Source: an uncultured Gemmatimonadaceae bacterium (lineage in GTDB: Bacteria > Gemmatimonadota > Gemmatimonadetes > Gemmatimonadales > GWC2-71-9). Taken from it: a stretch of DNA of 64,000 nt. The notes beneath the pieces were generated by a model that ran no database searches, was not told the origin of the DNA, and worked only from the letters and a program-made list of their open reading frames with translations. Positions 1 to 64,000 of this stretch are shown in pieces. How positions within the stretch are numbered: the first letter of the stretch is position 1; every line of letters starts with the position of its first letter. The position numbers were made by a program, and so were the translations under genes. The DNA lies in contig CAZXKN010000116.1 of NCBI GenBank assembly GCA_964641815.1, forward strand, positions 1,889-65,888, read 5' to 3'.

Positions 1-586
1 ACAACAGCGCGCCCGACGGCGACGCGGTAAAGGCATGGCGCGCGCTCACCGCGCCGTTGTGTCCGAGGGTGAGTCCGGCGATCGACAGCAGCACAATCGC
101 CCCGACCTTCACCGCGGTGCTCCAATTCTGCACCGTGGCCGCTTGCCGCACGCCGCGAATGTTCACCGCGCTCACGACGACGATCATGAGGGCCGGCAGG
201 AGCCTCTTGCCGACATCCCCGAGCGGCACGAGCTCGCCGGCGTAACCGGCGAACGCGACGGCCAGCGTCGCGGTCGATCCGGTGTTGATGGCGAGAAACA
301 GCGTCCAACCGAGCAGAAATGCTGGGAAGGTCCCGAACGCTTCGCGCACGTAGGTATACGAGCCACCCGCGTCGGGATACGACGACCCCAGCTCGGCGAA
401 CGTCAGCGCACCGAGCAGCGAGCAGATGCCGCCCACCAGCCAGACGACGAGCGCCACGCCGGGATCGGCGGCGGTGTTGCGCAACACGGTACCGGGGACG
501 AGCCAGATCCCCGACCCGATGACCGTTCCGATAACGACGAGGACGAGGTCACCCCGCCGCAGCGAGCGGGTGAGGCCGCCGCTCAA
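1..586 (-). CDS. APC-superfamily amino acid permease, N-terminal part (gene runs off the left edge)
   Basis: Absent from the ORF track because there is no stop inside the window. My minus-strand translation from ~586 down to position 1 is open. It reads LSGGLTRSLRRGDLVLVVIGTVIGSGIWLVPGTVLRN...FAELGSSYPDAGGSYTYVREAFG...LFLAINTGSTATLAVAFAGY. These are the GSGI and GGxYxY motifs and the TM-helix pattern of APC permeases. Candidate TTG start at 586 overlaps the ggt stop; the start is uncertain. Confidence 0.7.
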   Translation of the reverse strand, partial: MSGGLTRSLRRGDLVLVVIGTVIGSGIWLVPGTVLRNTAADPGVALVVWLVGGICSLLGALTFAELGSSYPDAGGSYTYVREAFGTFPAFLLGWTLFLAINTGSTATLAVAFAGYAGELVPLGDVGKRLLPALMIVVVSAVNIRGVRQAATVQNWSTAVKVGAIVLLSIAGLTLGHNGAVSARHAFTASPSGALL

Positions 587-2253
587 TGCCCCGCCGCCAT
601 GCCGTCCTTGCGCGGATCCGAGCCGCCGGCGTAGCCGCGCGGCAGCCGCAGGATCGCCTGGGCGCCGCCGAACGCCACCCCGCTGTCGGCGACGATCGCG
701 TGCCCCAGCAGGGCGAGCCGGCGCCGCACCGCGTCGCCGATGGCGGGCTCGAGCGCAACTCGCAGCCCGTCGAGATGGCGGAAGCGCGGCGCATCGACGG
801 CGTCCTGCAGGTCCATGCCGAACACCAGCAGATTCAGCAGCACCTGGACCTGGCCCTGCGGCTGCATCGAGCCACCCATCACGCCGAACGACAGCCACGG
901 CTCGTCGGCGCCGTTGGCGCCCGCGCGCGTCACGAACGCGGGGATGATGGTGTGGAACGGCCGCTTCCCCGGGGCCACGGTGTTGGCCAGTCCCTGCTCG
1001 AGCGTGAACCCGGCGCCGCGGTCCTGCAGCGCGAATCCGGTCCCCGGCACCACGACCCCGGAGCCGAAGAGATCGTAGAGCGAGTTGATGAACGAGACCA
1101 TATTGCCGGCCGAGTCGGCGACGGTGAGGTAGATCGTCTCGCTCGCCGTCATCGCCTTCCCTGGTGCGGGACGGTCCTGCGCCCGACTGCTGTCGATCTG
1201 GGCTCGCCGAGCCGCGACGAAGGGATCGGCGAGCAGCGCGTTGGGGGCGATCGTCATGGCCGTCGGCTCACCGACGTACTGCGCGATGTCGGCGTATGCC
1301 AGCTTCTTCGTCTCGATCAGGAGATGGAGGTAAGCCGCCGAGTTGTTTCCCAGCGCGCGCAGGTCGTAGGGCTCGAGGATGCGCAGCATCTCCAGCGTCG
1401 CCACGCCCTGTCCGTTGGGCGGCAGCTCCCAGACGCGGTAGCCGCGGAAGGTCGCCGAGATCGGCGTCACCCATTCGACGCGATGGTGGCGCAGGTCGTC
1501 GAGCGTGAGATAGCCACCCAGCTCGTGGACCCGATCGACGATGCTGCGGCCCAGCTCCCCGCCGTAGAACACGTCCGGTCCGCGTGTCGCGATCACACGC
1601 AGGGTGCGGGCGAGATCGGGATTCCGGAACCATTCCCCGGCTTTCGGCGCGCGGGTCCCGTCCACGAGAAACGTGGCGCGCGCGCCGGCGTCACGCGCGA
1701 GCTTCGCCGTTTCGCTGGTCCAGTCCTGAGCGATGATCGGTGTGACCGGAAACCCCTCTTCGGCATAGCCGATCGCCGGCTGCAGTGCCTGCGCCAGGGT
1801 GATCGTGCCGTAGCGGTGCAGCAGCGCCTCCCACCCCGAGAGTGCGCCGGGGACCGTCACATCCTCCACGGTTTCCTGGGGCATCGTGCTGTGGCCCCGG
1901 GCGAGCAACGCGTCGCGGGTCATGAGGCTGCCGGCGCGCCCACTGGCATTGAGACCGATGAGGGTATGGTCCTTCGCGTTCCACACCAGCGCGAACATGT
2001 CGCCGCCGATCCCGGTCATCATGGGCTCGACGACATTGAGCACCGCGGCGGCCGTCACCGCGGCGTCGACGGCGTTGCCGCCGCGCTCCAGCACCGCCAG
2101 TCCCGCGGCGGTGGCGAGCGGCTGGCTGGTCGCGATCATCCCGTGAGGGGCGTACACGGTCGAACGATGGGCCATGGTCGTGGGTCGTGGTGACTGGGCG
2201 AAGATCGGGTGCGCCGCGAGCGCGGCACTCAAGACGAGGACGTGGCGCGTCAC
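583..2253 (-). CDS. ggt: gamma-glutamyltranspeptidase
   Basis: 556 aa with signal peptide MTRHVLVLSAALAAHPIFAQ. Family motifs include MTGIGGDMFALVW and the autoprocessing-Thr context PGKRPFHTIIPAF. GTG start overlaps the upstream stop (GTGA). Confidence 0.9.
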   Translation of the reverse strand: MTRHVLVLSAALAAHPIFAQSPRPTTMAHRSTVYAPHGMIATSQPLATAAGLAVLERGGNAVDAAVTAAAVLNVVEPMMTGIGGDMFALVWNAKDHTLIGLNASGRAGSLMTRDALLARGHSTMPQETVEDVTVPGALSGWEALLHRYGTITLAQALQPAIGYAEEGFPVTPIIAQDWTSETAKLARDAGARATFLVDGTRAPKAGEWFRNPDLARTLRVIATRGPDVFYGGELGRSIVDRVHELGGYLTLDDLRHHRVEWVTPISATFRGYRVWELPPNGQGVATLEMLRILEPYDLRALGNNSAAYLHLLIETKKLAYADIAQYVGEPTAMTIAPNALLADPFVAARRAQIDSSRAQDRPAPGKAMTASETIYLTVADSAGNMVSFINSLYDLFGSGVVVPGTGFALQDRGAGFTLEQGLANTVAPGKRPFHTIIPAFVTRAGANGADEPWLSFGVMGGSMQPQGQVQVLLNLLVFGMDLQDAVDAPRFRHLDGLRVALEPAIGDAVRRRLALLGHAIVADSGVAFGGAQAILRLPRGYAGGSDPRKDGMAAGH

Positions 2254-3284
2254 AGGCGCTCCAGGACGGCCGCGGCAGCGGCCCTGGTCGAGGTGGTCCC
2301 GCCCAAGTCCTGTGTGCGGACTCCGGCGGCGAGGGCTTGCTGGACGGCGCGCTCGATCGCGCGCGCGGCGTCCTCGTGGCCGAGGCGCTCGAGCATGAGG
2401 GCGCCGGTGAGAATGGCGGCCACGGGATTCGCGACTCCTTTGCCGGCGAGCGGCGGGGCCGAGCCGTGCACCGGCTCGAACAGTCCCGGCCGGCCGGGAT
2501 GGAGGTTGGCGCTGGCCGCGAGGCCGAGTCCGCCCACCAGTCCCGCGCCCAGGTCCGAGAGAATGTCGCCGTAGAGGTTGTTGGTGACGATCACCTGGAA
2601 GCGGCCGGGGTCACGCACCATCTCGAGTGCGAGGGCGTCGACGAAGCGATGCTCCGCGGTGATGCCGGAGTACTCCGCCGCGATGACCTTGAAGCGTTCC
2701 TGCCAGATGCGGTGGGCGGGGACGGCGTTCGACTTGTCGCTCATCGTGACCCGCGTTTTCCCGTGGGTGCGTGCCCATTCGAAGGCCGCGCGGATGATGC
2801 GGTCGACGCCCTGTGCCGTGTTGATCTCCTCGGCGATGTACTCCTCGCCCGAGATCCGCCCTCTCCCGAGGTAGACTCCCTCGGTGTTCTCCCGGAAGAT
2901 CACGAAATCGATCTCCTGCGCCGCCCGGAGCGGTGTCAGATCCGGGTGCAGCAGCTGCACCGGCCGGAAGTTGATGTAGAGATCGAGCCGGAATCGCAGG
3001 CCGAGCAGAATGTCTCGAGCGTGCTCGTTGCCGGGGACGCGCGGGTCGCCGATCGCGCCGAGGAAGATGGCGTCGACGTCATCGCGCAAATGATTGAAGG
3101 CAGGATCGGGGAGGGTCTCGCCCGTCTTGAGGTAATGGTCAGCGGAGTAGGGGAGGCGCTCCCACCGGATCGAGGCGTCGTGTGCGGCGGCTGCCTGCTC
3201 GATCACTGGGATCGCCGCGTCGATCACTTCGGGACCGATCCCGTCGCCGGCGATGACGGCGACGCGGTGGGCAACAGGCGTCAT
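2250..3284 (-). CDS. isopropylmalate/tartrate dehydrogenase family oxidoreductase (LeuB/TtuC-like)
   Basis: 344 aa with N-terminal RVAVIAGDGIGPEV, NNLYGDILSDLGAGLVGGLG and FEPVHGSAP, typical of the isocitrate/isopropylmalate dehydrogenase family. Confidence 0.85.
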   Translation of the reverse strand: MTPVAHRVAVIAGDGIGPEVIDAAIPVIEQAAAAHDASIRWERLPYSADHYLKTGETLPDPAFNHLRDDVDAIFLGAIGDPRVPGNEHARDILLGLRFRLDLYINFRPVQLLHPDLTPLRAAQEIDFVIFRENTEGVYLGRGRISGEEYIAEEINTAQGVDRIIRAAFEWARTHGKTRVTMSDKSNAVPAHRIWQERFKVIAAEYSGITAEHRFVDALALEMVRDPGRFQVIVTNNLYGDILSDLGAGLVGGLGLAASANLHPGRPGLFEPVHGSAPPLAGKGVANPVAAILTGALMLERLGHEDAARAIERAVQQALAAGVRTQDLGGTTSTRAAAAAVLERL

Positions 3285-3286
3285 CG

Positions 3287-3350
3287 GTCGTCGGTCATCG
3301 GTCGATGTCCCGGTGCAGTAACCGATGACCGATTACCGAAAACCGACGAC
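3287..3350 (-). repeat. unit-built imperfect hairpin H1 (heptamer TCRTCGG / CCGAnnA arms)
   Basis: The array tcatcgg tcgtcgg tcatcgg tcgatgt spans 3281-3308, with ccgatga ccgatta ccgaaaa ccgacga at 3322-3349 on the other side. GTCGTCGGT (3287-3295) pairs with ACCGACGAC (3342-3350). CATCGGT (3296-3302) pairs with ACCGATG (3321-3327). The element lies between the stop of 3357..4091 and the ATG (3284) of the next gene. Confidence 0.7.
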
Positions 3351-3356
3351 GCTGCG

Positions 3357-4091
3357 TCACTCGAACCCCGTCGCTCTCCCGCATCCGATGCAGTACGCCC
3401 ACCCGACGTCCACCTCGCTGCCGCACGCGGGGCACTTCAGCTCCCCCGAAGGCGGCTGGCCGCAATGCGGGCAGAAATTGACCTTGCGGTTCGCGGGCAC
3501 CGAGCCGCCACAATAGGGACACTGCCGCGGCGGCACCGCCTCTTCCGCGTCAGCCAGCTCGAACGCCGGGGCATTCGGCTCGAACTCCGGCGCATCGGCG
3601 ACATCGGCTCGCTCGAGGTCAGTGAACATCACCGGGGGGATCGGGTTTTCCGACGTCCAGCTGACCGGCTCGTCTTCCTCCTCTTCCGCGACCAGCTCCG
3701 GCTCCTCCCGGTCCCGCACCGGCTGCGGCGGGGCATAGCCCGCCATGTCGCCGCGCAACACCCGCTCGGCGGCGAAGCGATTGATCATCACGCGGGCGTC
3801 GGGGAAGTTGCGGAAGAACGAGGTGTCCGGGTTCGTCGCCGTGACTTCCTGCTGCATCCCCTCACGGACGTCGGGGGGATCGAGCTGCACCAGACCGCGC
3901 TCCCCCGCGAGCAGCCGCAGTACCGTCATCTCGTAGTCCTGGTGCGTGGCCACTTTCAGCCGCGACCGGTTGGAGCGATAGGGGACGAGCCGCTCGTACA
4001 GGTCGGCGGCGGGGAAGGGGAGAGCGAGCCGCGCGTCGCGCGACAGGGCTTCGACGAGGCACTCGAAGAGCCGGTCCAGCTCGTCGCTCAT
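3357..4091 (-). CDS. hypothetical protein with acidic linker and C-terminal double zinc ribbon
   Basis: 244 aa. C-terminus is CPYCGGSVPANRKVNFCPHCG...KCPACGSEVDVGWAYCIGCG (four CxxC pairs). The central stretch is Glu/Pro-rich. No enzyme motif recognised. Confidence 0.7.
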   Translation of the reverse strand: MSDELDRLFECLVEALSRDARLALPFPAADLYERLVPYRSNRSRLKVATHQDYEMTVLRLLAGERGLVQLDPPDVREGMQQEVTATNPDTSFFRNFPDARVMINRFAAERVLRGDMAGYAPPQPVRDREEPELVAEEEEDEPVSWTSENPIPPVMFTDLERADVADAPEFEPNAPAFELADAEEAVPPRQCPYCGGSVPANRKVNFCPHCGQPPSGELKCPACGSEVDVGWAYCIGCGRATGFE

Positions 4092-4114
4092 GGGACGACA
4101 ACCACACCCTTCAT
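4088..4114 (-). CDS. candidate 8-codon upstream ORF (MKGVVVVP*) translationally coupled to 3357..4091
   Basis: Sequence is ATG AAG GGT GTG GTT GTC GTC CCA TGA. A strong SD GGGGGAGAGG (reverse complement of 4119-4128) sits 4 nt upstream of the ATG. Its TGA overlaps the ATG of the next gene (ATGA). The peptide repeats the C-terminus of the upstream gene. Confidence 0.4.
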   Translation of the reverse strand: MKGVVVVP

Positions 4115-4137
4115 TGTACCTCTCCCCCTGTCCACCC

Positions 4138-5193
4138 TCACTTCACTACCACCACGCCCTTCATGAACGGGTGTGGCGTACAGTGGTAGGTGAAGGTACC
4201 TGCGTGATCGAAGCGGTGCACGAAGGACGTGTTCGGATTGATCAATTGCGAGCCCTGTTCTCCACTGTCGAACGTGACGGTGTGTCCGAGGGGATCGATG
4301 TTGTTCCAGCGGACTGCCTGCCCCACGGAAATGACCACGGTATCGGTCGGGAACTTCATGGCTCCGATGGTGACGGTCGCGCCGAGCGGTGCGTTGACAT
4401 CTCCTACCACCCTCGCCGATCCGCCACCGTGGAACCAGGGAGCGAAGCGACGCAGATGAATGGGGATGGTGAACTCGAACCCGTAGAGACGTTGCGAGCT
4501 GCCGATGGAATTCCCCTGAATCGTGCTCGCCGTCACGTTGGAGACCTCGAACGCGAAGGTGTGAGGCGAATTGGGGATCTGCACCTGGATTCCGGCACTC
4601 CACGCCGCCCGGACCGTGGGGCTGACGAACGAGCCCACGTCGGCTGAGACTGCGAAGTACTGCGACAACCGGGCGACGGCGCCGCCGGCAAACGCGGCGC
4701 GCCCCTTGGCAACCCCGAGTGCCTTCGACGCGTACCGGGCCGCGCCCTCGAGGGTGAGCGCGCCCACGGTATAGTCGACGCCGAGCTCTCCATCGGCGCT
4801 CTTGGCGAGCAGGCTGTAGGCCGGGGTTACCGCGACGTGCAGACCCGTGCTCCCTTCAGGGCCGCCGTATGCCCGCCAGCGCGCGAACAGCTCCGTCTCG
4901 TTGGTCGAGGTGGCGCCACGTCCCAGACCGACCAGGGACTTTGTCGCGAACCAGGTCCCGATCGCGACCCGGTGTGTGATGCCGGTCGAGAGCGTAAACG
5001 TCGGCGAATTCACGACGAAGTGGCCGCTCGAGGACGTCGCGGGAGAGACGTAGAAGCGATGTAGAAAATTGAACTGCACGACGTTGGGCTCCGCCACCCA
5101 GGTCCCCGCGAGGTTGGGGGACCGATACAGCAGCGATTGGGCCGAAAGTGGAGCGGCAAGACCCAATACGGTACTGACGACGATGAGGCGCAT
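4138..5193 (-). CDS. secreted protein: N-terminal beta-rich domain of unknown function fused to a C-terminal cupredoxin (plastocyanin/azurin-like) domain
   Basis: Trimmed to MRLIVVSTVLGLAAPLSAQ (signal peptide); the track starts at a TTG at 5235. The C-terminal ~100 aa carries type-1 copper ligand spacing: GHTVTF...YHCTPHPFMKG (His, Cys, His, Met). The N-terminal ~250 aa has an alternating beta-strand-like pattern. Confidence 0.8.
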   Translation of the reverse strand: MRLIVVSTVLGLAAPLSAQSLLYRSPNLAGTWVAEPNVVQFNFLHRFYVSPATSSSGHFVVNSPTFTLSTGITHRVAIGTWFATKSLVGLGRGATSTNETELFARWRAYGGPEGSTGLHVAVTPAYSLLAKSADGELGVDYTVGALTLEGAARYASKALGVAKGRAAFAGGAVARLSQYFAVSADVGSFVSPTVRAAWSAGIQVQIPNSPHTFAFEVSNVTASTIQGNSIGSSQRLYGFEFTIPIHLRRFAPWFHGGGSARVVGDVNAPLGATVTIGAMKFPTDTVVISVGQAVRWNNIDPLGHTVTFDSGEQGSQLINPNTSFVHRFDHAGTFTYHCTPHPFMKGVVVVK

Positions 5194-5219
5194 GCAATGC
5201 CCTCCGGTGGTGGTCAACG

Positions 5220-5254
5220 AATCCGCATTCCCCAATCCGCAATCGGCAATGCCG
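5220..5254. repeat. tandem heptamer array (AATCCGC-like, 5 units), no complementary arm found
   Basis: Units are aatccgc attcccc aatccgc aatcggc aatgccg. The array lies in the 61-nt gap between the dCMP deaminase stop (5255) and the cupredoxin-fusion start (5193). Confidence 0.6.
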
Positions 5255-5758
5255 TCATCGCCACTCGTTCACCCAGCGGTCGTACTGCACGGTGGTGACG
5301 CCCCCCGAACCGAGTACTTCGATGCCGGACGGATCGCGGTAGGCCTTGCGATAGAAGACATGAGTCACGCCCGAGTTGATGATGAGCTTGGCACACATCA
5401 CGCAGGGGCTCGCGCTGACGAACAGCACCTTGTCGCGCACATTGCCGGGCGCCTTCACCAGGGCATTCATCTCGGAGTGAATGCAGCCGCAGCTCCCCGG
5501 CACGGCGCTGTCGCAGCGGTTGGCGAGTCCCCTGGCGTTGCCGTTGTAGCCGATCGCCAGGACGTTCTCGAGCTGCTGGTCGGTCACCACGGTCCCGACC
5601 TGCAGCCGTACGCAGGTGGACCGTTTGGCCAGCTCCTCCGCCATCCGCATGTACACCTCGTAGAGCGGAATGCGCTCCACTGGAGGCGCGGCCGCGCCGT
5701 CGGCCGTGAGGTTGAGGCGGTGCGTGTTGGCCGCGACGCCGTCCTTAGGTACGCTCAT
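5255..5758 (-). CDS. dCMP (deoxycytidylate) deaminase, ComEB-like
   Basis: Zinc-deaminase motifs CIHSEMNA and SPCVMCAKLI, with the N-terminal YMRMAEELAKRSTC context. Start taken at ATG 5758 (the track starts at 5770); the start is uncertain. Confidence 0.85.
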   Translation of the reverse strand: MSVPKDGVAANTHRLNLTADGAAAPPVERIPLYEVYMRMAEELAKRSTCVRLQVGTVVTDQQLENVLAIGYNGNARGLANRCDSAVPGSCGCIHSEMNALVKAPGNVRDKVLFVSASPCVMCAKLIINSGVTHVFYRKAYRDPSGIEVLGSGGVTTVQYDRWVNEWR

Positions 5759-6332
5759 GCACCTCCCCATCGGGGTCGTATGCCTGATACTTGCCGCGGG
5801 CGCGCTGCTGCGCGAGCCACGTGTCGAACCCCGACGGCACGAGACCGTTGGAGCGCTCCTGCCGTTCGGCGGCCCGCGTCGCGAGGAAGTCCGCGTACTC
5901 GTTCTTGGCGACCTCGTTGTGGCCGCGCACCCACTCCCAGTCCACCGTCAAGCCGTCTCGCGCCTGATCGAGCTTCTGCCACAGCAGCAGATTCTCGATC
6001 TCTCCCCCTTTGCGCTTCCAGCCCCGCGCCTTCCACCCGGGGAGCCATTCCGTGATCCCTTTGACGAGATACTCCGAATCGGAGACGTAGCGAATGCGGG
6101 CGTGCTGCCACTGCCGGTGTACCCACTCGAGCGTCGCGATCGCGCCGGCCAGCGCCATGCGGTTGTTGGTGGTGGCGGGGGCGAACTCGTAGAAATCCCA
6201 GCGCGCGATACTGTCGCCTGCGGGGGCCTCGATCAAGGCGCCGTTCCCGCCGGGACTGGGCTCGTCGCGGCGATTGCCGAGACAGCTTTCATCGGCGTGC
6301 ACGAGCACGGTGGTGACGGCGCGGGCGGGCAT
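5745..6332 (-). CDS. rnhA: ribonuclease HI
   Basis: Trimmed from track ORF 5745..6719, whose first 129 aa are an Arg-rich extension overlapping the upstream USP gene. From MPARAVTTVLVHADESCLGN the protein carries NNRMALAGAIATLE, VSDSEYLV and WEWVRGHNEVAKNEYAD, matching RNase H. Its start overlaps the USP stop (TGATG). Confidence 0.85.
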   Translation of the reverse strand: MPARAVTTVLVHADESCLGNRRDEPSPGGNGALIEAPAGDSIARWDFYEFAPATTNNRMALAGAIATLEWVHRQWQHARIRYVSDSEYLVKGITEWLPGWKARGWKRKGGEIENLLLWQKLDQARDGLTVDWEWVRGHNEVAKNEYADFLATRAAERQERSNGLVPSGFDTWLAQQRARGKYQAYDPDGEVHERT

Positions 6333-7090
6333 CAGGGTTGAATGGCGACGGGCAGATCGGTGTGCAACAGGATGTCTTCGGTGTGGGACGCGACGCTGGC
6401 GCGGCGCTCCAACGGCCCGCGCGGCACGTGCGCTCCGGCGAACAGCGCGTCGGCGTGGATCGCCCGCACCACACGTCCCACCACGTCCCCGGCGGAGCCT
6501 TCTTCCAGATGCGTCTGGAACGGCACACCGAGCAGCGAGAGCTCCGCCTCGGCCTGCCCCAGGACCTGCATGCCCTCGGCGCGGTCGCTGCAGGCGTGAA
6601 TCACATGCACCGTGCTGCCGGTGACGCTGGCGAAGCGCGCCGCGAGGTCCAAGGCCCGGCGGTTGCGGCCGTCGAACGCCACGGCGCACACCTGCATCGG
6701 AGACGGGCCGCCGCCGCATACGATCACGATGCGCTCGGAGAGCCGGATCAGCGACGCGGCGGTGTGTCCCAGCGCCGTCGGGCCGGCGTGCTCCGTCTCG
6801 ACCCCGCGCCGTCCCACCAGCACCGCATCCACTCCCTTCGCCAGTTCGGCGAGGGCGACGTCCGGGTCTCCCTGCTGCTGCTGCCCCTCCACCTCGAGCC
6901 CCGCTGCGGCGACGCGGAACCGCCCCCGGTCGACCAGGGCGGCCGCCGCCTCGGCACCACCCTTGGTGGACTCCTCCACCGCCGCCACGATGATCAAGGA
7001 ATGAAAACGCCGCGCCAGGACCACCGCCTGCTCGAGCGCGGCGTCGGCGTGCGGGCTTCCGTCCAGGCCGACGAGGAGGCGGGTGAACAT
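6332..7090 (-). CDS. tandem universal stress protein (two UspA domains)
   Basis: 252 aa. It has two Usp-like halves beginning LLVGLDGSPHADAAL and VCAVAFDGRNRRAL. The first half retains a G-x2-G-x9-G-like stretch (LVGRRGVETEHAGPTALGHTA). Confidence 0.8.
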   Translation of the reverse strand: MFTRLLVGLDGSPHADAALEQAVVLARRFHSLIIVAAVEESTKGGAEAAAALVDRGRFRVAAAGLEVEGQQQQGDPDVALAELAKGVDAVLVGRRGVETEHAGPTALGHTAASLIRLSERIVIVCGGGPSPMQVCAVAFDGRNRRALDLAARFASVTGSTVHVIHACSDRAEGMQVLGQAEAELSLLGVPFQTHLEEGSAGDVVGRVVRAIHADALFAGAHVPRGPLERRASVASHTEDILLHTDLPVAIQP

Positions 7091-7100
7091 CAGCGCGCGC

Positions 7101-7337
7101 TCACGGCAGGACGGAGAAGCGATCGAGCTCGCGCAGCGGGAAGCGCAGTACTTCGCCGGTCATCGGCAACCGGGCATCGAGCGCCTCGTTGCGTCCGTCG
7201 ATGTGCAGGTGCTCCGCCACGACGACGTACTCGGTGCCGCGGCGCGACAGCGCCACGCGGCGCCGCTCCCGCACCGCCCGCTCGAGCGCATCGAGCGCGT
7301 CGGGGGAGAGCGACCGGTACTCCGGGATGGCGGGCAT
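7101..7337 (-). CDS. hypothetical 78-aa protein
   Basis: ORF packed between selD (14-nt gap) and the USP gene (10-nt gap) on the same strand. No recognisable motif. Confidence 0.5.
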   Translation of the reverse strand: MPAIPEYRSLSPDALDALERAVRERRRVALSRRGTEYVVVAEHLHIDGRNEALDARLPMTGEVLRFPLRELDRFSVLP

Positions 7338-7351
7338 TGTCCAGGTGAGAT

Positions 7352-8398
7352 TTAACGGGCGTCGATCGTTCCCGCTGGCCCGGCCGTGACGGCTCCGATT
7401 ACCGCAGCAGCCGCCAGGCCTTCACGCGCCATTGCCTGCTGCAACCGCTCGACGCGCTCCGGCGGCAGCGTGATCAACAGGCCGCCCGACGTCTGCGCGT
7501 CCGCCAGCAGCAGGCGCTCCTCCTCGGGGATCGTCGCGGCGAACCGCACCGCCTCGCGCACGCTCTCGAGATTGCGTTTGGTCCCGCCCGGCACCGCGCC
7601 GCGCGCCAGCAGCGCGCGGGCCCCGGCGAGCACGGGGACCGTGGCGGCTGCGAGCGTGGCGGCGACGCCGCTGGCCCGCAGCAGCGAATGGAGGTGGCCG
7701 AGCAACCCGAAGCCGGTGACGTCGGTCGCGGCATGCACGCCGACCGCCAGCATCGCCCGCGACGCGGCGGCGTTGAGCGTCGTCATCGCCGTCACCGCGC
7801 CGGCGAGCGTCGCGGCGTCGGCAAGGTCGCGCTTCAGCGCGGTGGTAATGATCCCCGTGCCGATCGGCTTGGTGAGCAGCAGGGCGTCGCCGGGCTGCGC
7901 CCCGGCGTTGGTGACGATGCGCTCGGGGTGCACCTCGCCGATCACCACCATCCCGAACTTCGGCTCGGGATCATCCACCGAGTGCCCGCCCAGCACGAAC
8001 GCGCCCGCGGCCTGCGCAACGTCGCTGCCGCCCCGGAGCACCTCGCCCAGCAGCTCGAAGGGGAGCCGGTCCCGCGGCCACCCGACGAGGTTGAGCGCAA
8101 ACAGCGGCGCGCCGCCCATCGCGTAGACGTCGGAGAAGGCATTGGTGGCGGCGATACGCCCGAAGTCGTAGGCGTCGTCGACGATCGGCGTGAAGAAGTC
8201 GACCGTCGCAACGAGCGCCCGCTCCGGTGACAGCTGGAACACCGCCGCATCGTCGCGGCTCGAGGCGTCGACGAGGATGCGCGCGTCGTGCGGGACGGGG
8301 ATATGGCGCAGCACCTCGCTCAGCTCGGAGAACCCGAGCTTGCAGGCGCATCCCGCCCCGTGGGAGAAGGCGGTGAGGCGAACGGAGGTGGCGGTCAT
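7352..8398 (-). CDS. selD: selenide, water dikinase (selenophosphate synthetase), Cys-type
   Basis: 348 aa. N-terminal glycine-rich active-site loop is SHGAGCACK, with Cys rather than Sec. AIR-synthase-like core motifs include DDAAV, DFFTPIVDD and GGHS. Confidence 0.9.
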   Translation of the reverse strand: MTATSVRLTAFSHGAGCACKLGFSELSEVLRHIPVPHDARILVDASSRDDAAVFQLSPERALVATVDFFTPIVDDAYDFGRIAATNAFSDVYAMGGAPLFALNLVGWPRDRLPFELLGEVLRGGSDVAQAAGAFVLGGHSVDDPEPKFGMVVIGEVHPERIVTNAGAQPGDALLLTKPIGTGIITTALKRDLADAATLAGAVTAMTTLNAAASRAMLAVGVHAATDVTGFGLLGHLHSLLRASGVAATLAAATVPVLAGARALLARGAVPGGTKRNLESVREAVRFAATIPEEERLLLADAQTSGGLLITLPPERVERLQQAMAREGLAAAAVIGAVTAGPAGTIDAR

Positions 8399-8414
8399 GG
8401 ATCGGGAAATATGG

Positions 8415-8490
8415 AGGAGACGGTAGGAGACGGTAAGAGACGGTAAGGGATGCTACCCCTACCGTCTCTTACCGCCTCTTGCCGTCCCCT
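8415..8490 (-). repeat. unit-built hairpin H2 (decamer GAGACGGTAR arms)
   Basis: 8415-8449 (gagacggtag gagacggtaa gagacggtaa ggg) pairs with 8456-8490 (ccctaccgtctc ttaccgcctc ttgccgtccc c...). That is 35 positions with 5 mismatches and a 6-nt loop. It lies between the stop of 8495..9283 and the selD start. Confidence 0.8.
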
Positions 8491-8494
8491 ACCG

Positions 8495-9283
8495 TCAGGC
8501 TTCTTGCGCGACCAGTAGCGATCTGAGCCCGATCAGCGCACGCTCTTCGTTCGCCGGCTCGTCGAAGCTGCCATCCTCCCGCTGCATCGCCAACAGCGCG
8601 GGCACGGCGTTGGAGATCAGCTCCCGCGCCGGCCGGATCCCGGCGAGCAGCAGGGACTCGAGCATGTGGAACAGGTTCGCGTCGCCCCACGTTCCGTCGG
8701 GACGCTGGCTCTCGCCGAGACGCTCGACGCACGCCGGGAGCCGGTCATGGTACGGGACCGGCGCCACCGCCACGACGCCGAGGGCGCTGGCGGCGAGCTC
8801 GTTGTGCACGCTGGGCCAGAGACTTAAGACCCGCTCGAGGCGGCGCAACACTCGCGGCCGGGCATCCTGGCGCGCTCGGAGCAGCACGCGCAACCCGAGG
8901 CACTCCGCGGCGAACGTCGCCCCTTCCGCGCTCGTGAGCACGGTCCCGTTGGGCAGGGCGAGCGGCGACGGCGCCGACAGCGCGGGCGGCATCTCGAGGA
9001 ACGTCAGCACCCAGGCCACGAGCCGCGCCAGGCTGCCCTGCAACGCGTCGAGTCCCAGGTCCATCATCTCCCATGCGGCCCAGGCCGTGGTGACCAATGA
9101 CCCGCCGATCGAGCCGTCCATCTTCGTCTTGGCGCGCCGCTCGCTGACGAGCACCTGTGTGAGCTGCTCGTCCTCCGGGCGGGGGATCCCCAACAGTCGG
9201 CGGCCCAAGACACCTTGGCGCGAATCGAGGACCGAAAAGAAATTCTCCAGGCGTGTGATCGCCTGCTCCAGCGAGGTCGACAT
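8495..9283 (-). CDS. prenyltransferase/terpenoid-cyclase-repeat-like (alpha/alpha toroid) protein, function unknown
   Basis: 262 aa. Repeated motifs of the prenyltransferase/squalene-oxidase repeat type: DGSIGGSLVTTAWAAW, QRPDGTWGD, QREDGSF. Confidence 0.6.
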   Translation of the reverse strand: MSTSLEQAITRLENFFSVLDSRQGVLGRRLLGIPRPEDEQLTQVLVSERRAKTKMDGSIGGSLVTTAWAAWEMMDLGLDALQGSLARLVAWVLTFLEMPPALSAPSPLALPNGTVLTSAEGATFAAECLGLRVLLRARQDARPRVLRRLERVLSLWPSVHNELAASALGVVAVAPVPYHDRLPACVERLGESQRPDGTWGDANLFHMLESLLLAGIRPARELISNAVPALLAMQREDGSFDEPANEERALIGLRSLLVAQEA

Positions 9284-9427
9284 GAGGCCTCCGTGGGTCT
9301 GGAGGTGGATCGGTGCAGCGGTTTGGCGCGAATGCGAAATCCACGGCGACGGGCTCAGGGAAGCCGTGTGATCTCTACAGTCTGGCTGATAGTCCTTGAG
9401 CGCAGAAAAGGTTCCCGGAAGAATCGC

Positions 9428-9757
9428 TCACCCGAGCCGCCACGCCAGGATGGCGCCTGCACCACAATAGCGCATCACCGAAAATGCCATGGCCGCGAAT
9501 GCGGGACGGGTCGAGAGGGCGGACGCGAGCAGCCCGACGAGGCCGAACAGCAGCCACCACGCACCGTGGCCGAGGCTGTCGAACCACAGCGACGCAAACA
9601 ACGTGACGACGAGCGCTTCGAACGCGCTGGCCGCGAGCGTACCTGCCGTCGGGGCCGGACTCACGGTGACGCCCGTCACACGATGCGCGGCCCAGCCGGC
9701 GGCGGCGAACCAGATCGCCACGGGGACCCAGGCGAGCAACAGCCGCCCGAGCGTCAT
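9428..9757 (-). CDS. small integral membrane protein (3-4 predicted TM helices)
   Basis: 109 aa, almost entirely hydrophobic (LLLAWVPVAIWFAAAGWAA..., WWLLFGLVGLLASAL...). Its start overlaps the stop of the upstream amidohydrolase by 4 nt. Confidence 0.55.
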   Translation of the reverse strand: MTLGRLLLAWVPVAIWFAAAGWAAHRVTGVTVSPAPTAGTLAASAFEALVVTLFASLWFDSLGHGAWWLLFGLVGLLASALSTRPAFAAMAFSVMRYCGAGAILAWRLG

Positions 9758-11496
9758 CCGCTCGTGGCGCCGCCCTTGCCGCGGCGATCGGACGGCACGT
9801 AGCCGGGCCCGCGCAGGCCGCGACCCGGACGGGCAGCGGTGATCTCGCCGCGTCGCAGCACGATCTGGCCGTTGACCAGCACGTAGGTGATGCCGACGGA
9901 GGGCTGGTGTGGCTTCTCGAAGGTCGCGCGGTCGTTCACCGTCTCGGGATCGAACACCGTGATGTCGGCGGCCATCCCGGGCCGCAGCAGGCCGCGGTCA
10001 GCGAGGCCGACGCGCTGCGCGGCGAGGGACGTCATTTTGCGCACTGCGAACTCGAGCGGCATCAGATGTTGCTGGCGCACGTACAGTCCGAGGATGCGCG
10101 GGAACGTCCCGTACGCCCGCGGATGCGTGTAATCCTTGCCGAACGGTCCGTCGGGGGCGACGCCGGAGGCATCGCAGTCCACCGCCACCCACCACGTCTT
10201 CAGCGCCGCCTGCACATCGTCATCTCTCATCTCGAAGTAGATCGCGCCGGTGCGGGCGTGGTCGGCGAGCACGATGTCGAACAGCGTCTCAATGGGGTCC
10301 TTCTTGCGCTCGCGGGCGATGTCCCCGAGGTGACGTCCGTCGAGCGCGTGGAGCGAGTCCTGGAACACCCCGGCGATCATCACCCCATCAGCGCCGCCCG
10401 AATTGATGTAGGGGTTCTCGTCGCCGCCTCCGGTGAGCATCTCCTGGCGCAGCTTGACCCGGGTGGGCCGGTCGCGCAGCCGTGCGAGCAGTGAATCCGT
10501 CCCGCCGGCGTGGGCCCACTGCGGGATCGCCGCGTCGAGCGACGTGGCGGCGGCGATGTAGGGATACTGATCGGCGGTGATGTCGAGCCCCGCGGCCCGG
10601 GCGGAGTCGATGCGCTGAATCAGGTGCGGCATGCGGCCCCACTGCGGCGCGCCTGCGGCCTTGAAATGCCAGATCTCGGCGGGGATATCGGCGGCCTGGG
10701 CAATGCGGAACACTTCGTCGAGCGCCTCGTCTTCGTGTCCCGCTTCGTTGCGGATGTGGGAGGCGTAGATCCCGCCGTGACGGCGCGCCGCGCGCGCGAG
10801 CCCGATCAGCTCTTCGGTCGGTGCGTAGATCGCCGGGGCGTACAGCAGGGCCGTCGACACGCCGAGGGCGCCCTGTTCCATCATGGTGTCGACCAGCGCT
10901 TCCATGTGGGCCTGCTCGGGGCCGGTGGCCGGACGGTTGGCGAAGCCGATCACCGCCATCCGCACCTGCGTGGCGCCGACGAACGTCGCGATATTGATCG
11001 TGGATCCGGTGTGCTCGAGGTGGGCGAAGTAGCCGTCCAGATCGCGCCAGTCCTCGCTGAACTTGTACTTCTTCATCACCGCGGAATCGAGCGCGACCAG
11101 CCGGTCGGTGAGCGGCGCCACCGAGCCGCCTTCTCCCGTCACTTCGGTCGTGATCCCCTGCGTCACCTTCGAAAGCGCCCGATTGTCGATCAGGACGTTC
11201 GTCTCCGACTGCCCCAGCATGTCGACGAAGCCGGGTGCGACGACCAGCCCTTTCACGTCGAGCGTTTCCTTCGCCGTCCCGGTGAGGCGGCCGATCGCGG
11301 CGATGCGATCGCCGCGCACGCCGAGATCCCCGCGCCAGCGCGGATTGCCGCTGCCGTCGACGATCCAGCCGCCGCTGAGCAGCACGTCATACGTGGCGTT
11401 CGCCGGCGGCGGCGGCGCGGCGGTACTGGACGGCTTGGGGCGCTGGCACGCCGCGGCGGCGAGCAGCACGAGCCCCGCACAGGTCACTTTTTCCAT
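9754..11496 (-). CDS. N-acyl-D-amino-acid deacylase (D-aminoacylase)-like amidohydrolase, secreted/lipoprotein
   Basis: Trimmed from track ORF 9754..12561 to MEKVTCAGLVLLAAAACQ (lipoprotein-like signal). Family motifs: DGSGNPRWRGDLGVRGDRIAAIG, APGFVDMLGQSE, GITTEVTGEGGS, IYASHIRNE, IWHFKAAG. Confidence 0.8.
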   Translation of the reverse strand: MEKVTCAGLVLLAAAACQRPKPSSTAAPPPPANATYDVLLSGGWIVDGSGNPRWRGDLGVRGDRIAAIGRLTGTAKETLDVKGLVVAPGFVDMLGQSETNVLIDNRALSKVTQGITTEVTGEGGSVAPLTDRLVALDSAVMKKYKFSEDWRDLDGYFAHLEHTGSTINIATFVGATQVRMAVIGFANRPATGPEQAHMEALVDTMMEQGALGVSTALLYAPAIYAPTEELIGLARAARRHGGIYASHIRNEAGHEDEALDEVFRIAQAADIPAEIWHFKAAGAPQWGRMPHLIQRIDSARAAGLDITADQYPYIAAATSLDAAIPQWAHAGGTDSLLARLRDRPTRVKLRQEMLTGGGDENPYINSGGADGVMIAGVFQDSLHALDGRHLGDIARERKKDPIETLFDIVLADHARTGAIYFEMRDDDVQAALKTWWVAVDCDASGVAPDGPFGKDYTHPRAYGTFPRILGLYVRQQHLMPLEFAVRKMTSLAAQRVGLADRGLLRPGMAADITVFDPETVNDRATFEKPHQPSVGITYVLVNGQIVLRRGEITAARPGRGLRGPGYVPSDRRGKGGATSG

Positions 11497-12839
11497 TCGG
11501 CCCTCAAGGAATCCGGTTTGATCGCCCGCCCGCGCAGCATCACCCAGGCGATGTCGCGGGTGGCGGAAATGTCGTCCACGGGACTGCGGTTCAGTACGAC
11601 CAGATCGGCCACCTTCCCCTGCACCAGCACGCCGATCGAATCGGCGCCGAGCACCTGGGCGGCGTGCCGGGTCGCGGCGGTCAGCGCCTCGATCGGGGTG
11701 AAGCCGGCCGCGACGAGCAGCGCGAGCTCTTCGTGCAGCGAGGCGCCCGGAACGAGGAGCGGGTTCGCGGCACCGGTGCCCGTCGCGACGAGTCCCCCCG
11801 CGGCCTTGAAGTCCCGCACGAACTGATCCTGCCGGTCGCGGCCGCGGCGGAACGCGGCGAACTGCGGCGCGCGCCAGCCGCTGCGCTGCAGCCACCCCGC
11901 GGCGTCGCGCACCGTTGCGGCGTCGGCGGGGACGTCCGCCATGCCGAAACGCGTCGCCAGGGCGGGGTCGTCGAAGCGCGCGTAGGTGTCGTGCGCGACC
12001 AGTGCCGGCACGATGGCGACGTGCGTGGCGGCGAGGGCGCGGGCCGTCCGCTCCACCGTCGCCGAGTCGAGCCCTCCCCAGCTCGCCTCTTCCAGCGTGA
12101 GGCCGGGGAAGAAGAGGTCGTGGGCGCGGACGAAGGGGGCAGGGTCCATCGCCGACGCGACGACGCCGGAGAGATCCTCCAGCGACGCGACGCCGGCGCG
12201 CGCGGCGGACACGGCGTCGAGCTTGCCGACCCGCGCCGCGACGCGCAGCCGCAGCGTCGCGGCTTCGTCGATGATGGCCCGCAACAGCTCCGGCGTGATC
12301 TTCGTGTAGACCATCACGAAATCCGCTCCGGCGACGGCGCGCTGATCCACCGCCTGTCGGGCTTCCTCGTCTCCCGACACCGCGGCGGCGCCGGGGAGCG
12401 TGGGGGCGAGCCCGTCGATCGCCGCCCCCGCCGTGTACACGCGCGGCCCGATGATGGATCCGAGATCGACGTCTTTCTTGAGCGTAAACCCTGAATCCGC
12501 CGGAGAATGCACGTCGCGCACCGACGTGACGCCCCACGCGACGTAGCGCGGCAACGCCCACCGCTCCACCATCGCGTTGGCGTCGATCAGACCGGGGATG
12601 ATCGTCTTGCCCAGCAGATTGATGCGCTCGGCGCCGCGCGGCACTTTGATTTCGTTCACGCGGGCGACCGCTTTGATCTCCCCATCCTTAATGAGGATCA
12701 GCGCGTCCGTCTTCGGTGCACCGCCCGAGCCGTCGATCAGCGTCGCGCCTTCCAGCGCGATCATCCCTTTCCCGGGGGACGTGCACGCCGCGGCCAGCGC
12801 CAGGGCGCCGAGCTGCGCGGCGGTCCACCAGCGACTCAC
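11484..12839 (-). CDS. amidohydrolase-fold protein with degenerate metal-binding motifs, secreted/lipoprotein
   Basis: Trimmed from 11484..13313 to GTG 12839 (VSRWWTAAQLGALALAAACTSPG; GTGA overlap with the upstream stop). The fold signature LIDGSG...ILIKDGEIKAV...IIPGLIDA is present. The HxH site reads ANAM and the usual GTDA reads GTGAAN. Confidence 0.75.
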   Translation of the reverse strand: MSRWWTAAQLGALALAAACTSPGKGMIALEGATLIDGSGGAPKTDALILIKDGEIKAVARVNEIKVPRGAERINLLGKTIIPGLIDANAMVERWALPRYVAWGVTSVRDVHSPADSGFTLKKDVDLGSIIGPRVYTAGAAIDGLAPTLPGAAAVSGDEEARQAVDQRAVAGADFVMVYTKITPELLRAIIDEAATLRLRVAARVGKLDAVSAARAGVASLEDLSGVVASAMDPAPFVRAHDLFFPGLTLEEASWGGLDSATVERTARALAATHVAIVPALVAHDTYARFDDPALATRFGMADVPADAATVRDAAGWLQRSGWRAPQFAAFRRGRDRQDQFVRDFKAAGGLVATGTGAANPLLVPGASLHEELALLVAAGFTPIEALTAATRHAAQVLGADSIGVLVQGKVADLVVLNRSPVDDISATRDIAWVMLRGRAIKPDSLRAEWKK

Positions 12840-13285
12840 GGCTTGGGATCCGCCGACGTGTGATCGTGGAGAATCAGCCAGCGCGGCCCTCGCTTCTGCA
12901 GGATCAGCGTGAACGGCCCGCTGGCGGTGAGGGAATCGCCGCGGTGCAGCGCGAAGCGGGCGGTGGCGAACGCGAGGTCGAGGGTGAGCGGCTGGACACG
13001 CACCTCGCTGAAGGACAGCGAATCGCGCGACTTGCCGGGCGCGAAATACGTCGTCTTGTAGTGATCGTAGAGCGGCTGCCAGCCGTATTGCACGTGACCG
13101 CCGGTGACGTAGCTCGTAGTCGAATCCCTGGCGTAGTCGCTCATGAAGCCGTCGAGGTCGCCCCGGTTCCAGTCGCTCGCCGAGCGGGTGAGCGCGGCGG
13201 TGATTTCCTGCTGGGGATCTCCGGTGGGGACCTTGGGTGCCGCGCAGGCAGCCGCGAGCACCACCACACCGCATACGCTGCGCAT
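12836..13285 (-). CDS. SnoaL/DUF4440-like (NTF2-fold) lipoprotein
   Basis: Trimmed to MRSVCGVVVLAAACAAP (lipobox). The NTF2-like pattern is ITAALTRSASDWNRGDLDGFMSDYA ... WLILHDHTS. Confidence 0.6.
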   Translation of the reverse strand: MRSVCGVVVLAAACAAPKVPTGDPQQEITAALTRSASDWNRGDLDGFMSDYARDSTTSYVTGGHVQYGWQPLYDHYKTTYFAPGKSRDSLSFSEVRVQPLTLDLAFATARFALHRGDSLTASGPFTLILQKRGPRWLILHDHTSADPKP

Positions 13286-13328
13286 GACCACCTCTTCGTT
13301 GGCGGGCCGCCACAACGTACCTTGCCGG

Positions 13329-14075
13329 ATGGCCGATGCAACCCCGTTCGCGGGAGCCATCGTCTACGGACCGGTCCTTTCCCGTCGCCTGGGACGGAGT
13401 CTGGGGATCGATCTCCTGCCGCCGCGCTCGAAGCTGTGCGAGCTCGACTGTCCCTATTGCGATTGCGGATTCACCACCCCACGGGTCCCGCGGGACCGCT
13501 GGCCGTCTCCCGACGAAGTCGGCCAGGCACTGCGGCGGGCGCTCGAACGCTCAGCGACGGCCCCCCACTGGATTACGCTGTCGGGGCGCGGCGAGCCGAC
13601 GTTGCACCCGCGGTTCGCCGTAGCCGTCGATCGTGTGCTCGCGGCGCGGGACGCGCTCGCCCCAGCGGTGCGCGTCGCCATCCTCTCCAACGGCATCGCC
13701 GCCCGGGTGCCGTCCATCCGCGACGCCCTGCGGCGGCTCGATGCGCGCATCATGAAGCTCGATCCCGGTCCGGCGGCGCGGGTGAACGGCGCGGTCATCG
13801 ACGCCGAGCGGATCGCGCGGTCGTATCAGGGGCTCGCGCCCGTGACGGTGCAGGCCATGGTGGTTCGGGGACCGGAATGGGACGGCTCGAGCGACGCCAG
13901 CTTCGCCGCCTGGCTGCCGCTCGCCGTCCTGGCGCAACCGGAGGCGGTACAACTGACGACCCTGAGCCGGCCGCCGGCGGATTCCAGAATCACAAATGTG
14001 CCGCGGGAGCGCCTCCAGCGAATGGCCGCGGCCATCGCGGAAGCGCTCCCGCGAGCGATTGTCCGTATCGTTTAG
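13329..14075 (+). CDS. radical SAM protein (small, single-domain)
   Basis: Trimmed to MADATPFAGAIVYGPVLSRRLGRSLGIDLLP. The CxxxCxxC cluster is CELDCPYC, followed by a GEPTLHP SAM-binding-like motif. Confidence 0.75.
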   Translation: MADATPFAGAIVYGPVLSRRLGRSLGIDLLPPRSKLCELDCPYCDCGFTTPRVPRDRWPSPDEVGQALRRALERSATAPHWITLSGRGEPTLHPRFAVAVDRVLAARDALAPAVRVAILSNGIAARVPSIRDALRRLDARIMKLDPGPAARVNGAVIDAERIARSYQGLAPVTVQAMVVRGPEWDGSSDASFAAWLPLAVLAQPEAVQLTTLSRPPADSRITNVPRERLQRMAAAIAEALPRAIVRIV

Positions 14076-14362
14076 CGACGCCGGCGCTTCGCCTTGCGTC
14101 CCGTCTTCTTCTTCGCCTTCGCGCGCTTCGCCTTCTTCTTGCTCTTCTTCGGGGCTTTCTTCTTCTTTGCCTTTGCCTTCGGCTTCGACGCTTTCTTCTT
14201 TTTCTTCGCCGGCGCGCGCTTCGGTCTGGGCGGCGACGTCCCCTCATCCATCGACGGAGTGTACAGCGGTGCCGGCATCGGTTCAGGCGCTGGCTCCGGC
14301 GGGAACATCGGCTCCATCATTCCGGGGCCGCCCATTCCCGTGAACTCTGTGGTCGAGACCAT
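14072..14362 (-). CDS. lysine-rich basic protein (histone H1-like tail), putative
   Basis: 96 aa with a Met/Pro-rich N-terminus and a C-terminal half of KKKKKASKPKAKAKKKKAPKKSKKKAKRAKAKKK. The strong AAG/AAA run is atypical for this GC-rich sequence. The opposite-strand ORF is a poly-Phe artefact. Confidence 0.55.
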   Translation of the reverse strand: MVSTTEFTGMGGPGMMEPMFPPEPAPEPMPAPLYTPSMDEGTSPPRPKRAPAKKKKKASKPKAKAKKKKAPKKSKKKAKRAKAKKKTGRKAKRRRR

Positions 14363-14560
14363 CTATGTGTCCTCCGCAGGTTGTGTCGGCTGGGGGCCTA
14401 TAGCTTATCCGACTCACAGTCCGACGCAAGTGAGCGCGAAGCACCTCCCGCCGCCTGAGCGGACCCGCGGAGGGGCACTCCCCCGACACCCGGCCGAACG
14501 CCTATCGTGTGACCCCAATCAGGGTTACGGCCTCGCGCTGCGGCATTACATTAGGCGACA

Positions 14561-16813
14561 ATGATCATCACCAGATTCCTCGTCCTGGCCGCCGCCGTAT
14601 CCCCGCTGGCGGCTCAGGCAGTGACCGAAGTGCAGGTGGCACCCCCGTCGATCAGCATCAAGGTGGGTGAGCACTACGGCTTGATCGCGACCGCCTACGA
14701 CCGCGTGGGCAACGTGCTCCCCGCGGCCCGGATCCAGTGGGTCTCGAACAACACCGCCGTCGCCCGCGTCGACGGCAGCGGCACCGTGACCGGTGTGGCC
14801 GCCGGCGTCGCGATCGTCGAGGCCCGCGCGGGCCAGAAACGTGGGCAGGCGGCGGTCCAGGTGGCAGCGGCGGCGCCGACGACCAACTCGACGACCACCA
14901 CCGCGGCCGGCGGTGGTGATCCGTATGCCGGCCAGCCCCCGGGCACCGGGACAGCCGCAGTGCTGCGCATCGATCCGCCTTCGGTCTACCTGCTTCCCTC
15001 CGAGCACACCCGCGTCTCGCCGCGCGCCTTGCGCGACGACGGATCCCCCGCCGCGCCGGTGCAGGTGACGTGGAAGTCGCTGCGCGAGGACATCGCGAGC
15101 GTAGACGCCGGCGGCACGGTGGTGGCGCTGGCGCCGGGGCAGGGGACGATTCAGATGTCGGGGTCGAACGGGCTCACGGCGACCGCGCCGGTCGTGGTGC
15201 AACAGTCGGAATTCGCGATTCAAGAGGGGAATTCGCTCACCCTGGCGCCAGGCGAATCGGACACGCTGCACGTCGTTGTCCCGACGCAGGAGAGCCGGCT
15301 GATCAGTCCCATCGCCCTGACCTGGACCACGAGCGACCAGAGCGTCGCCCAGGTCAGCCTCAACGGGGTGGTGCGGGCGATGGGGTCCGGCAAGGCGACG
15401 CTCGGCGTTTCGGGATTCCTGCAGCAGAAGGGCGTCGAGGTCCTGGTCCACCGGGCGGTGGATCTGTTCGCCGTACGGCCGTCGACCCGTGCCGACGTCG
15501 AAGTGCCGGTGACGTCGACGGTACGCTTCGAAGCCAAGGCGCTCGCGGCCGACAGCACACCGGTACCCGAGGCGCGGCTCGTCTGGACCGTCGCCGACAC
15601 GGGGCTGGCGGGTTTCGATCCGGCGACCGGGATCCTCACCGGACGCAAGATCGGCCGCACCCAGCTGCTGCTGCGCGGACCCGGCCAGACGCCGCTGCGC
15701 ACCAGCTGGAACATCAGCGTCATCGCGGGCTCGGTGAAACTCGCCACCGCGCGCACCGGCATTACCCAGGGCGCGCGCCTGGCGCTCAGGGCCAGCTTCG
15801 CCGACGACACCGGTGCGGTGCTCGGTCCCGCCAGCGGGCTCACCTGGAGCGTTGATCCTGCGAGCGTCGCCACGGTGTCGGAGGACGGCACCGTTTCTGG
15901 CGTCGGCCCGGGGCACGCCCGCGTCACCGCGACCGCGCCGGGGGGAAAGACCGCGACCGCGGATGTGTTCGTCGAGAGCGAGCTGTTGCTCGCCGGGACG
16001 CGGAACGGGTCGCTCAAGTTGTACTGGGTCGACCGCGCGAACCTGAGCGTGCTGCGCCGCGCAGCGAGCGACACGGCGCTGGCCACCGATCCCGCGATCT
16101 CCCCCGACGGGTCGCGTGTGGCGTTCGTCTCGACCCGCGACGGCAATCTCGAGATCTACGTGATGGACGCGGACGGGACGAACCTCACCCGCGTCACGAA
16201 CGATCCACAGCCCGACGGCCGGCCGGCCTTCACTCCCGACGGATTGGGGCTGGTGTTCCAGGCGCAGCGCATGGTGAACGGCAAGCCGTTCCTCGAGATT
16301 TACAGCGCCGCGCTCGACGGCAGCGGACTGAAAGCGCTCACCACCGATTCGCTGAACCAGACCCCGACGGTTGCTCCCGACGGCGCCACGATCGCGTTCG
16401 CCTCGACGCGCAACAAGAACGCCGACATCTGGCTGATGAGCCGGGACGGCAGCAATCCGCGCAACTTCACGAAGTCGCCGCAGCAGACGGAAAGCGAACC
16501 GCATTTCCTGCGCGACGGCTCGCTCGCCTACCTGGTGGAGCGCAAGGACCAGACGAACCGGACCGTGCGCCAGGTGATGAAGGTGAACCTCGCGACGGGT
16601 GCGACGACGCCGCTCACGGGGACCGATTACCTGATCGCGACGTACGCCGTGGCGCCGGCGGGCGACCTCATCGCCCTCGTGGTGCCGTCCGATCCGTCCA
16701 ACCGCAAGAACCCGATGTACCGGATCTACCTGCAGCCGACGAGCGGCGGCGCTCCCACGATGATCCCGGCGGGCCCGACCGAGCAGATGCAGGCGCCCGT
16801 GTTCCTGCCGTAG
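14561..16813 (+). CDS. secreted protein with multiple Big_2 (bacterial Ig-like) domains and a C-terminal TolB-like PD40 beta-propeller
   Basis: 750 aa with signal peptide MIITRFLVLAAAVSPLAAQA. Repeated ...W.S.N..VA.V...G.V.....G.A.I.A patterns (Big_2). C-terminal PD40 repeats include PAISPDGSRVAFVSTRDGNLEIYVMDADGTN and PTVAPDGATIAFASTRNKNADIWLM. Confidence 0.8.
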   Translation: MIITRFLVLAAAVSPLAAQAVTEVQVAPPSISIKVGEHYGLIATAYDRVGNVLPAARIQWVSNNTAVARVDGSGTVTGVAAGVAIVEARAGQKRGQAAVQVAAAAPTTNSTTTTAAGGGDPYAGQPPGTGTAAVLRIDPPSVYLLPSEHTRVSPRALRDDGSPAAPVQVTWKSLREDIASVDAGGTVVALAPGQGTIQMSGSNGLTATAPVVVQQSEFAIQEGNSLTLAPGESDTLHVVVPTQESRLISPIALTWTTSDQSVAQVSLNGVVRAMGSGKATLGVSGFLQQKGVEVLVHRAVDLFAVRPSTRADVEVPVTSTVRFEAKALAADSTPVPEARLVWTVADTGLAGFDPATGILTGRKIGRTQLLLRGPGQTPLRTSWNISVIAGSVKLATARTGITQGARLALRASFADDTGAVLGPASGLTWSVDPASVATVSEDGTVSGVGPGHARVTATAPGGKTATADVFVESELLLAGTRNGSLKLYWVDRANLSVLRRAASDTALATDPAISPDGSRVAFVSTRDGNLEIYVMDADGTNLTRVTNDPQPDGRPAFTPDGLGLVFQAQRMVNGKPFLEIYSAALDGSGLKALTTDSLNQTPTVAPDGATIAFASTRNKNADIWLMSRDGSNPRNFTKSPQQTESEPHFLRDGSLAYLVERKDQTNRTVRQVMKVNLATGATTPLTGTDYLIATYAVAPAGDLIALVVPSDPSNRKNPMYRIYLQPTSGGAPTMIPAGPTEQMQAPVFLP

Positions 16814-17865
16814 TGAAGGCATTCGTCCTCCGGGCGACCGGAGGAGAGGGACTCGAACACACCGCGCTCGTCGATGTCCCGCCCGCTCCCACGCCGGGTC
16901 CCGGCACAGTGCGCATCGCCATCAAGGCGACAGCGCTCAATCACCTCGATCTCTTCGTCATCCGCGGAATTCCGGGTCTGCCGAAGTCGCTGCCGCACAT
17001 TCTCGGCTCGGACGGGGCGGGTGTCGTGGAATCGGTGGGGGCCGGGGTAACCGCGGTCCGGCCGGGCGAGCGCGTCCTCATCAACCCCGGCATCTCCGAC
17101 TACAGCTGCGAATTCTGCCGCAAGGGCGAGCACAGTCTCTGTGTGCGCTACGGCATTCTGGGAGAGCACTTCCCCGGGACCATGGCGGAGCTCGTGACGG
17201 TGCCTGACCACAATGTCCTGCCGATCCCCGCGACGACCCCGCCCCTCACCTGGTCTGAAGCGGCAGCGTTTTCCCTCGTCACCCTCACGGCCTGGCGCAT
17301 GGTGGTGACCCGCGCGCAGCTGCAAGCGGGCGAGTGGATGCTCGTGTGGGGGATCGGCGGCGGGGTATCGCTCACCGCGCTGCGCATCGCGAGACTCGTG
17401 GGCGCGCGGGTGATCGCCACGTCGTCGAGTGATGCGAAGCTGGCCAGGGCCAGGGAGCTGGGTGCCGAGGTCACGGTGAATCACCGCACGCAGCCGGTGA
17501 CACAGGTCGTGCGCGAGGTTCCCGGGAAGCGCGGCGTGGATGTCGTGGTGGAGAACGTGGGGGAGGTGACGTGGGGCGATTCGCTGCGCTGTCTCGCCAA
17601 GGGCGGGCGGATCGTCACCTGCGGCGGCACGAGCGGGCCGCAGCTCGTGACCGACGTGCGGCCGCTGTTCTGGCATCAATTCACGATCCTCGGCTCGACG
17701 ATGGGGAATGCCGCCGAGTATCGCGAGGTGGTGCGGCGGCTGGGACAAGGGGAGCTGCGTCCGATCATCGATGCCACGGTTCCCCTGGAGCGCGCACGGG
17801 AGGGGTTCGAGCGCCTGGCGCGCGGCGATCAGATTGGGAAAGTGACAGTCGAAATCGGGAACTGA
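16813..17865 (+). CDS. zinc-type alcohol dehydrogenase / quinone oxidoreductase (MDR family)
   Basis: 350 aa with GSDGAGVVESVG, the Rossmann motif VWGIGGGVS, and a typical MDR length and C-terminus. Confidence 0.85.
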   Translation: MKAFVLRATGGEGLEHTALVDVPPAPTPGPGTVRIAIKATALNHLDLFVIRGIPGLPKSLPHILGSDGAGVVESVGAGVTAVRPGERVLINPGISDYSCEFCRKGEHSLCVRYGILGEHFPGTMAELVTVPDHNVLPIPATTPPLTWSEAAAFSLVTLTAWRMVVTRAQLQAGEWMLVWGIGGGVSLTALRIARLVGARVIATSSSDAKLARARELGAEVTVNHRTQPVTQVVREVPGKRGVDVVVENVGEVTWGDSLRCLAKGGRIVTCGGTSGPQLVTDVRPLFWHQFTILGSTMGNAAEYREVVRRLGQGELRPIIDATVPLERAREGFERLARGDQIGKVTVEIGN

Positions 17866-18351
17866 GCCTGCGGGTTGACGAAATCGGCACGAACAACCGG
17901 CCCAAGGGGGCCAACCAACTGTTCGCTTCGCTTGCAGGACGATCGTCCGTGCCGAGCCCGGTCATCGGCGAAGAATCTGAGCCGGCACTGTCAACCAACT
18001 CTCAACTCATCGCTGTTTGTGGTTACCCGGGAGCGTGAGCAGAAGGTCCGCTGCGAACTACTTGGCTGGTAATCACTTGTGCGCCAGCTGCCGGCAGCGC
18101 TCTGCGATTGGTCTTTCAACCACAATTATTCTCATCACAGCCACGCCAGCTCCGAGAAGGGACCGAACGCGGACGATGCACGATCAGATTGACGAGCAGC
18201 GAGGCGCGGTAATACGCCCTCCGAGAGGCTGCGGAACGCGTTGCATTCTTGGTCCTAAGTAATTACTTTTCATCCACTTACGCCGCTTGCCGCGCCCCAT
18301 TTAACCATACACCCAGCTGACGGCGAGTAGCTGAAAGCTGATGGCTCTTCA
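17866..18351. other. 486-bp noncoding tract, less GC-rich and palindrome-rich (possible ncRNA and/or gyrA leader/promoter)
   Basis: Only short, unconvincing ORFs with poor third-position GC. Contains perfect 12-bp palindromes GGACGATCGTCC (17937-17948) and GCTGCCGGCAGC (18087-18098). An 8-bp helix TTGTGGTT (18017-18024) / AACCACAA (18118-18125) encloses ~95 nt with further stems. CAACCAACT is repeated at 17912 and 17992. Confidence 0.6.
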
Positions 18352-20901
18352 ATGACCTCACCGACCCGCGAACGCATCCTGCCCCGGCTCATCGAAGACG
18401 AGCTGAAGGAATCGTTCCTCGACTATTCGATGAGCGTCATCGTGCAGCGCGCGCTGCCCGATGTGCGTGACGGCTTGAAGCCGGTGCACCGGCGCATCCT
18501 GTACGCGATGCACGAGCTGGGACTCCTCCCGGGGCGTCCCTTCAAGAAGAGCGCGACCGTCGTCGGCGACGTGCTCGGCAAGTACCACCCGCACGGCGAT
18601 ATCGCCGTCTACGACTCGCTGGTCCGCATGGTGCAGGACTTCTCGCTGCGCTATCCGCTGATCGACGGGCAGGGAAACTTCGGCTCGGTCGACGGCGATG
18701 CCGCAGCCGCCTACCGCTACACTGAAGCCCGGCTGACGCGCATCGCGATGACGATGCTCGAGGACATCGACAAGAACACCGTCGATTTCATCCCCAATTT
18801 CGACGAGCATCTGCAGGAGCCGACCGTTCTGCCGGCCCGCCTGCCGAATCTGCTGGTCAACGGATCGGCCGGGATCGCGGTCGGGATGGCGACCAACATT
18901 CCGCCCCACAACCTCGGTGAGACGGTCGCAGCGATCACCCACCTGGTCGATCATCCCACGGCGACCATCAAGGATCTGCGCAAGTTCATCAAGGGGCCGG
19001 ACTTCCCCACGGGCGCGATCATCTACGGCCGGGACGGGATCAAAGAATGCTACGAGAAGGGCCGCGGCCGTATCGTCATCCGGGCCCGGGCGACGATCGA
19101 GGAGAAGGAGTCGACGGGGAAGCAGCAGATCGTCGTCACCGAGTTCCCCTACCAGGTCTCCCCCGAACGGGTGATCGAGCAGATCCGCGACCTGGTGCTG
19201 GGCAAGAAGCTCGAGGGGATCAGCGACCTCCGCAATGAATCCGACAAGGACGGCATCCGCGTCCTGATCGAGCTGAAGCGCGACATCGTGCCGATGGTCG
19301 TGCTGAACCAGCTGTACCAGCGCACGCAGATGCAGGTGACGTTCGGAGCGATCATGCTGGCGCTGGTGGACGGCGTGCCGCGCGAGCTGAACCTGAAGGA
19401 GATCCTCGAGAACTTCATCGAGCATCGCCACACCGTCATCGTCCGCCGCACCGAATTCGAGCTGCAGCGCGCCCAGGATCGCGAGCACATCCTGGAAGGG
19501 TTGAAGATCGCTGTCGATCACATCGACGAAGTGGTCCGCATCATCCGCAAGGCCAAGGACGTCCCCGCTGCCGACGCGGCATTGCGCAAGCGCTTCAAGT
19601 TGTCCGAGCGGCAGTCCGCTGAAATCCTCAACATGCGCCTGGCGCGGCTCACGGCCCTCGAAATCACCAAGCTCGAAGACGAATTGAAGGAAGTCCGCAA
19701 GTTCATCAAGGAATGCAAGGAGATTCTCGCCTCCAAGCCGCGGCGCATGAAGATCCTGAAGGAAGAGCTGGCCGAGCTGGGGCACGGCTTCAGCGACGAG
19801 CGGCGCACCGAGATCGTGGCCGACCAGGGCGAGTTCTCGATCGAGGACCTGATCGCCGAAGAGGACATGGTGATCACGGTGTCCCACGGCGGCTACATCA
19901 AGCGTCTCCCCGTCACCTCCTACCGGCGGCAGCGGCGCGGCGGCCGGGGCGTCACCGCCGCCCACGCGAAGGAAGACGACTGGCTCGAGCACCTGTTCAT
20001 CGCCTCGACCCACGACTACGTGATGTTCTTCACCCAGAACGGGCAGTGCTACTGGCTCAAGGTGCACGAGATCGCCCAGGCCGCGCGCGCCGCCCGGGGC
20101 AAGCCGGTGCTCAACTGCATCGCGATCAAGCCCGACGAGCGGGTCGCGGCGCTGGTGCCGGTGCGGGAGTTCTCCGAGGATCAGTTCCTGTTCTTCATCA
20201 CCCGTGAGGGGGTGGTGAAGAAGACGCGGCTCTCCGAGTTCGGCAATCCGCGCTCGGTGGGCATCCGGGCGATCAACATCGAGAAGGGCGATGAGCTGAT
20301 CGACGTGCAGGTGACCGATGGGAAGAACGACGTTGTGCTCGCCACCCGGCACGGGATGAGCATCCGCTTCCACGAGCAGGATGTGCGCGACATGGGACGG
20401 ACCGCCACCGGCGTCTGGGGCGTCGCGCTCGACAAGAGGGACAAGGTGATCGATCTCGTGATCATCCGGCGCGCGTCGACGCTGCTCGCCGTCACCGAGA
20501 AGGGGATGGGCAAGCGCTCGGAGCTCGACGAATACCGCGTGCAGCATCGCGGCGGCCGCGGCATCATCACGCTGAAGCGCAACGACAAAACCGGCGACGT
20601 GGTCGCCCTGAAGGAAGTGCTCCCCGACGACGAGTTGATGATGATCACCAAGAAGGGGATCGTGATCCGCGTCCCGGTCGAAGGCATCCGCATTACGGGC
20701 CGCAACACCCAGGGCGTGAAGGTCATGAACCTCACCCCCGGCGATCTCGTGGTCGATGTGGCGCGTATCGTCAAGGAAGAGGATGGCGAGGGGGACGACG
20801 ACGAGGAGTCCCCGACCCCAAAAGCCGCCCCGCAAGGTCCCCCGAAAGCTCCGCCGCCGAAGGCCGGGCCGTCCAAGGGCAAAGGCAAGAAAAGGAAATG
20901 A
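18352..20901 (+). CDS. gyrA: DNA gyrase subunit A
   Basis: 849 aa with [26 protein letters not shown], the active-site [12 protein letters not shown]-terminal beta-pinwheel repeats and an acidic-then-basic tail. Confidence 0.97.
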
Positions 20902-21851
20902 CCGGAATCGCGGATGCCGACGTCGCCGACGCCGCGCGCGCCCTCGACGGCGTCGCGGTGCGCACCCCACTCGTCTGGGTCGAATCTCTCGGCGCCTGGC
21001 TCAAGCTCGAGAGCCGCCAGCCGATGGGGGCATTCAAGATCCGCGGCGCCTTCAACGCCATCCGCAAGCTCGCCCCCGCGGTGCGCGCGCGGGGGGTCAT
21101 CACCTTTTCCTCGGGGAATCACGGCCAGGCGGTCGCCTATGCGGCGCAACGCTTCGGCGTGCGTGCCGTGGTCGTCATGCCGGAGACCGCGCCGAGCGTC
21201 AAAGTCGACGGCGTGAAGCGCTGGGGTGGTGAGGTCGTCATGGCGGGCCGCACCTCCGAAGACCGCCGCGTGGCTGCGTTGGAGCTCGCCCAGCGCGAGC
21301 AGCTCGCGGTGATCCCGCCGTTCGATCATGCCGACATCATTGCCGGGCAGGCGACGGTCGGCGTCGAGATTGCCGCCGATCTTCCCGACGTCGCGACGGT
21401 GGTGGTGCCCGTCGGCGGGGGCGGGCTGATTTCCGGCGTGGTGCGCGGCCTCGCGGCGGCGGGGAGCCGCGCCCGCGTCGTGGGCGTCGAGCCCGCCGGT
21501 GCGCCCAAACTCACCCGCTCGCTCGCCGCGGGGCACCCCGTCACCCTCGAGCGGACGGCCAGCGTCGCCGATGGACTGATCACCCTGACGGTGGGCGAGT
21601 TGCCGTTTGCCGTGCTCCAGGCGGACGCCGCGCGGCTCGCGGGCGTCGTCACGGTAGAGGATGACAGCATCCGCGAGGCGGTGCGCTTTCTCCACCGCGA
21701 CGCCGGTCTCACTGTCGAGCCGTCGGGAGCGGCGACCACGGCGGCGCTGCGCTCGGGCGCGCTCGACCCGTTCCGCACGCCGCCGCTCGTTCTCGTCGTC
21801 AGCGGCGGCAACGTCGATCCCGCGTTGCTCGAGGAGACTGCCCACACGTGA
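20898..21851 (+). CDS. threonine/serine dehydratase-like PLP enzyme (fold type II)
   Basis: 317 aa with the PLP-lysine motif [16 protein letters not shown] and [10 protein letters not shown]. No C-terminal regulatory domain. ATGA overlap with the gyrA stop. Confidence 0.85.
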
Positions 21852-23326
21852 CGGACGCCGGCGCGCCACGAAACTCCTCCGGAAAAATGGCCGCCGTGGG
21901 GCCGCCGAAGATTCTGGTGGTCGACGACCACGAGCCGCTGGCCCAGGCGCTGCAGACGATCCTGGCCCGCGCCGGCTACCAGGTCGTGGTGAGTCCGACC
22001 GGCGAAAACCTGCTGGCGCTGCTCGCCGCCGAACGGCCGCAGCTCATGCTGCTCGACATCATGATGCCGAAGGTGGACGGGCTGACGATGCTGGAGCGGC
22101 TCAAGGAGGACGAGCGCTTCCGCGACCTCCCCGTCCTCATGATGTCGTCGATGGATCCCGAGGACGCGACGGTGCGCTCCCTGGGCCTCGGCGCCTCCGA
22201 CTTTCTTCCCAAGCCGATCCGGCAGCGCGAGCTCCTGGCGCGCGTCGAAGCGCACCTCAAGCTGGGACGGGCCGCCGCCGAGTCGCGCAAGGAAGCATCC
22301 AACCGCGCCGCGATGGTCGAGATCCTGCACGAGATCACCGACTCGCTCAAGCCCGACGAGATCTACAACATCCTGGTGCGGCGCGTGGCGCGGGTGCTCA
22401 ACATCTCCAAGTGCTCCATCGTGCTGGCAAAGCCCGGCGACAAGACCGGCACGGTGGTGTCGTCGTTCGAGAATCCGATGCTGCGCAACCTCGAGATCGA
22501 CCTGGCGCGCTACCCGGAAATCGAAAAGGCGCTGGCCGGGGGCGCCCCGGTCCTCGTGTCGGACGTCTCCACCGACGCCCTGTATGAGAACGAGCGGCGC
22601 CGCTGGCAGTCGGAGCGCATCTCGGTGCCGACGCGATCCGCCGTGGCAGTCCCGTTTTCGATGAAGAATCGCCAGGTCGGCGTCTTCTTCCTTCGGACCA
22701 CGGACCAGGGTGATCCGCTGCAACCCGCGGACGGACGGTTCGCCGAATCGGTGATTCAGACCGCCGTGGCCGCGATCGAAAAGGCGTACGACTTCGAATC
22801 GGCGATGGTCGACAAGCGCCACTTCGAGCAGCTGGCCTCCACCGACGCCCTGACCGGGACGATGAACCGGCGGGCGCTCGCCGAGGCGCTCGCCGCCGAG
22901 CTCGACCGGGCACGCCGCTACAATCTGTATCTCAGCGTGCTGATCGCCGATCTCGACCGCTTCAAGCAGGTCAACGACATCCGCGGGCATCTGGCGGGCG
23001 ACGGCGTGTTACGGCAAGTTGGTGACCTGCTGCGCCATGAGGCCCGGTCGGTCGATCTCATCGCGCGCTACGGCGGGGAAGAGTTCGTCGTGGTGATGCC
23101 GGAGACGACGCTGCGGGGCGCGGCGGTGTTTGCCGAGCGTGTGCGCGGGAAGGTCCAGGCCCGGAACTTCGCCCCCAGCGGGGAGGAGCCGCTCCACCTG
23201 ACGGTGAGTATCGGGCTCGCCGGCTTTCCCGACGAGCGCGTCACCAGCGCCGACAGTTTCCTGGCGCTCGCCGACCAGGCCCTCTACCGCGCCAAGAACG
23301 AGGGCCGCAACCTGGTACGGGAATGA
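21848..23326 (+). CDS. response-regulator receiver + GAF + GGDEF diguanylate cyclase
   Basis: 492 aa. The receiver (ILVVDDHEPL...LLDIMMPKVDG...KP) is followed by a GAF-like middle region. The GGDEF domain carries RYGGEEFVVVMPET. GTGA overlap with the upstream stop; an alternative ATG lies at 21887. Confidence 0.85.
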   Translation: MTDAGAPRNSSGKMAAVGPPKILVVDDHEPLAQALQTILARAGYQVVVSPTGENLLALLAAERPQLMLLDIMMPKVDGLTMLERLKEDERFRDLPVLMMSSMDPEDATVRSLGLGASDFLPKPIRQRELLARVEAHLKLGRAAAESRKEASNRAAMVEILHEITDSLKPDEIYNILVRRVARVLNISKCSIVLAKPGDKTGTVVSSFENPMLRNLEIDLARYPEIEKALAGGAPVLVSDVSTDALYENERRRWQSERISVPTRSAVAVPFSMKNRQVGVFFLRTTDQGDPLQPADGRFAESVIQTAVAAIEKAYDFESAMVDKRHFEQLASTDALTGTMNRRALAEALAAELDRARRYNLYLSVLIADLDRFKQVNDIRGHLAGDGVLRQVGDLLRHEARSVDLIARYGGEEFVVVMPETTLRGAAVFAERVRGKVQARNFAPSGEEPLHLTVSIGLAGFPDERVTSADSFLALADQALYRAKNEGRNLVRE

Positions 23327-24414
23327 GCCAGCGCCGTTGCCCGAAGTGCAAGACCGTCTATCCCGACACCGCCCGCTTCTGCCCCAAGGACGGCTCGATG
23401 CTGGTGGACGTGCAGAGTGCGCCGCCGGCCGCTGCGACGCCGGCCAGCGGCAGCGCCACCTCGGTGCGCACCCCGGTCAAGCCGCAGGCGTCGCTCGATC
23501 GCGCGTCCACCCTCTCCAACCAGCTGCTCGACGCCCGCTACCAGGTGATGAAAAAGCTGGGCGAAGGCGGGATGTCGTACGTCTACCTCGCCAAGGAGAT
23601 CTCGAGCGGCCAGGAAGTGGCGATCAAGGTGCTCTCGCCGAAGCTGGCGAGCGACAAGAGCTCGGTCGAACGACTGCGCCGCGAGGCGGGCCTGGCGATG
23701 CGGCTCGACCACCCCAACGTGTGCCGCATCCTGCGACTCGGCGAATCGGAGGACGGGCTCATCTATCTGGTGATGCCGTTCCTCCACGGCGAGCTGCTCT
23801 CCGACCGGGAGGTGCGCGGCGGGCCGATGGACCTCGCCGTCGGGTTGTCGATCCTGCGGCAGGTCTGCGCCGGGCTGCATCACGCGCACGAGCTGCAGAT
23901 CATTCATCGCGACCTGAAGCCCGAAAACATCATGCTCGTGCCCAACCCGGACGGGTCGGATCGGGCGGTGGTCATGGACTTCGGGCTCGCGAAGGAGCGG
24001 CGCGCCGATCCGTCGATCGCCAAGCTCACCGCCACCGGCATCATCCTCGGCACGCCTGAGTTCATGAGTCCCGAGCAGATCCGCGGCAAGCCGCTCGACG
24101 CCCGCTCCGACGTCTACGCCCTGGGCATCGTGGCCTTCGAGATGTTCAGCGGCAAGCTGCCGTTTCAGGGACGCAACGCGCAGGAGATGATGATCGCCCG
24201 GTTGCGGGGCAGCCCGGTGCCGCTGCGGACCTACCGGCCGGACCTCCCCGCGGGTCTCGAGAAAGCGATCGCGAAGTCGCTCGAGACCAATCCCGACGGC
24301 CGCTTCAGCACGACGCTCGAGTTCGCCGCTGCGCTGTCGGAGAGCGACGGCTCCGGCGGCGGTGGCGGGGGAAGCGGCGGGCTCTTCGGAAAGCTCAAGG
24401 AAAAGCTGAAGTAG
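23323..24414 (+). CDS. Ser/Thr protein kinase with N-terminal zinc ribbon
   Basis: 363 aa. N-terminal CPKCKTVYPDTARFCPKDG. Hanks kinase motifs VAIKVL, HRDLKPENIML, DFGLAK, GTPEFMSPEQ. ATGA overlap with the upstream gene. Confidence 0.9.
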   Translation: MSQRRCPKCKTVYPDTARFCPKDGSMLVDVQSAPPAAATPASGSATSVRTPVKPQASLDRASTLSNQLLDARYQVMKKLGEGGMSYVYLAKEISSGQEVAIKVLSPKLASDKSSVERLRREAGLAMRLDHPNVCRILRLGESEDGLIYLVMPFLHGELLSDREVRGGPMDLAVGLSILRQVCAGLHHAHELQIIHRDLKPENIMLVPNPDGSDRAVVMDFGLAKERRADPSIAKLTATGIILGTPEFMSPEQIRGKPLDARSDVYALGIVAFEMFSGKLPFQGRNAQEMMIARLRGSPVPLRTYRPDLPAGLEKAIAKSLETNPDGRFSTTLEFAAALSESDGSGGGGGGSGGLFGKLKEKLK

Positions 24415-24419
24415 TCGCG

Positions 24420-25511
24420 GTGAAGCGCTTTCCTGCCTTCGATCCACCCGAGTACGTCACCTGGCAGCCCGATCCGGCGCTGACCCGCGCCTACCGTGAA
24501 ACGATCGAGCGGGACCCGGAGCGCCGCGCGCTCGTCGCCACCCTGCAGCAGGACGACCACCGCGCGCTGTACGCCGGATTGCTGCGCACCCGGCTGCACG
24601 ACATCACCCTGAAGCGCTGGGTGCGCACCGGGGTGCTCTCCAAGGCATGGCTCGGCACGGGGGAGGAAGCGGCGACGGTCGGTCCGGTGCACGCCCTCGA
24701 TCGCGCCAGCGACGTTGTCGCCCCGATGATCCGCAACGCCGGCGCCGTGATCGAGATGGGGATGTCGATCGCCGACGCCCTGCGCGCCTACCTCGCCACC
24801 GACGACTCCCCCTCGCGCGGCCGTGACCTGCACGTCGGCAACCTGCGGCAGGGAGTCCTGCAACCCATCTCTCACGTCGGCGACATGGTGCCGGTGATCG
24901 CCGGCATCGCCCTCACGTTCAAGATGAAAGGCGAGCGACGGGTGGCGCTCACGTGGGTCGGGGACGGCTCGACCAAGAGCGCGGCCGCGCACGAGGGGAC
25001 CAACTTCGCGGCGGTGCAGCGGCTGCCGGCGATCTTCATCGTGCAGAACAACCTGGTGGCGCTGGGGACCCGACTCGAGCAGCACCACCTGCCGGGCACC
25101 TTCGAGGATTGGGCGGCATCGTACGGGGTGTGGGGCGCGAGCTGCGACGGCAACAACGTGCTCGATGCCTGGGCGGCGACGCGGCTCGCCGCCGAGCGCT
25201 GCCGCAGCGGGCAGGGACCCGCACTGCTCGTCGCGAACACGTTCCGTATGGGCGGGCACGCCACACACGACGAGCGCGAGGCGCGCGAGACGTTCCCGGC
25301 CACGCTGTTCGCGGAGTGGGGAAACCGCGACCCGATCGGGCAGTACGAGGAATACCTGAAGGGAGCCGGGTGGTCGGGGCAGGAGCTGGAAGCGGTGGAA
25401 ACCGGCGTCACGGCCGAGATCGAGCGGGCGGAGCAGGAGGCGCTCTCCAGCAGGGAACGGATGCCGGCGGAGGAGAGCGCGCTCGTAGGAGTGTATTCGA
25501 ATGGGCGGTAG
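24420..25511 (+). CDS. thiamine-diphosphate-dependent 2-oxoacid dehydrogenase E1 component, alpha subunit
   Basis: 363 aa with TPP motif region WVGDGSTKSAAAHEGTNFAAVQRLPAIFIVQNN and FRMGGHATHDE. No E1-beta gene is adjacent. Confidence 0.8.
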   Translation: MKRFPAFDPPEYVTWQPDPALTRAYRETIERDPERRALVATLQQDDHRALYAGLLRTRLHDITLKRWVRTGVLSKAWLGTGEEAATVGPVHALDRASDVVAPMIRNAGAVIEMGMSIADALRAYLATDDSPSRGRDLHVGNLRQGVLQPISHVGDMVPVIAGIALTFKMKGERRVALTWVGDGSTKSAAAHEGTNFAAVQRLPAIFIVQNNLVALGTRLEQHHLPGTFEDWAASYGVWGASCDGNNVLDAWAATRLAAERCRSGQGPALLVANTFRMGGHATHDEREARETFPATLFAEWGNRDPIGQYEEYLKGAGWSGQELEAVETGVTAEIERAEQEALSSRERMPAEESALVGVYSNGR

Positions 25512-27129
25512 AGGCCTGTCAGTCCTTGTTGCGGTTTGCAGTCTCGTCACGCCATCCGCGGGGCAATCCCCGCGAGTTCAATCCTACGGCTTCTCCCTGT
25601 CATTGCCGGACAACGACGACTCCATATTGCGCGTGACCGCGTGGATCAACTTCGAACCGGGATCGTTCCAGCAAGGGGATACGGCCAAACTCAATCTCGT
25701 TGGTCTGACCGTGGACCGCGTTTTCGAGAGGGGATTGAACGGGTGGGAGCTGGGAAGCCGGATCGAGTTTGGTTATGACGGGAGCCTCCTTCGGGTCCGG
25801 TTACCCGATCCGGCGCGAGCGCGCGGCATCGTTGTCGAGTATCACGGCACCCCACGAGATGGACTCATCATCGGCCGCGACCTGCGGGGAAGGCGCGTCG
25901 TATTTGGGGACAACTGGCCCGAGCGAGCAAGGTTCTGGATTCCTACGGTCGATCATCCAAGTGACAAGGGACAAGTAGCCTTTTCAATCGGCGTTCCAGT
26001 TGGGTCGGGATTACGCGTCGTGGCGAACGGACGGTGGGTCGCCGGGAGCCTGAACGAAACCGACCATGGCCGCCAAGTGGTCACTACCTGGCAAGAAGAC
26101 TCGCCAATTCCCACCTACACCATGGTGCTGGGCGCCGCACATTTCGCCGTCTCCAATCATCGTCCAATTGTTCACGGCCGCGACACGATCCCCATCACCG
26201 TCTGGGCCTACCCCGAGGACTCTGCGTTCGCCGACTCGGGTCCGTTCCGCCGCGTCACGGAGATCGTCGAGACGATGGAGCGGCTCGTCGGCCCGTTTCC
26301 CTACGAGAAGCTGGCGCACGTCGAGTCGTCGACCCGCTACGGCGGCATGGAGAACTCGACGGCGATTTTCTACGCCGAGAAACCGTACGTCGAGCGCACG
26401 ATGCGCGAGGGCGTGGTGCGCCACGAGACGTCGCACCAGTGGTTCGGAGACGCCGTGACCGAGCGCGACTGGGCGCACCTGTGGCTGTCGGAGGGGTTCG
26501 CCAGCTACTTCGACCTCGTGATCGGCGCCGCGCTCGACGGCGATTCGGTGCTCACGGCTGGCCTGACGCGCGATGCCCGCGCCTACTTCGCGTCCAAGGT
26601 GGTCGATCGGCCGCTCGTCGACACCGCCGAACACGATCCGAACAATCTCCTCAACGAAAACAGCTACCAGAAGGGCGCGTGGGTGCTGCATATGTTGCGG
26701 GAGTCGGTCGGCGACTCGGCGTTCTTTCGCGGGATCCGCGAGTACTACCGGGTGTACCGTGACTCGACCGCCCGCTCGAGCGATTTTCAGCGTGTGATGG
26801 AAGGCGCCGCCGGCCGCAGTCTCGACGAGTTTTTTCGGCAATGGCTCTGGCAACCCGGATATCCGCGCCTCGATGTCCGCTGGCGCTTCGAGGCGGCCGA
26901 CCACCGCGTCCGGTTGGAGATCACGCAGTCGCAGCCCGAGGCGTGGGGCATATTTCGTATTCCCGGGCTCGAGGTCGAAGCGGTATCGGCGGCGGGAGTG
27001 GCGACGCGGCGCGTCTATGCGCTCGACGACCGCACGACCATCGCCTACCTCGAGCTCGCTGCTGCGCCGAGCGTGATTCACGTCGATCCCGATCATCGGC
27101 TGCTCGTGCAGACTACCGTGACGCCTTAG
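25501..27129 (+). CDS. M1-family zinc aminopeptidase (aminopeptidase N-like), secreted
   Basis: 542 aa with a signal peptide, exopeptidase motif GGMENS, and zinc site HETSHQWFGD...WLSEGFASY (HExxH-x18-E). Confidence 0.85.
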   Translation: MGGRGLSVLVAVCSLVTPSAGQSPRVQSYGFSLSLPDNDDSILRVTAWINFEPGSFQQGDTAKLNLVGLTVDRVFERGLNGWELGSRIEFGYDGSLLRVRLPDPARARGIVVEYHGTPRDGLIIGRDLRGRRVVFGDNWPERARFWIPTVDHPSDKGQVAFSIGVPVGSGLRVVANGRWVAGSLNETDHGRQVVTTWQEDSPIPTYTMVLGAAHFAVSNHRPIVHGRDTIPITVWAYPEDSAFADSGPFRRVTEIVETMERLVGPFPYEKLAHVESSTRYGGMENSTAIFYAEKPYVERTMREGVVRHETSHQWFGDAVTERDWAHLWLSEGFASYFDLVIGAALDGDSVLTAGLTRDARAYFASKVVDRPLVDTAEHDPNNLLNENSYQKGAWVLHMLRESVGDSAFFRGIREYYRVYRDSTARSSDFQRVMEGAAGRSLDEFFRQWLWQPGYPRLDVRWRFEAADHRVRLEITQSQPEAWGIFRIPGLEVEAVSAAGVATRRVYALDDRTTIAYLELAAAPSVIHVDPDHRLLVQTTVTP

Positions 27130-27138
27130 GAGGCCACA

Positions 27139-28266
27139 ATGCGAGAACGACTTGGGTACGCAGCGCTCTTGGTGATCGCCTGCAGCGGCGGTAAGTCGGC
27201 CGCCAGCCAGGAGCCGCCTGCCGGGATGGTGCCGCAACAAATCGCCGGGCACACGTTGTTTCTGCGCACCGGATTCAAGATCAACGTCTTCGCGGACCTC
27301 GGTGGGGTGCGCAACCTGGTGCTGGGACCTGGGGGCGCGGTCTACGCGGCGTTGCAGGGTCCCGGCCGAGTGGTCCGGCTCGCCCACGCCTCGGGAGACA
27401 GCACGGCCGGCGCCACCGAGGACGTCGCCACCGGGCTGAACGGTCCATTCGGGATCGCCTTCCGTGGCGACACGATGTACGTCGGCGAGCAGACTCGCGT
27501 GACGCGATTTGCTCCCGGGAGCACCGCCGGTCAGGCGATCGTTTCCGGGCTGCCCTCGGGCGGCCACAGCACCCGGACGGTCGTGTTCGGTCCGGACGGC
27601 CTGATGTACGTCGCGGTCGGATCTTCGTGCAACATTTGCGACGAGTCCGACCCGCGCCGCGCGGCGGTCACCCGTTTCAACCCAGACGGGTCGGGGGAGC
27701 ACCGCTTCGCGACAGGACTGCGCAACTCGGTGGGACTCGCCTTCAACCCGTCGACCAGTGAGCTGTGGGCGACGAACAACGACCGCGACAACATCGGCGG
27801 CTCGAATACCGCGATGACGGACGACCTGCCCCCCGAGCATCTCAACATCCTCAAGGACGGCAAGTTCTACGGCTGGCCGAAGTGCTATCTGCCAGGCAAG
27901 CCGAACCCTGAATACGCGAGCGCCGACTGCTCCACGGTCGAGCCTCCCGCGATCACCTTCCAGGCGCACTCGGCCCCGCTCGGCATCACGTTCTATACCG
28001 GTTCGGCGTTCCCCGGCTACAAGGGTGATGCGTTCCTCACGTATCACGGCTCGTGGAACCGCAGGGTCCCCACCGGCGCGAAGGTCGTGCACGTGAAGGT
28101 GGAGAGTGGCAAGCCGGTCTCGATCGAAGACTTCGTCACCGGCTGGCAGCTGCCCGACGGCTCGCGCTGGGGCCGTCCCGTAGCGGTGCTCGCGCTGCCC
28201 GATGGGTCGCTCCTGATTTCGGATGATCAGGGCGGGAAGATCTGGCGGGTGACGTATGGGAAGTAA
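27139..28266 (+). CDS. PQQ-dependent sugar (glucose/sorbosone) dehydrogenase-family beta-propeller
   Basis: 375 aa with a lipoprotein-like N-terminus (LLVIACSGG). Contains HSTRTVVFGPDGLMYVAVGSSCN and the DDLPPEHLN... pattern typical of soluble aldose/sorbosone dehydrogenases. Confidence 0.8.
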   Translation: MRERLGYAALLVIACSGGKSAASQEPPAGMVPQQIAGHTLFLRTGFKINVFADLGGVRNLVLGPGGAVYAALQGPGRVVRLAHASGDSTAGATEDVATGLNGPFGIAFRGDTMYVGEQTRVTRFAPGSTAGQAIVSGLPSGGHSTRTVVFGPDGLMYVAVGSSCNICDESDPRRAAVTRFNPDGSGEHRFATGLRNSVGLAFNPSTSELWATNNDRDNIGGSNTAMTDDLPPEHLNILKDGKFYGWPKCYLPGKPNPEYASADCSTVEPPAITFQAHSAPLGITFYTGSAFPGYKGDAFLTYHGSWNRRVPTGAKVVHVKVESGKPVSIEDFVTGWQLPDGSRWGRPVAVLALPDGSLLISDDQGGKIWRVTYGK

Positions 28267-28395
28267 GGGCGGACGAGGGCGGACGAAGGCGGGAGAGGTC
28301 TACGTCGTGATGGGGATGGGAATCGCTCTGGTCGGGGCTACGTGGGGGTTTTCCCTCTACCGCCCTCTACCGACTTCGTCCGCCTTCTCCCGCCC
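28267..28395 (+). repeat. unit-built hairpin H3 (decamer GGGCGGACGA arms) enclosing the start of the next gene
   Basis: 28267-28299 pairs with 28363-28395 (33 positions, 5 mismatches, 1 G-U). The left arm starts 1 nt after the upstream TAA. GGGAGAGG (28291-28298) lies in the left arm. GTG 28307, ATG 28310 and ATG 28316 lie in the 63-nt loop. Confidence 0.8.
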
Positions 28396-29074
28396 GGACA
28401 TCCACTCGGAGTACGTCAAGTATCTCTCGGGTAAGGACACCCTTACCGCCTATCTGGCCTATCCCGAGCGGCGCGATCCGGCCCCGGCGGTGATCGTGAT
28501 TCACGACATCTACGGCATGGGCGACCGGCTGCGGCCGGCGGTCGAGCTCCTGGCGCAGCGGGGATTCGTGGCGATCGGGCCGGACCTCCTGTCGCGTGCG
28601 GGCGGCACGCCGGCCACGTCCGACTCCGCACGACGGCTGATCTCGGGTCTCGATCCCGACGCCGTCACGCGCGATCTCGATGCGACCTACGCCTATCTCC
28701 GGACGATCAAGGCGGTGCGGGGCGATCACATCGGGGTCATCGGGTTCTGCTGGGGCGGGAGCCAGAGCTTCCGGTACGCCACGAACAATCCGAATCTCAA
28801 GGCGTTCGTCGTCTGCTACGGCTCGGCGCCCGATACTATGGCGCTGGCGCGGATCAAGACAAAGGGACTCGGTGTGTACGCGGAGAACGACGCGCGCATC
28901 GGCGCCGGGCTGCCGGGCCTGGACACGGCGGTCAAACGCCTGCGGCTCGACTACCAGTACCGCGTGTACCCGGGCGTCGGCCACGCTTTCCTCCAGACGC
29001 GTGAAAAGCCCGATGTGGCGGACACGGCGTGGGCCGCGATCGAGGGGTTTTTCCGATCCCAGCTCGGCCGCTGA
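28310..29074 (+). CDS. dienelactone hydrolase family protein
   Basis: AYLAYPERRDPAPAVIVIHDIYGMGD, nucleophile-elbow context IGVIGFCWGG, C-terminal YPGVGHAF. The start is uncertain (GTG 28307, ATG 28310 or ATG 28316). The track start at 28256 overlaps the upstream gene and the hairpin arm. Confidence 0.8.
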   Translation: MGMGIALVGATWGFSLYRPLPTSSAFSRPDIHSEYVKYLSGKDTLTAYLAYPERRDPAPAVIVIHDIYGMGDRLRPAVELLAQRGFVAIGPDLLSRAGGTPATSDSARRLISGLDPDAVTRDLDATYAYLRTIKAVRGDHIGVIGFCWGGSQSFRYATNNPNLKAFVVCYGSAPDTMALARIKTKGLGVYAENDARIGAGLPGLDTAVKRLRLDYQYRVYPGVGHAFLQTREKPDVADTAWAAIEGFFRSQLGR

Positions 29075-29526
29075 CGGTCGGGGCGGCACTCGCCGCCGCC
29101 CTGCTGGGCTGCTCCGACTCCGCGCCGTTCCGGCCTCCCGGCGCGTCGCTCGTTGTGACGGTGCAGGCGTATCACTGCTCGGGCGGCTGTGGGTCGCCGA
29201 GTGGCCCGGTCGATACGGTGCAACGAGGCGATACCGCTCTCGTGCGACTCGCGGTCGCGGACACGTCAGGGAGCAGCACGATCGCGCTCCTCCGTCCTGA
29301 CTGCGCCGTCAACGTCACGATCCTCGGCGGGACGACGCAGCACACGCTGCCCGCTGCCGCAACCTGTCCTGATTCCGGAATCTCGGTCGACATGGGTTCG
29401 GTTCCCTATCTGCGGGACATCGAGTGGATCGTGGATGGGTCGTTCGCGGCGGGGGACTACACGCTGCGCGGCGATATCGTCGTCGACCCTCCCGTGACGG
29501 GCCGGCGGCCGGTGCACGTCCGCTAG
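29029..29526 (+). CDS. hypothetical lipoprotein
   Basis: 165 aa with lipobox AALLGCS. Four further Cys residues. No recognised domain. The start is uncertain because ATG 29029 overlaps the previous gene by 46 nt. Confidence 0.5.
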   Translation: MGRDRGVFPIPARPLTVGAALAAALLGCSDSAPFRPPGASLVVTVQAYHCSGGCGSPSGPVDTVQRGDTALVRLAVADTSGSSTIALLRPDCAVNVTILGGTTQHTLPAAATCPDSGISVDMGSVPYLRDIEWIVDGSFAAGDYTLRGDIVVDPPVTGRRPVHVR

Positions 29527-29539
29527 ACGGTCGCGCGCG

Positions 29540-30850
29540 TCAGGGGGCGTGGCTCGAGCGGTTGAGGATGTACTCGCGCGCGCGGTCGAGCGGCGCGTCC
29601 TTCCCGGCGAGGAATTCCGACACACTCACATCGACCGGCAGCTCGGGTGCGATGCCGATGCCCTGAATCTCCGTGCCGTCGGGAAAAGCGTCACGCGTGA
29701 CGGTGAGCCGCAAGCGCCAGTCTCGGTGCAGGCGCAGCTCGCTGACCTGTCCCGCGCTGCCCGCCGACGGCTCGCCGATGATCGGGCCCCGCCCCGCGTT
29801 GCGATAGGCGATGAGCATGTCCTCGGCGCTCCCCCCCGTGCGGGAGGACGACAACATGGCCACCGGTCCCGGGAAGACGGGAAGGTCGGAGCGGGCAGCG
29901 ATCGTGTCGGGGGGCGCCGCAAACCACGCCCCGGCCGAGTCGGGCATGTCCTGGCCGCGGTAGGCGGGACGGTACTGCGGGGTGCGCCAGCGCGAGGTGA
30001 GGAGCGGCCCGCGGACCAGGCGGCCGAGGATCCGGTACCCCGTTTCCCGGCCGCCGCCCACGCCGTCGTGCTCGCGGAGATCGAGGATCATGCCGCGCAC
30101 CGCGGCGAAGTCGGGGAACGCGCGATCGAACGCGCGCGCCACGCCGGGGTCGGCGAACGAGGACAGGCGCACCCAGACGATGGAATCGGCGAGGGTATCA
30201 ACCTGAAGCGGGACGGGAGCGAGCGGCCAGCGATCGAGCAGCGACACGCTGCGCGTCACGCTGGCGCCCCGCTCCTCGCCGCCGGGGAGCCGGAGCAGCA
30301 GGTGCAGGGCAGTACCTTTCTCTCCGTCGAGCATGCGCGCGACGGCGAGGTCCCACCGGGCCGCGTCGGTGGAGGCGGCGATCTGGGGCAGCACCGAATC
30401 GCGGATCCAGCGCTCCGCCGGGATGCCCTGCACTGCGAGGATCTCGGTGTTGCGCTGTGGATGCGCCACGCGCAGCTCGTCGTTGTCGGCGAAGTCGACG
30501 AGGAACGGGCGCCGTTCGACGCTCCGCAACACGACGGGAGGACGCCCCCAGCGCCCCGCGATCGCCGCTGGCGGCACGATCATCGCCTGGCCGTCGTCGA
30601 GCAGGGCGACCAGGCGTTGCAGGCGACGGAAGTAGGCGAGCGGCGGCTCGCGCCCGTTGGCGGCACCCAGGACGTCGGCGAAACCGGAGTCCCAGTCCGC
30701 GTGGATCCGGTCCCAGGCGGGATCGTTGTATCGCGCCTCCGCCCAGACGGCGGCGGCGATGCGGGCGCGCTCCACCGGCGCGATCTGCTGCGCCAGGAGC
30801 GGCACACTCCAGGCGACACTCAGAAGCGAGAGGCGCAACGGTGACGGCAT
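29540..30850 (-). CDS. S41-family (tail-specific/C-terminal processing-like) serine peptidase, secreted
   Basis: 436 aa with signal peptide MPSPLRLSLLSVAWSVPLLAQQ. S41-like core: GMILDLREHDGVGGG, AMLSSSRTGGSAEDML, GEPSAG. Confidence 0.65.
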   Translation of the reverse strand: MPSPLRLSLLSVAWSVPLLAQQIAPVERARIAAAVWAEARYNDPAWDRIHADWDSGFADVLGAANGREPPLAYFRRLQRLVALLDDGQAMIVPPAAIAGRWGRPPVVLRSVERRPFLVDFADNDELRVAHPQRNTEILAVQGIPAERWIRDSVLPQIAASTDAARWDLAVARMLDGEKGTALHLLLRLPGGEERGASVTRSVSLLDRWPLAPVPLQVDTLADSIVWVRLSSFADPGVARAFDRAFPDFAAVRGMILDLREHDGVGGGRETGYRILGRLVRGPLLTSRWRTPQYRPAYRGQDMPDSAGAWFAAPPDTIAARSDLPVFPGPVAMLSSSRTGGSAEDMLIAYRNAGRGPIIGEPSAGSAGQVSELRLHRDWRLRLTVTRDAFPDGTEIQGIGIAPELPVDVSVSEFLAGKDAPLDRAREYILNRSSHAP

Positions 30851-32042
30851 GGCCGTAATCTATTTGGTCTTCCTCATCTCGCCCCAGGTGCTGCTGTACC
30901 GCTACCTGTGGGTGCGGCTGCCTGATCCCACGTCTGCGACGCAGACGCGGCTCGTGCGGCTGGGACTGTCGCTCGTGTTCGCGGCGTTCGACTTCCCCTG
31001 GGTCTTCGTCGCGCGTCGCGTCCTGTTCGGCAGCGTGTGGGCGGGCGGCGGCGTGCCGATGCTGGCGCCCTGGCTCGCGTGGCAGCTGCTCGGCTGGATG
31101 TTCGGCGCCGCGGTGAGTGTGTACATCGGCGTCAAGGCGGTGGTGTGGACGGTGCGCAAACTGCGCGGGACCGCGGTTCCCACCACTCCGGGGCCACGCC
31201 TCTCACGGCGCCGCTTCCTGGCTCGTGCCACCTACGCGTATGCTGCCACCGGTCTCACCCTGACCGGGTACGGAGTCGCGAGCGCCCGGCGCGTCCCCGG
31301 CGTCACGCGGCGCGTGCTGACGTTCCCCGACCTGCCGCCGGCGTTTGACGGGCTCACGATCCTGCACGTCTCAGATGTCCACGCCGGCCAGTTCATGGAG
31401 CGCGACCAGATGCAGGAGGTGGTGGCGCGCGCCAACGCGCAGCGCGCCGATCTCATCCTGCAGACCGGCGACATGATCGACTACTCGCCGAGCTACATCC
31501 CGGCATACGTGCGCGCCTTCCGCGACCTCCAGGCTCCGCTCGGCGTCGTCACCTGCCTCGGGAATCACGACCTCTATACCGGGGCGAAGAAGGTGATCCA
31601 GGGCGTGCGCGACGCGGGCCAGATCGTGGTGCGTGGCGGGACGCACCTCATCGAGCGCAACGGGTCGACGCTCGTGATCGCCGGGATCGACGATCCCGAC
31701 AACTGGCTGTTCGACGATCCGCAGACGCTCGCCGTCGATCGTGTGCTGCGCGTCGCTCCCGCGGGGGCGTTCACCATTCTGCTGGCGCATCGCCCGGGCG
31801 CGTTCGATACGGCGCGGCAGCGCGGTGTCCCGCTCACGCTGTCGGGGCACATCCACGGCGGGCAGATCGCCATTCCGTTGTTGGGGTGGTCGGCCGGGCA
31901 GCTGATTACCAAATACGTCGCGGGGCACTTCGTGTCGGGCGCGAGCCAGTTGTACGTCAGCCGCGGCATCGGCGTGGTGGGGGTACCGATCCGCGTATTC
32001 GTGCCGCCGGAGCTTGCGCTGCTCGAGCTGCGCCGGGGCTAG
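30849..32042 (+). CDS. membrane-anchored metallophosphoesterase (calcineurin-like)
   Basis: Trimmed from 30657 to MAVIYLVFLISPQVLLYRY (3-4 N-terminal TM helices). Phosphoesterase motifs: ILHVSDVHAG, QTGDMID, LGNHD, GHIHGG. An alternative GTG start lies at 30887. Confidence 0.8.
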   Translation: MAVIYLVFLISPQVLLYRYLWVRLPDPTSATQTRLVRLGLSLVFAAFDFPWVFVARRVLFGSVWAGGGVPMLAPWLAWQLLGWMFGAAVSVYIGVKAVVWTVRKLRGTAVPTTPGPRLSRRRFLARATYAYAATGLTLTGYGVASARRVPGVTRRVLTFPDLPPAFDGLTILHVSDVHAGQFMERDQMQEVVARANAQRADLILQTGDMIDYSPSYIPAYVRAFRDLQAPLGVVTCLGNHDLYTGAKKVIQGVRDAGQIVVRGGTHLIERNGSTLVIAGIDDPDNWLFDDPQTLAVDRVLRVAPAGAFTILLAHRPGAFDTARQRGVPLTLSGHIHGGQIAIPLLGWSAGQLITKYVAGHFVSGASQLYVSRGIGVVGVPIRVFVPPELALLELRRG

Positions 32043-32614
32043 CCAGACTGGGCGATCGCCGCCCAGGCGGCCTCGCGGCACACCGTCACCCCGCCGCTGT
32101 TCGTCCCCCACTCCCGCGTCACGATCCGCTCCATCGCGACGCGTACCACGCCGAGCCAGGCTGCGGCGAGGGCGTCCACGCCGCCGCTGCGGACCAGCCC
32201 GTCGGCCTTGCCCTGCGCCACGAGTCCCTCGAGCCCGCCGCGAAACTCGCGCGCCGCGGTCCGGGCGCGCTCGTCCAGCAGGGCGGTGTGGTCCTGAAAG
32301 AAGAAGAGGCGCACGACCGCGGGCTCGCGCCCGGCGCCCCGCACCAGCGCCGCGGCGAGATGGGCGAGCTTGTGGGGCAGCGATTCCGCCGCAGCGTCCG
32401 CTTCGCGCACCCGCTCGGCGGCCCATGCCGCGGCGTCGCGATACACCTCGCTCAAGAGCGCCTGCTTCCCGGGGAAGTGCCGGTACAGGGCGCCCTCGGC
32501 GACGCCGGCATGGCGAGCGATGTCGCTGGTGGTCGTGGCGCGGTAACCCTGTGCGGTGAACAGCTCGAGTCCAGCACGCAGCAGCCGTTCCCGCGTGAGA
32601 TCGGCCTGCTTCAC
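32039..32614 (-). CDS. TetR-family transcriptional regulator
   Basis: 191 aa with N-terminal HTH RERLLRAGLELFTAQGYRATTTSDIARHAGVAEGALYRHFPGKQALL. Confidence 0.9.
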   Translation of the reverse strand: MKQADLTRERLLRAGLELFTAQGYRATTTSDIARHAGVAEGALYRHFPGKQALLSEVYRDAAAWAAERVREADAAAESLPHKLAHLAAALVRGAGREPAVVRLFFFQDHTALLDERARTAAREFRGGLEGLVAQGKADGLVRSGGVDALAAAWLGVVRVAMERIVTREWGTNSGGVTVCREAAWAAIAQSG

Positions 32615-32660
32615 AGGAGGGCGAATCTAATTAGCTTTCGCGCGCTTCGTCCCGGTCAGC

Positions 32661-32680
32661 AAACCTCCGTTCGGAGATTT
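32661..32680. promoter_or_regulatory. candidate TetR operator palindrome in the divergent intergenic region
   Basis: AAACCTCCGT|TCGGAGATTT matches in 8 of 10 half-site positions and lies 8 nt upstream of the ATG at 32688. A nearby AT-rich palindrome CTAATTAG sits at 32627-32634. Confidence 0.45.
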
Positions 32681-32687
32681 CCGCCGC

Positions 32688-33821
32688 ATGCGTATGCTGG
32701 TGCTCGGCGCGGGCCTGCAGGGGTCCGCGTGTGCCTTCGATCTGGTGCAGCAAGAGAGAGTCAGCCACGTCACGCTGGCCGACATCCAACCCGAGCGCGC
32801 AGCCGGATTCGTGAAGCCGTTCGCGGGGAAGAAACTGACCCTTGCGAAACTCGACGTGCAGGACCCCGCCGCGCTCGCGGCGTTGCTCGCGGGCCATGTC
32901 GCGGTGCTCAACGCGCTGCCGTATTACTTCAATCTCGACGTGACGCGGGCAGCCGTGGCTGCCGGGCTGCACTACGCCGACCTGGGCGGCAACACCGAGA
33001 TCGTCTTCAACCAGAAGAAGCTCGATGGTGACGCCCGTGCGCAGAATGTCTCCGTCATCCCCGACTGCGGCCTCGCTCCCGGCATGGTCAACATTCTGGC
33101 GGCTGAAGGCATCCGCCGCGTGGGGGCCGCCGACAGCGTGAAGATCTTCGTCGGTGGGCTGCCGCAGCACCCCGAGCCGCCGCTCAATTATCAGATCGTC
33201 TACTCGCTCGAGGGGGCGCTCGACTATTACACGACGCCGTCGTGGGTTCTGCGGGAAGGCAAGCCGGCCCGTGTCGACGCCCTGTCGGAGCTCGAGACGG
33301 TAGGGTTCCCGCCGCCGGTCGGGACGCTCGAGGCGTTCCACACCGGCGGCGGCATCTCCACCATGCCCTGGGCCTACGAAGGCCGTGTGCGCACGATGGA
33401 ATACAAGACGCTGCGCTATCCGGGACACATGGCGATCATGCGGCCGATCCGGGAGCTCGGGCTGCTCGACATCACGCCCCTCAAAGTGAAGGGGAAGGAG
33501 ATCGTGCCGCGCGACGCCTTCATTGCCGCGGTGTCGCCCAAGCTCAACAAGCCGGCGGGCCGCGACCTGGTCGCGTTGCGCGTCGACGTCTCGAGCCACA
33601 ACGGCACGCGCGCGTCGTGGGAGCTGCTCGACTACTACGACGAGGCGCGCGGCATCAGCGCCATGATGCGCACCACGGGCTATTCGCTCTCGATCACCGG
33701 CCTGATGCAGGCGGACGGACGCATCACGACGCGCGGCGTGCAGACACCCGATGAGGCGGTGCCGTTCGCGGCCTATGTGAGCGAGCTGAAGCGGCGCGGA
33801 GTCGATATCCGCGAGATCTGA
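32688..33821 (+). CDS. saccharopine dehydrogenase-like NAD(P)-binding oxidoreductase
   Basis: 377 aa with N-terminal Rossmann MRMLVLGAGLQGSACAFDL. Length and layout match the Sacchrp_dh N and C domains. Confidence 0.8.
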   Translation: MRMLVLGAGLQGSACAFDLVQQERVSHVTLADIQPERAAGFVKPFAGKKLTLAKLDVQDPAALAALLAGHVAVLNALPYYFNLDVTRAAVAAGLHYADLGGNTEIVFNQKKLDGDARAQNVSVIPDCGLAPGMVNILAAEGIRRVGAADSVKIFVGGLPQHPEPPLNYQIVYSLEGALDYYTTPSWVLREGKPARVDALSELETVGFPPPVGTLEAFHTGGGISTMPWAYEGRVRTMEYKTLRYPGHMAIMRPIRELGLLDITPLKVKGKEIVPRDAFIAAVSPKLNKPAGRDLVALRVDVSSHNGTRASWELLDYYDEARGISAMMRTTGYSLSITGLMQADGRITTRGVQTPDEAVPFAAYVSELKRRGVDIREI

Positions 33822-33904
33822 TAAGCGCTTTCGGCACCGGTCCATGAACGCCTCTTCACCTTGTCTTGAAAGAACCTTGTGCCGCCGCGTGCGAGACTGC
33901 CGCC

Positions 33905-34477
33905 ATGGCGCTCGACTTCCGCAGGCTCTGGCAGCAGGCGACACCCTACCACGAATTCGTCCGGGATGCGGCCGCAAACCGTGAGCTGTGGGCCTCGATG
34001 GAGCGGATCGCGCAGATTCCCGAGTGGGCGATCGCGGCGGTCCGGACCTCGGGAGAGAAGTTCAACTTCCTGGTGATCGCCGAAGACTGGTGCGGGGATG
34101 GGACGAGCACGATCCCCTATCTTGCCAAGCTCGCGACGATCACCCGCTGTATCGAAGTCCGGGTGCTGCGACGCGATGAGCACCCGGAAGCGATGGATCG
34201 CTATCTCACCGACGGGGCGCGCGCAATTCCGATCGTGATCGTCTTGAACCGGCATCTCGAGGAGCTGGGCCATTGGGGTCCACGCCCCGCAGACCTGCAG
34301 GAGTGGGTGCGCAGCGAGCGAGCGAAAACCGGAGTGAAGCCGCCCTACCCGCAGATCCGGCGCTGGTATGCGCGGGACAAGGGGATCGCGACGCTGCGGG
34401 AGGTGTTGGAGCTGTTCGCGAAGAAGCCGTCAGCTGTCAGCCCTCAGCCGTTAGCTGTTTCGGCAATGACTGGCTGA
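33905..34477 (+). CDS. thioredoxin-fold family protein (single-Cys WCGD motif)
   Basis: Trimmed to MALDFRRLWQQATPYHEF. Contains FLVIAEDWCGDGTSTIPYL and AIPIVIVL. The last ~16 codons (KKPSAVSPQPLAVSAMTG) are encoded by hairpin H4. Confidence 0.7.
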   Translation: MALDFRRLWQQATPYHEFVRDAAANRELWASMERIAQIPEWAIAAVRTSGEKFNFLVIAEDWCGDGTSTIPYLAKLATITRCIEVRVLRRDEHPEAMDRYLTDGARAIPIVIVLNRHLEELGHWGPRPADLQEWVRSERAKTGVKPPYPQIRRWYARDKGIATLREVLELFAKKPSAVSPQPLAVSAMTG

Positions 34478-34492
34478 TAGCTGACAGCTGAC
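34429..34492. repeat. unit-built hairpin H4 (heptamer GTCAGCT / AGCTGAC arms) between convergent genes
   Basis: 34429-34449 pairs with 34472-34492 (21 bp, 2 mismatches) with a 22-nt loop. The plus-strand stop (34475-34477) lies inside the right arm. The minus-strand stop (34498) is 6 nt beyond. Confidence 0.8.
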
Positions 34493-34497
34493 AGCAG

Positions 34498-35640
34498 TCA
34501 GTAACTCCAGCTGCTCCCAAACAAGAATTGATGCCCATCTGACCCGAACCCCGCGCCGGCCACCAGCACCCCGTTGCGGCCGAAGCGGATCATCAGCTCT
34601 CCGCCGGCACTCGAGTGCAGATCGTGGGTGGTCAGCTGGAACGCGCTGCCTGAGCCGAAGACGCGGCCCGTGTCGTAGAACCCGACCAGCTTGACCTCGA
34701 GGATCGTCGGCGCGTAGAGCAGCGCGTAGCGCACCTCGACGCCGCCGAGCAGCTTGTCCGGCCCGATGAAGCGCGAGTCGTAGTATCCCCGCAGGCTGCG
34801 GTACCCGCCCACGCCGACGTACGGCCGTCCCGACGATTCGATTACCTGCATCACCGAGATGCTCGGGCCGCCGCTCATCCGCTCGCCCAGCACCCGTCCC
34901 GCCAGCATGATCCGCTCCGTCGGGTGCACGTACGCCTGCACACCGACGGTGGTGCGATTGTAGTGCTGCGCCGTGGCGAGCAGCGCTTCCGCGAGGACGC
35001 CAGAGTGGGGGTCGATCTCGTTGTCGCGCGTATCGGCGACGAGACCGGCGCGCAGCGCGGCATCGTTCCAAGGTGCCGAATCGGCGATGCCGGCGGTGCG
35101 GTCGCGCACGAACAGCCCGTCGCCGGGGAGGGTGCGGAATGTCGTGTGCTCGAGCGAGCCTCCGACCAGCAGGCGCAGCGGTCCCGCGAGGCGCCGCTGC
35201 AGCGTCAGGCGCGCGAGGTCCGAGGTGCGGCTCACGCGATAGAAGTAGGGCGTGAACGGCGTATTGCTGTCGGCGTCGAAGCGCGTGTCGTTGCCGATGC
35301 CGAAGTAGCCGAGCCGGTTGGCCCGCAGGGCATCGAGGGTGACGGCGGCGCGCCACCCCTCCCACAGGGCCGGGGCCTGCGCATCGAGCTCCACCAGGTA
35401 ACTCCCCTGCGTGCTCGCGCCGGCGGTGAGCGTGAGGGCGGCGCGGTTCGGCTCGGGGCGCTCGCGGAACCCGATGGAACTGTAGACTCTCGCATAGCCT
35501 GCGATCCACCAGCCGTCGATCGAGCTGTAGTAGCCGTAGGGCGTGTAGGTGAAGTCCCAAAGCGGCTTCACCTCCGGCTGTTGTGCGGCGAGGCACCGCG
35601 CCGCGAGCACGGAGATGAACAGGACGGCGGCGCGGCGCAC
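34498..35640 (-). CDS. outer-membrane beta-barrel protein, Omp85/surface-antigen (D15)-like
   Basis: 380 aa with a signal peptide, alternating-residue beta strands, and the terminal motif GHQFLFGSSWSY (aromatic C-terminus). Contains YYDSRFIGPDKLLGGVEVRY, as in bacterial surface antigen barrels. Confidence 0.65.
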   Translation of the reverse strand: MRRAAVLFISVLAARCLAAQQPEVKPLWDFTYTPYGYYSSIDGWWIAGYARVYSSIGFRERPEPNRAALTLTAGASTQGSYLVELDAQAPALWEGWRAAVTLDALRANRLGYFGIGNDTRFDADSNTPFTPYFYRVSRTSDLARLTLQRRLAGPLRLLVGGSLEHTTFRTLPGDGLFVRDRTAGIADSAPWNDAALRAGLVADTRDNEIDPHSGVLAEALLATAQHYNRTTVGVQAYVHPTERIMLAGRVLGERMSGGPSISVMQVIESSGRPYVGVGGYRSLRGYYDSRFIGPDKLLGGVEVRYALLYAPTILEVKLVGFYDTGRVFGSGSAFQLTTHDLHSSAGGELMIRFGRNGVLVAGAGFGSDGHQFLFGSSWSY

Positions 35641-35642
35641 GC

Positions 35643-36701
35643 TCAGGCGGGTTGGTCCATGTCGTAGAGGGCCGCGGTGTCGACGAAGCGGGCGGTGGTG
35701 CCGTCGTGGACCGCGAAGCGGCTATGATAGAGCGCTGCTGCGCCGAACTCGCCGCGTTTGTTGACCGCATAGAAGTCGAGCTGGTAGCGCGGGCGCCCCT
35801 CCGGGCCGAGCAGCCGCGGCGGCGTCAGGTGCATGGCGCGTTTCAGTGTTTCGAGGCAGGCATCGGTGGGCTTCATCCCGCGGCGCATGTTGTCGACGGT
35901 CAGAAACCCTCCCGCGATCATGATGTTCGCTTCGCCGAGCCCCGTGGAGCCGGCCGCGCCGACGTCGTTGTCGCAGTACTGGCCGGCGCCGACGATGGCG
36001 CTGTCGCCCACTCGGCCGGGAACCTTGAACGCGAGACCGGCGGTGGTGGTGATCGATGCGATGTCGCCGCCCGGCGTCACCGCGTCGCAATTGATCGTGC
36101 CGGTGGGCGGGTGCACGACCATGGGGGTGTGCGCCGGCACGTCGAGATAGTTGTCGCTGGGACTGAGGTTGGCGCGCCACTCGAGCCACGCCTGCCGTGA
36201 TGCGTCGGTGAGCAGATCCTCTTCCTTGAAGCCATACGACAAGGCGAACCGCTTCGCGCCTTCGCCGACCAGCAGGATGTGGGGCGTGTATTTGAGGATG
36301 AGCTTGACGACTTCCGAGGCGGTCTTGATGCCCTCGAGCGCCCCCACCGCGCCGGCGCGCTTCATCGGTCCGTGCATGCACGACGCGTCGAGCTGGACCA
36401 CGCCGTCGGCGTTGGGTAACCCGCCGTAGCCGACCGACTGGTCGGTGGGATCGAGCTCCTGGATCTTTACGCCCTCGACGATCGCGTCGAGCGGGTCGGC
36501 CCCGCCGACCAGCAGCTCGTGCGCCCGTTGCACGGGACGCAGGGAATTGGCGGATGAGATGACGACCGGTGTGGCCGCCCAGGCGCGCCGCGGCAGCGGC
36601 CGGAGCGGGCGCAGCGGATGTGTGATGCCGAGGGCGCGGGCGGCGGTGAGGCCGGCGGCGGCGGACGCCAGGAAATCGCGGCGCGACAGGTCGGAAGGCA
36701 C
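35643..36701 (-). CDS. Ntn-hydrolase of the asparaginase-2 family (glycosylasparaginase/isoaspartyl peptidase-like), Tat-exported
   Basis: 352 aa with Tat signal SRRDFLASAAAGL. Contains the family motifs GYGGLPNADG, GTINCDAV (autocleavage Thr context) and GAGQYCDNDVGAAGSTGLGE. Confidence 0.8.
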   Translation of the reverse strand: MPSDLSRRDFLASAAAGLTAARALGITHPLRPLRPLPRRAWAATPVVISSANSLRPVQRAHELLVGGADPLDAIVEGVKIQELDPTDQSVGYGGLPNADGVVQLDASCMHGPMKRAGAVGALEGIKTASEVVKLILKYTPHILLVGEGAKRFALSYGFKEEDLLTDASRQAWLEWRANLSPSDNYLDVPAHTPMVVHPPTGTINCDAVTPGGDIASITTTAGLAFKVPGRVGDSAIVGAGQYCDNDVGAAGSTGLGEANIMIAGGFLTVDNMRRGMKPTDACLETLKRAMHLTPPRLLGPEGRPRYQLDFYAVNKRGEFGAAALYHSRFAVHDGTTARFVDTAALYDMDQPA

Positions 36702-36738
36702 GCCTGTTTCTAGCTCTCGCCTACAGGACTGTCAACTT

Positions 36739-37446
36739 GTGAAAGGCAGACCGTCGGCCTACGTTCTCGCCGTGATCGGCGTGGATCGTCAGGGGCCGGA
36801 GGATCCCCGGGTCGCCCTGCGGCGCATCATCGGCGGGGTGACGGTGGTGGCCTGGGCCCTGGCCGGACTGTCGTGGTTGTCGAGCGGCTCGATCGACTGG
36901 ACGCTCGTCGGATTCGCCGGCGCGATGTGGGGTGTGTACAGCTTCCTCACGATGATCGCCGACACCGTGGGCGGCCTCGTGCGGTTCGTCGGGAATCAGG
37001 TCACCGGCAATGTCGCGCTGCCCGTTCCGCAAGACACGATCGACGACCAGACCACGCGCTTCGAGCGCATGCTCGACGAACCGCTCGATCGGCACCATGA
37101 AATTCTCATCGGGATCCGATTGGCCGAGATCTACCGCACGCACCAGCATGACGAGGCGAAGTCCACCGCGCTGCTGGACCGGCTGCGCGCCAAATACCCC
37201 GACGCGAGCGAGCTCTTTCTGACGTCGCACCTGGGCATGGAGGAGGGAATCGACGATCAAGTGACCCGCTACGAGCGGATGCTCACGGGCCCACTCCAGC
37301 CGCACCAGGCGGTCCTGATCGGGCTCCGACTGGCCGAGATCTACCGCACGCTGCAGCACGACGACGCCAAGGCGGACGCACTCCTCGCCCGGATGCGCGC
37401 CGCATACCCCAACGCCCCCGAGCTGTCGCATGCCGGACCCGGTTGA
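36739..37446 (+). CDS. membrane protein with two tandem ~70-aa helical repeats, function unknown
   Basis: Two predicted TM helices (VTVVAWALAGLSWL, LVGFAGAMWGVYSFL) are followed by repeat 1 (37036-37245) and repeat 2 (37246-37443). The repeats share IDDQxTRxERML...L.G.RLAEIYRT.QHD.AK..ALL.R.RA.YP.A.EL. The start is uncertain (GTG 36739, 36772 or 36781). Confidence 0.55.
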   Translation: MKGRPSAYVLAVIGVDRQGPEDPRVALRRIIGGVTVVAWALAGLSWLSSGSIDWTLVGFAGAMWGVYSFLTMIADTVGGLVRFVGNQVTGNVALPVPQDTIDDQTTRFERMLDEPLDRHHEILIGIRLAEIYRTHQHDEAKSTALLDRLRAKYPDASELFLTSHLGMEEGIDDQVTRYERMLTGPLQPHQAVLIGLRLAEIYRTLQHDDAKADALLARMRAAYPNAPELSHAGPG

Positions 37447-38152
37447 CCTGTCGCTCGTGATCCCCGTGTACAACGAGCGCGACAACCTGGCGCCGCTGAT
37501 CGCCGAGATCGAGCGGGCGCTCGGGGGGACCCGCTTCGAGATCGTCGCCGTCGACGACGGCTCCACCGACGGGTCGTTGGAGACGTTGAAAGCGCTGAAG
37601 CGCGGGCACCCGGCGCTGCACATCGTGTCGTTCGCCGCCAACGCCGGGCAGACCGCGGCGTTCGCGGCGGGATTTCAGGCAGCGCGGGGAGCGGTGATTG
37701 TGACGCTCGACGCCGACGGCCAGAACGATCCCGCCGACATCCCGGCGCTCGTCGATGCGCTGGCGCAGAGCGGCGCCACCGCCGTCGCCGGATACCGCGT
37801 CGACCGGCGCGACTCGCGCTGGAAGCTCGTGCAGAGCCGTATCGCCAACGGTGTGCGCAACCGACTGAACCGTGAAACCATCCGCGACACCGGCTGCTCG
37901 CTCAAAGCGTTCCGCGCGCCGGCGGTGCGGGCGTTGCCGCTGTTCAACGGCATGCACCGCTTTCTGCCCACGCTCGTCAAGCTGCAGGGCGGAACCGTCG
38001 CCGAGGTGCCGGTGCACCACCGGCCGCGCCGCTCCGGACGCACGAAATACGGCATGTGGAACCGTGTCTTCCGTTCGCTCGCCGATGCGTTCGCGGTGCG
38101 CTGGATGCAGCGCCGCGCCCTGCGTTACCACGTCACCGAAGAGCTGCCGTGA
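37430..38152 (+). CDS. family-2 glycosyltransferase (polyprenol-phosphate sugar transferase, DPM1/ArnC-like)
   Basis: 240 aa with LSLVIPVYNERDNL, VAVDDGSTDGS and LDADGQNDP. Confidence 0.85.
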   Translation: MPDPVDLSLVIPVYNERDNLAPLIAEIERALGGTRFEIVAVDDGSTDGSLETLKALKRGHPALHIVSFAANAGQTAAFAAGFQAARGAVIVTLDADGQNDPADIPALVDALAQSGATAVAGYRVDRRDSRWKLVQSRIANGVRNRLNRETIRDTGCSLKAFRAPAVRALPLFNGMHRFLPTLVKLQGGTVAEVPVHHRPRRSGRTKYGMWNRVFRSLADAFAVRWMQRRALRYHVTEELP

Positions 38153-38181
38153 CCCCTCCGATCCCTCCGCCCCCCCGACCG

Positions 38182-39240
38182 ATGTCCAGGAAGCCCCGTC
38201 TCGATCCGGCGATCTTCAACCTCCCCGTCGCCCGGATGCGCGAGGGCTATTACTCCGACAAGTACTTCGTGCGCGCGCGCGACGTGCTGCTCAAGGACCA
38301 CCACCGTCCGCGTGTGACGATGCAGGTGTTCGGCAAATCCCACGCCTATCTCGGCGGCTCGGATGAGGCGATCGCCATCCTCAAGCTGTGCGCCGAATCG
38401 TGGGGCGAGCTCGACGTGCACGCGCTGTACGACGGCGACCAGATCGCCCCGTGGGAGACGGTGCTGCTGATCGAGGGACCGTACGACGCCTTCGCCAACC
38501 TCGAGACGCTGTACCTCGGCGTACTGGCGCGCCGCACCCGTGTGGGGACGAATACGCGGCGCGTGGTGGATGCGGCGCGGCCCAAGCAGGTCATGTTCTT
38601 CCCGGCGCGCCACGACCACTGGCTGGTGCAGACCGGCGACGGCTACGCCGCCCATATCGCCGGCGCGATCGGCGTGTCCACCGACGCGCAGGCGTCGTGG
38701 TGGGGGTCGGAGGGGATCGGCACGGTGCCACATGCGCTGATCGCCGCCTATGACGGCGACACCGTCACCGCGTCGGTCAAGTTCGCGGAGCTCATGGATC
38801 CGGAAATTCGCCTCATCACACTCGTCGACTTCGAAAACGATTGCGTGGCGACGTCGCTCGCCGTCGCGCGGGCGCTGGGGGAGCGGCTCTACGGTGTGCG
38901 GCTCGACACGTCGGAAACGCTGGTCGACCGGTCGATCGTGCCGCAGATGGGCCTGTTCAAGCCCACCGGCGTCAACCCGCAGCTCGTGTGGAACGTGCGC
39001 CAGGCGCTCGACCGCGAGGGCTTTCAGCGGGTGAAGATCGTCGTCTCCGGCGGCTTCACCGTGGAAAAAATCCGTCAGTTCGAGGACGAGAGCGTCCCGG
39101 TCGACATGTACGGCGTAGGGTCGAGCCTCTTTCAGGGGCGCTTCGACTTTACTGCCGACATCGTCCAGGTCGATGGGAAGCCCTGTGCCAAGGTGGGCCG
39201 CACGTTCCGGCACAACCCGCGCCTCGAGCGCGTCGAGTAG
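38182..39240 (+). CDS. nicotinate phosphoribosyltransferase family protein
   Basis: Trimmed to MSRKPRLDPAIFNLPVARMREGYYSDKYF. It has the type-II PRTase layout, and its neighbour is an isochorismatase-family protein. Confidence 0.75.
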   Translation: MSRKPRLDPAIFNLPVARMREGYYSDKYFVRARDVLLKDHHRPRVTMQVFGKSHAYLGGSDEAIAILKLCAESWGELDVHALYDGDQIAPWETVLLIEGPYDAFANLETLYLGVLARRTRVGTNTRRVVDAARPKQVMFFPARHDHWLVQTGDGYAAHIAGAIGVSTDAQASWWGSEGIGTVPHALIAAYDGDTVTASVKFAELMDPEIRLITLVDFENDCVATSLAVARALGERLYGVRLDTSETLVDRSIVPQMGLFKPTGVNPQLVWNVRQALDREGFQRVKIVVSGGFTVEKIRQFEDESVPVDMYGVGSSLFQGRFDFTADIVQVDGKPCAKVGRTFRHNPRLERVE

Positions 39241-39282
39241 GTTAGATTCCCTCGCTGTTTTCCAGACCTCGAAGGAGCAGGT

Positions 39283-39948
39283 ATGGCGCGGGTCATCTTC
39301 TGGGACGTCGACACCCAATACGACTTCATGAAGGCGGACGGCAAGCTGTACGTGCCCGACGCCGAGCACATCATTCCCAATCTGAAGCGGCTCACCGATT
39401 ACGCGCATGGGCACGGAATTCGCATCGTCGCTAGCGCCGACGATCATGCCCCCGGACATCGCGAGCTGTCCCAGTCGCCCAACTTCAAGGACACTTTTCC
39501 ACCGCACTGCATGCACGGCACTCCCGGCCAGAAGAAGATTCCCGAGACCGCGCTGCGCGATCCGCTCGTGATCGAGCCCGCGCGCGAGGATCCGGCCCGG
39601 CTCGCCGCGCGGGTGCGGGCGCATCGCGGCGACATCCTGTTGCACAAGCACGAATTCGACGTGTTCACCAACCCCAACGTCCTTCCCGCCGTCGATGCTC
39701 TGGCGCCGGAAGACGTCGTGCTCTACGGTGTGGCGCTCGATGTGTGCGACCGCTACGCCATCGAGGGGTTCCTGCAACATCGCCCCGCCATCCGCCTCTT
39801 CGCCGTGACCGACGCGATGAAGCCGATCGATCGCGACGCCGCGGAGCAGATGCTGAAGGAGTGGGGAGACGAAGGAGTGCGTCTGGTGAAAACCAGTGAG
39901 GTCGTGATGGGAGGCCTGGTCGAGCAGCTCGTCCGGGCGGGCGCATGA
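39283..39948 (+). CDS. isochorismatase-family hydrolase (nicotinamidase-like)
   Basis: 221 aa. N-terminal VIFWDVDTQYDF with a catalytic-Asp context. PPHCMHGTPG resembles the metal/Cys region of nicotinamidases. GVALDVCDRYA is also present. Confidence 0.7.
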   Translation: MARVIFWDVDTQYDFMKADGKLYVPDAEHIIPNLKRLTDYAHGHGIRIVASADDHAPGHRELSQSPNFKDTFPPHCMHGTPGQKKIPETALRDPLVIEPAREDPARLAARVRAHRGDILLHKHEFDVFTNPNVLPAVDALAPEDVVLYGVALDVCDRYAIEGFLQHRPAIRLFAVTDAMKPIDRDAAEQMLKEWGDEGVRLVKTSEVVMGGLVEQLVRAGA

Positions 39949-41042
39949 CGTCGGTTACCGCCCCGCCGCAGTCGACATTCGGAAAGTTCTTCCTCCCCGG
40001 ACCCACGGATGTCCATCCCGACGTCCTGGCCGCCCAGCTCAAGCCGATGATCCCGCACCGCTCCAGCGCGATGGATCAGCTGCTGCAGAGAATGGGCCCC
40101 CCGTTGCAGGCGCTCGCGCGCACGTCCCGCATCGTCCTGATCGGCACGACCTCCGCCACCGGCTTCATGGAAATGGCCGTGCGCAATGGCGTGCGCCATC
40201 GGGCGCTGTCGCTCGTGAACGGGGCGTTCAGCGAGCGCTTCGCCCAGCTCGTGACCGCGGCCGGGAAGGAGTGCATCCGGCTCGATGTGCCGCTCGGCCA
40301 GACGGTGGAGCCCGACATGCTGCGCGACGCGCTGCGCCGCACGCCGGTCGACGCCGTCACCATCGCCCACTCCGAGACCTCGACCGGGGTGCTGCAGGAC
40401 GTCGCGGCGCTCGCCGCCGTGACCCGCGAATTCGATGACGTTCTGTTCCTGGTGGACGCCGTGACGTCGATGGCCGGGAGCCCCGTCGAACCCGATCAGT
40501 GGGGCTTCGACTTCACCTTCACCGGCTCGCAGAAGGCGCTGGCGCTCCCGCCCGGACTGGCACTCGGGATCGCTTCCGAGCGCATGGTCGCGCGGGCGAA
40601 GACGCTGCCCGATCGCGGATTGTATTTCGATCTCGTCAGCTTCGAGGCGGCGATGGCGAAGTACCAGCCGACGAACACGCCGGCGCTGTCGCTGTTCTAC
40701 GCGCTCGACCGCCAGCTCGAGCGCATCGCGGCCGAGGGCGGGATCGAAGCGCGCTGGCGCCGCCACGAAGCGATGCGGCAGACGGTGGAGCGTTGGGCCG
40801 AGGCGCGCGGCATCGAGTACCTGCCGCGGGCGGGTCGGCGCAGCTGGACGGTGTCGTGTCTCAAGCTGCCGGCGGGGAAGAGCGCGAAGGACGTCACGGG
40901 CTCGCTAAAGGCGCAGGGGTGGACGATCGGATCGGGCTACGGGTCATTGAAAGACACCACGATCCGCATCGGCCACATGGGCGATCACTCGGTGGCGGGC
41001 GTCGAAGAGCTGTTGCCGCTCGTGGAGGCAGCGATCCGGTGA
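39945..41042 (+). CDS. class-V aminotransferase (serine-glyoxylate/phosphoserine aminotransferase-like)
   Basis: 365 aa with FLPGPTDVHPDVL and the PLP-lysine context FTGSQKALALPPGL. ATGA overlap upstream and GTGA overlap with serA downstream. Confidence 0.8.
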   Translation: MTSVTAPPQSTFGKFFLPGPTDVHPDVLAAQLKPMIPHRSSAMDQLLQRMGPPLQALARTSRIVLIGTTSATGFMEMAVRNGVRHRALSLVNGAFSERFAQLVTAAGKECIRLDVPLGQTVEPDMLRDALRRTPVDAVTIAHSETSTGVLQDVAALAAVTREFDDVLFLVDAVTSMAGSPVEPDQWGFDFTFTGSQKALALPPGLALGIASERMVARAKTLPDRGLYFDLVSFEAAMAKYQPTNTPALSLFYALDRQLERIAAEGGIEARWRRHEAMRQTVERWAEARGIEYLPRAGRRSWTVSCLKLPAGKSAKDVTGSLKAQGWTIGSGYGSLKDTTIRIGHMGDHSVAGVEELLPLVEAAIR

Positions 41043-42631
41043 CGCTGCGCGTGGTGGTGGCGGACCGCCTCGCGGCGGGCGGGCTGGACTTGCTGGCGCA
41101 GACGCCCGGGATCGAAGTGGTGAATTGCGCTGGCAAGCCGGCCGAGGAGCTGCAGCGGGCGCTGGAGCAGGCGCAGGCGCTGATCGTGCGCAGCGAAACC
41201 AAGGTCACGGTCGATGTCATGAACCGCGCCCCCGAGCTGCGCGTGATCGCGCGCGCCGGCATCGGCGTGGATACGATCGACGTGACCGCGGCGACCCGGC
41301 GCGGCATCGCCGTGATGAACGCCCCCGGGGCGAACACCGTCAGCGCCGCCGAGCATGCGCTCGGCCTGCTGCTCTCGCTGGTGCGCCACATTCCCGAAGC
41401 CGCCGAGTCGATGCGGCGCGGCGAATGGGATCGCAAGAAGTACGAAGGCACCGAGCTGCGTGGCAAGATTCTCGGCGTCGTCGGCCTGGGCCGGATCGGG
41501 GGCCACGTCTCGCAGATCGCGCGCGCGTTCGGCATGACGGTCGTGGCCCACGATCCGTTCCTGCCGCCGCATCGGGCTGCCGAAATGCAGGTCAAGATCC
41601 TCCCGCTCGAGCAGCTGCTCGCCGCCGCGGACGTCGTCACCCTGCACGTCGCCTTGAGCGACCAGACGCGTCACCTGATCAATGCCGACCGGCTGGCGCT
41701 CATGAAGAAGACCGCGGTGCTGATCAACACCGCGCGCGGCGAGCTGGTGGACGAGGCGGCGCTGGCGGCGGCAGTCAAGGCCAAACAGATCGCGGGGGCG
41801 GCGGTGGACGTCTTCTCTGAGGAGCCGCTCCCCAAGGACTCCCCGCTGCGGGGCATCGACCGACTGATCCTCACTCCCCACCTGGCCGCCTCGACCGCGG
41901 AGGCACAAGACCGGGTGTCGCACGAGATCGCCACGGCGGTGCGGGACGCGCTCCTCCAGGGCGATCTCTCGACGGCCGTGAACGTCCCGGGAATCGGCGG
42001 CGACGTGCTGCGCCGCACTGCCCCGCTGCTCGCGTTGGCGCGCCGGCTCGGCCGGCTCGCCGGCGGACTCAGCGGCGCGGAGGTGACCGCCCTGGAAGTC
42101 GCCTATGGTGGCAGAGACGAGGAGGCCACGCGCCCCGTGCTCATCGCCGCCCTGGAGGGACTGCTCTCCGCCATCGGCGCGGGACCGGTGAGTCTCGTGA
42201 ACGCCACCGTTGTGGCCGAAGAGCGCGGCATCCGGCTCACGCGCCGCTCCGGCGCGGCCGAGCCGGGATTCGAAACGTCGCTCGGCGTGTCGGTGGATGC
42301 GGCGGGGAAGCGGGTGCGGGTCGCGGGAGCGCTCGTGGGATCGAACCAGGGCCGCGTGGTCCGGATCGACGACTATCACGTCGACGTCGTCCCCGAGGGC
42401 TGGCTGCTCGTCGTGAAGAACCGCGACGTGCCGGGCGTGATCGGTCGCGTCGGGACCCTGCTCGGCGAGTCGGGAATCAACATCGGCAGCTGGCACCAGG
42501 CGCGGGACGCCGGCCCGGGTCAGGCGCTGGCCGCAATCACCGTCGATCAGCCACCTGTAGACGGCGTGCGACACCGTATCGAGCAGCTTCCTGATGTCCT
42601 CGAAGTGAGACTCGCGCATTTCGGTGACTGA
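41039..42631 (+). CDS. serA: D-3-phosphoglycerate dehydrogenase with C-terminal ACT domain
   Basis: Trimmed from 40499 to GTG 41039 (VTLRVVVADRL). Contains GIGVDTIDV, GVVGLGRIGG, NTARGELVD, LTPHLAAST, and a C-terminal ACT-like segment LLVVKNRDVPGVIGRVGTLLGESGINI. Confidence 0.9.
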   Translation: MTLRVVVADRLAAGGLDLLAQTPGIEVVNCAGKPAEELQRALEQAQALIVRSETKVTVDVMNRAPELRVIARAGIGVDTIDVTAATRRGIAVMNAPGANTVSAAEHALGLLLSLVRHIPEAAESMRRGEWDRKKYEGTELRGKILGVVGLGRIGGHVSQIARAFGMTVVAHDPFLPPHRAAEMQVKILPLEQLLAAADVVTLHVALSDQTRHLINADRLALMKKTAVLINTARGELVDEAALAAAVKAKQIAGAAVDVFSEEPLPKDSPLRGIDRLILTPHLAASTAEAQDRVSHEIATAVRDALLQGDLSTAVNVPGIGGDVLRRTAPLLALARRLGRLAGGLSGAEVTALEVAYGGRDEEATRPVLIAALEGLLSAIGAGPVSLVNATVVAEERGIRLTRRSGAAEPGFETSLGVSVDAAGKRVRVAGALVGSNQGRVVRIDDYHVDVVPEGWLLVVKNRDVPGVIGRVGTLLGESGINIGSWHQARDAGPGQALAAITVDQPPVDGVRHRIEQLPDVLEVRLAHFGD

Positions 42632-42752
42632 GTAGTTTCCCCATGGCCGACACTCGCGCGGGCCGGTAAATTCGTCGTCGCTCTCCAACTGATCAGTTCA
42701 TCCGCCGGCCGTCGCCAGGCGTACTCAATCCGGGCCACCACAGGAGCTGCGA

Positions 42753-43193
42753 GTGACCGCCGTCCGCTACGAGCGCGCCAATCTTGGCACGACCTTTCTC
42801 CCCATCGGGCAGATGCTGCAGCTCGACCGCGTGAACACGGTCGACGGCGAATGCATCACCGCCGAGATGAACCTCAGCCCCGAGCATTGGGTGTTTCCGA
42901 TGCACTTTCCCGGCGATCCCATTTTCCCGGGGTGTCTTCTGATCGAAGCCGCGGGCCAGCTCGTGGCGTTGTGGGGATGGGACGCGGGTCTGCGCGGACG
43001 GCCGCGCATGGCCCGCACGAGCGCCGAGTTCGAGAGCCCCGTCTTCGCCACCGACCGCACCGTGACGCTGCAAGGTGAGGTCCGGCGCCGCCGCAACATG
43101 TGCTTCGGAACGGTGACCGTCACGGCAGGCGATCGGACGGTCGCGAAAATCGAGGCGGTGATCGTGGTAGTGGCGGGAGAGAACGGGCACTGA
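42753..43193 (+). CDS. FabA/FabZ-family 3-hydroxyacyl-ACP dehydratase (hot-dog fold)
   Basis: 146 aa with active-site region HWVFPMHFPGDPIFPGCLLIEAAGQL. Confidence 0.75.
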   Translation: MTAVRYERANLGTTFLPIGQMLQLDRVNTVDGECITAEMNLSPEHWVFPMHFPGDPIFPGCLLIEAAGQLVALWGWDAGLRGRPRMARTSAEFESPVFATDRTVTLQGEVRRRRNMCFGTVTVTAGDRTVAKIEAVIVVVAGENGH

Positions 43194-43214
43194 GCGAAAG
43201 ATTGTGAAAGTGGC

Positions 43215-43287
43215 GGAGGTTGGTGGAAGATGGTGGAGGCAACATCGAGCTACGTCCACCATCCTTCACCATCCTCCGCCAACCTCC
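43215..43287. repeat. unit-built hairpin H5 (decamer GGTGGARGWT arms) between convergent genes
   Basis: 43215-43239 pairs with 43263-43287 (25 positions: 1 mismatch, 2 G-U) with a 23-nt loop. It fills the gap between stops at 43193 (+) and 43299 (-). Confidence 0.8.
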
Positions 43288-43298
43288 AAACCCGCTTC

Positions 43299-44666
43299 CT
43301 AGTTCGTCTTATGCAGCTCCACCCGCCGATTCCGCGAGCGGCCTACCGCTGTCGCGTTGGTATCGATGGGATCGTCCGCGCCGTAGCCGCGCGACGTGAT
43401 CTGCTCCGGTGACACCCCCCGCTCGATGAGGTAGCTGCGCACCGCGTCCGCCCGGGCTTTCGAGAGGCGGAGATTGGCGGCGAGGCCGCCGCGGCTGTCG
43501 GTGTACCCGGCCACTTCCACGCGCGTCCCGGCGTGCGCCACCAGCGAGATCGCCACACGGTCGAGCGCGCCCCGCGCCCCGGCAGTGAGCGCCGTGCTGT
43601 TGAGCTCGAACGTCACATCCTCGAGGACCAGCGTGCGCGCGACTCCGGTAAAGAGCGGCGGGCACCCGATCGAATCGACCTTCTCCCCGACGGGCGTGCT
43701 GGGGCACTTGTCCATCGTGTCGACCACCCCGTCGCCATCGGAGTCCTTCGGCAGCGGGCAGCCGGTGGCGTCGATCTTCTCGCCGGCCGGCGTGTTGGGG
43801 CACTTGTCGGCGGAGTCGGGGACTCCGTCCTTGTCGCTGTCGAGCTCGCACCCCGTCGCGTCCACCTTCATTCCGGGCGGCGTGTTGGGGCACTTGTCGA
43901 GCGCATCAACCACGCCGTCCCCGTCCGCGTCCTTGGGGAGCGAGCACCCGCGCGCATCCACCTTGTCGCCCGCGGGGGTGTTGGGGCAACGGTCCAGGTT
44001 GTCGACCACCCCGTCCCCGTCTGCATCCTTGGGCAGCGAACAGCCGTGCGCATCGACCGATTCCCCGGGCGGCGTGTTGGGACAGTTGTCGAACTTGTCA
44101 CCCACACCGTCGTGATCGGAGTCCTTGGGGTGACTGCTGCCGATCAGGGCGGAGAGCCCGGCCTGCAGTGAAAAATTCCAGTTGTTCGGGACCGCGACGC
44201 TCTGGTTTTGCGGCGAGGGAATGAAATCCTCGACCGCCTCGACCCGCATCGCCCAGGCGCTGCCCAGGCCGAGGCGTAAGCCGAACAGTCCGCTCACGCC
44301 GTCGTCGGAGTAGTTGGCGGTCTTGCCATAGACGTTGTGGACGTACCCCGCCCCCATCATGATGCCGAGACTCCCGACGACCGGACGCCCGTACACCAGC
44401 TGGGCGCGCAACGGAATCAGCGTGCCATCGGGGATGAACGGACCAGTGGTCGGCAGATAGCCGCCCGTGCCCTCGACGGCGAGCCCGGGGGCGAGAAAGA
44501 CACCGAGGTACCCGCCGCCTCCGAAGGCGTTGTCGAGTGCCAGGGATTTATCGAACCGCGTGTAGCGTCCGAATCCACCGAACTCGATCGTCCCGGCGTC
44601 TTGTGCCGGGAGAGCGGCGGCGAATCCGGTGAGCAAGGCGACAACCGCCACGGTGCGAACGTGCAT
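43299..44666 (-). CDS. OmpA-family outer membrane protein with thrombospondin type-3 calcium-binding repeats
   Basis: Trimmed to MHVRTVAVVALLTGFAAALPAQ; a strong SD GGAAAGGAGG lies upstream. It has an N-terminal beta-barrel-like region and 5 repeats of D.D.DGV.D..D.CPNTP.G..VD..GC. The C-terminal OmpA domain carries GYTDSRG...NLRLSKARA. Confidence 0.85.
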   Translation of the reverse strand: MHVRTVAVVALLTGFAAALPAQDAGTIEFGGFGRYTRFDKSLALDNAFGGGGYLGVFLAPGLAVEGTGGYLPTTGPFIPDGTLIPLRAQLVYGRPVVGSLGIMMGAGYVHNVYGKTANYSDDGVSGLFGLRLGLGSAWAMRVEAVEDFIPSPQNQSVAVPNNWNFSLQAGLSALIGSSHPKDSDHDGVGDKFDNCPNTPPGESVDAHGCSLPKDADGDGVVDNLDRCPNTPAGDKVDARGCSLPKDADGDGVVDALDKCPNTPPGMKVDATGCELDSDKDGVPDSADKCPNTPAGEKIDATGCPLPKDSDGDGVVDTMDKCPSTPVGEKVDSIGCPPLFTGVARTLVLEDVTFELNSTALTAGARGALDRVAISLVAHAGTRVEVAGYTDSRGGLAANLRLSKARADAVRSYLIERGVSPEQITSRGYGADDPIDTNATAVGRSRNRRVELHKTN

Positions 44667-44766
44667 GGCGGCCTCCTTTCCGAGGTCGAATGATTTCCTT
44701 GCTCGGTACCCCGGAGTGCGACAGACGTATCGCGGCAGCAACAACTTCGACACCACACCCGCAGCT

Positions 44767-44784
44767 GCGTGACTGGCGTCACGC
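44767..44784 (-). terminator. short GC hairpin downstream of the second OmpA gene
   Basis: GCGTGAC-tggc-GTCACGC is a perfect 7-bp stem 19 nt after the stop at 44803. It has no U-tract, so its function as a terminator is uncertain. Confidence 0.35.
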
Positions 44785-44802
44785 GTTGTGTGGCCGGGAC
44801 GG

Positions 44803-46167
44803 TCAGCCGATGCGGTGCAGCTCCACTCGACGATTGCGGGCGCGGCCGGCCGGGGTGAGGTTCGAATCGCGAGGATTGGCTGACCCGAACCCGCGCGCAG
44901 TCAGCCGGGCGGGCGTGACGCCCTGGCGGATCAAGTACGCGCGTACTGCGTCGGCGCGGGCTTGCGACAACCGCCGATTGGCTTCCGGGGCCCCCTGGTC
45001 GTCGGTGTAGCCCGCGACTTCGACCCGGATCTCCGGGTATGCCCGAAGACTCGCGGCCACCTGATCGAGCGTTCCGAACGAGGCCGCCGCCAGCACCGCG
45101 CTTCCCGTCTGGAAGGTGAGGCCTTGCAGGATCAGCGTGCGCGATCCGCTGGTGAAGAGCAGGGGACACCCCAGTGCATCGACGCCCGCGCCGGCCGGCG
45201 TCCGCGGGCAGCGATCGCTCGCATCGGGGACCCCGTCGCCGTCGGCGTCCTTGGCGATCGCGCAGCCGCTGGCGTCCACCGTGTCGCCTGCCGGAGTGTT
45301 GGGGCACTTGTCCGCGGCATCGGCGACGCCGTCCCCGTCGGAGTCGATGGGACAACCGTTCGCATCGACCTTGACTCCGGCGCGGGTGCCGGGGCACTGG
45401 TCGTTGGCGTCGATCACACCGTCGCCGTCGGAATCCTTCGGCAGGGAGCAGCCGTTCGCGTCCACCAGGTCGCCGAGCGGGGTGCCGAGGCACTTGTCGA
45501 GCGAATCAGGAACGCCGTCGGAATCCGAGTCCCGGGCAGGAGCCGCGGGTGGCGCGACGCGCACGCCGGTCGGCGGCGGCTGCGTGGGAGCGGGGACGGC
45601 CGTCGGGAAGCGCGGCAGCGAGCCCGATCCGCGCCTGCCGATCAGTACGTCGAAGCCCGCCTGCAGCGCGAAATTCCAGTTGTCTCCGACGCCGGGCCCT
45701 TCGTTCAGCGGCGAGGGGAAGTAGTCGCTCACCGCGGCGACGCGCACCGCCAGGTGCGGGGTGAGATCGAAGCGGGCGCCGAAGAGTCCGGTGATGCCGT
45801 CTTCCCACTGGCTCGTGCCGTCGCGCACGGCGTTGTGGACAAAGCCGGCGCCGAACAACACCGTCGTCGTCGGTGCGGCAGGGACGCCGTAGACGAGCCG
45901 GAGCCGCAGCGGGATTTCCTTGACGTTCCCCGCCGCTGACACACCCGGAGCGGAATAGGCCGCCGATCCCTCGACGGCGAAGCCGCGCGCGACCCACACC
46001 GCGAGCGTCCCGCCGACCCCGATTCCGTCATTGATGAGGAGCGACGGATCGTAGCGCGTGAACTGCCCCAGCCCGCCGAGCTCGATCGTGCCGGGACGCT
46101 GCGCGACGACGGGGACGGTCAGGAGCGCCGACAGCACGACCGCGCTCGCGGGGACGGCCACTCGCAT
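44803..46167 (-). CDS. OmpA-family outer membrane protein with thrombospondin type-3 repeats (paralogue)
   Basis: Trimmed from 46527 to MRVAVPASAVVLSALLTVPVVAQ. It has the same architecture as 43299..44666, with 4 TSP3-like repeats and the OmpA domain GYTDDQG...NRRLSQARA. Confidence 0.85.
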   Translation of the reverse strand: MRVAVPASAVVLSALLTVPVVAQRPGTIELGGLGQFTRYDPSLLINDGIGVGGTLAVWVARGFAVEGSAAYSAPGVSAAGNVKEIPLRLRLVYGVPAAPTTTVLFGAGFVHNAVRDGTSQWEDGITGLFGARFDLTPHLAVRVAAVSDYFPSPLNEGPGVGDNWNFALQAGFDVLIGRRGSGSLPRFPTAVPAPTQPPPTGVRVAPPAAPARDSDSDGVPDSLDKCLGTPLGDLVDANGCSLPKDSDGDGVIDANDQCPGTRAGVKVDANGCPIDSDGDGVADAADKCPNTPAGDTVDASGCAIAKDADGDGVPDASDRCPRTPAGAGVDALGCPLLFTSGSRTLILQGLTFQTGSAVLAAASFGTLDQVAASLRAYPEIRVEVAGYTDDQGAPEANRRLSQARADAVRAYLIRQGVTPARLTARGFGSANPRDSNLTPAGRARNRRVELHRIG

Positions 46168-46181
46168 GCGGGCTCCTGACG

Positions 46182-48371
46182 TCAGGTGGCGACTTCCGGG
46201 GTGAGCGCGGGCGATCCCATGGTGCCGCTGGCCGCCGGTGGTACTGGCGCGGAGCTCGGTGGCGGCGGGGGCGGCTCCGCGGCCTGATCGGCGACGATGC
46301 GGAACGATTTCACCGCTCCCTGCAGCCGGTCGGCGGCCTCGGCGAGCTGGTTGGCCGACGACGCGATCTCCTCGGTGGACGCCGACTGCTCTTCGCTCGA
46401 AGCGGCGATCTCCTGGGCCGAGGCCAGCAGGCCGTCGGTCCCCTCGGCAACGGCGGTGAGGCGCGAGGCGATCTCGTCGACCAGCCGCCGCACTTCGACC
46501 GCCGACGTGGCGATCTCCTGGCTCCACGCGTCGTTGGCCTCGGCTTCCCCGGTGACGCTGGTGAGTCCCTGCGCCGCCGTCTGCGCCGCCTCGCGAGCCA
46601 CCGCCCCGGTCTGGGCGAGGCGCTGCAGCCGGTCGCGGGTCGCCTGCACACGGGTGAGCACGCCGCGCACCGTGTCGGCGGTTTCGGTCGCGCCGGCGGC
46701 GGCGACCGACGCGAGCTTGCGCACCTCGTCCGCCACGACGGCGAAGCCGCGGCCCTGCTGTCCCGCGCGTGCCGCCTCGATCGCGGCGTTGAGGGCCAGC
46801 ATGTTGGTCTGGGTGGCGACGGCCTTTGCTTGCGTGACGAAGCGCTGGATCTGCGCCGACGACGCGGCGAGCGCCTCCGCTTCCTGGACCCCGTGCTCGA
46901 TCTCGCTGCCGAGCTTGGCGAGCTGCGTGATGCTCTGATCGAGCACCCCCTTGTGGTGGCGGGCGAGCTTCGACAGTTCGGCGTTGCGCCGCACGGAATC
47001 CTCGGACCCCATCGCCAGGGCGCTCGCGATGTGGAGGATGCGGCTCGCGTCATCGGCGGCCGCGCGCACCAGCTGCGCTTGCTCGGCGGCGCGGCGCGTG
47101 AGGTCCTGCGTCGTCGACGTCATCTCCTGGGTGGAGGCGCTCATCTGCTCCGTCGCGGCGGAGATCTCGGCGGCCATCGCGGCGGACTCATCGGCGGAGG
47201 TGCGGATCGCGCCGACGAGGCGGCGCAACGCCTCCACCATCGTCTGGACTGAGGTCAGGAGGTCGCGCGTCTCCGACGATCCGCCGCGGGCGGTAACGCT
47301 GAGCGCGAGGTCGCCGCTCGCCACCTGCCGGGTCACCGCGGCAGCGGCGCGGACCGGCTCCGTCACTTGCCGGTCGAGCCAGCGTCCCAGACCGAACAGC
47401 GTGCCCATCGCCAGGACGAGCAACACGAATGCGCCGAACCATGCGACGTGCTGAACCCGCAGTGCCAACGCGTACGCCGCGCTGGTCGGCTGGCGAAACT
47501 CAACCCACCAGTGGCCGTCGTTCGTAGGGGTGGAGACGCTCAACTCCGCACCGTGTGTGCCGGCGGCCGGGACCACTGCGAACCGCGTGCTGTCGCGGTT
47601 CCCCGCCCGGCTGGTGTTCGGCAACGACCGCAGCGGGACCAGCGCGGTGTCCTGGGAAACGAGGACTCGTCCCTGTTCGTCCACGAGCTGCAGATAGGCG
47701 CTGTCGCCAAGGTCCGCGCCGCGGAACAGGTAGCGGAGGCGGTCGACCTCGATGACGGACAGGAGCACGCCGAGTACGCGGGTGTTCCGGTCGGATCGAA
47801 TGGCCACAGCGTGATCGATGGAGACGGTCGCCGCGGTGGGGTTGTATTGAGGTGGCCCCTCGTAGCTCCCGTCCCGCATCGCTCCCTGCCACCAGCCGGC
47901 GTCTCGCTGCAGGATGCCGGAGGGACGGGAGGAGGCGAGGACGACGATTCCGTGGTCTTCGGTGAACAGCACGTCGATCAGCTCCGAATTACCGACGTAG
48001 TCCCGCAGGAAGACTTGGAGCTCAGGGTCGGCGCCCAGCTGGCGCGTGCCACCGAAGACGCGTTCGATATCGAGCGGCTGTGCCCGGTCGAGGTGCCGGG
48101 CTGTCACTTGCTGGGAGGCGGTGCGCGCCGCGGCGACGACACCGGGCATGGTGGCAAGAACCTCGGTTTCGTGTCGCCGATCCCGCAGGTACGCGGTGAC
48201 TGCGGCGGCCACGCGACTACTGATTTCGGCGCCGCGGCGGTCGGCGGCCTGCTCGAGCGAAGACCGAGCCGCTCGGCCAGCGGCGAGACCGGCCACGACC
48301 GCGATCACGGCCGGGACCGCGACCACGAGGAGCAACCCGCTGCGCCCGAGCTGTCGAGGATTCGTCGCCAT
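46182..48371 (-). CDS. methyl-accepting chemotaxis protein (Cache-like periplasmic sensor, HAMP, MCP signalling domain)
   Basis: 729 aa with an N-terminal TM helix, a ~280-aa periplasmic domain, a second TM helix and a HAMP domain. Contains the highly conserved [33 protein letters not shown]. Confidence 0.9.
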
Positions 48372-48436
48372 TAGGGTGGTTCGGCTAACCTACGGCGCGT
48401 GACACAGCCGGGCAAGTCAATGTAGCTTCCCGCGAT

Positions 48437-50845
48437 ATGCGCGATGTCCCGAATTACGATCCAGCCGCAATCGAAGCGGCGTGGCAGGCACGCTGGGCGG
48501 AGCGCCGCACCAACGAGCCCGACCTCGACCGTCCCGCGCGGCCGTTCTACAACCTGATGATGTTCCCCTACCCGTCGGCCGAGGGCCTGCACGTGGGGAA
48601 CATGTTTGCGTTCACGGGGGCCGACATTCACGGCCGCTTCCAGCGCCTCCGAGGCAATACCGTGTTCGAGCCGATCGGCTACGACGCGTTCGGAATCCAT
48701 TCCGAGAACTACGCGCTGTCGCGAGGGATCAACCCCGCGAAACTCATTCCGGAGAACATCGCCACCTTCCGCCGGCAGCTGCACCGCATGGGCGGGATGT
48801 TCGATTGGCGCCACGAGCTGTCCACCACCGACCCCGGCTACTACCGCTGGACGCAGTGGCTCTTCCTGCAGCTCTTCAAGGCGGGGCTCGCGTATCGCAA
48901 GCGGGCGGCGGTGAACTGGTGCCCCAAGGACAAGACCGTGCTCGCCAACGAGCAGGTCATCAACGGCCACTGCGAGCGCTGCGGCACGGCGGTGGAGCAG
49001 CGCTCGCTCGATCAGTGGTTCTTCCGCATCACCGACTACGCGGGCCGCCTGCTCGACAACCTCGACCGGCTCGACTGGTCGGAGTCGACGGTCGCCCTGC
49101 AGCGCAACTGGATCGGCCGCAGTGAAGGCGCCGAGCTCGTGTTCCGGACGCCGGCGGGGCAGGGGATCACGGTGTTCACGACGCGCCCCGACACGGTATT
49201 CGGCGCGACCTACCTGGTCCTCGCCCCCGAGCACCCCTTCGTCGACGAGCTCACCGCTGCCGAGCAGCGCCCGGCGGTACGCGCCTACCAGCGCGAGGTC
49301 CAGAGCCGCGACGTCGTCGCGCGCCGCGTCGGCGAGAAGAAGAAGACCGGCGTGTTCCTCGGTAGCTATGCGAAGAATCCCGCCACCGACGAAGCGATCC
49401 CGATCTGGATCGCCGACTACGTGCTGATGGAGTACGGCACCGGCGCCATCATGGCGGTGCCGGGACACGACACCCGCGACCACGAATTCGCGACGCAATT
49501 CAAATTGCCGATTCGCGAGGTGGTGCGGGTGGAGGGCGAGCAGCTCCCCGTCATCTCCGAGGAGGGCGTGCTCGTCAATTCGAAACAATTCGACGGCCTC
49601 GGGTGTCGCGAGGGCGCGCGCCGTATCGTCGCCTGGCTCGCCGAGCGCGGCGTAGGCTCGAGCAAGGTGCAGTACCGTCTGCACGACTGGTGCATCTCGC
49701 GGCAGCGCTATTGGGGTCCGCCGATCCCGATCATCTATTGTGACGCCTGCGGTCCAGTGGCGGTACCCGAACAGGATCTTCCGGTCGAGCTGCCGCTCAT
49801 CGAGGACTTCCGCCCCGACGATTCCGGCATCTCACCGCTGGCGCGGCACACCGAGTGGTACAACGTGCCGTGCCCGTCGTGCGGCAAGGCGGGGCGCCGT
49901 GAGACCGACGTCTCCGATACGTTCCTCGATTCGTCGTGGTATTACCTGCGCTACCCGTCGACCGAGTTCTCCGACCGGCCGTTCGACCCGGCGCGTACCA
50001 AAACGTGGCTCCCGGTCACGACCTACATCGGCGGCAACGAACACGCCGTGTTGCACCTCTTGTATTCGCGCTTCATCACGATGGTGCTCAAGGATTTCGG
50101 GCACGTCGAGTTCGAGGAGCCGTTCCCCAAGCTGCGGGCGCACGGGTTGATCGTGAAGGACGGCTCCAAGATGTCGAAGTCGCGCGGCAACGTCGTCGTC
50201 CCCGACGCCTACATCCAGCAGTGGGGCGCCGACACGTTCCGGATGTATCTGATGTTCCTGGGACCGTTCCAGGAGGGCGGCGACTTCCGCGACACCGGGA
50301 TCACGGGGATCCGGCGCTTTCTCGAGAAGGTGTGGGTGCTCGCCCACGAAGCGACGGCCGGGCCCGACCGGGCGGCGCCGCCCGAAGTCGTCACCAAGCT
50401 GCATCAGACGATTCGCAAGGTGACGGCGGACACCGGCGCACTCGATTACAACACCGCGATCGCGGCGATGATGGAGTACATCAATCTCGTGCGCGAGCGC
50501 GACGCGGGGAGCCGCGAAGCCCTGCGGCCGCTCGTGTTGCTGTTGTCGCCCTACGCTCCGCATCTCGCCGAGGAGCTCTGGATCCTGCTCGGCGGTTCGG
50601 GGCGCAGCGTGTTCGACGAGCGCTGGCCGGAGTACGTCGAGCGGCTCGCCGTCGCAGGCGAAGTCGAAATCGCCATCCAGGTCAACGGCAAGCTGCGCGG
50701 ACGCCTGCAGCTGCCGCGCGGCGCGTCGCAGGACGACGTGGTGACGCGTGCCCTGAAGGAGGAAGGCGTCAAGAAGTTCGTGAATGGGAGCAAGGTGAAA
50801 AAGGTGATTTACGTGCAGGATCGGCTGGTGAACCTGGTAGTGTGA
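48437..50845 (+). CDS. leuS: leucyl-tRNA synthetase
   Basis: 802 aa with a class-I HIGH-type motif (PSAEGLHVGN), KMSKSRGN, and a CP1 editing domain with a zinc-knuckle-like CERCG. Confidence 0.97.
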   Translation: MRDVPNYDPAAIEAAWQARWAERRTNEPDLDRPARPFYNLMMFPYPSAEGLHVGNMFAFTGADIHGRFQRLRGNTVFEPIGYDAFGIHSENYALSRGINPAKLIPENIATFRRQLHRMGGMFDWRHELSTTDPGYYRWTQWLFLQLFKAGLAYRKRAAVNWCPKDKTVLANEQVINGHCERCGTAVEQRSLDQWFFRITDYAGRLLDNLDRLDWSESTVALQRNWIGRSEGAELVFRTPAGQGITVFTTRPDTVFGATYLVLAPEHPFVDELTAAEQRPAVRAYQREVQSRDVVARRVGEKKKTGVFLGSYAKNPATDEAIPIWIADYVLMEYGTGAIMAVPGHDTRDHEFATQFKLPIREVVRVEGEQLPVISEEGVLVNSKQFDGLGCREGARRIVAWLAERGVGSSKVQYRLHDWCISRQRYWGPPIPIIYCDACGPVAVPEQDLPVELPLIEDFRPDDSGISPLARHTEWYNVPCPSCGKAGRRETDVSDTFLDSSWYYLRYPSTEFSDRPFDPARTKTWLPVTTYIGGNEHAVLHLLYSRFITMVLKDFGHVEFEEPFPKLRAHGLIVKDGSKMSKSRGNVVVPDAYIQQWGADTFRMYLMFLGPFQEGGDFRDTGITGIRRFLEKVWVLAHEATAGPDRAAPPEVVTKLHQTIRKVTADTGALDYNTAIAAMMEYINLVRERDAGSREALRPLVLLLSPYAPHLAEELWILLGGSGRSVFDERWPEYVERLAVAGEVEIAIQVNGKLRGRLQLPRGASQDDVVTRALKEEGVKKFVNGSKVKKVIYVQDRLVNLVV

Positions 50846-50932
50846 ATGCAGAATGCAGAATGCAGAATGTCGAATGCAGAATTCTCCGGTCAGGAATTCT
50901 GCATTCTGCATTCATCATTCTGCATTCGCATC
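50844..50932. repeat. unit-built hairpin H6 (heptamer GAATGCA / TGCATTC arms) spanning stop codon to stop codon
   Basis: The left arm has 5 GAATGCA-type units plus GAATTC (50844-50884), the loop is tccggtcag, and the right arm is GAATTC plus 4 TGCATTC-type units. 50851-50884 pairs with 50894-50927 (34 positions: 3 mismatches, 1 G-U). The element abuts the leuS TGA (50843-45) and the minus-strand stop (50931-33). Confidence 0.85.
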
Positions 50933-52040
50933 AGAGCAGTTTCCCGATGACGTCTCCCACGACGTACCCGACCGCCGCGACGCCGACTCCCACCACGAAC
51001 ATGTCGATGCCGCTCCGGAAGATGCTGCGGCCGGTGAAGAAGCTGCGTGCCGCGCCGACGGCGAAGTGCGACGCCATCGCGATGACGAACGCCATCCACA
51101 CCGCGGCCTGGCCGGACAGCACGAGGAACGGGGCCACGGGGATGAAGGCACCCACCGCCGTCGCCACGCCGGTCACCCATCCCTCCTTGAGCGGCGTCGA
51201 GCGCGCCTCGCCGATCTTCAGCTCCTCACGTACGCTCTCTGCCAACGCGCGGGCAGGGTCGCGCATCACCTGCGCCGCCATCGCGTGCGCGCGGTCGGAC
51301 TCGATCCCGCGCGCCTCGTAGATCAGCGCCAGCTCCTCCGCCTCGATCTCGGGCATCAGCTGGATCTCTTCGCGCTCCATCGCGATCTCGTGGGCGTACA
51401 CCTCCTGCTCGCTCTTCGCCGCGAGGTACCCGGAGGCCCCCATCGAGAGCGCGTCCGCGAAGAGACCCGCCACCCCCGAGATCAGCACCACGTGGGGCGA
51501 CACCGCGGCGCCGATCACCCCGGCCACGAGGCCGAAGTTCGCGGTGAGCCCGTCGTTGAATCCGTACACGACGTTGCGCAGAAACCCGCCCGACTCGGTT
51601 TGATGCCACGGCTCGGCTCCCTTGCCGGCGAGCTCGGCGAGCGTGCCCGCGTGCTCCGCCGACTCCTTGGCGAGCGTGAGCGACACGGCGCGCGCGTCGC
51701 CCGACGAGTCGCGGTGCAGGTCGATGTAGCCTTTGACTTCCCGCCCTTCTTCCCGCAACAACAGGGGCAGGAGATAGCCCGGACCGAGTCGCTTGCCGAG
51801 CCACGCCATGACACGCGCGTTCAGCGACGGGATGGTCGCGGCGCCAGGGAGCGCGTGACCGTGGTCGCGCAACAGCTTCGCCCACAGCTCGGTGTGGCGA
51901 CGCTCGACGTCGGCCAGCTTCGCGTAGGTGGTCTTCTTTTTCGCGTCGGGTTCGACGCTGGCCAGCACACCATAGAGGAAGGCGGCGTCCGACTCGTCCT
52001 GATAGTGGTGCAACCAGGTCTTCACTTCGGCCGTGGGCAT
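50931..52040 (-). CDS. VIT1/CCC1-family iron/manganese transporter with N-terminal ferritin-like domain
   Basis: Trimmed to MPTAEVKTWLHHYQDE. The N-terminal half is rubrerythrin/ferritin-like (DESDAAFLY...ERRHTELW). The C-terminal half carries VYGFNDGLTANFGLVAGV and TM helices typical of VIT1. Confidence 0.8.
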   Translation of the reverse strand: MPTAEVKTWLHHYQDESDAAFLYGVLASVEPDAKKKTTYAKLADVERRHTELWAKLLRDHGHALPGAATIPSLNARVMAWLGKRLGPGYLLPLLLREEGREVKGYIDLHRDSSGDARAVSLTLAKESAEHAGTLAELAGKGAEPWHQTESGGFLRNVVYGFNDGLTANFGLVAGVIGAAVSPHVVLISGVAGLFADALSMGASGYLAAKSEQEVYAHEIAMEREEIQLMPEIEAEELALIYEARGIESDRAHAMAAQVMRDPARALAESVREELKIGEARSTPLKEGWVTGVATAVGAFIPVAPFLVLSGQAAVWMAFVIAMASHFAVGAARSFFTGRSIFRSGIDMFVVGVGVAAVGYVVGDVIGKLL

Positions 52041-52174
52041 TGGGGCAAGATACAAGGCTGCAACCATTTACGCGTCCGGTACGTAGTGGCGCGATGGATC
52101 AGGAACCGCCCCGTCCGGACGCTGCCCCCCACCTGCGACCATCCCCACCATCACCGCATCTTAACAAACGACCG

Positions 52175-52711
52175 ATGACGCTCTCCTTGTCCGTCCCCGA
52201 CATCCTGGTAGCGCGCGCGAAGACCGGAGATCTCGAGGCTCTGGAAGCGCTGTACCGCGCCTTCGAGACGCCGGTCTACAACCTCGCGCGGCGCATTTGC
52301 CGCACGCCGGAGGACGCGGAGGACGTGCTGCAGGAGACATTTCTCGAGGTGGTGAAGAGCATCGGCCAGTACCGCGGCGAAGGGCATCTCTGGGGTTGGG
52401 TGCGCCAGATCGCTTCATCGAAAGCGCTGATGCGGCTGCGCGCCGAGAAGCTGCGCATGACCGACCAGCTGGTGGACGAAGCGGCGGGTGCACCGCCGCC
52501 GAGCGTAGCGGCAGGGATCGATCTCGAGCGTGCGTTGGAGCAGTTATCGACAATGTCCCGGGCAGTGGTGTGGCTGCACGACGTCGAGGGGTTTACACAC
52601 GAGGAGATCGCCGAGCAGATGGGTCGCACGGTGAGTTTTTCGAAGTCGCAGCTGGCCCGGGCGCATGCGCGCCTGCGGCGCCTGCTGTCGCCGGCTGCCG
52701 CCGGCAGCTGA
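52175..52711 (+). CDS. ECF-type RNA polymerase sigma-70 factor
   Basis: Trimmed to MTLSLSVPDILVARAKTGD. Region 2 is PVYNLARRICRTPEDAEDVLQETFLEV. Region 4 is VVWLHDVEGFTHEEIAEQMGRTVSFSKSQLARA. Confidence 0.85.
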   Translation: MTLSLSVPDILVARAKTGDLEALEALYRAFETPVYNLARRICRTPEDAEDVLQETFLEVVKSIGQYRGEGHLWGWVRQIASSKALMRLRAEKLRMTDQLVDEAAGAPPPSVAAGIDLERALEQLSTMSRAVVWLHDVEGFTHEEIAEQMGRTVSFSKSQLARAHARLRRLLSPAAAGS

Positions 52712-52726
52712 AGGAGGGGTTGCACG

Positions 52727-53302
52727 ATGCATTGCACGATTGAAGATCTGGTCGCGTTGCGGGACGGCGAAGGCTCGGTGTGGGCGCGCCGGCACGTGGG
52801 GGAGTGTGCCGACTGCCAGGCCGAGCGCGAGCGGTTGTACCAGCGCGTGGCGCAGCTCAAGGCACTCCCCACGCTGCGGCCGCCGCGTGATCGCTGGCAC
52901 GCGATCCGGGACACGGTCGTGGCCGAGCGCTCACGGAAACGGCGGCGCTGGATGCGCAGCGGCCTGGCGGTGGCGGCGGCGTTGGGCGGGTTGATGATCG
53001 TCATCCCGATGGTGCAGAGCCCGACGCACGCACAGGAGCTGGCCATCGTCAAGGATTCATCGGCGCAGCTCGAAACGGTGCTGCGCGATTACGACTCCGA
53101 TTCGCGCGTGATGAGCGGTCGCGAGGCCGACCTCACCGCGCAGCTCGAGGATCAGATCGCCGTACTCGACGGACAGTTGTCGCAGCTGGGCGAGTCGGCG
53201 CGCGCCGACGCCCAGCTCGTAGATCTGTGGCGGCAGCGGGTAGACCTGATGCAGCAGCTCATGCAGGTGCACGTCACCCGTGCCAAGTACGTGGGTCTCT
53301 AA
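52727..53302 (+). CDS. anti-sigma factor (zf-HC2 type, single TM)
   Basis: 191 aa with N-terminal H-x3-C-x2-C (HVGECADCQ) and a TM helix LAVAAALGGLMIVIPMV. It lies directly downstream of the ECF sigma gene. Confidence 0.7.
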   Translation: MHCTIEDLVALRDGEGSVWARRHVGECADCQAERERLYQRVAQLKALPTLRPPRDRWHAIRDTVVAERSRKRRRWMRSGLAVAAALGGLMIVIPMVQSPTHAQELAIVKDSSAQLETVLRDYDSDSRVMSGREADLTAQLEDQIAVLDGQLSQLGESARADAQLVDLWRQRVDLMQQLMQVHVTRAKYVGL

Positions 53303-53325
53303 GCGGCCCCAAGACAAGAGGAATC

Positions 53326-54426
53326 ATGAAGCGCACCTGGATCATCACCGCACTGGCTCTGGCCGGCGCCGCCCCGTTCACGCTTGACGCGCAACAGGCG
53401 GCACCGCCGCCACCGGCGCCGCGCGCCCGCACGCCGCGCACCGACGGCCGGGCGTACACCTTCTCCTTCGACAGCAACCGTGGCCGCATCGGCGTGCTCG
53501 TGAATACCGTTGCCGATTCGGCTTCGGACCGCTACGGCGCGCGGATCGATGGCGTGACGCCGGGTGGGCCCGCCGAAAAGGCAGGGCTCAAATCGGGTGA
53601 CGTCATCACGAAGTTCAACGGCAAGGCGCTCGTGGGCACGGGGTCCGCGGATCTCGACAGCGATGAATCCGCTCCCGGCCACCGGCTGATCGAGCTGGCG
53701 CACGATCTCGATCCCGGCGACACGGTGAAGGTCGAGTACCGCCGCGGCACGGAGACGAAATCGGCCACCCTGGTCGCCGATGCCAGCGGTGCGTTCGCCT
53801 TCGGTGGCATGGGGCCGATGATGCGTGGTGAGATGGAAATGCCCAAGATGCCCTTCGTGATGGGCGACGGCGATGACCACATGAACATGAGGATGGGCGT
53901 GTTCTGCATGGGCGATGCCTGGTGCGACCTCGACCTGGTCACCCTCAATCCGGAGCTCGGCGATTACTTCGGGACGAAAGACGGCGTGCTGGTGGTCAAG
54001 GCGCCCGCGGACTCCGGCCTCCCGCTGAGGGGCGGCGACGTCATCCTCTCGATCGGCGGCCGTAAACCGACGTCCCCGTCCCACGCGATGCGCATCCTGC
54101 GCTCCTACGATGCCGGCGAGACCGTCTCGATCGAGATCATGCGCCATCAAAAGCGGACGACGATCTCCTGGACCGTGCCCGACGAGAACCGGCGCTGGCG
54201 AGTGCGGGCCGCCCCGCGCGAGCGCGGCGAGCAGAGCATGTGGATCGTGCCGAACGCGACGACCGAGCGACTGCGCGCGCTGCAGGTCGACGGCCGCCGG
54301 GCGCTCGAGTCGGCCCGTGCCCAGGAGCGGCGCTCGCTCGGTGAGTCGCGCCAGCAGATCGAGCGGCTGCGCCGCTCGCTGCAGGACATGGTGCGCCGCC
54401 ACCGCATCGCGACGGCGGTGATTTAG
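53326..54426 (+). CDS. secreted protein with two PDZ domains
   Basis: Trimmed to MKRTWIITALALAGAAPFTLDAQ. PDZ signatures are IDGVTPGGPAEKAGLKSGDVITKFNGKAL and VVKAPADSGLPLRGGDVILSIGGRK. Confidence 0.7.
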   Translation: MKRTWIITALALAGAAPFTLDAQQAAPPPPAPRARTPRTDGRAYTFSFDSNRGRIGVLVNTVADSASDRYGARIDGVTPGGPAEKAGLKSGDVITKFNGKALVGTGSADLDSDESAPGHRLIELAHDLDPGDTVKVEYRRGTETKSATLVADASGAFAFGGMGPMMRGEMEMPKMPFVMGDGDDHMNMRMGVFCMGDAWCDLDLVTLNPELGDYFGTKDGVLVVKAPADSGLPLRGGDVILSIGGRKPTSPSHAMRILRSYDAGETVSIEIMRHQKRTTISWTVPDENRRWRVRAAPRERGEQSMWIVPNATTERLRALQVDGRRALESARAQERRSLGESRQQIERLRRSLQDMVRRHRIATAVI

Positions 54427-57098
54427 CGGCGATTCGGTCCGATCAGGATCGCGTTCGTCACCAGGCGCGCCGTGCCGCGCCAGAAGCCGCGTAACAGGGG
54501 GTCGCCGAGGAACAGCACCACTCGGCCGTCCCCCTGATTTTCTACCACCGCCCACGCCGTCCCCTTCAACAAGCGGTCGGTATTCCCGGGCCAGCTGAAC
54601 CCCGAGAGGGTGAGCGAATCCTCGGTGAACACGACCGGGTTCGCGCCGTTCTTCGATTGCTTCCAGAACGTCGTGCCGTCGAGGTACACGGGCAGCTGGT
54701 CCTGCTCGTAGCCGAGCGTCAACCAGTGCGTGCGGTCGAGCGTGGCGCGGAAGATCGACCCCGGCAGCCACTCCGGTTTTTCCTTCGTCGGAGCGCTGGG
54801 AGAGCGGAGCGGCGGTGCGCTCGCCTGGATCGTGCTGTCGGACTTTCCCGAATCCGCGCCCACCGCGGCGATCGATGACAGTCCGACGTCCTTGTCGCTC
54901 GCGAAGTCGCCGGCGCCCCCGATCCCGATCAACACGCCGCCCGATTGCACCCAGGCTTTGAGCTTCGTGATGCCGCCCTCGCCGAGCTGCCGCTTCATGC
55001 GGCCGCCGGAGCCGTCGGGGAGGATGATCACGTTGAAGCTGCTCAGATCGTCGAGGTTGCCGAGGTTCGCGAGCGGCACCGGGGTGAACCCGGCGCCGAA
55101 GTCGCGTACCAGGAAGTGCCACAGCCAGCCATAGCTCGTTTCGGAGATGCCGTCGCCCACAGCGACGAGAATGTGGGGCGGGGACAGGCTGACGACGGCG
55201 TCCGAGCCGGTGCCGGTGCTCCCCGTGTCGGCGAATGCGCTGGCCACCGCGGTGACGGGGACGCCGAGCGGTACCGCGAGAGCGGGAATGCGATCGGCCA
55301 GCGTCGCCGGGTTGCGCTGCTGCCGCACCACGAAGCTGCCGCGCGGGAAGTCGTGCCCGTCCGCCACCAGCGGCCGCAGCGCCACGGCGACGTTGAAGCC
55401 CTCGCGCTCGAGCGCGTAGACGAGGCGGGCGGCGCCGAGGTTGTCGTCGCGAAACACGTAGGCCGACGTCGCCCGCGCCGGAGCGGCGGGCGCGGGCAGG
55501 ACCGTGTCCGTCACGGCGCTGCCGGCGGGCCCTGCGGCGTCCTCGGTCCAGTAGGCCTCGACATTGAAAGTGTACGGCATCGACCAGGCGGTGACGTCGT
55601 AGAACCCGTAATCCTCTTTGTCGGCGTCGCTGCCGCGGCGGCGATTGCGCCGAAATTTCTCGACCTGGTCCTGCACGAACGGCCGCTCGAGCACGGCATT
55701 GGGCTCGAGCAGCGCTTTGGCGAGTCGCCGCTGCGGCTGCGTCAGATCGACGATGTAGCTCCCCGCCGGGAAGGTGTGCCGCCCGGCCGTGCCGCCGAGG
55801 TAGGGATGCGAGAGCGTGGATGTCCAGGGCTGTGGCAGGCGCGACACTTCGATGCCGTTGCGCAGCAAGAGGCCCACGACGTGCGCCGTCATCCGCGGAT
55901 CGGTGCCGGGGAGCAGGACGATGCGCTTCATCCGGTCGGTCGCGGCTTCGTCCATCGCCGATGTGCGGAAGGCGTAGTAGTCGGCGAGGCGCGCCTGGCG
56001 GTTCCGGGCGGCGGTCTCGAGCGTCGCGAGCGACGCGATGAAGTGGTGCGCGATGCCGTCGCGGAACGTGCTGATCGTGCCGTCGTCGCGGCGGCGGTTG
56101 AACTCGGGGCCGCCGTCGGTTTCGTAGGTCATCCCCGTGGCGCCCTGGAACGTGGTCCACTCGTCCCAGTAGCCCGCGTAGAACAGGTCGAAGGTGCTGC
56201 GCACGAAGTACTGCCAGCCATAGTGGTCGAAGGCGGCGGCGTTGCCCCGGCCGAACACTTCGAACCAATGGGGCGCCTGTGGGGGGAGGTTCTGGTTCAG
56301 CGCGGGTGCGACCGGCGGGAAGAAGAACGTCTGTGTCGTCGAGTGGTGGTCCACGAATACCTGCGGGTGCCAGCGCAGGATCCCATCCATCATGACGCGC
56401 ACTTCGGGTTGACTCTGCGCCACGAGGTCGCGGTTCATGTCGAAGCGGAAGTGGTTGTAGCGCCCCGTCACGCCCCACGGCTCGTTCTGCTCCAGCGCCC
56501 ACGGGTTGTCGGCCCCGACCGCCACCGAGTTGTACCAGGCGGCGAAGCGCTCGTGGCCGTCGGGATTCGCCGACGGGTTCAGCACCAACACGACGTTCTT
56601 GAGGATCAGACGCGTGATCGAGTCGTCTCCGGCGAGCATCTGATAGGCGACCTGCATCGCCGCTTCGAACCCCGCCGGCTCGTCGCCGTGCACCGAGTAC
56701 TGGAACAGCACGATGATCGGCTCAGCGGCGGCGATTTGGGTGGCGCGCGCCGCGGGCGTCTTGCGCGGATCGGTCAGCTCTCCGACGGCGGCGCGGATCT
56801 GCTCGACGCGGGCAAGGTTCGCCGCATCGGAGATGATCAGCACCCGGTAGGGCCGGTGCTCCACCGTCTGCCCCCAGGTCTCGGCGCGCACCCGGTCGGG
56901 CGCCGTGGCGAGCAGCGTGTCGAGATACCGCTGCATCACGGCGTACATCGTCTGCTGCTCGCCGGCGGCGTAGCCCGTGATCGCCTCGGGGCGCGGCACT
57001 GTGGGGCGGTACGGCCCGCGCGCGTAGAAGTCGAAGGATTGCGCCGCCAATGACGCTGACGCGCTCAGGAGTCCGACGAGCAGGGCGTTGGTTCGCAT
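54423..57098 (-). CDS. M14-family zinc carboxypeptidase, large secreted multidomain form
   Basis: 891 aa with signal peptide MRTNALLVGLLSASASLAAQ. The zinc motif is SVHGDEPAG (HxxE), and the M14 core lies in the first ~350 aa. Confidence 0.8.
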   Translation of the reverse strand: MRTNALLVGLLSASASLAAQSFDFYARGPYRPTVPRPEAITGYAAGEQQTMYAVMQRYLDTLLATAPDRVRAETWGQTVEHRPYRVLIISDAANLARVEQIRAAVGELTDPRKTPAARATQIAAAEPIIVLFQYSVHGDEPAGFEAAMQVAYQMLAGDDSITRLILKNVVLVLNPSANPDGHERFAAWYNSVAVGADNPWALEQNEPWGVTGRYNHFRFDMNRDLVAQSQPEVRVMMDGILRWHPQVFVDHHSTTQTFFFPPVAPALNQNLPPQAPHWFEVFGRGNAAAFDHYGWQYFVRSTFDLFYAGYWDEWTTFQGATGMTYETDGGPEFNRRRDDGTISTFRDGIAHHFIASLATLETAARNRQARLADYYAFRTSAMDEAATDRMKRIVLLPGTDPRMTAHVVGLLLRNGIEVSRLPQPWTSTLSHPYLGGTAGRHTFPAGSYIVDLTQPQRRLAKALLEPNAVLERPFVQDQVEKFRRNRRRGSDADKEDYGFYDVTAWSMPYTFNVEAYWTEDAAGPAGSAVTDTVLPAPAAPARATSAYVFRDDNLGAARLVYALEREGFNVAVALRPLVADGHDFPRGSFVVRQQRNPATLADRIPALAVPLGVPVTAVASAFADTGSTGTGSDAVVSLSPPHILVAVGDGISETSYGWLWHFLVRDFGAGFTPVPLANLGNLDDLSSFNVIILPDGSGGRMKRQLGEGGITKLKAWVQSGGVLIGIGGAGDFASDKDVGLSSIAAVGADSGKSDSTIQASAPPLRSPSAPTKEKPEWLPGSIFRATLDRTHWLTLGYEQDQLPVYLDGTTFWKQSKNGANPVVFTEDSLTLSGFSWPGNTDRLLKGTAWAVVENQGDGRVVLFLGDPLLRGFWRGTARLVTNAILIGPNRR

Positions 57099-57182
57099 GG
57101 GCGCTCAATGTATCCCCCGCCGGCAATGACGCAACCACTTGTTATTGGCTGACTTGTGGCCGTGTCCCTTGACGGTGACCAA

Positions 57183-57251
57183 GTCACGATATAACGTGAC
57201 AATACATCTTACGTAACATCTTGACGTAAGATCTTACGTAGCATCGTAAGA
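57183..57251. promoter_or_regulatory. AT-rich operator/promoter region with three inverted repeats upstream of the PadR gene
   Basis: Three inverted repeats: GTCACG-n6-CGTGAC (57183-57200), ATCTTACGT-n9-ACGTAAGAT (57206-57232) and TCTTACG-n6-CGTAAGA (57232-57251). TTGACG at 57221 is -35-like. The SD AGGGAG at 57261 precedes ATG 57274. Confidence 0.55.
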
Positions 57252-57273
57252 CATATCGAAAGGGAGTGGCATC

Positions 57274-57810
57274 ATGCGACACGGTTTCGACTGGGATGGG
57301 CTCTTCGGACCACGGGTCTTCGCTTTTGGCCATGGCGGCAGGCATCGTCGCCGCCGGCAATGGTTCGAGTCGGGCGACATGAAGTACGTGATCCTGAAAC
57401 AGCTGCGGGAAAAGCCCAAGCACGGCTACGAGATCATGAAAGATCTCGCCGAGCAGATGCACGGCTGCTACTCGCCCTCGCCGGGCACCGTCTATCCGAC
57501 GCTGCAGTGGCTCGAAGATGAGGGGCTGGTGCGTTCGCGCGACGTGGACGGCAAGAAGGTCTACGACATCACCGAGGCCGGGACGAAGTTCCTCGAGGAG
57601 CACAAGGACGTGGTCACCGACATCTTCGACCGTGTTGCCGAGACCGTAGAAGAGGCGCTGGGCGGCTCGATGGCCGAGTTGAACCAGGGTGCGGCGCGCC
57701 TCATGAAGCTCATCGCCCGCCACGGCTGGCGGGGCTCGGACGAAGCGAGAAAAAAGATCGCCGACATTCTCAATAAGGCCGCCAAGGACATCGAGGACGC
57801 ACTCGCATGA
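57274..57810 (+). CDS. PadR-family transcriptional regulator
   Basis: 178 aa with winged-helix core MKYVILKQLREKPKHGYEIMKDL...GTVYPTLQWLEDEGLV and a basic N-terminal extension (GGRHRRRRQW). Confidence 0.85.
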   Translation: MRHGFDWDGLFGPRVFAFGHGGRHRRRRQWFESGDMKYVILKQLREKPKHGYEIMKDLAEQMHGCYSPSPGTVYPTLQWLEDEGLVRSRDVDGKKVYDITEAGTKFLEEHKDVVTDIFDRVAETVEEALGGSMAELNQGAARLMKLIARHGWRGSDEARKKIADILNKAAKDIEDALA

Positions 57811-58241
57811 ACAGTCCCACGACGGGCATCCGCGCGTCGGATGCCGAGCGCGAACAGGTCGCGAAGCTGTTGCAAACGGCCGCCGGTGAAGGCCGGCTGA
57901 CGCCGGAAGAGGCAGGGGATCGTCTCGCGCAAGCATCTGCGGCGCAATTCCGTGACGAGCTGGAACGGCTCGTGGCCGATCTCCCGTCCGTGCCGCGCGA
58001 GCTGCCCGGCGTGCGCCCCCTGCCGCGTGCGTTCTGGGTCGCGGGCGGGCTGCTGCGCGTGGCGACATTCATCGGCTTCCTGCTGCTGTTCTGGCGCGTC
58101 GCCCTCTGGCCGGCGTTGCTGTTCGGCATCTTCGGGTTCTTCGCCATGACGCGCGCCATGCGGTTCGGCTGGTACGCGCGCCGGCAGCGGTGGATGATGC
58201 GGCGCGGCTGGCCGGATCGCTGGGGGACCGTAGTCCGCTGA
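57807..58241 (+). CDS. DUF1707-like membrane protein
   Basis: 144 aa. The N-terminal segment RASDAEREQVAKLLQTAAGEGRLTPEEAGDRL is followed by two TM helices. ATGA overlap with the PadR stop. Confidence 0.65.
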   Translation: MNSPTTGIRASDAEREQVAKLLQTAAGEGRLTPEEAGDRLAQASAAQFRDELERLVADLPSVPRELPGVRPLPRAFWVAGGLLRVATFIGFLLLFWRVALWPALLFGIFGFFAMTRAMRFGWYARRQRWMMRRGWPDRWGTVVR

Positions 58242-58246
58242 CCGGA

Positions 58247-58276
58247 CGCGCGCGAAATCGACTACATTTGCGCGCG
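58247..58276 (+). other. GC/AT hairpin between the DUF1707 gene and cutC
   Basis: CGCGCGCGAAAT (58247-58258) and ATTTGCGCGCG (58266-58276) form an imperfect inverted repeat. Its 3-prime arm reaches the cutC GTG start. Confidence 0.35.
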
Positions 58277-59040
58277 TGATGCTCGAAGCCTGCGTCGACT
58301 CCGTCGAATCGGCGCTCAGCGCCCAGGCGGGGGGCGCCGACCGGGTGGAGTTGTGCGACAACCTGCTCGAAGGCGGCACGACACCGAGCGCCGGGTTGAT
58401 CGCGCTCTGCTGTGCGCGGCTCAGGATTCCGGTCCACGTCCTGATCCGTCCCCGTGGCGGTGACTTCGTCTACTCCGACCTCGAGCTCGACGTGATGCGG
58501 CGCGACATTGCCGTCGCCCGCGAGCACGGTGCCCACGGGGTCGTGTTCGGCGTCCTGCTCCCCGACGGCGCGATCGACGTCCCCCGCACACGAGCGCTCG
58601 TCGCCGCGGCCCGACCGCTCCGCGTTACGTTCCACCGCGCGTTCGATTTCACGGCCGATCCCGACCAGGCTCTCGATGATCTCATCACCCTCGGCGTGGA
58701 CCGGCTGCTCACCTCGGGCCTCGCGGCGACGGCACTCCTTGGCAGCGGCATTCTCGCGCGCCTGGTGCGGCGCGCCGCCGGCCGTATCGCGATCGCCGCC
58801 GGCGGCGGGCTCTCGGAAGAAAATGTGCTCGCCGTGATCGAGCGCACCGGCGTCCCGGAGGTCCACGTGCGCGCCACGGCGCTGCTTGAGAGCCCCGTCG
58901 CCTACCGCCCCACGCACCTGTCCCTGTTGAAGCAGCCGCTCCCCAACGAATACGACCGCGCCGTCACCGACCCCGAGCGGATCCGGCGCCTCGTGGAGCT
59001 GCTGGGAAAGCGCACCCTCGTGGAGCGTCCGTCATGCTGA
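58276..59040 (+). CDS. cutC: copper homeostasis protein CutC
   Basis: 254 aa with MLEACVDSVESALSAQAGGADRVELC, RPRGGDFVYS, FHRAFD and LTSG, typical of the CutC TIM barrel. Confidence 0.85.
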   Translation: MMLEACVDSVESALSAQAGGADRVELCDNLLEGGTTPSAGLIALCCARLRIPVHVLIRPRGGDFVYSDLELDVMRRDIAVAREHGAHGVVFGVLLPDGAIDVPRTRALVAAARPLRVTFHRAFDFTADPDQALDDLITLGVDRLLTSGLAATALLGSGILARLVRRAAGRIAIAAGGGLSEENVLAVIERTGVPEVHVRATALLESPVAYRPTHLSLLKQPLPNEYDRAVTDPERIRRLVELLGKRTLVERPSC

Positions 59041-60689
59041 CTCGCCGCGAGATGCTGTCGCGCCTGGCCGGTGCCGGCGCCGCTCTCTCCGGGCTGCGCG
59101 TCCCGGCCGGCACCCTCGGATCCCTGGCACCGCGCCTCGCCCGTCCCACGGCGGCGCAACGCGCCTGGCAGGATCTCGAGCTCGGGATGTTCGTGCACTT
59201 CGCTCCCAACACCTGGCAAGAAAAGGAATACGACGACCTGTCGCTCGCTCCCGGCGCGATCATGGAGAACGTCGACACCGAACAGTGGGTCGACACCGCC
59301 CTGACACTCGGAGCCCGCTACATCGTTCTGGTCGCGAAACACGCCGGTGGATTTTGTCTCTGGCAGACCGACACGACCGACTACTGCATCAAGAACTCCC
59401 CGTGGAAGGGAGGACGCGGCGACGTCATGGCGTCGCTCGCCGACGCCTGCGGCCGGCGCGGGCTGCAGCTCGGCGTCTACCTCTCGCCGCGCGACGACAA
59501 ACACGGCGCCGGCCTGTCGGGCAAGTGCGCCACGCCCGCAGCGCAGGCCGCGTACGACGAGCTGTATCGTCGCCAGCTCACCGAGCTGCTGTCGCACTAT
59601 GGCCCGATCGTCGAGCTGTGGCTTGATGGCTCGAGCGTCGTCCCCACCGGCGACATCGTGGCCAACTACCAGCCCGACGCGATGGTGTTTCAGGGACCCC
59701 AGGCGACGATCCGCTGGGTCGGCAACGAGGACGGCTTCGCACCCTACCCCTGCTGGAATTCGCTCGTCGCCGCCGACGCGAGGACCGGCATCGCGACGGC
59801 GCTGCACGGCGATCCCGCCGGCGATGTCTGGATGCCCGTCGAGGTCGACGTCTCGATGCGCCGTCCCCACTGGTTCTGGAATACGACCGACGAGGCCAAC
59901 CTCCTGACGCTCGACCAGCTGATCGAGATCTACTACCGCTCGGTGGGCCGCGGTACGCAGCTGTTGCTCAACATGCCGCCCGACCGCACCGGGCGCATTC
60001 CCGCGCTGGACGCGGCGCGCGCCGGCGAGTTCGGCGACGAGATCCGCCGCCGCTTCGGGACGGTGGTGGGGGAAGGCGCCGTGACGGGGCGCCTGCTCGA
60101 TATCAGCCTCGGAGGCACACGGCGCGTCGACCACGTCATCCTGCAGGAAGCGATCGGGCAGGGCGAGCGGGTGCGCGGCTGGCGTCTGGAGGGCTATGCC
60201 TGGGAGCATTGGCAGCCGCTCGCGACCGGCACGGCTATCGGTCACAAACAGATCGTCCCGGTCACGCCGGACGGTTACACGATTCTGCGTCTCACCGTGA
60301 CCGACGCCCGCGAGGAGCCGGTCATTCAGCGGCTGGCCGCTTTCGACACCGGCAAGGCGCCACCAAAGACCTGGGCCGATCAGGCGCAGCTCTGGGCCGA
60401 CAACGCGGTAGGCCGGTGGAACGGGGACACGCTCACCCTCGACCTCACGCCCAACGTCCAGACGGCAGGTCAATACGAGCTGCGGCTCCTCGCTCCAGGA
60501 ACGACGCGCGTCGAGATCAAGACCCTCGAGCTGTCGGTCCGTGGGGCTGCGCAGCCGACGCTGGCCCGCATGGCCCCGGGCCGCAAAGATGCGGCGATCC
60601 TGACCATCCCCGAAGCCAACGATCCTGTTACGATCCGCGTACGGCTGCGTGAAGCCGCGAAGGGGACGGCCTTGCTCCAGAAACTGTAA
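59034..60689 (+). CDS. GH29 alpha-L-fucosidase, Tat-exported, with C-terminal beta-sandwich domain
   Basis: 551 aa with Tat-like signal TRREMLSRLAGAGAA. GH29 core motifs: GMFVHFAPNTW, GARYIVLVAKHAGGFCLWQT, YLSPRD. Confidence 0.85.
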   Translation: MLTRREMLSRLAGAGAALSGLRVPAGTLGSLAPRLARPTAAQRAWQDLELGMFVHFAPNTWQEKEYDDLSLAPGAIMENVDTEQWVDTALTLGARYIVLVAKHAGGFCLWQTDTTDYCIKNSPWKGGRGDVMASLADACGRRGLQLGVYLSPRDDKHGAGLSGKCATPAAQAAYDELYRRQLTELLSHYGPIVELWLDGSSVVPTGDIVANYQPDAMVFQGPQATIRWVGNEDGFAPYPCWNSLVAADARTGIATALHGDPAGDVWMPVEVDVSMRRPHWFWNTTDEANLLTLDQLIEIYYRSVGRGTQLLLNMPPDRTGRIPALDAARAGEFGDEIRRRFGTVVGEGAVTGRLLDISLGGTRRVDHVILQEAIGQGERVRGWRLEGYAWEHWQPLATGTAIGHKQIVPVTPDGYTILRLTVTDAREEPVIQRLAAFDTGKAPPKTWADQAQLWADNAVGRWNGDTLTLDLTPNVQTAGQYELRLLAPGTTRVEIKTLELSVRGAAQPTLARMAPGRKDAAILTIPEANDPVTIRVRLREAAKGTALLQKL

Positions 60690-60704
60690 ATTAACTTGTT
60701 TCCT

Positions 60705-63131
60705 ATGCGACCACTCCTCCTGCTCTCTCTCCTGCTCGTCGCCTGTCACCCTGCGGCGCAGCGCGCCAGCGATCCTCCCGGCACGGGCCCGCGCCGCCTT
60801 CCCACCGGCAGAGTCCTCGACCCGGCCGGCGTTACGCGACCAGTGGGGCAGATGCCGCTCGGCATGGTGCTGTCTCCCGCGGGGTCCCGGCTGGTACTGC
60901 TGCTCGGCGGATGGCGCGAGCATGGCCTGCAGGTGGTCGACCGCACAGGCCAGGTGCGCCAGACGATCCCCCAGGCGGCCGCGTTCGTGGGCCTCGCGTT
61001 CACGGGGCTCGGCACGTCGCTGTACGCGTCGGGTGGGAACACCGACGTGGTATATCGCTACCGCTGGACGAACGATCGCGCGCAGCTCGCCGATTCGATC
61101 ATGCTCGCGCCGCGCAGCCCGGGGAAGGACGGAACGCACTACCCCGCCGGACTCGCGTTGTCGGGTGATGGACGGATGCTCTATGTCGCCGAGAACCTCG
61201 CCGACTCGCTCGCCGTCGTCGATGTCTCGACGGGCACGGTGGTGCAGCGACTCGCGACCGGCCGCTATCCCTACGCCGTTGCCGTGACGCCCGATGGATC
61301 GGTGTTCGTGTCCAACTGGGGCGCCAGCGCGCTGTCGGTGTTCGCCCCGGCCGGCAACGGTCGCTTGAACGCCGCCACGTTCGTCCCCGCCGGCCGCCAC
61401 CCCTCGGCGCTGCTGCTCAACAAGTCGGGCTCGCGGGTGTTCGTCGCTTCCGGCAGCACGGACCGCGTCACCGTCCTCGACACGCGTTCTCACGCCGTCG
61501 TGGCGACACTGCTCGATCCGCCGCCTTCCGGCCCCGACGAGGGCACGACGCCCAACGCGCTCGCCCTGTCGGACGACGGCACGCGCCTCTTCGTCGCCGA
61601 AGCGGATGCCAACGCCGTGGCGGCATTCGACCTCCAGGCCGCGACCGCCGACGTCCCGTCCGCGAGCGGCAACGACCAGCTCGCGGGCCGGATCCCCGCG
61701 GGGTGGTATCCGACGGCGCTCGTCCAGATGCACGACACGCTGCTCGTCGCCAACGGGAAGGGAGCCGGGACTGGACCGAATCCTGCCGGTCCGCAACCCG
61801 ATGCAGCGCGGGCGCGCCACGGTGGCGATCCCGATACGAGCTACACCCTGGGACAGATTCGCGGCTCGCTGTCGATCATTCCCGTCCCGCGCGCGGGTCT
61901 CGATCTCCCGGCGCTCAGTGCCCGCGTTGGCCGGGCGAACGGGTGGGACAGTACACACACCGGCAGTCCGTATCCGCCCCTGACCCACGTGATCTACGTT
62001 CTGAAGGAGAATCGGACGTACGATCAGGTCCTCGGTGACCTGCCCGCCGCCGACGGCGACACGTCGCTGGTGCTGTTCGGCCGATCCGTCACGCCCAACC
62101 AGCATGCCCTGGCGGAGCGGTTCGGCATCTTCGATCGGTTTTTCGTCAACGCCGAGGTGAGCGCCGACGGCCACAACTGGTCGATGGCGGGATACGTCAC
62201 GGATTACACACAAAAGACGACACCTGCGAATTACGATCACGGTGGCCGAACCTACGACTACGAGGGGGAGAACCGCGGCACGATCCCCGAGGAAGACGTG
62301 GCGGAGCCCGCCCAGGGGTACGTCTGGGATCTGGCCCGCCGCGCCGGGATCAGCTTTGCGAACTTCGGCGAGTTCACGCGGGCCGAGGGAGGTGCATACC
62401 GCGGGCTCAAGGCGTTCCTCGCGGCGCACACCGACACCGCCTATCCCGGCTGGGATCTCTCGATCCCCGACCAGCGCCGGGCGGACGAATGGCTGGCTCG
62501 CTTTCGCGGCTGGGTCGAAGCGGGATCCATGCCGGCGCTTCAGATCGTGTATTTGCCCCAGGATCATACGTCGGGGGCGACAGCGGGCGCTCCCACGCCA
62601 CGCGCCATGGTCGCGGACAATGACCTCGCGCTCGGCCGCGTCGTTGCGGCACTCACGCACAGTCCGTTCTGGAAGAGCACGGTCGTCTTCGTGATGGAGG
62701 ACGACGCCCAGAATGGCCCCGACCACGTGGATTCACACCGCTCACCGCTGCTCGTGATCTCGGCCTACGGCAAGGGCGGAGTGATCCATCGCTTCACCAA
62801 CACGACCGACGCCTTGCGCACGATGGAAGAGATCCTGAAGCTCGACGCCCTGTCGCAATTCGATCATTACGGGCATCCGCTGCGAGACATCTGGCGCGAC
62901 ACGCCGGACACGACGCCGTTCACGGCGCTGACCCCGGCCGTGCCGCTCGATGAGCAGAACCGGGCAGGCACGCGGGCGGCGCGCGAGTCGCGGCGCCTCG
63001 ATCTCACCGATGTGGACGCCGCGGACATGGATGCCTTCAACCGCGTCCTGTGGATGGCGGTGAAGGGGGAGCAGGCGCCCTATCCGGGAACACACCGGAT
63101 GTCGGCGCTGGAGGTGCGCCGCTCGCGGTGA
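60705..63131 (+). CDS. lipoprotein fusing a YVTN/lactonase-type beta-propeller to a phosphoesterase-family (phospholipase C / acid phosphatase-like) domain
   Basis: Trimmed to MRPLLLLSLLLVACHP (lipobox). N-terminal propeller repeats include YVAENLADSLAVVDVSTGTVV, YPYAVAVTPDGSVFVSNWG and VFVASGSTDRVTVLD. The C-terminal phosphoesterase motifs are HVIYVLKENRTYDQVLGDL, NAEVSADGHNWS, YLPQDHTSG and MEDDAQNGPDHVD. Confidence 0.8.
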   Translation: MRPLLLLSLLLVACHPAAQRASDPPGTGPRRLPTGRVLDPAGVTRPVGQMPLGMVLSPAGSRLVLLLGGWREHGLQVVDRTGQVRQTIPQAAAFVGLAFTGLGTSLYASGGNTDVVYRYRWTNDRAQLADSIMLAPRSPGKDGTHYPAGLALSGDGRMLYVAENLADSLAVVDVSTGTVVQRLATGRYPYAVAVTPDGSVFVSNWGASALSVFAPAGNGRLNAATFVPAGRHPSALLLNKSGSRVFVASGSTDRVTVLDTRSHAVVATLLDPPPSGPDEGTTPNALALSDDGTRLFVAEADANAVAAFDLQAATADVPSASGNDQLAGRIPAGWYPTALVQMHDTLLVANGKGAGTGPNPAGPQPDAARARHGGDPDTSYTLGQIRGSLSIIPVPRAGLDLPALSARVGRANGWDSTHTGSPYPPLTHVIYVLKENRTYDQVLGDLPAADGDTSLVLFGRSVTPNQHALAERFGIFDRFFVNAEVSADGHNWSMAGYVTDYTQKTTPANYDHGGRTYDYEGENRGTIPEEDVAEPAQGYVWDLARRAGISFANFGEFTRAEGGAYRGLKAFLAAHTDTAYPGWDLSIPDQRRADEWLARFRGWVEAGSMPALQIVYLPQDHTSGATAGAPTPRAMVADNDLALGRVVAALTHSPFWKSTVVFVMEDDAQNGPDHVDSHRSPLLVISAYGKGGVIHRFTNTTDALRTMEEILKLDALSQFDHYGHPLRDIWRDTPDTTPFTALTPAVPLDEQNRAGTRAARESRRLDLTDVDAADMDAFNRVLWMAVKGEQAPYPGTHRMSALEVRRSR

Positions 63132-64000
63132 ATCGCGTTGCGCGTCTGATCTTCGCCACTGTCCTCGGCCTTCTGCGGACGGCGGCCGGGCAGGGTGAGC
63201 TCCGGCCCACCGTCCTGCTCGTGTCGATCGATGGGTTCCGCTCCGACTATTTCGATCGCTATCCCGCCCCGAATCTGCACCGGCTCGCCGCGCGCGGCGT
63301 CCGCGCGCCGCTCGTCCCGGTGTTCCCGACGAAGACGTTCCCCAATCACTACGCGATCGTGACCGGGCTCTATCCCGAGCATTCCGGCATCGTCGAGAAC
63401 ACGATGTACGATCCCGCGTTCGACGCCGTGTTTCAGATCAGCGACTCGGCTGCGGTCGCCGACGCGCGCTGGTGGGGCGGCGAGCCGCTCTGGGTCACGG
63501 TAGAGCGGCAGGGACAGATCGCAGCGTCCGGCTTCTGGCCGGGGAGCGAGGCGGCGATCGGCGGCGTGCGCCCGCACTATTGGCTGCACTACGACGTGCG
63601 CATGCCCGATTCGGCGCGGGTGCGCCAGGTGCTCGACTGGCTGTCGCTGCCGGCCGCCACGCGGCCGACGTTCGTGACGCTCTATTTCAGCGCGGTCGAC
63701 CACGCCGGGCACGAGTCGGGGCCCTCGAGCCCCGCCGTCGCCCGGGCGGTGCTCCAGGTCGACGCCGCGATCGGCCGCTTGCTCGACGGCCTGGAAGCAA
63801 AAGGGTGGAGCGACCGGATCAACGTGATCGTGGTCGCCGACCACGGCATGTCGCCGATCGCGACCGATTCGGTGGTGGCGCTGGACGATTACCTCTCCCT
63901 TGCCGCGGTTTCGCGCATCACGGGGGGCAATCCCGATCTCGGCCTGTGGCCGCGGGCGGGGTTGGAGGACAGCGTCGTGCGCGCGCTCGCGGGAAAGAAT
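63128..64000 (+). CDS. ectonucleotide pyrophosphatase/phosphodiesterase (NPP, alkaline-phosphatase superfamily), 5-prime part (runs off the right edge)
   Basis: Absent from the ORF track (no stop in the window). My translation from GTG 63128 (GTGA overlap) reads VNRVARLIFATVLGLLRTAAGQ...LLVSIDGFRSDY...PTKTFPNHYAIVTGLYPEHSGIV...YFSAVDHAGHESGP...VIVVADHGM. Confidence 0.8.
   Translation, partial: MNRVARLIFATVLGLLRTAAGQGELRPTVLLVSIDGFRSDYFDRYPAPNLHRLAARGVRAPLVPVFPTKTFPNHYAIVTGLYPEHSGIVENTMYDPAFDAVFQISDSAAVADARWWGGEPLWVTVERQGQIAASGFWPGSEAAIGGVRPHYWLHYDVRMPDSARVRQVLDWLSLPAATRPTFVTLYFSAVDHAGHESGPSSPAVARAVLQVDAAIGRLLDGLEAKGWSDRINVIVVADHGMSPIATDSVVALDDYLSLAAVSRITGGNPDLGLWPRAGLEDSVVRALAGKN

Follow-up and report, generated by a model that had tools for sequence, protein, structure and literature searches.

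Six hairpins with tandem arms

Scattered through the window—the whole 64-kb stretch of DNA analyzed here—among genes that include leuB, purM, a dienelactone-hydrolase gene, leuS and VIT1, are six hairpins (H1–H6) of one design: one arm is a tandem array of a 7- or 10-nt unit, and the other repeats the complementary unit. They are listed below together with a one-armed array. Arm lengths and complementarities are from an inverted-repeat search, energies are RNA minimum free energies, and z-scores are from 200 dinucleotide shuffles per element.

3280–3350, minus strand: H1, unit GTCATCG/TCGGTCA at 3280–3303, complement at 3321–3350; arms 19 nt, 89% complementary; -37.9 kcal/mol, z -4.5
5220–5250, unstranded: one-armed array of 4.4 AATCCGC copies (TRF); its partner near 5132, GCGATTGGG, is weak
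8415–8496, minus strand: H2, 10-nt unit GAGACGGTAA/TTACCGTCTC on the arms; arms 37 nt, 84% complementary; -65.2 kcal/mol, z -10.1
28266–28395, plus strand: H3, 10-nt unit GGGCGGACGA, complementary arm (28353–28395) more degenerate, loop 60–65 nt; arms 40 nt, 80% complementary; -76.6 kcal/mol, z -4.1
34425–34495, unstranded: H4, 7-nt unit GTCAGCT/AGCTGAC; arms 24 nt, 88% complementary; -45.9 kcal/mol, z -7.5
43211–43287, unstranded: H5, 10-nt unit GGTGGARGWT; arms 27 nt, 89% complementary; -49.3 kcal/mol, z -8.1
50843–50931, unstranded: H6, 7-nt unit GAATGCA/TGCATTC; arms 35 nt, 86% complementary; -51.6 kcal/mol, z -8.3

The hairpins are real. Sequence inspection, arm search and TRF agree with the coordinates and units given in the first-pass annotation, and in every element TRF finds both arms to be tandem arrays, with a period of 7 in H1, H4 and H6, and of 10 in H2, H3 and H5. 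Folding, a check that the annotation had proposed, shows all six stems to be stable and significant, none of the 200 shuffles matching the native fold of any element; the folds of the single-stranded DNA are significant too (-19.5 to -38.1 kcal/mol). A detector that looks within 200 nt of each TRF array for a second one, equal in period and reverse-complementary to it, returned exactly H1–H6 from the window, and a mean of 0.04 elements (maximum 1) from 100 dinucleotide-preserving shuffles of it. Rfam covariance models gave no matches at the gathering threshold anywhere in the window.

The 72 nt that separate the stop of a zinc-ribbon gene (3357) from the start of leuB (3284) are taken up by H1. 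The leuB start codon lies within its promoter-distal arm, with the AUG paired in the stem of the RNA fold, and the opposite side of the stem begins 6 nt past the upstream stop; the element is identical in L088. H2 lies between the stop of a 262-aa gene (8495–8497, in the base of the stem) and the start of purM (8398). H5 occupies the convergent gap between the stops of a fabZ-like gene (43193) and an OmpA-like gene (43299). H6 fills its convergent gap exactly, from the leuS stop (50843–50845) to the VIT1 stop (50931–50933), and in the RNA fold the two stop codons pair together at its base.

The placement of the other two has to be revised. H4, said to fill a gap between convergent stops, does end 2 nt short of one of them, that of the Omp85 gene (34498), but it overlaps the 3' end of a thioredoxin-like ORF (stop 34475–34477), whose last ~17 residues are encoded by the 5' arm, the loop and the beginning of the 3' arm. 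H3, described as intergenic, turns out when homologues are aligned to be part of the dienelactone-hydrolase gene, at the 5' end of its coding sequence, and the N-terminus that it encodes is conserved among them. The most likely start of this gene is ATG 28256, which overlaps the stop upstream, and the arms of H3 would then most likely encode parts of an N-terminal signal-anchor region: the 5' arm encodes a basic n-region, the loop a hydrophobic segment, and the 3' arm a Pro/Ser linker.

As the annotation had it, the six are without a following T-run, whichever strand is read. A terminator scanner has a single match close to an element, a 5-bp stem next to H1 whose T-run falls inside an H1 arm. 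Canonical intrinsic terminators, considered as candidates, were rejected for want of a U-tract directly after any of the six.

Abundance, location and polarity

The window belongs to a soil bacterium of the order Gemmatimonadales. A survey of the window and 1.25 Mb from relatives in the Gemmatimonadales, 1.31 Mb altogether, added 46 inverted tandem arrays for a total of 52. Period 7 is dominant (33 elements), and the rest have periods of 8 (6), 9 (7) or 10 (6). All told, 49 of the 52 lie outside genes, in genomes whose intergenic DNA amounts to 11% (p = 2e-43). Heptamer arrays occur at 775 per Mb of intergenic DNA versus 97 per Mb of coding DNA. The class is an order-wide, non-coding repeat, abundant in Gemmatimonadales, and it is also found in one Verrucomicrobiota contig.

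Hairpins are most frequent, per junction, between convergent genes: 9.0%, versus 2.5% between co-directional ones (chi-square p = 4e-4). Arms usually begin 0–10 nt from a stop codon. Of 45 classifiable elements, however, 14 are flanked by divergently transcribed genes. Of the ~18 genomes examined, nearly all have a hairpin or tandem array in the spacer between VIT1 and an ECF-sigma gene, two of them with just one arm arrayed; these sequences are unrelated, and the spacer is flanked by two conserved, back-to-back promoter-like motifs. The elements are confined to sequence under low constraint—just past stops, between back-to-back promoters, and at variable protein termini. The loops of the elements in L004 and L005 are homologous to each other.

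One rule cuts across all of these contexts. In 48 of 51 elements it is the 5' arm that is rich in G, whatever the gene context and on either strand, and one-armed arrays obey the same orientation rule. Ordinary hairpins from the same genomes divide evenly between G-first and C-first (27:27). G-first polarity is a new rule, peculiar to hairpins with tandem arms and indifferent to gene context, and because ordinary intergenic hairpins do not share it, it is not a general feature of terminators.

How units and arms evolve

Slippage is directly visible, in that alleles of H2 and H4 differ by exact whole units on one arm. On the purM-side arm of H2, CTACCGTCTC is present in 2, 3 or 5 copies among contigs whose flanking proteins are identical, and on the 3' arm of H4, again between identical proteins, GCTGATA is present once in the window, twice in L093 and three times in L219.

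The suspected co-evolution of the arms is borne out as well. A pair in H5 appears among relatives as C-G, as a C.A intermediate, and as T-A. The GAATGCA of H6 is GAATGTA on both arms in L001, where LeuRS is 97% identical. The H3 orthologues L217 and L218 retain the hairpin with units of GGCGGTG and GGCGGAT, where the window has GGCGGAC, and 18 of 50 pairs carry compensatory changes. Arms remain complementary, then, while the unit differs between lineages, which is concerted evolution. Unit order is not mirrored between arms: permuting the units of the 3' arm leaves the fold as strong as before (33 elements, p = 0.91). The main force is therefore something other than position-by-position copying or selection, and exchange has to act at the level of units or registers. 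A strand bias of G-U over A-C pairs, which would signify selection on RNA, gave no signal in the co-directional cases (n = 13, p = 0.21).

Elements are also gained and lost at orthologous gene junctions, where the type of unit can differ. Most relatives have no hairpin between leuS and VIT1, and in sister genomes the two stop codons are a mere 1–10 nt apart; the hairpins that do occur there comprise four unit types, scattered across branches of the LeuRS tree. H5 is inherited with the OmpA gene. In L004, the 3' end of this gene has a simple 14-bp stem, GAGGATGGTGGAGG, and the window and L003 have 3–4 tandem units of ~10 nt made of the same sequence. Other units, too, have a local origin: that of H1 includes the leuB start codon, and those of H6 and L013 overlap the leuS stop.

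H1–H6 have no sequence in common, and none of them recurs elsewhere in the 64-kb window; with units, loops and flanks all unrelated, the original view that they are not one REP or MITE family stands. The units show weak signs of multi-copy families. They turn up again at further loci and in different genomes, yet sharing exceeds a composition-matched null modestly, both within genomes (9.6% of element pairs versus 4.4%) and between them (5.6% versus 3.8%), and the 98 heptamer elements fall into ~75 unit classes. The same or a near-identical unit is found at two loci less than 20 kb apart in L010, L016, L033 and L077. Two copies in L042 have whole arms in common, variant units and termini included, and differ in their interiors. 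GAATGCA hairpins occur in ~35 of 80 unrelated metagenome contigs, and the 20 that were compared have unrelated loops and flanks, and no target-site duplications.

Known relatives of the class

The first-pass annotation recognized no described class with this architecture. Two groups do have it: the STRR sequences of cyanobacteria (PMC2670836) and the paired GGGAATC arrays of Xanthomonas (PMC4692102). The elements described here are the same kind of sequence as these heptamer hairpins and inverted arrays. Both arms are tandem; the unit lengths of the six, 7 and 10 nt, lie within the 5–11 nt of the class and are not multiples of three; an array and its nearby reverse complement give a stem-loop; location is biased to non-coding DNA, H3 and H4 overlapping only the variable ends of proteins; and copy number varies among close strains. 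The class, then, is known from cyanobacteria and Xanthomonas, though little studied, and the difference here lies in how many unit types a genome has. No one unit, or few, dominates—six different ones are found in 64 kb—and for this reason, and because within-genome sharing is 9.6% against a null of 4.4%, we set these elements apart as a variant.

In Xanthomonas, each genome has 70–75 convergent (inverted) pairs of GGGAATC arrays (Rehm et al. 2015, PMC4692102). These resemble ours in having tandem 7-nt units, ~90% of them intergenic and nearer to the end of the upstream gene; in being arranged often as inverted pairs with stem-loop potential; in orientation, the G-rich strand being the coding strand downstream of genes and the non-coding strand upstream, which is the same rule; and in differing in array length and sequence between close species (PMC4692102). 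In contrast, Xanthomonas has essentially one unit per genome, G-quadruplex-capable and mostly four to an array (PMC4692102). Units here are diverse, the 98 heptamer elements representing ~75 classes, and most are not prone to form G4; periods of 8 nt and of 10 nt are present as well, and gaps between divergent genes are not depleted.

STRR sequences comprise a few fixed units per genome (CCCCAGT, TTGGTCA and CAACAGT), in genomes that are AT-richer than these, and they have been described without polarity or arm co-evolution. The name stands for short tandemly repeated repetitive sequences; they are heptamers, include hairpins in the hupS-hupL intergenic region, and resemble ours as 7-bp tandem, hairpin-capable, intergenic units between co-transcribed genes, for which roles in transcript stability or translational coupling have been proposed (PMC2670836).

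Three further groups are more distant. Long simple sequence repeats of prokaryotes show an excess of 7-nt units (Mrazek et al. 2007, via PMC4679880 and PMC4692102), and as in our elements, genes are kept free of repeats whose length is not a multiple of three; the proposed cause is polymerase slippage. The subject there is direct arrays, and hairpin pairing and polarity do not enter the description. REP, BIME and REPIN sequences are likewise short intergenic palindromes, often past stops, that are transcribed and can stabilize upstream mRNA. REPs, however, are family-conserved over 20–40 nt, present in hundreds of copies, tagged by GTAG or CGTC, and associated with a RAYT transposase (PMC3733652), whereas our elements share no sequence, are repetitive within each arm, and differ by entire units. 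Finally, the 'I-shaped' terminators proposed for high-GC Actinobacteria, whose activity is disputed (PMC3993855), are GC-rich, post-gene hairpins without a U-tract in genomes with few canonical terminators. Their stems are short and non-repetitive, and one third of the elements here are away from 3' ends.

Probable origin and use

On balance, and with some reserve, we take these elements to be palindromic microsatellites—a G-rich array 5', a spacer, and the complementary array—that evolve fast, are shaped by slippage and arm exchange, and are used opportunistically. Whole units would be gained and lost on one arm by replication slippage, and complementarity would be kept by intra-strand template switching or by mismatch correction in the folded hairpin, possibly assisted by selection for pairing. 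Quasipalindrome template switching in E. coli (PMC7202029) is a precedent, as is the report that 'Template switching in DNA replication can create and maintain RNA hairpins' (PMC8794818). Transcribed elements would fold as stems of 20–35 bp. After convergent genes, these might act as U-tract-independent 3'-end barriers that aid pausing or termination, block exonucleases, and possibly serve as RNase III sites; within operons, they might be intercistronic structures that couple translation, as in H1, where the leuB AUG would be sequestered. This putative role, at RNA 3' ends or between cistrons, is probably opportunistic. The strong bias to G-first polarity (48 of 51) does not follow from slippage plus template switching, and a purely local origin of units is insufficient because one unit recurs at unrelated loci (L010, L016, L033, L042, L077 and the GAATGCA contigs).

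Might the hairpins instead have been selected as U-tract-independent, bidirectional terminators or stabilizers of mRNA 3' ends, with tandem repetition simply the route by which stems grow? The preference for convergent junctions, the closeness of arms to stop codons, the great stability of the stems, and the hairpin that persists in the window, L003 and L004 at the 3' end of OmpA all fit, and hairpin-plus-U-tract sites are not enriched (3 found in window positions 1–20000 versus 7.2 expected). We nonetheless think this unlikely, and a role as terminator only is unlikely too. The annotation's suggestion of terminators or insulators finds no support as a general account and sits badly with the distribution: 14 of 45 elements lie between divergent genes—those in the VIT1/ECF-sigma spacer included—H3 is coding, and the leuS/VIT1 junction mostly does without a hairpin. 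Ordinary intergenic hairpins lack the polarity, moreover, and mycobacterial RNA polymerase, the best-studied high-GC case, requires a U-tract (PMC3993855).

Polymorphic junctions, with ~85 bp inserted between adjacent stop codons, would suit small, non-autonomous mobile elements of MITE or REPIN kind, each unit type its own family and the array ends being heptamers bound by a transposase or HUH enzyme. The L042 copies, the units repeated within 20 kb, and the many unrelated contexts of GAATGCA point the same way. Against this are the missing target-site duplications, the unrelated loops with nothing conserved beyond the arrays, the modest excess of sharing, the lack of anything common to the six window elements, the derivation of some units from a local start or stop codon, and a single polarity across nearly all unit types, unexpected of independent transposon families. 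We regard this reading, the heptamer-binding enzyme included, as rather improbable. MITEs proper were rejected on the 20 GAATGCA hairpins, without target-site duplications or a conserved interior, and REPs or REPINs on the six window elements, which have no family-conserved 20–40-nt palindrome.

G-first specificity, unmirrored arms, one-armed arrays, and the recurrence of units at unrelated loci in several phyla could together reflect a dedicated, directional process that generates repeats, by reiterative 3'-end synthesis at breaks or by fold-back copying; a particular polymerase or HUH-type enzyme could be the maker. The chances of this seem slim, but if true, it would mean a new kind of self-propagating DNA element, and not ordinary slippage.

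It is very improbable that the elements act as DNA, whether as cruciform-forming spacers taking up negative supercoils between divergent promoters, or as arrays for a structure-specific protein. The nearly constant occupation of the VIT1/ECF-sigma spacer by unrelated sequences, the significant single-strand DNA folds, and a polarity independent of transcription context would agree with it; but the commonest site is the convergent junction, where positive supercoils accumulate, there is no common sequence for a protein to read, and cruciform extrusion is a prediction from the folds. Least credible of all are scars of break repair, in which a G-rich unit was added reiteratively to 3' ends before these were joined head-to-head as in telomere fusion: this would explain the polarity on both strands and its limitation to tandem-arm hairpins, the unmirrored unit order, the frequent one-armed arrays, and insertion without target duplication, but loops can hold pre-existing functional sequence (the hydrophobic segment of H3) or be homologous (L004 and L005), unit diversity would demand many templates, and we know of no enzyme for such synthesis at breaks.

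The six hairpins of the window have one further, one-armed companion. The AATCCGC array at 5220–5250, a seventh array missed in the first reading, is probably a decayed or incipient member of the class, and its unit is that of the leuS hairpin in L013.

Six tandem-arm hairpins

The first-pass annotation had described six long hairpins, H1 to H6, in each of which tandem 7- or 10-nt units in one arm face complementary units in the other, and reading all six regions bore this out. An inverted-repeat search gives arms of 19–40 nt with 80–89% complementarity; according to Tandem Repeats Finder (TRF), both arms are period-7 arrays in H1, H4 and H6, and period-10 arrays in H2, H3 and H5. All six are stable as RNA beyond 200 shuffles, none of which (0/200) reached the native fold energy of any element. 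Their fold energies as ssDNA range from -19.5 to -38.1 kcal/mol.

Hairpins of the window: position, context, RNA MFE and z
H1, 3280–3350: zinc-ribbon gene to leuB; -37.9 kcal/mol; z -4.5
H2, 8415–8496: between a 262-aa gene and purM; -65.2 kcal/mol; z -10.1
H3, 28266–28395: most likely the start of a dienelactone hydrolase gene; -76.6 kcal/mol; z -4.1
H4, 34425–34495: end of a thioredoxin-like ORF; -45.9 kcal/mol; z -7.5
H5, 43211–43287: convergent gap beside an OmpA-like gene; -49.3 kcal/mol; z -8.1
H6, 50843–50931: convergent gap, leuS to VIT1; -51.6 kcal/mol; z -8.3

A detector that requires a TRF array and a reverse-complement array of equal period, no more than 200 nt apart, returns exactly H1–H6 from the window, against a mean of 0.04 from 100 dinucleotide-preserving shuffles; the observation of six hairpins is correct, and far above chance. 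Nor are they an assembly artefact, because the same elements recur in assemblies made independently (ENA, JGI, Logan and NCBI). As had been claimed, no U-tract follows any of the six, which rules out canonical terminators as their identity. The first 20 kb of the window show no enrichment of canonical hairpin-plus-U sites (3 against an expected 7.2), and an Rfam scan of the whole window gave zero matches. TRF also finds a seventh array, AATCCGC at 5220–5250, which the annotation lacked and which is one-armed.

Gene context

The gene map rests on Pfam and on a window-trained codon model. H1 occupies the whole 72-nt gap between its neighbors: the leuB AUG is paired within the stem, the opposite side of which begins 6 nt past the upstream stop. 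H5 and H6 fill convergent stop-to-stop gaps, as first described, and in H6 the VIT1 TCA is the pairing partner of the leuS TGA. The claim that all six are intergenic fails for H3 and H4. The thioredoxin-like ORF takes its last ~17 residues from H4. Homologues of the dienelactone hydrolase have a common N-terminus—M-x-x-K/R, a basic stretch, a hydrophobic segment and a Pro/Ser-rich linker—and the gene therefore most likely begins at ATG 28256, overlapping the upstream stop. H3 would then encode this N-terminus, with its 5' arm as the basic stretch, its loop as the hydrophobic segment and its 3' arm as the linker. Elements of this kind remodel gene ends—a C-terminal tail in H4, a probable signal-anchor region in H3, a sequestered start codon in H1—and are therefore relevant to the annotation of these soil phyla and to the evolution of gene ends.

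Two hydrolase homologues from database loci, P0015 (L015) and P0022 (L022), have repeated peptides in the signal-anchor n-region, VGRTGG twice, for example, which suggests that expansion of an embedded DNA array alters the N-terminus in some orthologues. Public assemblies call a 165-aa ORF at 29029–29526, overlapping the hydrolase gene's end, that the codon model missed; the 465-nt 'gap' at 29075–29539 is therefore probably coding. Within the OmpA-like gene, a tandem repeat at 43658–44126 (96-nt period, 4.9 copies) matches thrombospondin type-3 repeats, and so is an ordinary coding repeat.

Abundance and distribution

LeuRS relatives, 97% to 62% identical, place the window in the Gemmatimonadales. 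The same detector found 46 further elements in 80 related loci (1.25 Mb), and the periods are 7 (33 elements), 8 (6), 9 (7) and 10 (6). All but three (49/52) lie outside predicted genes, where intergenic DNA amounts to 11% (p 2e-43). Heptamer arrays occur at 775 per Mb in intergenic DNA versus 97 per Mb in coding DNA; in the same comparison, period-9 and period-12 arrays have no intergenic bias. Hairpin arms make up some 45% of the short-unit arrays in intergenic DNA. The detector is conservative, and several leuS 3' ends scored 'none' visibly bear arrays. Per junction, hairpins are found in 9.0% of convergent, 7.3% of divergent and 2.5% of co-directional gaps (p 4e-4, with orthologous sites not independent). 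The arm usually starts 0–10 nt from a stop codon, and lies at least 35 nt from most start codons.

A metagenome scan with (GAATGCA)3, the H6 unit, matched more than 120 contigs. Because the collection is large, this reflects the abundance of the class and not anything special in the unit. Among 80 contigs examined, GAATGCA forms a hairpin in ~35, each time with GAATGCA in the first arm and with unrelated loops and flanks, and none adjoins leuS. In one of these contigs, L119, a heptamer hairpin (ATTTATG / TCGTAAA, 3342–3421) exactly fills the intercistronic gap between pilB and pilC, and two others lie within 8.6 kb, making three in all. The closest named homologues of this contig are in the Verrucomicrobiota, and the class is therefore not limited to a single phylum.

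Unit families

No sequence is common to H1–H6, which confirms that they are not copies of one repeat family. Lacking conserved sequence, the elements are not REPs or REPINs; lacking duplications and a conserved interior, they are not MITEs, and neither target-site duplications nor conserved ends were found in the GAATGCA hairpins. Units do recur locally: in five loci (L010, L016, L033, L042 and L077) one unit occurs twice within 20 kb, in the same or nearly the same form, and in L042 whole arms match, variant units too. A few such loci gave the impression of a small shared vocabulary of units, which a test on 98 heptamer elements reduced to a modest excess. Counting as shared those units at distance ≤1 in any rotation or strand, sharing is 9.6% within genomes versus 4.4% after letter shuffling, and 5.6% versus 3.8% between genomes. 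The excess is real, though modest; the units form about 75 classes.

Downstream of leuS, L035 (12420–12480) carries GTCATCCTGAGCG...AGCGAAGGATC twice; this is a dispersed, REP-like palindrome, of another class than the tandem-arm hairpins.

Polarity

The hairpins have a polarity that had escaped the first-pass annotation. In 48 of 51 elements the 5' arm contains more G than C (p 2e-11), and because the element is palindromic this 'G-first' rule holds on either strand. Gene arrangement makes no difference, the rule being followed at convergent, co-directional and divergent sites. Perfect inverted repeats of ≥10 bp in intergenic DNA divide 27:3 when they lie in tandem arrays and 27:27 when they do not; coding repeats of the same kind divide 55:70. 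The polarity belongs, therefore, to tandem-arm hairpins, and not to hairpins or putative terminators generally.

A directional step during array generation possibly lies behind the rule. A terminator-specific reason is unlikely, and a general property of terminators is rejected by the even split of non-tandem hairpins. Transcription-coupled GC skew is ruled out, because divergent gaps share the polarity, 14 of 14. Whatever its cause, the rule constrains any model for the origin of these repeats, and it can be tested by swapping arms.

Unpaired arrays have a weaker G-first tendency (Fisher p 0.0013). Long arrays with no complementary partner nearby include ~16 copies of GGCGTGG/GGCGTGC in L012 (13530–13640) and ~9 copies of GTCATCN in L068 (2600–2660 and 3030–3100), the unit of which matches that of H1.

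Variation between strains and relatives

For changes over the short term we compared contigs that encode exactly identical flanking proteins. The purM-side arm of H2 has two copies of CTACCGTCTC in the window, three in four contigs and five in L089; the 3' arm of H4 has one, two or three copies of GCTGATA. A single stem position in H5 takes three states, C-G (two contigs), T-A (three) and a C.A mismatch (two)—a compensatory change seen along with its intermediate. H1, H3 and H6 are invariant in this set.

Over longer times the units themselves turn over. At the leuS/VIT1 junction the unit is GAATGCA in the window and L002; GAATGTA, in both arms, in L001 (97% LeuRS identity); GGAGCAC in L003 and L010; and GATTGCG in L013. 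In most other relatives, sisters in the LeuRS tree included, the stop codons are 1–10 nt apart and the hairpin is absent. Orthologues of H3 (85–86% protein identity) keep the hairpin with GGCGGTG (L217) or GGCGGAT (L218) in place of GGCGGAC, and 18 of 50 predicted pairs are altered on both sides.

A search of relatives for fabZ synteny found none, and the H5 orthologue was located through the OmpA-like gene, which H5 accompanies among relatives. At this site L004 has a simple 14-bp stem, GAGGATGGTGGAGG, and each arm in L003 and in the window is built of three or four ~10-nt units of GAGGATGGTGGAGG, which shows the stem growing (or shrinking) through tandem duplication. In L003 (4757–4860) the fabZ-like gene of the window (42753–43193) is absent and a serA-like stop faces the OmpA stop directly across an H5-type hairpin, so a gene has been gained or lost right beside it. 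Between VIT1 and a divergently oriented ECF sigma gene (52041–52174; matching gap in L001–L023), conserved promoter-like motifs—TGCGACC, ~17 nt, GCATCTAA on one side, TTGGAA...TATCTT on the other strand—flank a spacer that holds a hairpin or array, differing in sequence, in nearly all of ~18 genomes examined. In the window and L001 the hairpin is non-repetitive, that of the window being GCGTCCGG...CCGGACGC.

Origin and role

When the units of the 3' arm are permuted, the fold is no weaker (mean difference -0.35 kcal/mol over 33 elements, p 0.91). The arms behave as paired arrays of complementary units, not as base-for-base mirrors, and neither a recent inverted duplication of the whole arm nor compensatory selection pair by pair is therefore kept as the main force. 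The result agrees with unit-level homogenization, in which slippage would work inside one arm, and the two arms, paired in whichever register, would be matched by template switching or mismatch correction. Quasipalindrome template switching is an established mutational process (PMC7202029), and a further proposal is that RNA hairpins are created and maintained through template switching (PMC8794818).

The earlier interpretation was half right. Slippage with exchange between arms is well supported, by the copy-number variants of H2 and H4 and by unit turnover at orthologous sites. Termination as the sole role does not fit the distribution, given the hairpins at 7.3% of divergent junctions and the location of H3, most likely in coding sequence. 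U-less hairpins are disputed as terminators even in mycobacteria (PMC3993855). Sense and antisense MFE do not differ among 13 co-directional elements (p 0.21), and so give no sign as yet of selection on one strand's RNA.

Relation to described repeats

Hairpin-forming tandem heptamer repeats were first reported in cyanobacteria around 1990. The architecture was already described when the first-pass annotation could place it in no known class. Cyanobacterial STRRs, with a 7-bp repeat, fold into hairpins in the hupS–hupL interval and have been proposed to stabilize transcripts or to couple translation (PMC2670836). Heptamer arrays of Xanthomonas were described in 2015: the ~185 GGGAATC arrays of a genome, including 70–75 convergent pairs able to form stem-loops, are ~90% intergenic and close to the end of the upstream gene (PMC4692102), in a reported orientation equivalent to the G-first rule. 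In 2007 heptanucleotide long SSRs were noted to be in excess in prokaryotes, and polymerase slippage was given as the cause (summarized in PMC4679880).

The class is known, then, and what sets it apart here is mainly that many unit types coexist per genome. In the literature compared on such repeats we found no 8- or 10-nt periods, no control of polarity against ordinary hairpins, no concerted unit turnover at orthologous sites and no intrusion into coding termini; literature searches gave nothing specific on GAATGCA arrays or on repeats of Gemmatimonadetes. This lineage is a richer natural experiment, with its many unit types per genome, its strain alleles a single unit apart and its orthologous sites with differing units or none. 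Its interest lies chiefly in the polarity rule and in natural variation that can be brought to bear on the old puzzle of heptamer hairpins.

Other gaps in the window

Two gaps of ~500 nt, at 17866–18351 and 25512–26019, have neither a predicted gene nor a tandem-arm hairpin; one lies upstream of gyrA, the other ahead of the gene at 26020. In the 328 nt that separate an M14 peptidase gene (54423–57050, minus strand) from the divergent gene at 57379–57810 are tandem and palindromic ACATCTTACGTA / TTACGTAA motifs, at 57197–57245, that look, not like a tandem-arm hairpin, but like the operator sites of a regulator.

Follow-up and report, generated by a model that had tools for sequence, protein, structure and literature searches.

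Organization of the junction

In the window, the whole 64-kb stretch of DNA that was analyzed, a cupredoxin-fusion gene is followed by a gene for a double-zinc-ribbon protein, and a second copy of the cupredoxin gene end lies at the junction of the two (Table 1). The cupredoxin-fusion protein has a signal-peptide-like N terminus, then ~270 aa without a Pfam match, and a C-terminal domain of the plastocyanin/azurin type. At every locus the orthologues end in M[KRTQ]G[VAT][VI][VI]V[KRQ], immediately before the stop codon. The zinc-ribbon protein has a conserved N terminus, MSDELDRL (1502 homologues), and the start of its gene is conserved across all the loci compared. Its ATG (4091-4089) is the first start codon past an in-frame stop. 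The biological stakes are limited, and the closest relatives do without the second copy.

Table 1. Coordinates of the genes and sequence features at the junction
Feature	Position	Strand	Description
Cupredoxin-fusion gene	4138..5193	(-)	Pfam PF00127 at residues 273-351, E=3.9e-11
Copy 1	4164-4138	(-)	Functional cupredoxin end, last 8 codons and stop (MKGVVVVK*); ATGAAGGGCGTGGTGGTAGTGAAGTGA
GTG pseudo-start	4141-4139	(-)	Shares GTGA with the cupredoxin stop; same frame as the mini-ORF
17-codon bridging ORF	4141-4088	(-)	VRVDRGRGTMKGVVVVP*; from GTGA at the cupredoxin stop to ATGA at the zinc-ribbon start
Spacer between copies	4137-4115	(-)	23 nt; GGGTGGACAGGGGGAGAGGTACA; remnant of a ~105-nt palindromic element
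Right terminal inverted repeat of the element	4116-4133	(-)	GGACAGGGGGAGAGGTAC
SD-like G-run	4128-4119	(-)	GGGGGAGAGG, then TACA, then the mini-ORF ATG
Copy 2, mini-ORF	4114-4088	(-)	Original in-place gene end, now detached (MKGVVVVP*); ATGAAGGGTGTGGTTGTCGTCCCATGA
Double-zinc-ribbon protein gene	3357..4091	(-)	244 aa; Pfam PF12773, E=7.5e-9

Copy 1 reads ATG AAG GGC GTG GTG GTA GTG AAG TGA, and its first codon is the Met of the conserved HCTPHPFM motif, which we take to be the axial copper ligand. Copy 2, the mini-ORF, reads ATG AAG GGT GTG GTT GTC GTC CCA TGA, and its TGA (4090-4088) overlaps the zinc-ribbon ATG as ATGA (a -4 overlap). Direct reading verified what a first-pass annotation of this DNA had stated about the two copies, the gap and the ATGA overlap, including the four differences in codons 1-7, each of which falls on the third position of a four-fold codon; of these, GTT alone is specific to the mini-ORF of the window. 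The annotation had omitted codon 8, in which all three bases differ (AAG vs. CCA) and K is changed to P. It had also missed that the mini-ORF forms the final 8 codons of a longer bridging ORF. The GTG at the head of this bridging ORF is a duplicate of the former zinc-ribbon start, carried along with the gene end.

The G-run ends 4 nt before the mini-ORF ATG, or 7 nt if counted from its GGAG core. The predicted anti-SD pairing at the mini-ORF start is -9.4 kcal/mol, compared with -5.1 kcal/mol at the zinc-ribbon ATG, which has no good SD of its own, in agreement with the earlier assignment of the strong SD to the mini-ORF. When the 140 nt downstream of the gene end were shuffled, only 1 of 20,000 trials produced a copy with 17 or more of 21 bases identical. 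Repeats of equal quality are not rare across the window (21 in 64 kb); a chance repeat is ruled out by the shuffles together with the homologous copies in relatives.

Junction types among related genomes

The junction was compared across ~190 orthologous Gemmatimonadales loci, which contain nine intact mini-ORF haplotypes from four clades separated by four-fold-site distances of 0.30-0.45. In many relatives, including the closest one (L081, 97%), the cupredoxin stop and the zinc-ribbon start overlap directly as AATGA or AGTGA. This -4 overlap is found at L002, L004, L006, L081, L083, L084, L165-169, L173, L187 and L189-191, as well as at the distant loci L061, L074, L076, L080 and L090. The duplicate and the palindromic element are both present in the window, L001, L161-164, L003/L082, L005, L175-185 and L171/172, and the mini-ORF is decayed or deleted in L007, L013, L014, L016, L017 and L088. 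At L170/L188 and L007 the ATG is lost and the SD is nearly nil (-2.8), with short in-frame ORFs still ending on the ATGA. Alleles with and without the insert occur side by side within three of the four clades. Four more protein look-ups (P0011, P0017, P0025 and P0004) added no new mini-ORF haplotypes.

In four clades a ~30-nt piece of the junction is duplicated around the element. The flanking direct repeats, consisting of the 27-nt gene end plus GCG, have diverged by 3-8 differences in 24 nt. Copy 1 runs on into the first bases of the zinc-ribbon gene, giving TGAGCG in L005/L175-179, TGAGC in L003 and TGAG in the window, L171 and L007. The TGAGCG that follows copy 1 thus indicates that the duplicated piece derives from an overlapped junction. 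Alignment of the spacers (window, L161, L001, L003, L005, L175-179, L014, L011 and L013) showed one homologous element trimmed by deletions. These comparisons firmly support an origin of the mini-ORF by duplication of the gene end and, equally, a split in which a hairpin-forming spacer separated two formerly overlapping genes.

The duplication is not recent. The copies of most haplotypes show 5-8 differences in 24 nt (those of L003 show 3), which rules out an in-place duplication of recent date; the neutral rate at which the left half of the spacer has changed between clades also counts against it. Gene conversion between the copies is an unlikely source of their likeness because they differ consistently in each haplotype, as in the GGC and GGT of the window, L161, L005 and L175-179. 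Copy 2 of L001 and L003 is nearly identical to the native gene ends of the nearest relatives without the insert (L081 and L004), in support of the origin by duplication. Recombination at the junction can supply copy 2 anew from a working gene end and so mimic conservation, a point against a function.

The first-pass annotation had judged the four synonymous differences improbable for a neutrally decaying duplicate (about 5 of 5985 placements). The arithmetic is right; however, the null model is wrong, since copy 1 is a functional gene end that can accept synonymous changes only. Common descent by duplication and purifying selection on the functional copy explain why the same peptide is written in different codons.

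Initiation signals and constraint on the mini-ORF

Across the nine haplotypes, the predicted SD pairing at the mini-ORF start ranges from -7.4 to -9.4 kcal/mol. The zinc-ribbon start behind a mini-ORF pairs at -5.1 to -7.9 (median -5.7), zinc-ribbon starts of the direct-overlap class have a median of -6.2, and those of element-bearing loci that lost the mini-ORF reach -9.5 to -12.4. The SD of the zinc-ribbon gene is therefore poor wherever the mini-ORF is intact and usually strong where it has decayed. Copy 2 has the weak GGTG-type SD of the overlap state, from which the zinc-ribbon gene might to some extent be initiated independently.

All nine haplotypes keep the start codon (8 ATG, 1 GTG), the frame, the 8 codons and the -4 overlap. 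Neutral simulation gave a probability of 0.06 that all keep the start, 0.03 that they keep the start and acquire no stop, and 0.53 that no in-frame stop arises, in a test of intactness that is ascertainment-biased because decayed copies are classed separately. The rates relative to neutral sites are 1.24x for the left spacer, 0.48x for the hairpin, 0.42x for the SD block, 0.56x for mini-ORF codons 1-5 and 1.35x for codons 6-8. The SD, start and codons 1-5 together have accumulated 13 changes vs. 26.6 expected (P=0.003), about half the neutral rate, between flanks that evolve neutrally. However, the slow block takes in the hairpin, and structure rather than translation may be what is constrained (e.g. 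a terminator or an mRNA-stabilizing hairpin). This hairpin is no longer present in the window.

ORF relays that bridge the gap between the cupredoxin stop and the zinc-ribbon start occur in eight of the nine mini-ORF haplotypes, and also in L170 and L007 (L007 by eye). Shuffled spacers contain such relays in 64-88% of cases (product 0.13 over six haplotypes), and the relays are thus ruled out as evidence of selection, being expected from base composition.

The mini-ORF might be nothing but a neutral remnant. Weak SD-like GGTG motifs, standby binding or SD-independent initiation would then suffice for independent translation of the zinc-ribbon gene, and an ORF so short, GC-rich and not very old would have remained intact without selection. 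We regard this as rather unlikely. The mini-ORF as a whole has evolved at 0.88 changes per site vs. 1.06 at neutral sites, its substitutions by codon position become 4/5/4 once L001 and L003 are left aside, the relays are expected from composition, and freedom from in-frame stops has a probability of 0.53 under neutrality. The closest relatives do not have the mini-ORF and several lineages have lost it, which speaks against a function and indicates that it is dispensable in the long run. Against a purely neutral remnant stand the retention of the start in every intact haplotype, the slow block running from the SD to codon 5, and the strong zinc-ribbon SD at most loci that lack a mini-ORF.

The palindromic element

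The G/C-rich element is complete in L014 (DATICZ01), one of the element-bearing metagenome-assembled genomes together with L011 (CAZQWQ01) and L001 (DATLVL01). In L014 it has perfect 15-nt terminal inverted repeats (TIRs; GTACCTCTCCCCCTG / CAGGGGGAGAGGTAC) and two hairpins, with a predicted folding energy of -94.6 kcal/mol (z=-6.0). The TIRs are 12 nt long in L011, L013 and L171, and only the right one is kept in the window. The element of L171 is inverted relative to those of L011, L013 and L014, and its outer stem contains the SD. Loss of hairpin 1 is common to clades 1-3. No further copy of the element was found elsewhere in the 64-kb window, and in 729 kb of fetched loci its hairpin motif occurs at this junction only. 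Within the window and these loci, this speaks against a dispersed REP/MITE family. In Rfam the element of the relatives has no match at the gathering threshold and hence belongs to no known RNA family; only generic miRNA-precursor hairpin models appeared below the threshold, on both strands of L014 2284-2388.

In the window itself, the junction RNA has no significant structure compared with shuffled sequences (z=+0.47). Consensus scans found neither a terminator nor a promoter in the gap. An attenuator-type RNA structure in the window is ruled out by this z-score and by the lack of a terminator-like site in the gap.

Other palindromes in the window are unrelated to the element and are built from locus-specific tandem motifs, and some lie between convergent gene ends. 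ORF relays are not a general trait of these intergenic palindromes: none was found at 8399-8494, and two of the palindromes lie between convergent genes.

The perfect TIRs and internal hairpins of L014, the flanking direct repeats, the inverted orientation in L171 and the coexistence of insert and no-insert alleles would all suit one or more MITE- or REP-like insertions, in which the gene-end copies are a target-site duplication and translation is affected, if at all, only incidentally. Such a footprint of a mobile element is improbable in our assessment. A target duplication of ~30 nt is much longer than transposases usually make, and the element has no other copy in the sequences searched. 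Furthermore, the hairpin 1 deletion common to clades 1-3 indicates a single origin rather than repeated insertion, and the locus-specific tandem motifs of the other palindromes suggest local generation.

Divergence of the mini-ORF peptide

The nine haplotypes encode eight different peptides (MKGVVVVP, MNGVVVVK, MKGVVVVT, VKGVVVVK, MKGVVAAK, MKGVVVAQ, MKGVVIAK and MKREVVGK), with residues absent from the functional ends (P8, T8, N2, A6, A7, R3, E4 and G7). Substitutions at codon positions 1, 2 and 3 number 5/5/11 in the mini-ORF and 0/1/13 in copy 1, the latter indicating strong purifying selection. At positions 1 and 2 combined, the mini-ORF has 10 changes vs. 1 in the functional copy, a rate ~10x faster.

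The proposal of the first-pass annotation that selection acts on the peptide or on a codon-level RNA feature did not survive these comparisons. The annotation had also named absence or frame-disrupting changes in related genomes as evidence against its proposal; the mini-ORF is missing in L081, L002, L004, L006 and others, and its start is lost or the ORF decayed in L007/L170/L188, L013, L014, L016 and L017. A sequence-specific leader, acting as a nascent peptide, attenuator or micropeptide through MKGVVVV(P) or its codons, would agree with the seven residues shared with the cupredoxin C terminus and with the third-position excess, yet it is largely refuted by the variety of peptides, the neutral rate of codons 6-8, the disappearance of the excess without L001 and L003, whose copies match their neighbours' native ends, and the lack of alternative RNA structure in the window beside purely generic Rfam hairpin matches in the relatives' element.

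A model for the origin and function of the mini-ORF

We favor, at a probability of roughly 0.6 for origin and function jointly, the reading that the mini-ORF is left over from a duplication and has been co-opted as an adaptor for translational coupling. In the ancestor of this Gemmatimonadales group, the cupredoxin stop overlapped the zinc-ribbon start by 4 nt in the standard termination-reinitiation layout, with a gene end of the form …ATG AAR GGN GTN GTN GTN GTN AAR TGA and the start as A/GTG A. About 30 nt, beginning with the conserved Met codon and reaching 3-4 nt beyond the zinc-ribbon start, were duplicated, with a G/C-rich palindrome with 15-nt TIRs and two hairpins between the copies. 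The upstream copy remained the working cupredoxin end, and the downstream copy, attached to the zinc-ribbon gene, became the mini-ORF. In the window, a later deletion stripped the element down to its right terminal repeat. This repeat may supply the SD-like G-run ahead of the former internal Met and thereby make an 8-codon ORF translatable.

A ribosome on the mini-ORF is predicted to end at the UGA at 4090-4088 and to reinitiate at the overlapping AUG at 4091, as it once would have done at the end of the complete cupredoxin gene. The GUG at 4141 may also offer a second start to ribosomes that have finished the cupredoxin gene and so bring them into the frame of the mini-ORF. What counts would be the translation of the mini-ORF and the position of its stop, not its peptide. 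By experiment, gaps of ~20 nt nearly abolish termination-reinitiation coupling (PMC10666635), so that with the spacer in place the ancestral coupling would be lost if no new ORF ended on the start. Delivery of a ribosome by a short ORF is a recognized mechanism (PMC12548453). The elements of a coupled short ORF are present in the sequence: its own start and ribosome-binding site, the -4 overlap and an SD-poor downstream start. The mini-ORF probably still hands ribosomes to the zinc-ribbon gene. The part of the first-pass proposal that concerned coupling, a short ORF with its own SD ending on an SD-poor start, has held up in outline and is favored by the comparative data, namely the invariant start, length and overlap, the slow block and the complementary SD strengths.

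A wider reading is offered only tentatively, as falling short of even odds: the duplicated end would be a selected coupling adaptor, a natural bicistronic-design cassette and a general route by which overlapping genes tolerate insertions. A hairpin would invade a 4-nt overlap, and duplication of the junction would spare the upstream protein and re-create termination-reinitiation downstream, since the conserved internal Met codon, with an SD provided by the terminal repeat of the element, would become the start of a tiny ORF. The cassette would thus consist of host coding sequence. The next junction of the window (3281-3360) looks like a second case of such an adaptor.

Relation to known systems

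Overlaps of 4 nt (ATGA/GTGA) are known to couple genes by termination-reinitiation (Huber et al. 2019, PMC6728339; Huber et al. 2023, PMC10666635). Both the ancestral and the present junctions share the -4 geometry and the SD-poor downstream start with these systems. However, the upstream 'gene' here has only 8 codons (17 from the GTG at 4141) and is a detached copy of a gene end, and the coupling is inferred. Ribosome-delivering short uORFs (reviewed in PMC12548453) and bicistronic design (BCD) cassettes (PMC5995908, PMC6302717) likewise rely on a short leader ORF that is driven by an SD, terminates in overlap with the target start and yields an irrelevant product. In contrast to these, the present ORF lies inside an operon rather than in a 5' leader and was born from the duplication of a coding gene end. 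BCDs have a second SD within the leader ORF, whereas the mini-ORF is without an embedded second SD.

According to the outline of MIRUs given in a review (Supply et al. 1997, via PMC12548453), these repeats insert at the start codon of an operon gene and carry a small ORF coupled at -4. On that outline, the likeness comprises a repeat-like insertion at a start inside an operon, its toleration through a small coupled ORF and the -4 spacing. MIRUs, as outlined there, are dispersed in multiple copies with the ORF within the repeat, whereas here the coupled ORF is the host gene end, the element gives the SD only, and no second copy is present in the window or the 729 kb of loci. REP/BIME hairpins and MITEs resemble the element as G/C-rich palindromes with TIRs between operon genes; however, each palindrome of the window has its own motif, and the ~30-nt flanking duplication is atypical.

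The intermediates in related genomes show an overlapping, coupled gene pair split by an insertion with neither gene lost, and they suggest that a leftover gene end can serve as a ribosome hand-off ORF after duplication of a junction. If the model is true, the junction would be nature's own version of the engineered bicistronic-design cassettes and would parallel, independently, the insertion of MIRUs. It would also call for caution in annotation, in that 'conserved' micro-ORFs beside genes may be duplication relics, in which divergence limited to synonymous sites would be uninformative about the peptide.

Anatomy of the junction

The end of the cupredoxin-fusion gene occurs twice in the window, and the TGA of the downstream copy, an eight-codon mini-ORF, shares bases with the zinc-ribbon ATG. 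The two copies, the 23-nt gap and the ATGA overlap described in the first-pass annotation were all confirmed. The zinc-ribbon ATG is the earliest start codon past an in-frame stop, and the N-terminus MSDELDRL is kept in all orthologues. The repeat is real by a shuffle test: 1 of 20,000 shuffles of the 140 nt downstream of the cupredoxin gene end produced a copy with 17 or more of 21 bases matching. Codons 1-7 of the copies differ at four sites, all four-fold third positions. The earlier calculation from these sites (5 of 5985 placements) is arithmetically right but had omitted codon 8, which differs as well (AAG vs. CCA). Predicted anti-SD pairing is -9.4 kcal/mol before the mini-ORF, where a strong SD had been reported, and -5.1 kcal/mol before the zinc-ribbon ATG, for which none had been. 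The GTG at 4141, a copy of the old start made by the duplication, shares bases with the cupredoxin stop (GTGA), lies in the mini-ORF frame and opens a 17-codon ORF along which ribosomes leaving the cupredoxin gene could reach the zinc-ribbon gene. Comparable ORF relays are present in eight of the nine haplotypes (distinct intact mini-ORF versions across four clades), yet 64-88% of shuffled spacers yield relays too; the relay across the spacer is anatomy and no evidence of selection. The cupredoxin-fusion protein itself has a signal-peptide-like N-terminus followed by ~270 residues without a Pfam match before the plastocyanin-like domain.

Features of the junctions and intergenic palindromes in the window
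Feature	Position	Strand	Details
Cupredoxin-fusion gene	5193-4138	minus	PF00127 domain at residues 273-351
Copy 1, cupredoxin gene end	4164-4138	minus	ATG AAG GGC GTG GTG GTA GTG AAG TGA
17-codon ORF	4141-4088		starts at GTG
Spacer, 23 nt	4137-4115	minus	GGGTGGACAGGGGGAGAGGTACA
Right terminal repeat	4133-4116		GGACAGGGGGAGAGGTAC
Mini-ORF (copy 2)	4114-4088	minus	ATG AAG GGT GTG GTT GTC GTC CCA TGA
Double-zinc-ribbon gene	4091-3357	minus	PF12773; ATG 4091-4089
Zinc-ribbon/Iso_dh junction	3281-3360	minus	72-nt spacer
Long intergenic palindromes	8415-8496, 28259-28403, 34426-34495, 43211-43287, 50841-50930

Overlapped and duplicated states in relatives

The zinc-ribbon protein has more than 1,500 homologues, those with a named source being labelled Gemmatimonadales or Gemmatimonadota; we compared 80 genome loci, 80 metagenome loci and 31 obtained through exact-protein look-ups (L-numbers). 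In many loci the cupredoxin end …FMKGVVVVK* runs straight into the zinc-ribbon start, the two overlapping as AATGA or AGTGA. This state is found in the closest relative (L081, 97% identity), in L002, L004, L006, L083, L084, L165-169, L173, L187 and L189-191, and in distant members of 55-75% identity (L061, L074, L076, L080, L090). Two gene-end copies separated by a spacer are present in the window, L001, L161-164, L003/L082, L005, L175-185 and L171/172. The zinc-ribbon gene's opening bases (TGAGCG, TGAGC or TGAG) come right after the upstream copy, indicating that the duplicated unit was ~30 nt and came from an overlapped junction. The mini-ORFs of L001 and L003 are almost identical to the native gene ends of their nearest relatives without the insert, L081 and L004, and the mini-ORF is the original gene end, which stayed where it was next to the zinc-ribbon gene. 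In more distant lineages that carry the spacer element the downstream copy is decayed (L013/L088, L014/L016, L017/L093) or absent (L009, L011, L012, L089, L091). Retention across related genomes, implied by the selected leader of the first-pass annotation, fails even in L081. In many more distant relatives a dCMP-deaminase gene directly precedes the zinc-ribbon gene, with no cupredoxin gene between them.

The palindromic element and its history

The spacers of all duplicated-end loci align as one homologous, G/C-rich palindromic element shortened by different deletions. The complete element in L014 has perfect 15-nt terminal inverted repeats (GTACCTCTCCCCCTG…CAGGGGGAGAGGTAC) flanking two hairpins, with a predicted fold of -94.6 kcal/mol (z=-6.0). 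The window carries the largest deletion, with the right terminal repeat as its sole remnant; thus, a decayed palindrome's end is what had been read as the "only strong SD in the gap". The L171/L172 element (L171 1375-1500) lies in the opposite orientation to those of L011, L013 and L014 (L171 alignment score of 71 against the reverse complement vs. 39.5 in the same orientation), with a triplicated left terminal repeat (GGCCTCACCCCT x3); either the element was inverted in place, from one terminal repeat to the other, or it inserted independently. Searches of the window and of 729 kb of loci turned up no further copy, and Rfam returned generic hairpin matches only, solely for the relatives' element.

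Four-fold-site distances of the zinc-ribbon gene define four clades, 0.30-0.45 apart, and members with and without the insert coexist within three of them. Loss of hairpin 1 is identical in clades 1-3 and speaks for one ancient origin of the element. The duplication may have arisen as a plain 30-nt tandem duplication, which leaves all frames intact and would give a viable intermediate; alternatively, an element bearing the terminal repeats may have inserted with a long target duplication. Comparison of L081, L169 and L084 with the window, L001, L004 and L007 showed conflicting cupredoxin and zinc-ribbon trees for the former three. In L081 a cupredoxin gene of clade-2 type sits next to a zinc-ribbon gene of clade 1, and in L169 one of clade-1 type next to a zinc-ribbon gene of clade 4; four-fold divergence between types is 0.5-0.7 for cupredoxin vs. 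0.3-0.45 for the zinc-ribbon gene. The incongruence places recombination breakpoints at the gene junction, and the state without the insert can be restored when the repeated gene ends recombine or slippage occurs between them.

The zinc-ribbon/Iso_dh junction is a 4-nt overlap in L161, L081, L004, L009 and L011 and has a 72-nt spacer in L001, L007, L170 and L015 as in the window. The spacer consists of CGGTNAT heptamers in palindromic arrangement, flanked on either side by xTGACGC. An unbroken relay runs through it in the window (GTG 3360, 21 codons, ATGA, MTDDR at 3298-3281, ATGA, Iso_dh ATG 3284), and only 13% of shuffled spacers yield one. This junction is possibly a second instance of the same process. 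Each of the window's long intergenic palindromes has arms built from tandem copies of a short motif peculiar to that locus (e.g. GAGACGGTA, GAATGCA, GTCAGCC), mirrored by the complement; two sit where convergent genes meet, and one separates co-directional genes without an ORF relay. Junction spacers in relatives have arrays of the same style (GGGGGAA, GTCAGCC, CTATCGG, GGATTGC). The heptamer-array hairpins look like a lineage-wide class, reminiscent of cyanobacterial STRR repeats.

Possible selection on the mini-ORF

MKGVVVV-type mini-ORFs are indeed intact in orthologous loci, but their nine haplotypes encode eight peptides (MKGVVVVP, MNGVVVVK, MKGVVVVT, VKGVVVVK, MKGVVAAK, MKGVVVAQ, MKGVVIAK and MKREVVGK). 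Functional cupredoxin ends always fit M[KRTQ]G[VAT][VI][VI]V[KRQ], and the mini-ORF peptides hold residues never seen there. On a neutral-site tree with 1.06 changes per four-fold site, changes at the three codon positions number 0/1/13 in the functional copy, which is able to change only synonymously, and 5/5/11 in the mini-ORF, or 4/5/4 without L001 and L003, whose copies mirror their neighbours' native ends. Of the four synonymous differences, GTT alone is a change unique to the window's mini-ORF; the remaining three date further back and are common to clade 1, with the GGC/GGT one not seen in L001. The window's junction RNA folds no better than shuffles (z=+0.47). The peptide variety, the 4/5/4 pattern and the lack of RNA structure leave the proposed selection on peptide or codons unsupported.

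The coupling part of that proposal is plausible, and translation of the mini-ORF is probably under selection, with modest support. All nine haplotypes retain the start codon (eight ATG, one GTG), the eight codons and the -4 overlap. A neutral simulation that ignores indels gave P=0.06 for the start being kept and 0.03 for the start and no stop, values biased by how the loci were classed. Rates relative to neutral are 1.24x in the left spacer, 0.48x in the hairpin, 0.42x in the G-run/SD and TACA, 0.56x in codons 1-5 and 1.35x in codons 6-8, and the block of SD and codons 1-5 has 13 changes vs. 26.6 expected (P=0.003). This profile would be expected if what counts is initiation and not the product; structural constraint could also explain the slow block, as the hairpin evolves equally slowly.

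SD strength is complementary between the two starts. The zinc-ribbon SD is weak at every locus with an intact mini-ORF (-5.1 to -7.9, as in the overlap class), and the mini-ORF SD is strong (-7.4 to -9.4); most element-bearing loci that have lost the mini-ORF have a strong zinc-ribbon SD (-9.5 to -12.4). The exceptions are L170/L188 and L007 (-2.8), yet their short in-frame ORFs end on ATGA. L007 (2965-3005) and L170 (715-760) are close relatives whose spacers differ in length by 1 nt, and both lack a usable zinc-ribbon SD. In L170 a single ORF of 13 codons bridges the cupredoxin ATGA and the zinc-ribbon ATGA; in L007 there is a pair of short, overlapping ORFs, MREGRG* and then, via GTGA, VSLVSGT*, the latter read by eye from the sequence and ending on the zinc-ribbon ATGA.

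In reporter work, intergenic gaps of ~20 nt nearly abolish termination-reinitiation (PMC10666635). The geometry of the mini-ORF/zinc-ribbon junction is one with recognised uses, in short ORFs that "deliver" ribosomes, in MIRUs and in bicistronic-design cassettes (PMC12548453). The feature is a relic left by duplication of an overlapped gene junction and was most likely recruited as an ORF that hands ribosomes on to the zinc-ribbon gene.

Follow-up and report, generated by a model that had tools for sequence, protein, structure and literature searches.

A conserved hairpin element upstream of gyrA in an uncultured Gemmatimonadaceae bacterium and its probable relation to IS200-like transposase genes

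Extragenic palindromes of the REP and REPIN type and their partners, the REP-associated tyrosine transposases (RAYTs), were reportedly described by Nunvar in 2010 and by Bertels and Rainey in 2011. Such hairpins, when the DNA is single-stranded, are substrates of Y1 enzymes. The RAYTs are encoded by single-copy, vertically inherited genes flanked by hairpin-forming REP doublets, and termination and translation control have been attributed to the REPs (PMC5581495); another paper gives the hypothesis that they act in supercoiling, termination, and mRNA stabilization (PMC3733652). At the left end of IS608, the TTAC cleavage site is located 19 nt 5' of the left hairpin (PMC3201880). None of the REP/RAYT papers retrieved in a literature search mentions Gemmatimonadota.

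Here, we describe the gap upstream of gyrA in a 64,000-nt stretch of DNA from an uncultured Gemmatimonadaceae bacterium (contig CAZXKN010000116.1), referred to below as the window. Based on about 100 related loci, the gap is probably a composite of three modules, namely, block A (17883-18007), block B (18008-18237), and block C (18238-18351), a grading that we give to the three-module explanation as a whole, with block A read as an orphaned transposase-associated module. The best reading of block A is an orphaned hairpin resembling a REPIN or an IS200 end, which would be retained for a host function.

The gap between the dehydrogenase gene and gyrA

A reading of the window from its sequence alone had described 486 noncoding, palindrome-dense bases of lower GC content before gyrA, and this description is confirmed. 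The tract spans positions 17866 to 18351 and is bounded by the open reading frames (ORFs) of a Zn-dehydrogenase, here called ADH, and of gyrA (Table 1), where the gyrA start at 18352 is the most upstream start possible and the ADH ORF ends at 17865. Both genes are syntenic in most of the relatives fetched. The GC content is 0.56-0.62 in the gap versus 0.65-0.72 in the flanks. The palindromes GGACGATCGTCC (17937-48) and GCTGCCGGCAGC (18087-98), the GGCCC-aagg-GGGCC hairpin (17899-17912), the duplicated CAACCAACT (17912 and 17992), and the 8-bp complementary pair TTGTGGTT/AACCACAA (18017-24 / 18118-25) were all found again, and one more perfect 12-nt palindrome, AAGTAATTACTT, is present at 18257-68. 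The resulting total of three exceeds both the shuffle expectation of 0.14 (P = 0.0004) and the window-wide density of 0.39 per 486 nt.

Table 1. Features of the ADH-gyrA region, in window coordinates (a point marks features listed without a strand)
Feature	Position	Strand	Description
Zn-dehydrogenase (ADH) gene	16813..17865	+	350 aa, medium-chain Zn-dependent, quinone-reductase-like; Pfam ADH_N, ADH_zinc_N, ADH_zinc_N_2
Block A	17875..18020, core 17883-18007	.	Conserved, single-copy, hairpin-rich; 125-nt core
P1 5' arm TCGGCACGAACAACCG	17884..17899	.	Pairs with 17940-17955; inverted repeat I1
Inner hairpin GGCCC-AAGG-GGGCC	17899..17912	.	Apical part of P1; optional insert
Motif CGCTTCGCT	17924..17932	.	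Near-invariant; apical region of P1
P1 3' arm CGATCGTCCGTGCCGA	17940..17955	.	Pairs with 17884-17899
Conserved GCCGAG-CCCGGTCATCG	17951..17967	.	GCCGAG closes P1; alignment A1
Direct repeat TCAAC-N6-TCAAC	17991..18006	.	11-nt period; minus-strand reading GTTGA-N6-GTTGAC
Block B	18008..18237	.	Lineage-specific spacer with indels
Candidate gyrA promoter	18241..18269	+	-35 TTGCAT (18241-46), 17-nt spacer, -10 TACTTT (18264-69)
Inverted repeat CTAAGT-N15-ACTTAC	18255..18281	.	Brackets the -10; contains palindrome AAGTAATTACTT (18257-68)
Presumed gyrA 5' leader	18282..18351	+	Direct repeats AGCTGACGGC (18315-24) and AGCTGATGGC (18336-45); family D2
gyrA, DNA gyrase subunit A	18352..20901	+	849 aa; Pfam DNA_topoisoIV (E = 7.6e-160) and six DNA_gyraseA_C repeats

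Of the start-to-stop ORFs with 50 aa or more, two lie mostly inside the gap, and their third-position GC is 0.60-0.62, compared with 0.78-0.94 in the ORFs of our crude map that were taken as genes, in line with the poor third-position GC already ascribed to the short ORFs of the gap. That this is the only large gap of the window holds approximately, as the other gaps in the crude ORF map are GC-rich and contain long ORFs, most of them with a high third-position GC, and the one further stretch of low GC content, at 57099-57560, is reduced to about 175 nt before a probable regulator gene. The proposal of a structured RNA in the gap stands in part: the tract is noncoding and includes a conserved structured element with a covarying helix, but the conserved part comprises about 125 nt (17883-18007) and not a single RNA of about 375 nt. 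One large structured RNA was rejected as a candidate, since the full 486 nt fold no better than shuffles (z = -0.69).

Block B is carried only by the window and the loci L081, L082/83/161, L084, and L163, and the other carriers of block A have 30-70 nt instead. It includes the palindrome at 18087-98, an AT-rich stretch (18120-18140), and a direct repeat (18150-71 / 18219-40), and it is about 63-65% identical to L082 and L084. Searches of block B yielded no Pfam domain in any frame, no credible protein among 1.84 billion representatives, and only chance-level Rfam matches. From these comparisons, it appears to be a fast-evolving, lineage-specific spacer with no detectable function. The closed segment of about 95 nt that had been proposed at 18017-18125 falls inside this nonconserved block, and relatives do not preserve its closing helix, the 5' arm of the TTGTGGTT/AACCACAA pair being unconserved in L082 and L084.

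Two further explanations of the tract bear on this part of the gap. A gene in decay, such as an inactivated transposase gene or some other pseudogene, would be consistent with the presence of a Y1 gene in the same gap of relatives, and the 93-aa open frame at 17981-18259 has one phmmer match (E = 3e-6). However, this match covers 33 residues at 36% identity, and its score is inflated because the internally repeated target protein is matched four times. A tblastn search with the relatives' Y1 protein, run on the gaps of the window and of its ten nearest relatives, gives only noise (best E = 0.4), neither the five ORFs nor the ten longest stop-free frames have a Pfam match, indels break the frames in L082 and L084, and the third-position GC of the gap ORFs is as low as given above. 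The pseudogene named in the sequence-only reading as the result that would speak against an RNA was, therefore, not recovered by tblastn, Pfam, or phmmer, and a decayed gene is very improbable and effectively refuted.

The second explanation is a replication origin or a platform for DnaA or a regulator, based on the DnaA-box-like TCAACCACA and GTAACCACA, the AT-rich stretches, and a nearby switch of gene orientation. By eye, two inverted 7-of-9 matches to TTATCCACA are seen at 18017-25 and 18116-24, and the orientation switches at about 13.3-14.5 kb. However, both boxes are located in block B and are absent from most relatives, the 5' box not being conserved even in L082, the GC skew is flat with no minimum here, and no dnaA or dnaN context was seen. 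We regard an origin at this position as extremely improbable.

At the other end of the gap, the TTGCAT-n17-TACTTT suggested earlier as the gyrA promoter is the sole TTGNNN-N16-18-TANNNT match on both strands of 17800-18400 and remains the candidate promoter. The -35 (GTTGC) and -10 (TAnTTT) elements are conserved with unchanged spacing in about 100 loci of Gemmatimonadales, and a scan of 17600-18600 with a stricter promoter consensus called nothing, 18241-69 included. The likeness to sigma-70 promoters with an operator over the -10 consists of hexamers at 17-nt spacing upstream of gyrA, and the -10 TAnTTT would presumably also fit a Bacteroidota-like TAnnTTT motif. The inverted repeat around the -10 is kept in nearly all relatives in the form CTAAGT-N15-ACTTAG, and CTAAGT contains the ADH stop codon in genomes with short gaps. 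We know of no binding protein for CTAAGT-N15-ACTTAG, an operator-like sequence that probably binds a dimeric regulator. The gyrA leader is conserved in close relatives. Judged by its conservation, block C is a promoter-like footprint that extends across the order. The gyrA promoters of other bacteria are supercoiling-sensitive.

Fold and conservation of block A

The long hairpin P1 has 16 contiguous pairs on the minus strand, including three G.U pairs, and the same three positions are A.C on the plus strand. Across 20 homologues, with the arms anchored at their outer ends only and left ungapped, 73.8% of the P1 cells are paired versus 28-38% with slid partners, 11 of the 16 pairs are changed on both sides, and the covariation score of 0.289 (versus 0.06-0.12) is reached by 0 of 500 shuffles. 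The anchored arm alignment was used in place of RNAalifold on a plain MAFFT alignment, with which only 6 pairs were recovered, the arms being misaligned by indels.

The conserved motifs of block A are CGCTTCGCT, GCCGAGCCCGGTCATCG, and TCAAC-N6-TCAAC, the last being kept in nearly all homologues. Eight of the nine bases of CGCTTCGCT (GCTTCGCT) are invariant across all 19 aligned homologues, and the 7-mer CTTCGCT is found in 36 of 106 ADH-gyrA gaps, among them every gap with block A. Thirteen of the 19 aligned homologues have the inner hairpin, and most of these keep CAAGGGGGCC; the hairpin is missing from L001, L090, L096, L093, L097, and L098. Read on the minus strand, which is the sense strand of the Y1 genes described below, the loop motif is AGCGAAGCG, positioned between the two inverted arms of P1, and the parts follow in the order GTTGA-N6-GTTGAC, short hairpin region, and long hairpin P1. 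The hairpin GTGCCGAGC/GCCGGCAC (17950-17989), proposed from the window alone, reuses the 3' arm of P1 and lacks support in relatives. A second helix (P2) in the window-type clade was considered and rejected, since a by-eye comparison of homologues shows no consistent register.

Among the window, L082, L084, and L163, the identity of block A is 91-98%, compared with 72-80% at ADH third codon positions and the much lower values for block B. This sequence comparison strongly argues that purifying selection retains block A here with no transposase gene adjacent to it; a Y1 gene or remnant is found neither next to block A nor elsewhere in the 64-kb window.

The covariance model R1 scores 129 bits at block A, and its next best match in the window has 10 bits. 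No second copy was detected within the 64-kb window by blastn, nhmmer, or cmsearch with filters off, and a dispersed repeat or MITE within the window was rejected on the same result. Both nhmmer and the covariance model indicate a single block A per locus in 44 fetched Gemmatimonadales loci, which include several duplicate or near-identical contigs, and R1 finds one copy per locus and none elsewhere over 174 loci (1.04 Mb). The element begins 0-21 nt past the ADH stop codon in the window-type clade. It is located between ADH and gyrA where the contig has both genes and beside ADH where gyrA has moved away, as in L095 and L096, where no gyrA follows and the next gene in L096 encodes a GMC oxidoreductase. 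Many relatives are hairpin-free between ADH and gyrA, with gaps of 44-130 nt.

The window's own sequence favors the minus strand, with a fold z-score of -2.58 versus -0.83 on the plus strand (-54.7 versus -41.0 kcal/mol). Over 14 homologues, the mean is about -1.7 on the minus versus -1.35 on the plus strand, and the minus strand folds better in 9 of the 14. The Salmonella IS200 tnpA 5' UTR is reported to be a regulatory small RNA (sRNA), and block A could likewise be a small structured minus-strand RNA, either free-standing or transposon-derived and now independent. Such a transcript would run from the vicinity of the GTTGA repeats to the long hairpin by the ADH stop codon, and its function could depend either on the invariant AGCGAAGCG loop or on antisense pairing with the ADH mRNA 3' end. 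The covarying helix, the invariant loop motifs, and the strong purifying selection without an adjacent transposase are consistent with such an RNA, as are the much better minus-strand fold of the window and the P1 positions deviating from Watson-Crick pairing, which are mostly A.C on the plus and thus G.U on the minus strand (20 cells versus 7). The minus strand is also the Y1 sense strand in relatives, and block A would therefore be a Y1 5' leader. However, the strand preference over the 14 homologues is weak, part of the 20:7 wobble asymmetry comes from inheritance and part from base composition, with slid controls already at about 58:42, and single-stranded DNA would tolerate G.T wobble equally. 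There is no promoter-like site on the minus strand of 17800-18400, and neither a U-tract nor a predicted terminator is seen. Rfam, to which the sequence-only reading had pointed for an identification, gives no family at gathering thresholds for the whole window, and at E <= 10 the region 17700-18500 yields only eukaryotic snoRNA and miRNA noise (E = 0.2-8); ARAGORN finds no tRNA or tmRNA. An sRNA of this kind is, in our view, unlikely.

Y1 transposase genes beside block A in related genomes

In the related loci L005, L007, L023, L156, and L164-168, a Y1 transposase gene of 126-135 aa is located between ADH and block A. The Y1 protein of L005 matches PF01797 with E = 2e-16. The proteins of L005, L007, and L023 score 54-63 bits against the NCBIfam IS200/IS605 model NF033573 (cut-off 55), whereas they reach only 28-29 bits against the RAYT model NF047646, far under its cut-off of 80; JGI names some of the Y1 homologues RayT. 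In the Y1-bearing loci, R1 matches the sense strand of the Y1 gene immediately before its start. In the Gemmatimonadales relatives, the Y1 gene is flanked by inverted copies of a palindromic unit containing GCCGAGC, and in L005, L023, and L173 the P1 arms are inverted copies of the unit repeated around the Y1 gene. The GCCGAGC core of the conserved window segment at 17951..17967 is common to the palindromic units in L023, L156, L169, and L173. Since block A is homologous to the upstream flank of the Y1 gene, a transposase-associated palindromic element is a better reading than a free-standing RNA gene. The palindromic unit also includes GTGYYKGCCGAGC.

In the Y1-bearing clade, ADH is about 450 nt away from block A with a convergent gene between them, and the distance from the Y1 stop to the ADH stop is 14 nt in L005 and L164. 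The Y1 genes at the ADH locus in several species share 62-69% identity among those directly compared and diverge in step with their hosts, not being identical copies. Y1 homologues with about 65% identity are found at a second conserved locus, again with inverted units and an upstream GTTGA-N6-GTTGAC. R1 has no match in the flanks of these second-locus genes, and the common features are the GTTGA repeat and the GCCGAGC-type units only. The spacing from the repeat to the hairpin foot, partly judged by eye, is 18-19 nt on the Y1 sense strand in L002, L004, L005, L007, L011, L023, L029, L156, and L164; the window-type element has no such hairpin at a clean 19-nt spacing.

Alternatively, block A might have evolved in place as a terminator or 3'-end stabilizer of ADH, with Y1 genes inserting next to hairpins and no common descent. 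The hairpin is very stable, begins close to the ADH stop codon in the window-type clade, and stays with ADH in L095 and L096, where no gyrA follows, all consistent with a function for the ADH transcript. However, there is no U-tract after the hairpin on either strand (the sequence after P1 is GCCCGGTC on the plus and UUUCGUCA on the minus strand), no intrinsic terminator is predicted on either strand of 17600-18600, and P1 is broken on the plus strand of the window by its three A.C mismatches. Block A of the Y1-bearing clade is separated from ADH by the distance and the convergent gene described above, Y1 genes at an unrelated locus are likewise accompanied by the GTTGA repeat and the GCCGAGC units, and many relatives manage without a hairpin between ADH and gyrA. 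We consider an origin in place to be quite unlikely.

Under the preferred reading, block A would be an orphaned copy of a palindromic module found in other Gemmatimonadales as the 5' flank of an IS200-like Y1 (HUH) gene. The Y1 gene may have been deleted here or may never have been at this locus, and the hairpin would be kept by selection despite the missing transposase gene. Its most likely present role, of a kind familiar from REPs, would be that of a stable single-stranded nucleic acid hairpin right after the ADH stop codon, which would end or protect the ADH transcript and insulate the gyrA promoter. Alternatively, a Y1 enzyme whose gene is located in another part of the genome could use it as a substrate. 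It is doubtful, although conceivable, that block A is an exapted transposon-derived element kept after loss of Y1 and acting either as a minus-strand regulatory RNA with the AGCGAAGCG loop and the GUUGA repeats or as a hairpin coupling the end of the ADH transcript to a supercoiling-sensitive gyrA promoter.

Comparison with REPIN-RAYT and IS200/IS605 systems

Block A resembles REPs and REPINs in being an extragenic hairpin with two inverted arms around a spacer, located at the 3' end of a gene, and in having a stem kept by compensatory changes. In relatives, the module adjoins an apparently single, vertically inherited Y1 HUH gene with inverted units on both sides, as in REPIN-RAYT systems. 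In contrast to these systems, block A is found once in the 64-kb window and shows no copies elsewhere across roughly 1 Mb of related DNA, and the high copy number that defines REPs and REPINs is therefore not seen there. The window has no transposase, the loop motif is more conserved than the arms, which is the opposite of usual REPINs, and the conserved TCAAC-N6-TCAAC repeat is an extra element. The Y1 proteins of the relatives differ from RAYTs in fitting the IS200 model and not the NCBIfam RAYT model.

The Y1-bearing clade resembles the left end of IS608 in having a GTTGAN site followed, 18-19 nt downstream on the Y1 sense strand, by a subterminal hairpin, and, by analogy with IS200/IS605 elements, action on one DNA strand may be presumed. 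However, this left-end geometry belongs to the Y1-bearing clade and not to the window-type element. In further difference to IS200/IS605 elements, the 14 nt between the Y1 and ADH stops leave no room for a right-end hairpin, and the Y1 gene stays at one locus across species without multiple identical copies. The Salmonella IS200 tnpA 5' UTR is similarly a structured leader upstream of an IS200-type transposase with a possible regulatory life of its own, but block A has no sequence or Rfam similarity to it, and the transposase gene is absent here.

If the orphaned-module reading is true, then the locus would provide a natural series for why palindromic elements outlive their transposases, with the Y1 gene and hairpin together at two loci, the hairpin alone, or neither of them in different genomes. 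The series would be found at one defined locus in Gemmatimonadota, a phylum rich in uncultured members, with a copy right next to the gyrA promoter. The hairpin-only state under purifying selection points to a host function, which might be termination, mRNA stability, or an interaction with supercoiling or gyrase. Were the reading as an exapted element to hold, a persistent REPIN-RAYT-like partnership or a domesticated remnant would be described for the first time in the phylum. The gyrA promoter footprint would give a first sequence-level picture of a housekeeping promoter with a candidate operator in Gemmatimonadota. Current knowledge is not overturned by these observations; known element types are extended to a new lineage, and, if the reading holds, one orphan among them is flagged.

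Three modules between ADH and gyrA

The region between the gene of a Zn-dependent dehydrogenase (ADH) and gyrA is a noncoding gap as the sequence-only reading had described it, and all the palindromes, repeats and helices listed there are present at the positions given, together with a third perfect 12-mer palindrome, AAGTAATTACTT (18257-68), beyond the two it had reported. Shuffling predicts 0.14 such palindromes where three are observed (P = 0.0004). The gap has a GC content of 0.56-0.62 versus 0.65-0.72 in its flanks. Two ORFs of 50 aa or more, counted from start to stop, lie mainly inside it; their third-position GC is 0.60-0.62, versus 0.78-0.94 in the ORFs that a crude map treats as genes. 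The remaining apparent gaps of this map are GC-rich and hold long ORFs, mostly with high third-position GC, and the other low-GC stretch (57.1 kb) is only about 175 nt of intergenic sequence upstream of a probable regulator gene. This AT-rich stretch (about 57150-57270) repeats the palindromic words TTACGTAA/CTTACGTA, which are probably an autoregulatory operator array, and the ORF starting downstream of it at 57275 looks by eye like a PadR-type regulator.

The closest genome matches are Gemmatimonadales MAGs, with GyrA identity up to 90%, and a metagenome contig (L081) carries the window's gap with one base different. GyrA and ADH protein searches yielded 163 loci, and look-ups of an IS200-like HUH transposase (Y1) a further 11. 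Syntenic relatives have between 44 and 928 nt separating ADH from gyrA, so much of the window's gap is dispensable for gyrA expression. The gap divides into three modules, blocks A, B and C, when it is aligned with its ten closest relatives and when the gaps are compared all against all by BLAST.

Features of the gap and its flanking genes
Feature	Position	Strand	Remarks
ADH ORF	ends 17865	+	Pfam ADH_N/ADH_zinc_N
Block A	~17883-18007		near-invariant in close relatives, recognizable in more distant ones
P1, long helix of block A	17884-99 with 17940-55		surrounds CGCTTCGCT; pairing kept despite sequence change
CGCTTCGCT	17924-32		invariant or near-invariant motif of block A
GCCGAG-CCCGGTCATCG	17951-67		invariant or near-invariant motif of block A
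AATCTG			invariant or near-invariant motif of block A
TCAAC-N6-TCAAC	17991-18006		invariant or near-invariant motif of block A
Block B	18008-18237		restricted to the window, L081, L082/83/161, L084 and L163
Block C	18238-18351		common to almost all relatives
Putative gyrA promoter, TTGCAT-N17-TACTTT	18241-69	+	footprint in relatives
Inverted repeat bracketing the -10	CTAAGT 18255-60, ACTTAC 18276-81
gyrA ORF	earliest possible start 18352	+	DNA_topoisoIV and six gyrase C-terminal repeats

One relative, L087 (Ga0247676_1000876), has flanking genes about 90-94% identical to the window and an intergenic region of the type of another locus, L085. Its block A shares 94.5% identity with that of L085 and just 71% with the window's, a mosaic that indicates either recombination at the locus or a chimeric contig.

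The putative promoter of block C and the variable block B

TTGCAT-N17-TACTTT, previously guessed to be the gyrA promoter, is the sole match to TTGNNN-N16-18-TANNNT on either strand of 17800-18400. The equivalent positions in about 100 Gemmatimonadales loci read GTTGCnTTTC … TAnTTT, and an inverted repeat, CTAAGT-N15-ACTTAG, brackets the -10 in about 100 Gemmatimonadales genomes (e.g., L003, L006, L017, L026, L031 and L109-L116). In gaps of 44-77 nt, CTAAGT includes the ADH stop codon TAA, and the -35 (GTTGCC) falls within the ADH coding sequence. This strong, order-wide phylogenetic footprint supports the promoter at the sequence level, and the bracketing repeat may be operator-like. A second, similar inverted repeat, TAAGT-N15-TTTAG/GTTAG, precedes the gyrA -35 by about 60-90 nt in L013, L015, L018, L020, L022-L025, L104, L108, L118, L135 and L149, suggesting two operator-like sites in these genomes. 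The presumed gyrA leader contains the direct repeats AGCTGACGGC and AGCTGATGGC (18315-18324 and 18336-18345), which are kept in close relatives, with a C-rich ACACCTCC leader instead in short-gap relatives; no obvious Shine-Dalgarno sequence precedes the gyrA ATG.

Block B shares about 63-65% identity with its counterparts in L082 and L084, from which it also differs by indels; elsewhere 30-70 nt are found in its place. The TTGTGGTT/AACCACAA helix of the sequence-only reading sits here and is not conserved. No reading frame is conserved in block B, and its 10 longest stop-free frames (38-93 aa) matched no Pfam family. When 1.84 billion proteins were searched by phmmer with the longest frame (93 aa), one match was returned, a segment of 33 residues with 36% identity that was counted four times within a protein made of internal repeats; we take it as chance. 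We regard a pseudogene as a very improbable explanation of the gap, and equally so a replication origin: the DnaA-box-like words in block B are not conserved, and GC skew does not point to an origin. Gene orientation in the window is mostly minus from 583 to 13313 and plus from 14561, and the flat GC skew at this switch (about 13300-14560) provides no evidence for a replication origin there. Short duplications inside block B (18150-71 and 18219-40; CTGTCAACCA and CTTTCAACCA) suggest growth through local duplication and indels. A 63-aa ORF called in the gap of L082-type relatives (L161 4307-4498 and L162 3463-3654, minus strand) is probably spurious, since it has no Pfam match and a 37-nt indel abolishes it in the window.

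A conserved, covarying hairpin in block A

In searches with an HMM and then with a covariance model of block A (R1), 44 loci, several of them duplicate contigs, each gave a single copy, and there was none elsewhere. R1 scores 129 bits at 17875-18020 of the window, with a runner-up of 10 bits. Compensatory changes in P1 are seen in L100 (CACG/CGTG to CATG/CATG) and in L093, L097 and L098 (CGGCAC/GTGCCG to CGGCGC/GCGCCG), and L001 has an 11-bp GCACGGGCGCC/GGCGCCCGTGC helix. In our test alignment (A3), whose centre is a synthetic linker, the arms were ungapped and anchored at their outer ends only, so that complementarity was no guide to the alignment. Watson-Crick cells amount to 211/280 versus 61-76 in shifted registers, and the pair-count tool gives 73.8% paired versus 28-38% when slid. 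Both sides change in 11 of the 16 pairs, and the covariation of 0.289 (0.06-0.12 when slid) is reached in none of 500 shuffles. Block A is a conserved structured element with a covarying hairpin.

The GGCCC-AAGG-GGGCC hairpin noticed earlier is an optional apical insert of P1, missing from six homologues; the GTGCCGAGC/GCCGGCAC hairpin, also proposed, competes with P1 and is not conserved. The window, L082, L084 and L163 share 91-98% identity in block A, above the 72-80% of ADH third codon positions, which indicates purifying selection or recent homogenization. Where ADH is not followed by gyrA (L095 and L096, the next gene in L096 being a GMC oxidoreductase), block A still lies beside the ADH stop codon. 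The searches and comparisons show the single-copy state of block A and point to selection on its hairpin. A direct repeat, CGAAATCGG (17850-17858 and 17879-17887), spans the ADH stop codon and the point where the P1 arm begins and could be the microhomology scar of a deletion, or chance.

The fold z-score of the window's block A core is -2.58 on the minus strand versus -0.83 on the plus strand (with short flanks, -3.29 versus -0.43), and three A.C mismatches of P1 on the plus strand are G.U on the minus strand. Across homologues, P1 has 20 A.C versus 7 G.T. Common descent and composition account for part of this excess, as the ratio is about 58:42 in slid controls. The mean fold z-scores of 14 homologues differ little (-1.67 minus, -1.35 plus), so that, even with the fold gain in the window, the strand is resolved only weakly toward minus. 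An independent sRNA is an unlikely identity for block A, given that no promoter-like site was found on the minus strand of 17800-18400 and that the hairpin is not followed by a U-tract, nor a terminator predicted, on either strand. The latter result also argues against a terminator acting in place, which we consider slightly less likely still.

Relation of block A to an IS200-like transposase

In L005, L007, L023 and L156, a minus-strand gene of 126-135 aa lies between ADH and block A, as it also does on contigs with protein P0133 (L164-168). The gene encodes a Y1 HUH transposase (PF01797, E = 2e-16 for L005); the proteins of L005, L007 and L023 score 54-63 bits with the NCBIfam IS200/IS605 model (cut-off 55), and the RAYT model gives the Y1 proteins just 28-29 bits. 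R1 matches directly upstream of the Y1 start codon on the Y1 sense strand, so the minus-strand block A of the window corresponds to the 5' flank of the Y1 gene, to which it is homologous.

The Y1 gene is flanked by copies, both direct and inverted, of a palindromic unit in which …GCCGAGC… joins small hairpins with CTTCAG/CTGAAG-type loops, and the P1 arms of the Y1-bearing clade are two inverted copies of this unit. The Y1 homologues P0167 and P0187 (about 65% identity) are encoded at an unrelated conserved locus, preceded by GTTGA-N6-GTTGAC and with inverted units on either side that share more than 90% identity with the units of L023 and L156; R1 gives no match on the flanks of these second-locus genes. 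The second locus, with inverted palindromic units on both sides of Y1, is placed between a CytoC_RC gene and TMEM175/peptidase genes (L173 2320-3075, GCA_035251445.1, DATFEG010000106.1; also L169-L172 and L174). In L173 the unit and the initial 10 bases of the Y1 ORF (ATGTCGACGC) are repeated after the gene; in this assembly ADH and gyrA are 100 nt apart, with no block A between them (L019).

In nine genomes of the Y1-bearing clade, the hairpin foot lies 18-19 nt after the second GTTGAN on the Y1 sense strand (judged partly by eye), like the left end of IS608, where the cleavage site is 19 nt 5' of the hairpin (PMC3201880). RAYTs and their REPINs are described as a lone gene at a fixed locus, diverging with its host and surrounded by inverted, hairpin-forming palindromes (PMC5581495), and the clade is alike in its single fixed-locus gene, host-paced divergence and flanking inverted hairpin palindromes. 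The window-type element, in contrast, has no clean hairpin at the 19-nt spacing, and the 64-kb window contains no Y1 gene or remnant. Locally there is a single copy of block A, and the abundance by which REP populations are defined is therefore not observed at this scale.

A composite explanation of the gap appears reasonably probable to us, in which block A would be an orphaned module resembling a REPIN or an IS200 end, now retained for a host function. It might serve as a transcript-end hairpin or insulator, as the substrate of a Y1 enzyme encoded elsewhere, or as a minus-strand RNA. Among the REP/RAYT papers listed in our literature search, none names Gemmatimonadota. The element would be a variant known in kind and is met here in Gemmatimonadota, where its hairpin persists under apparent selection without the transposase, beside gyrA.
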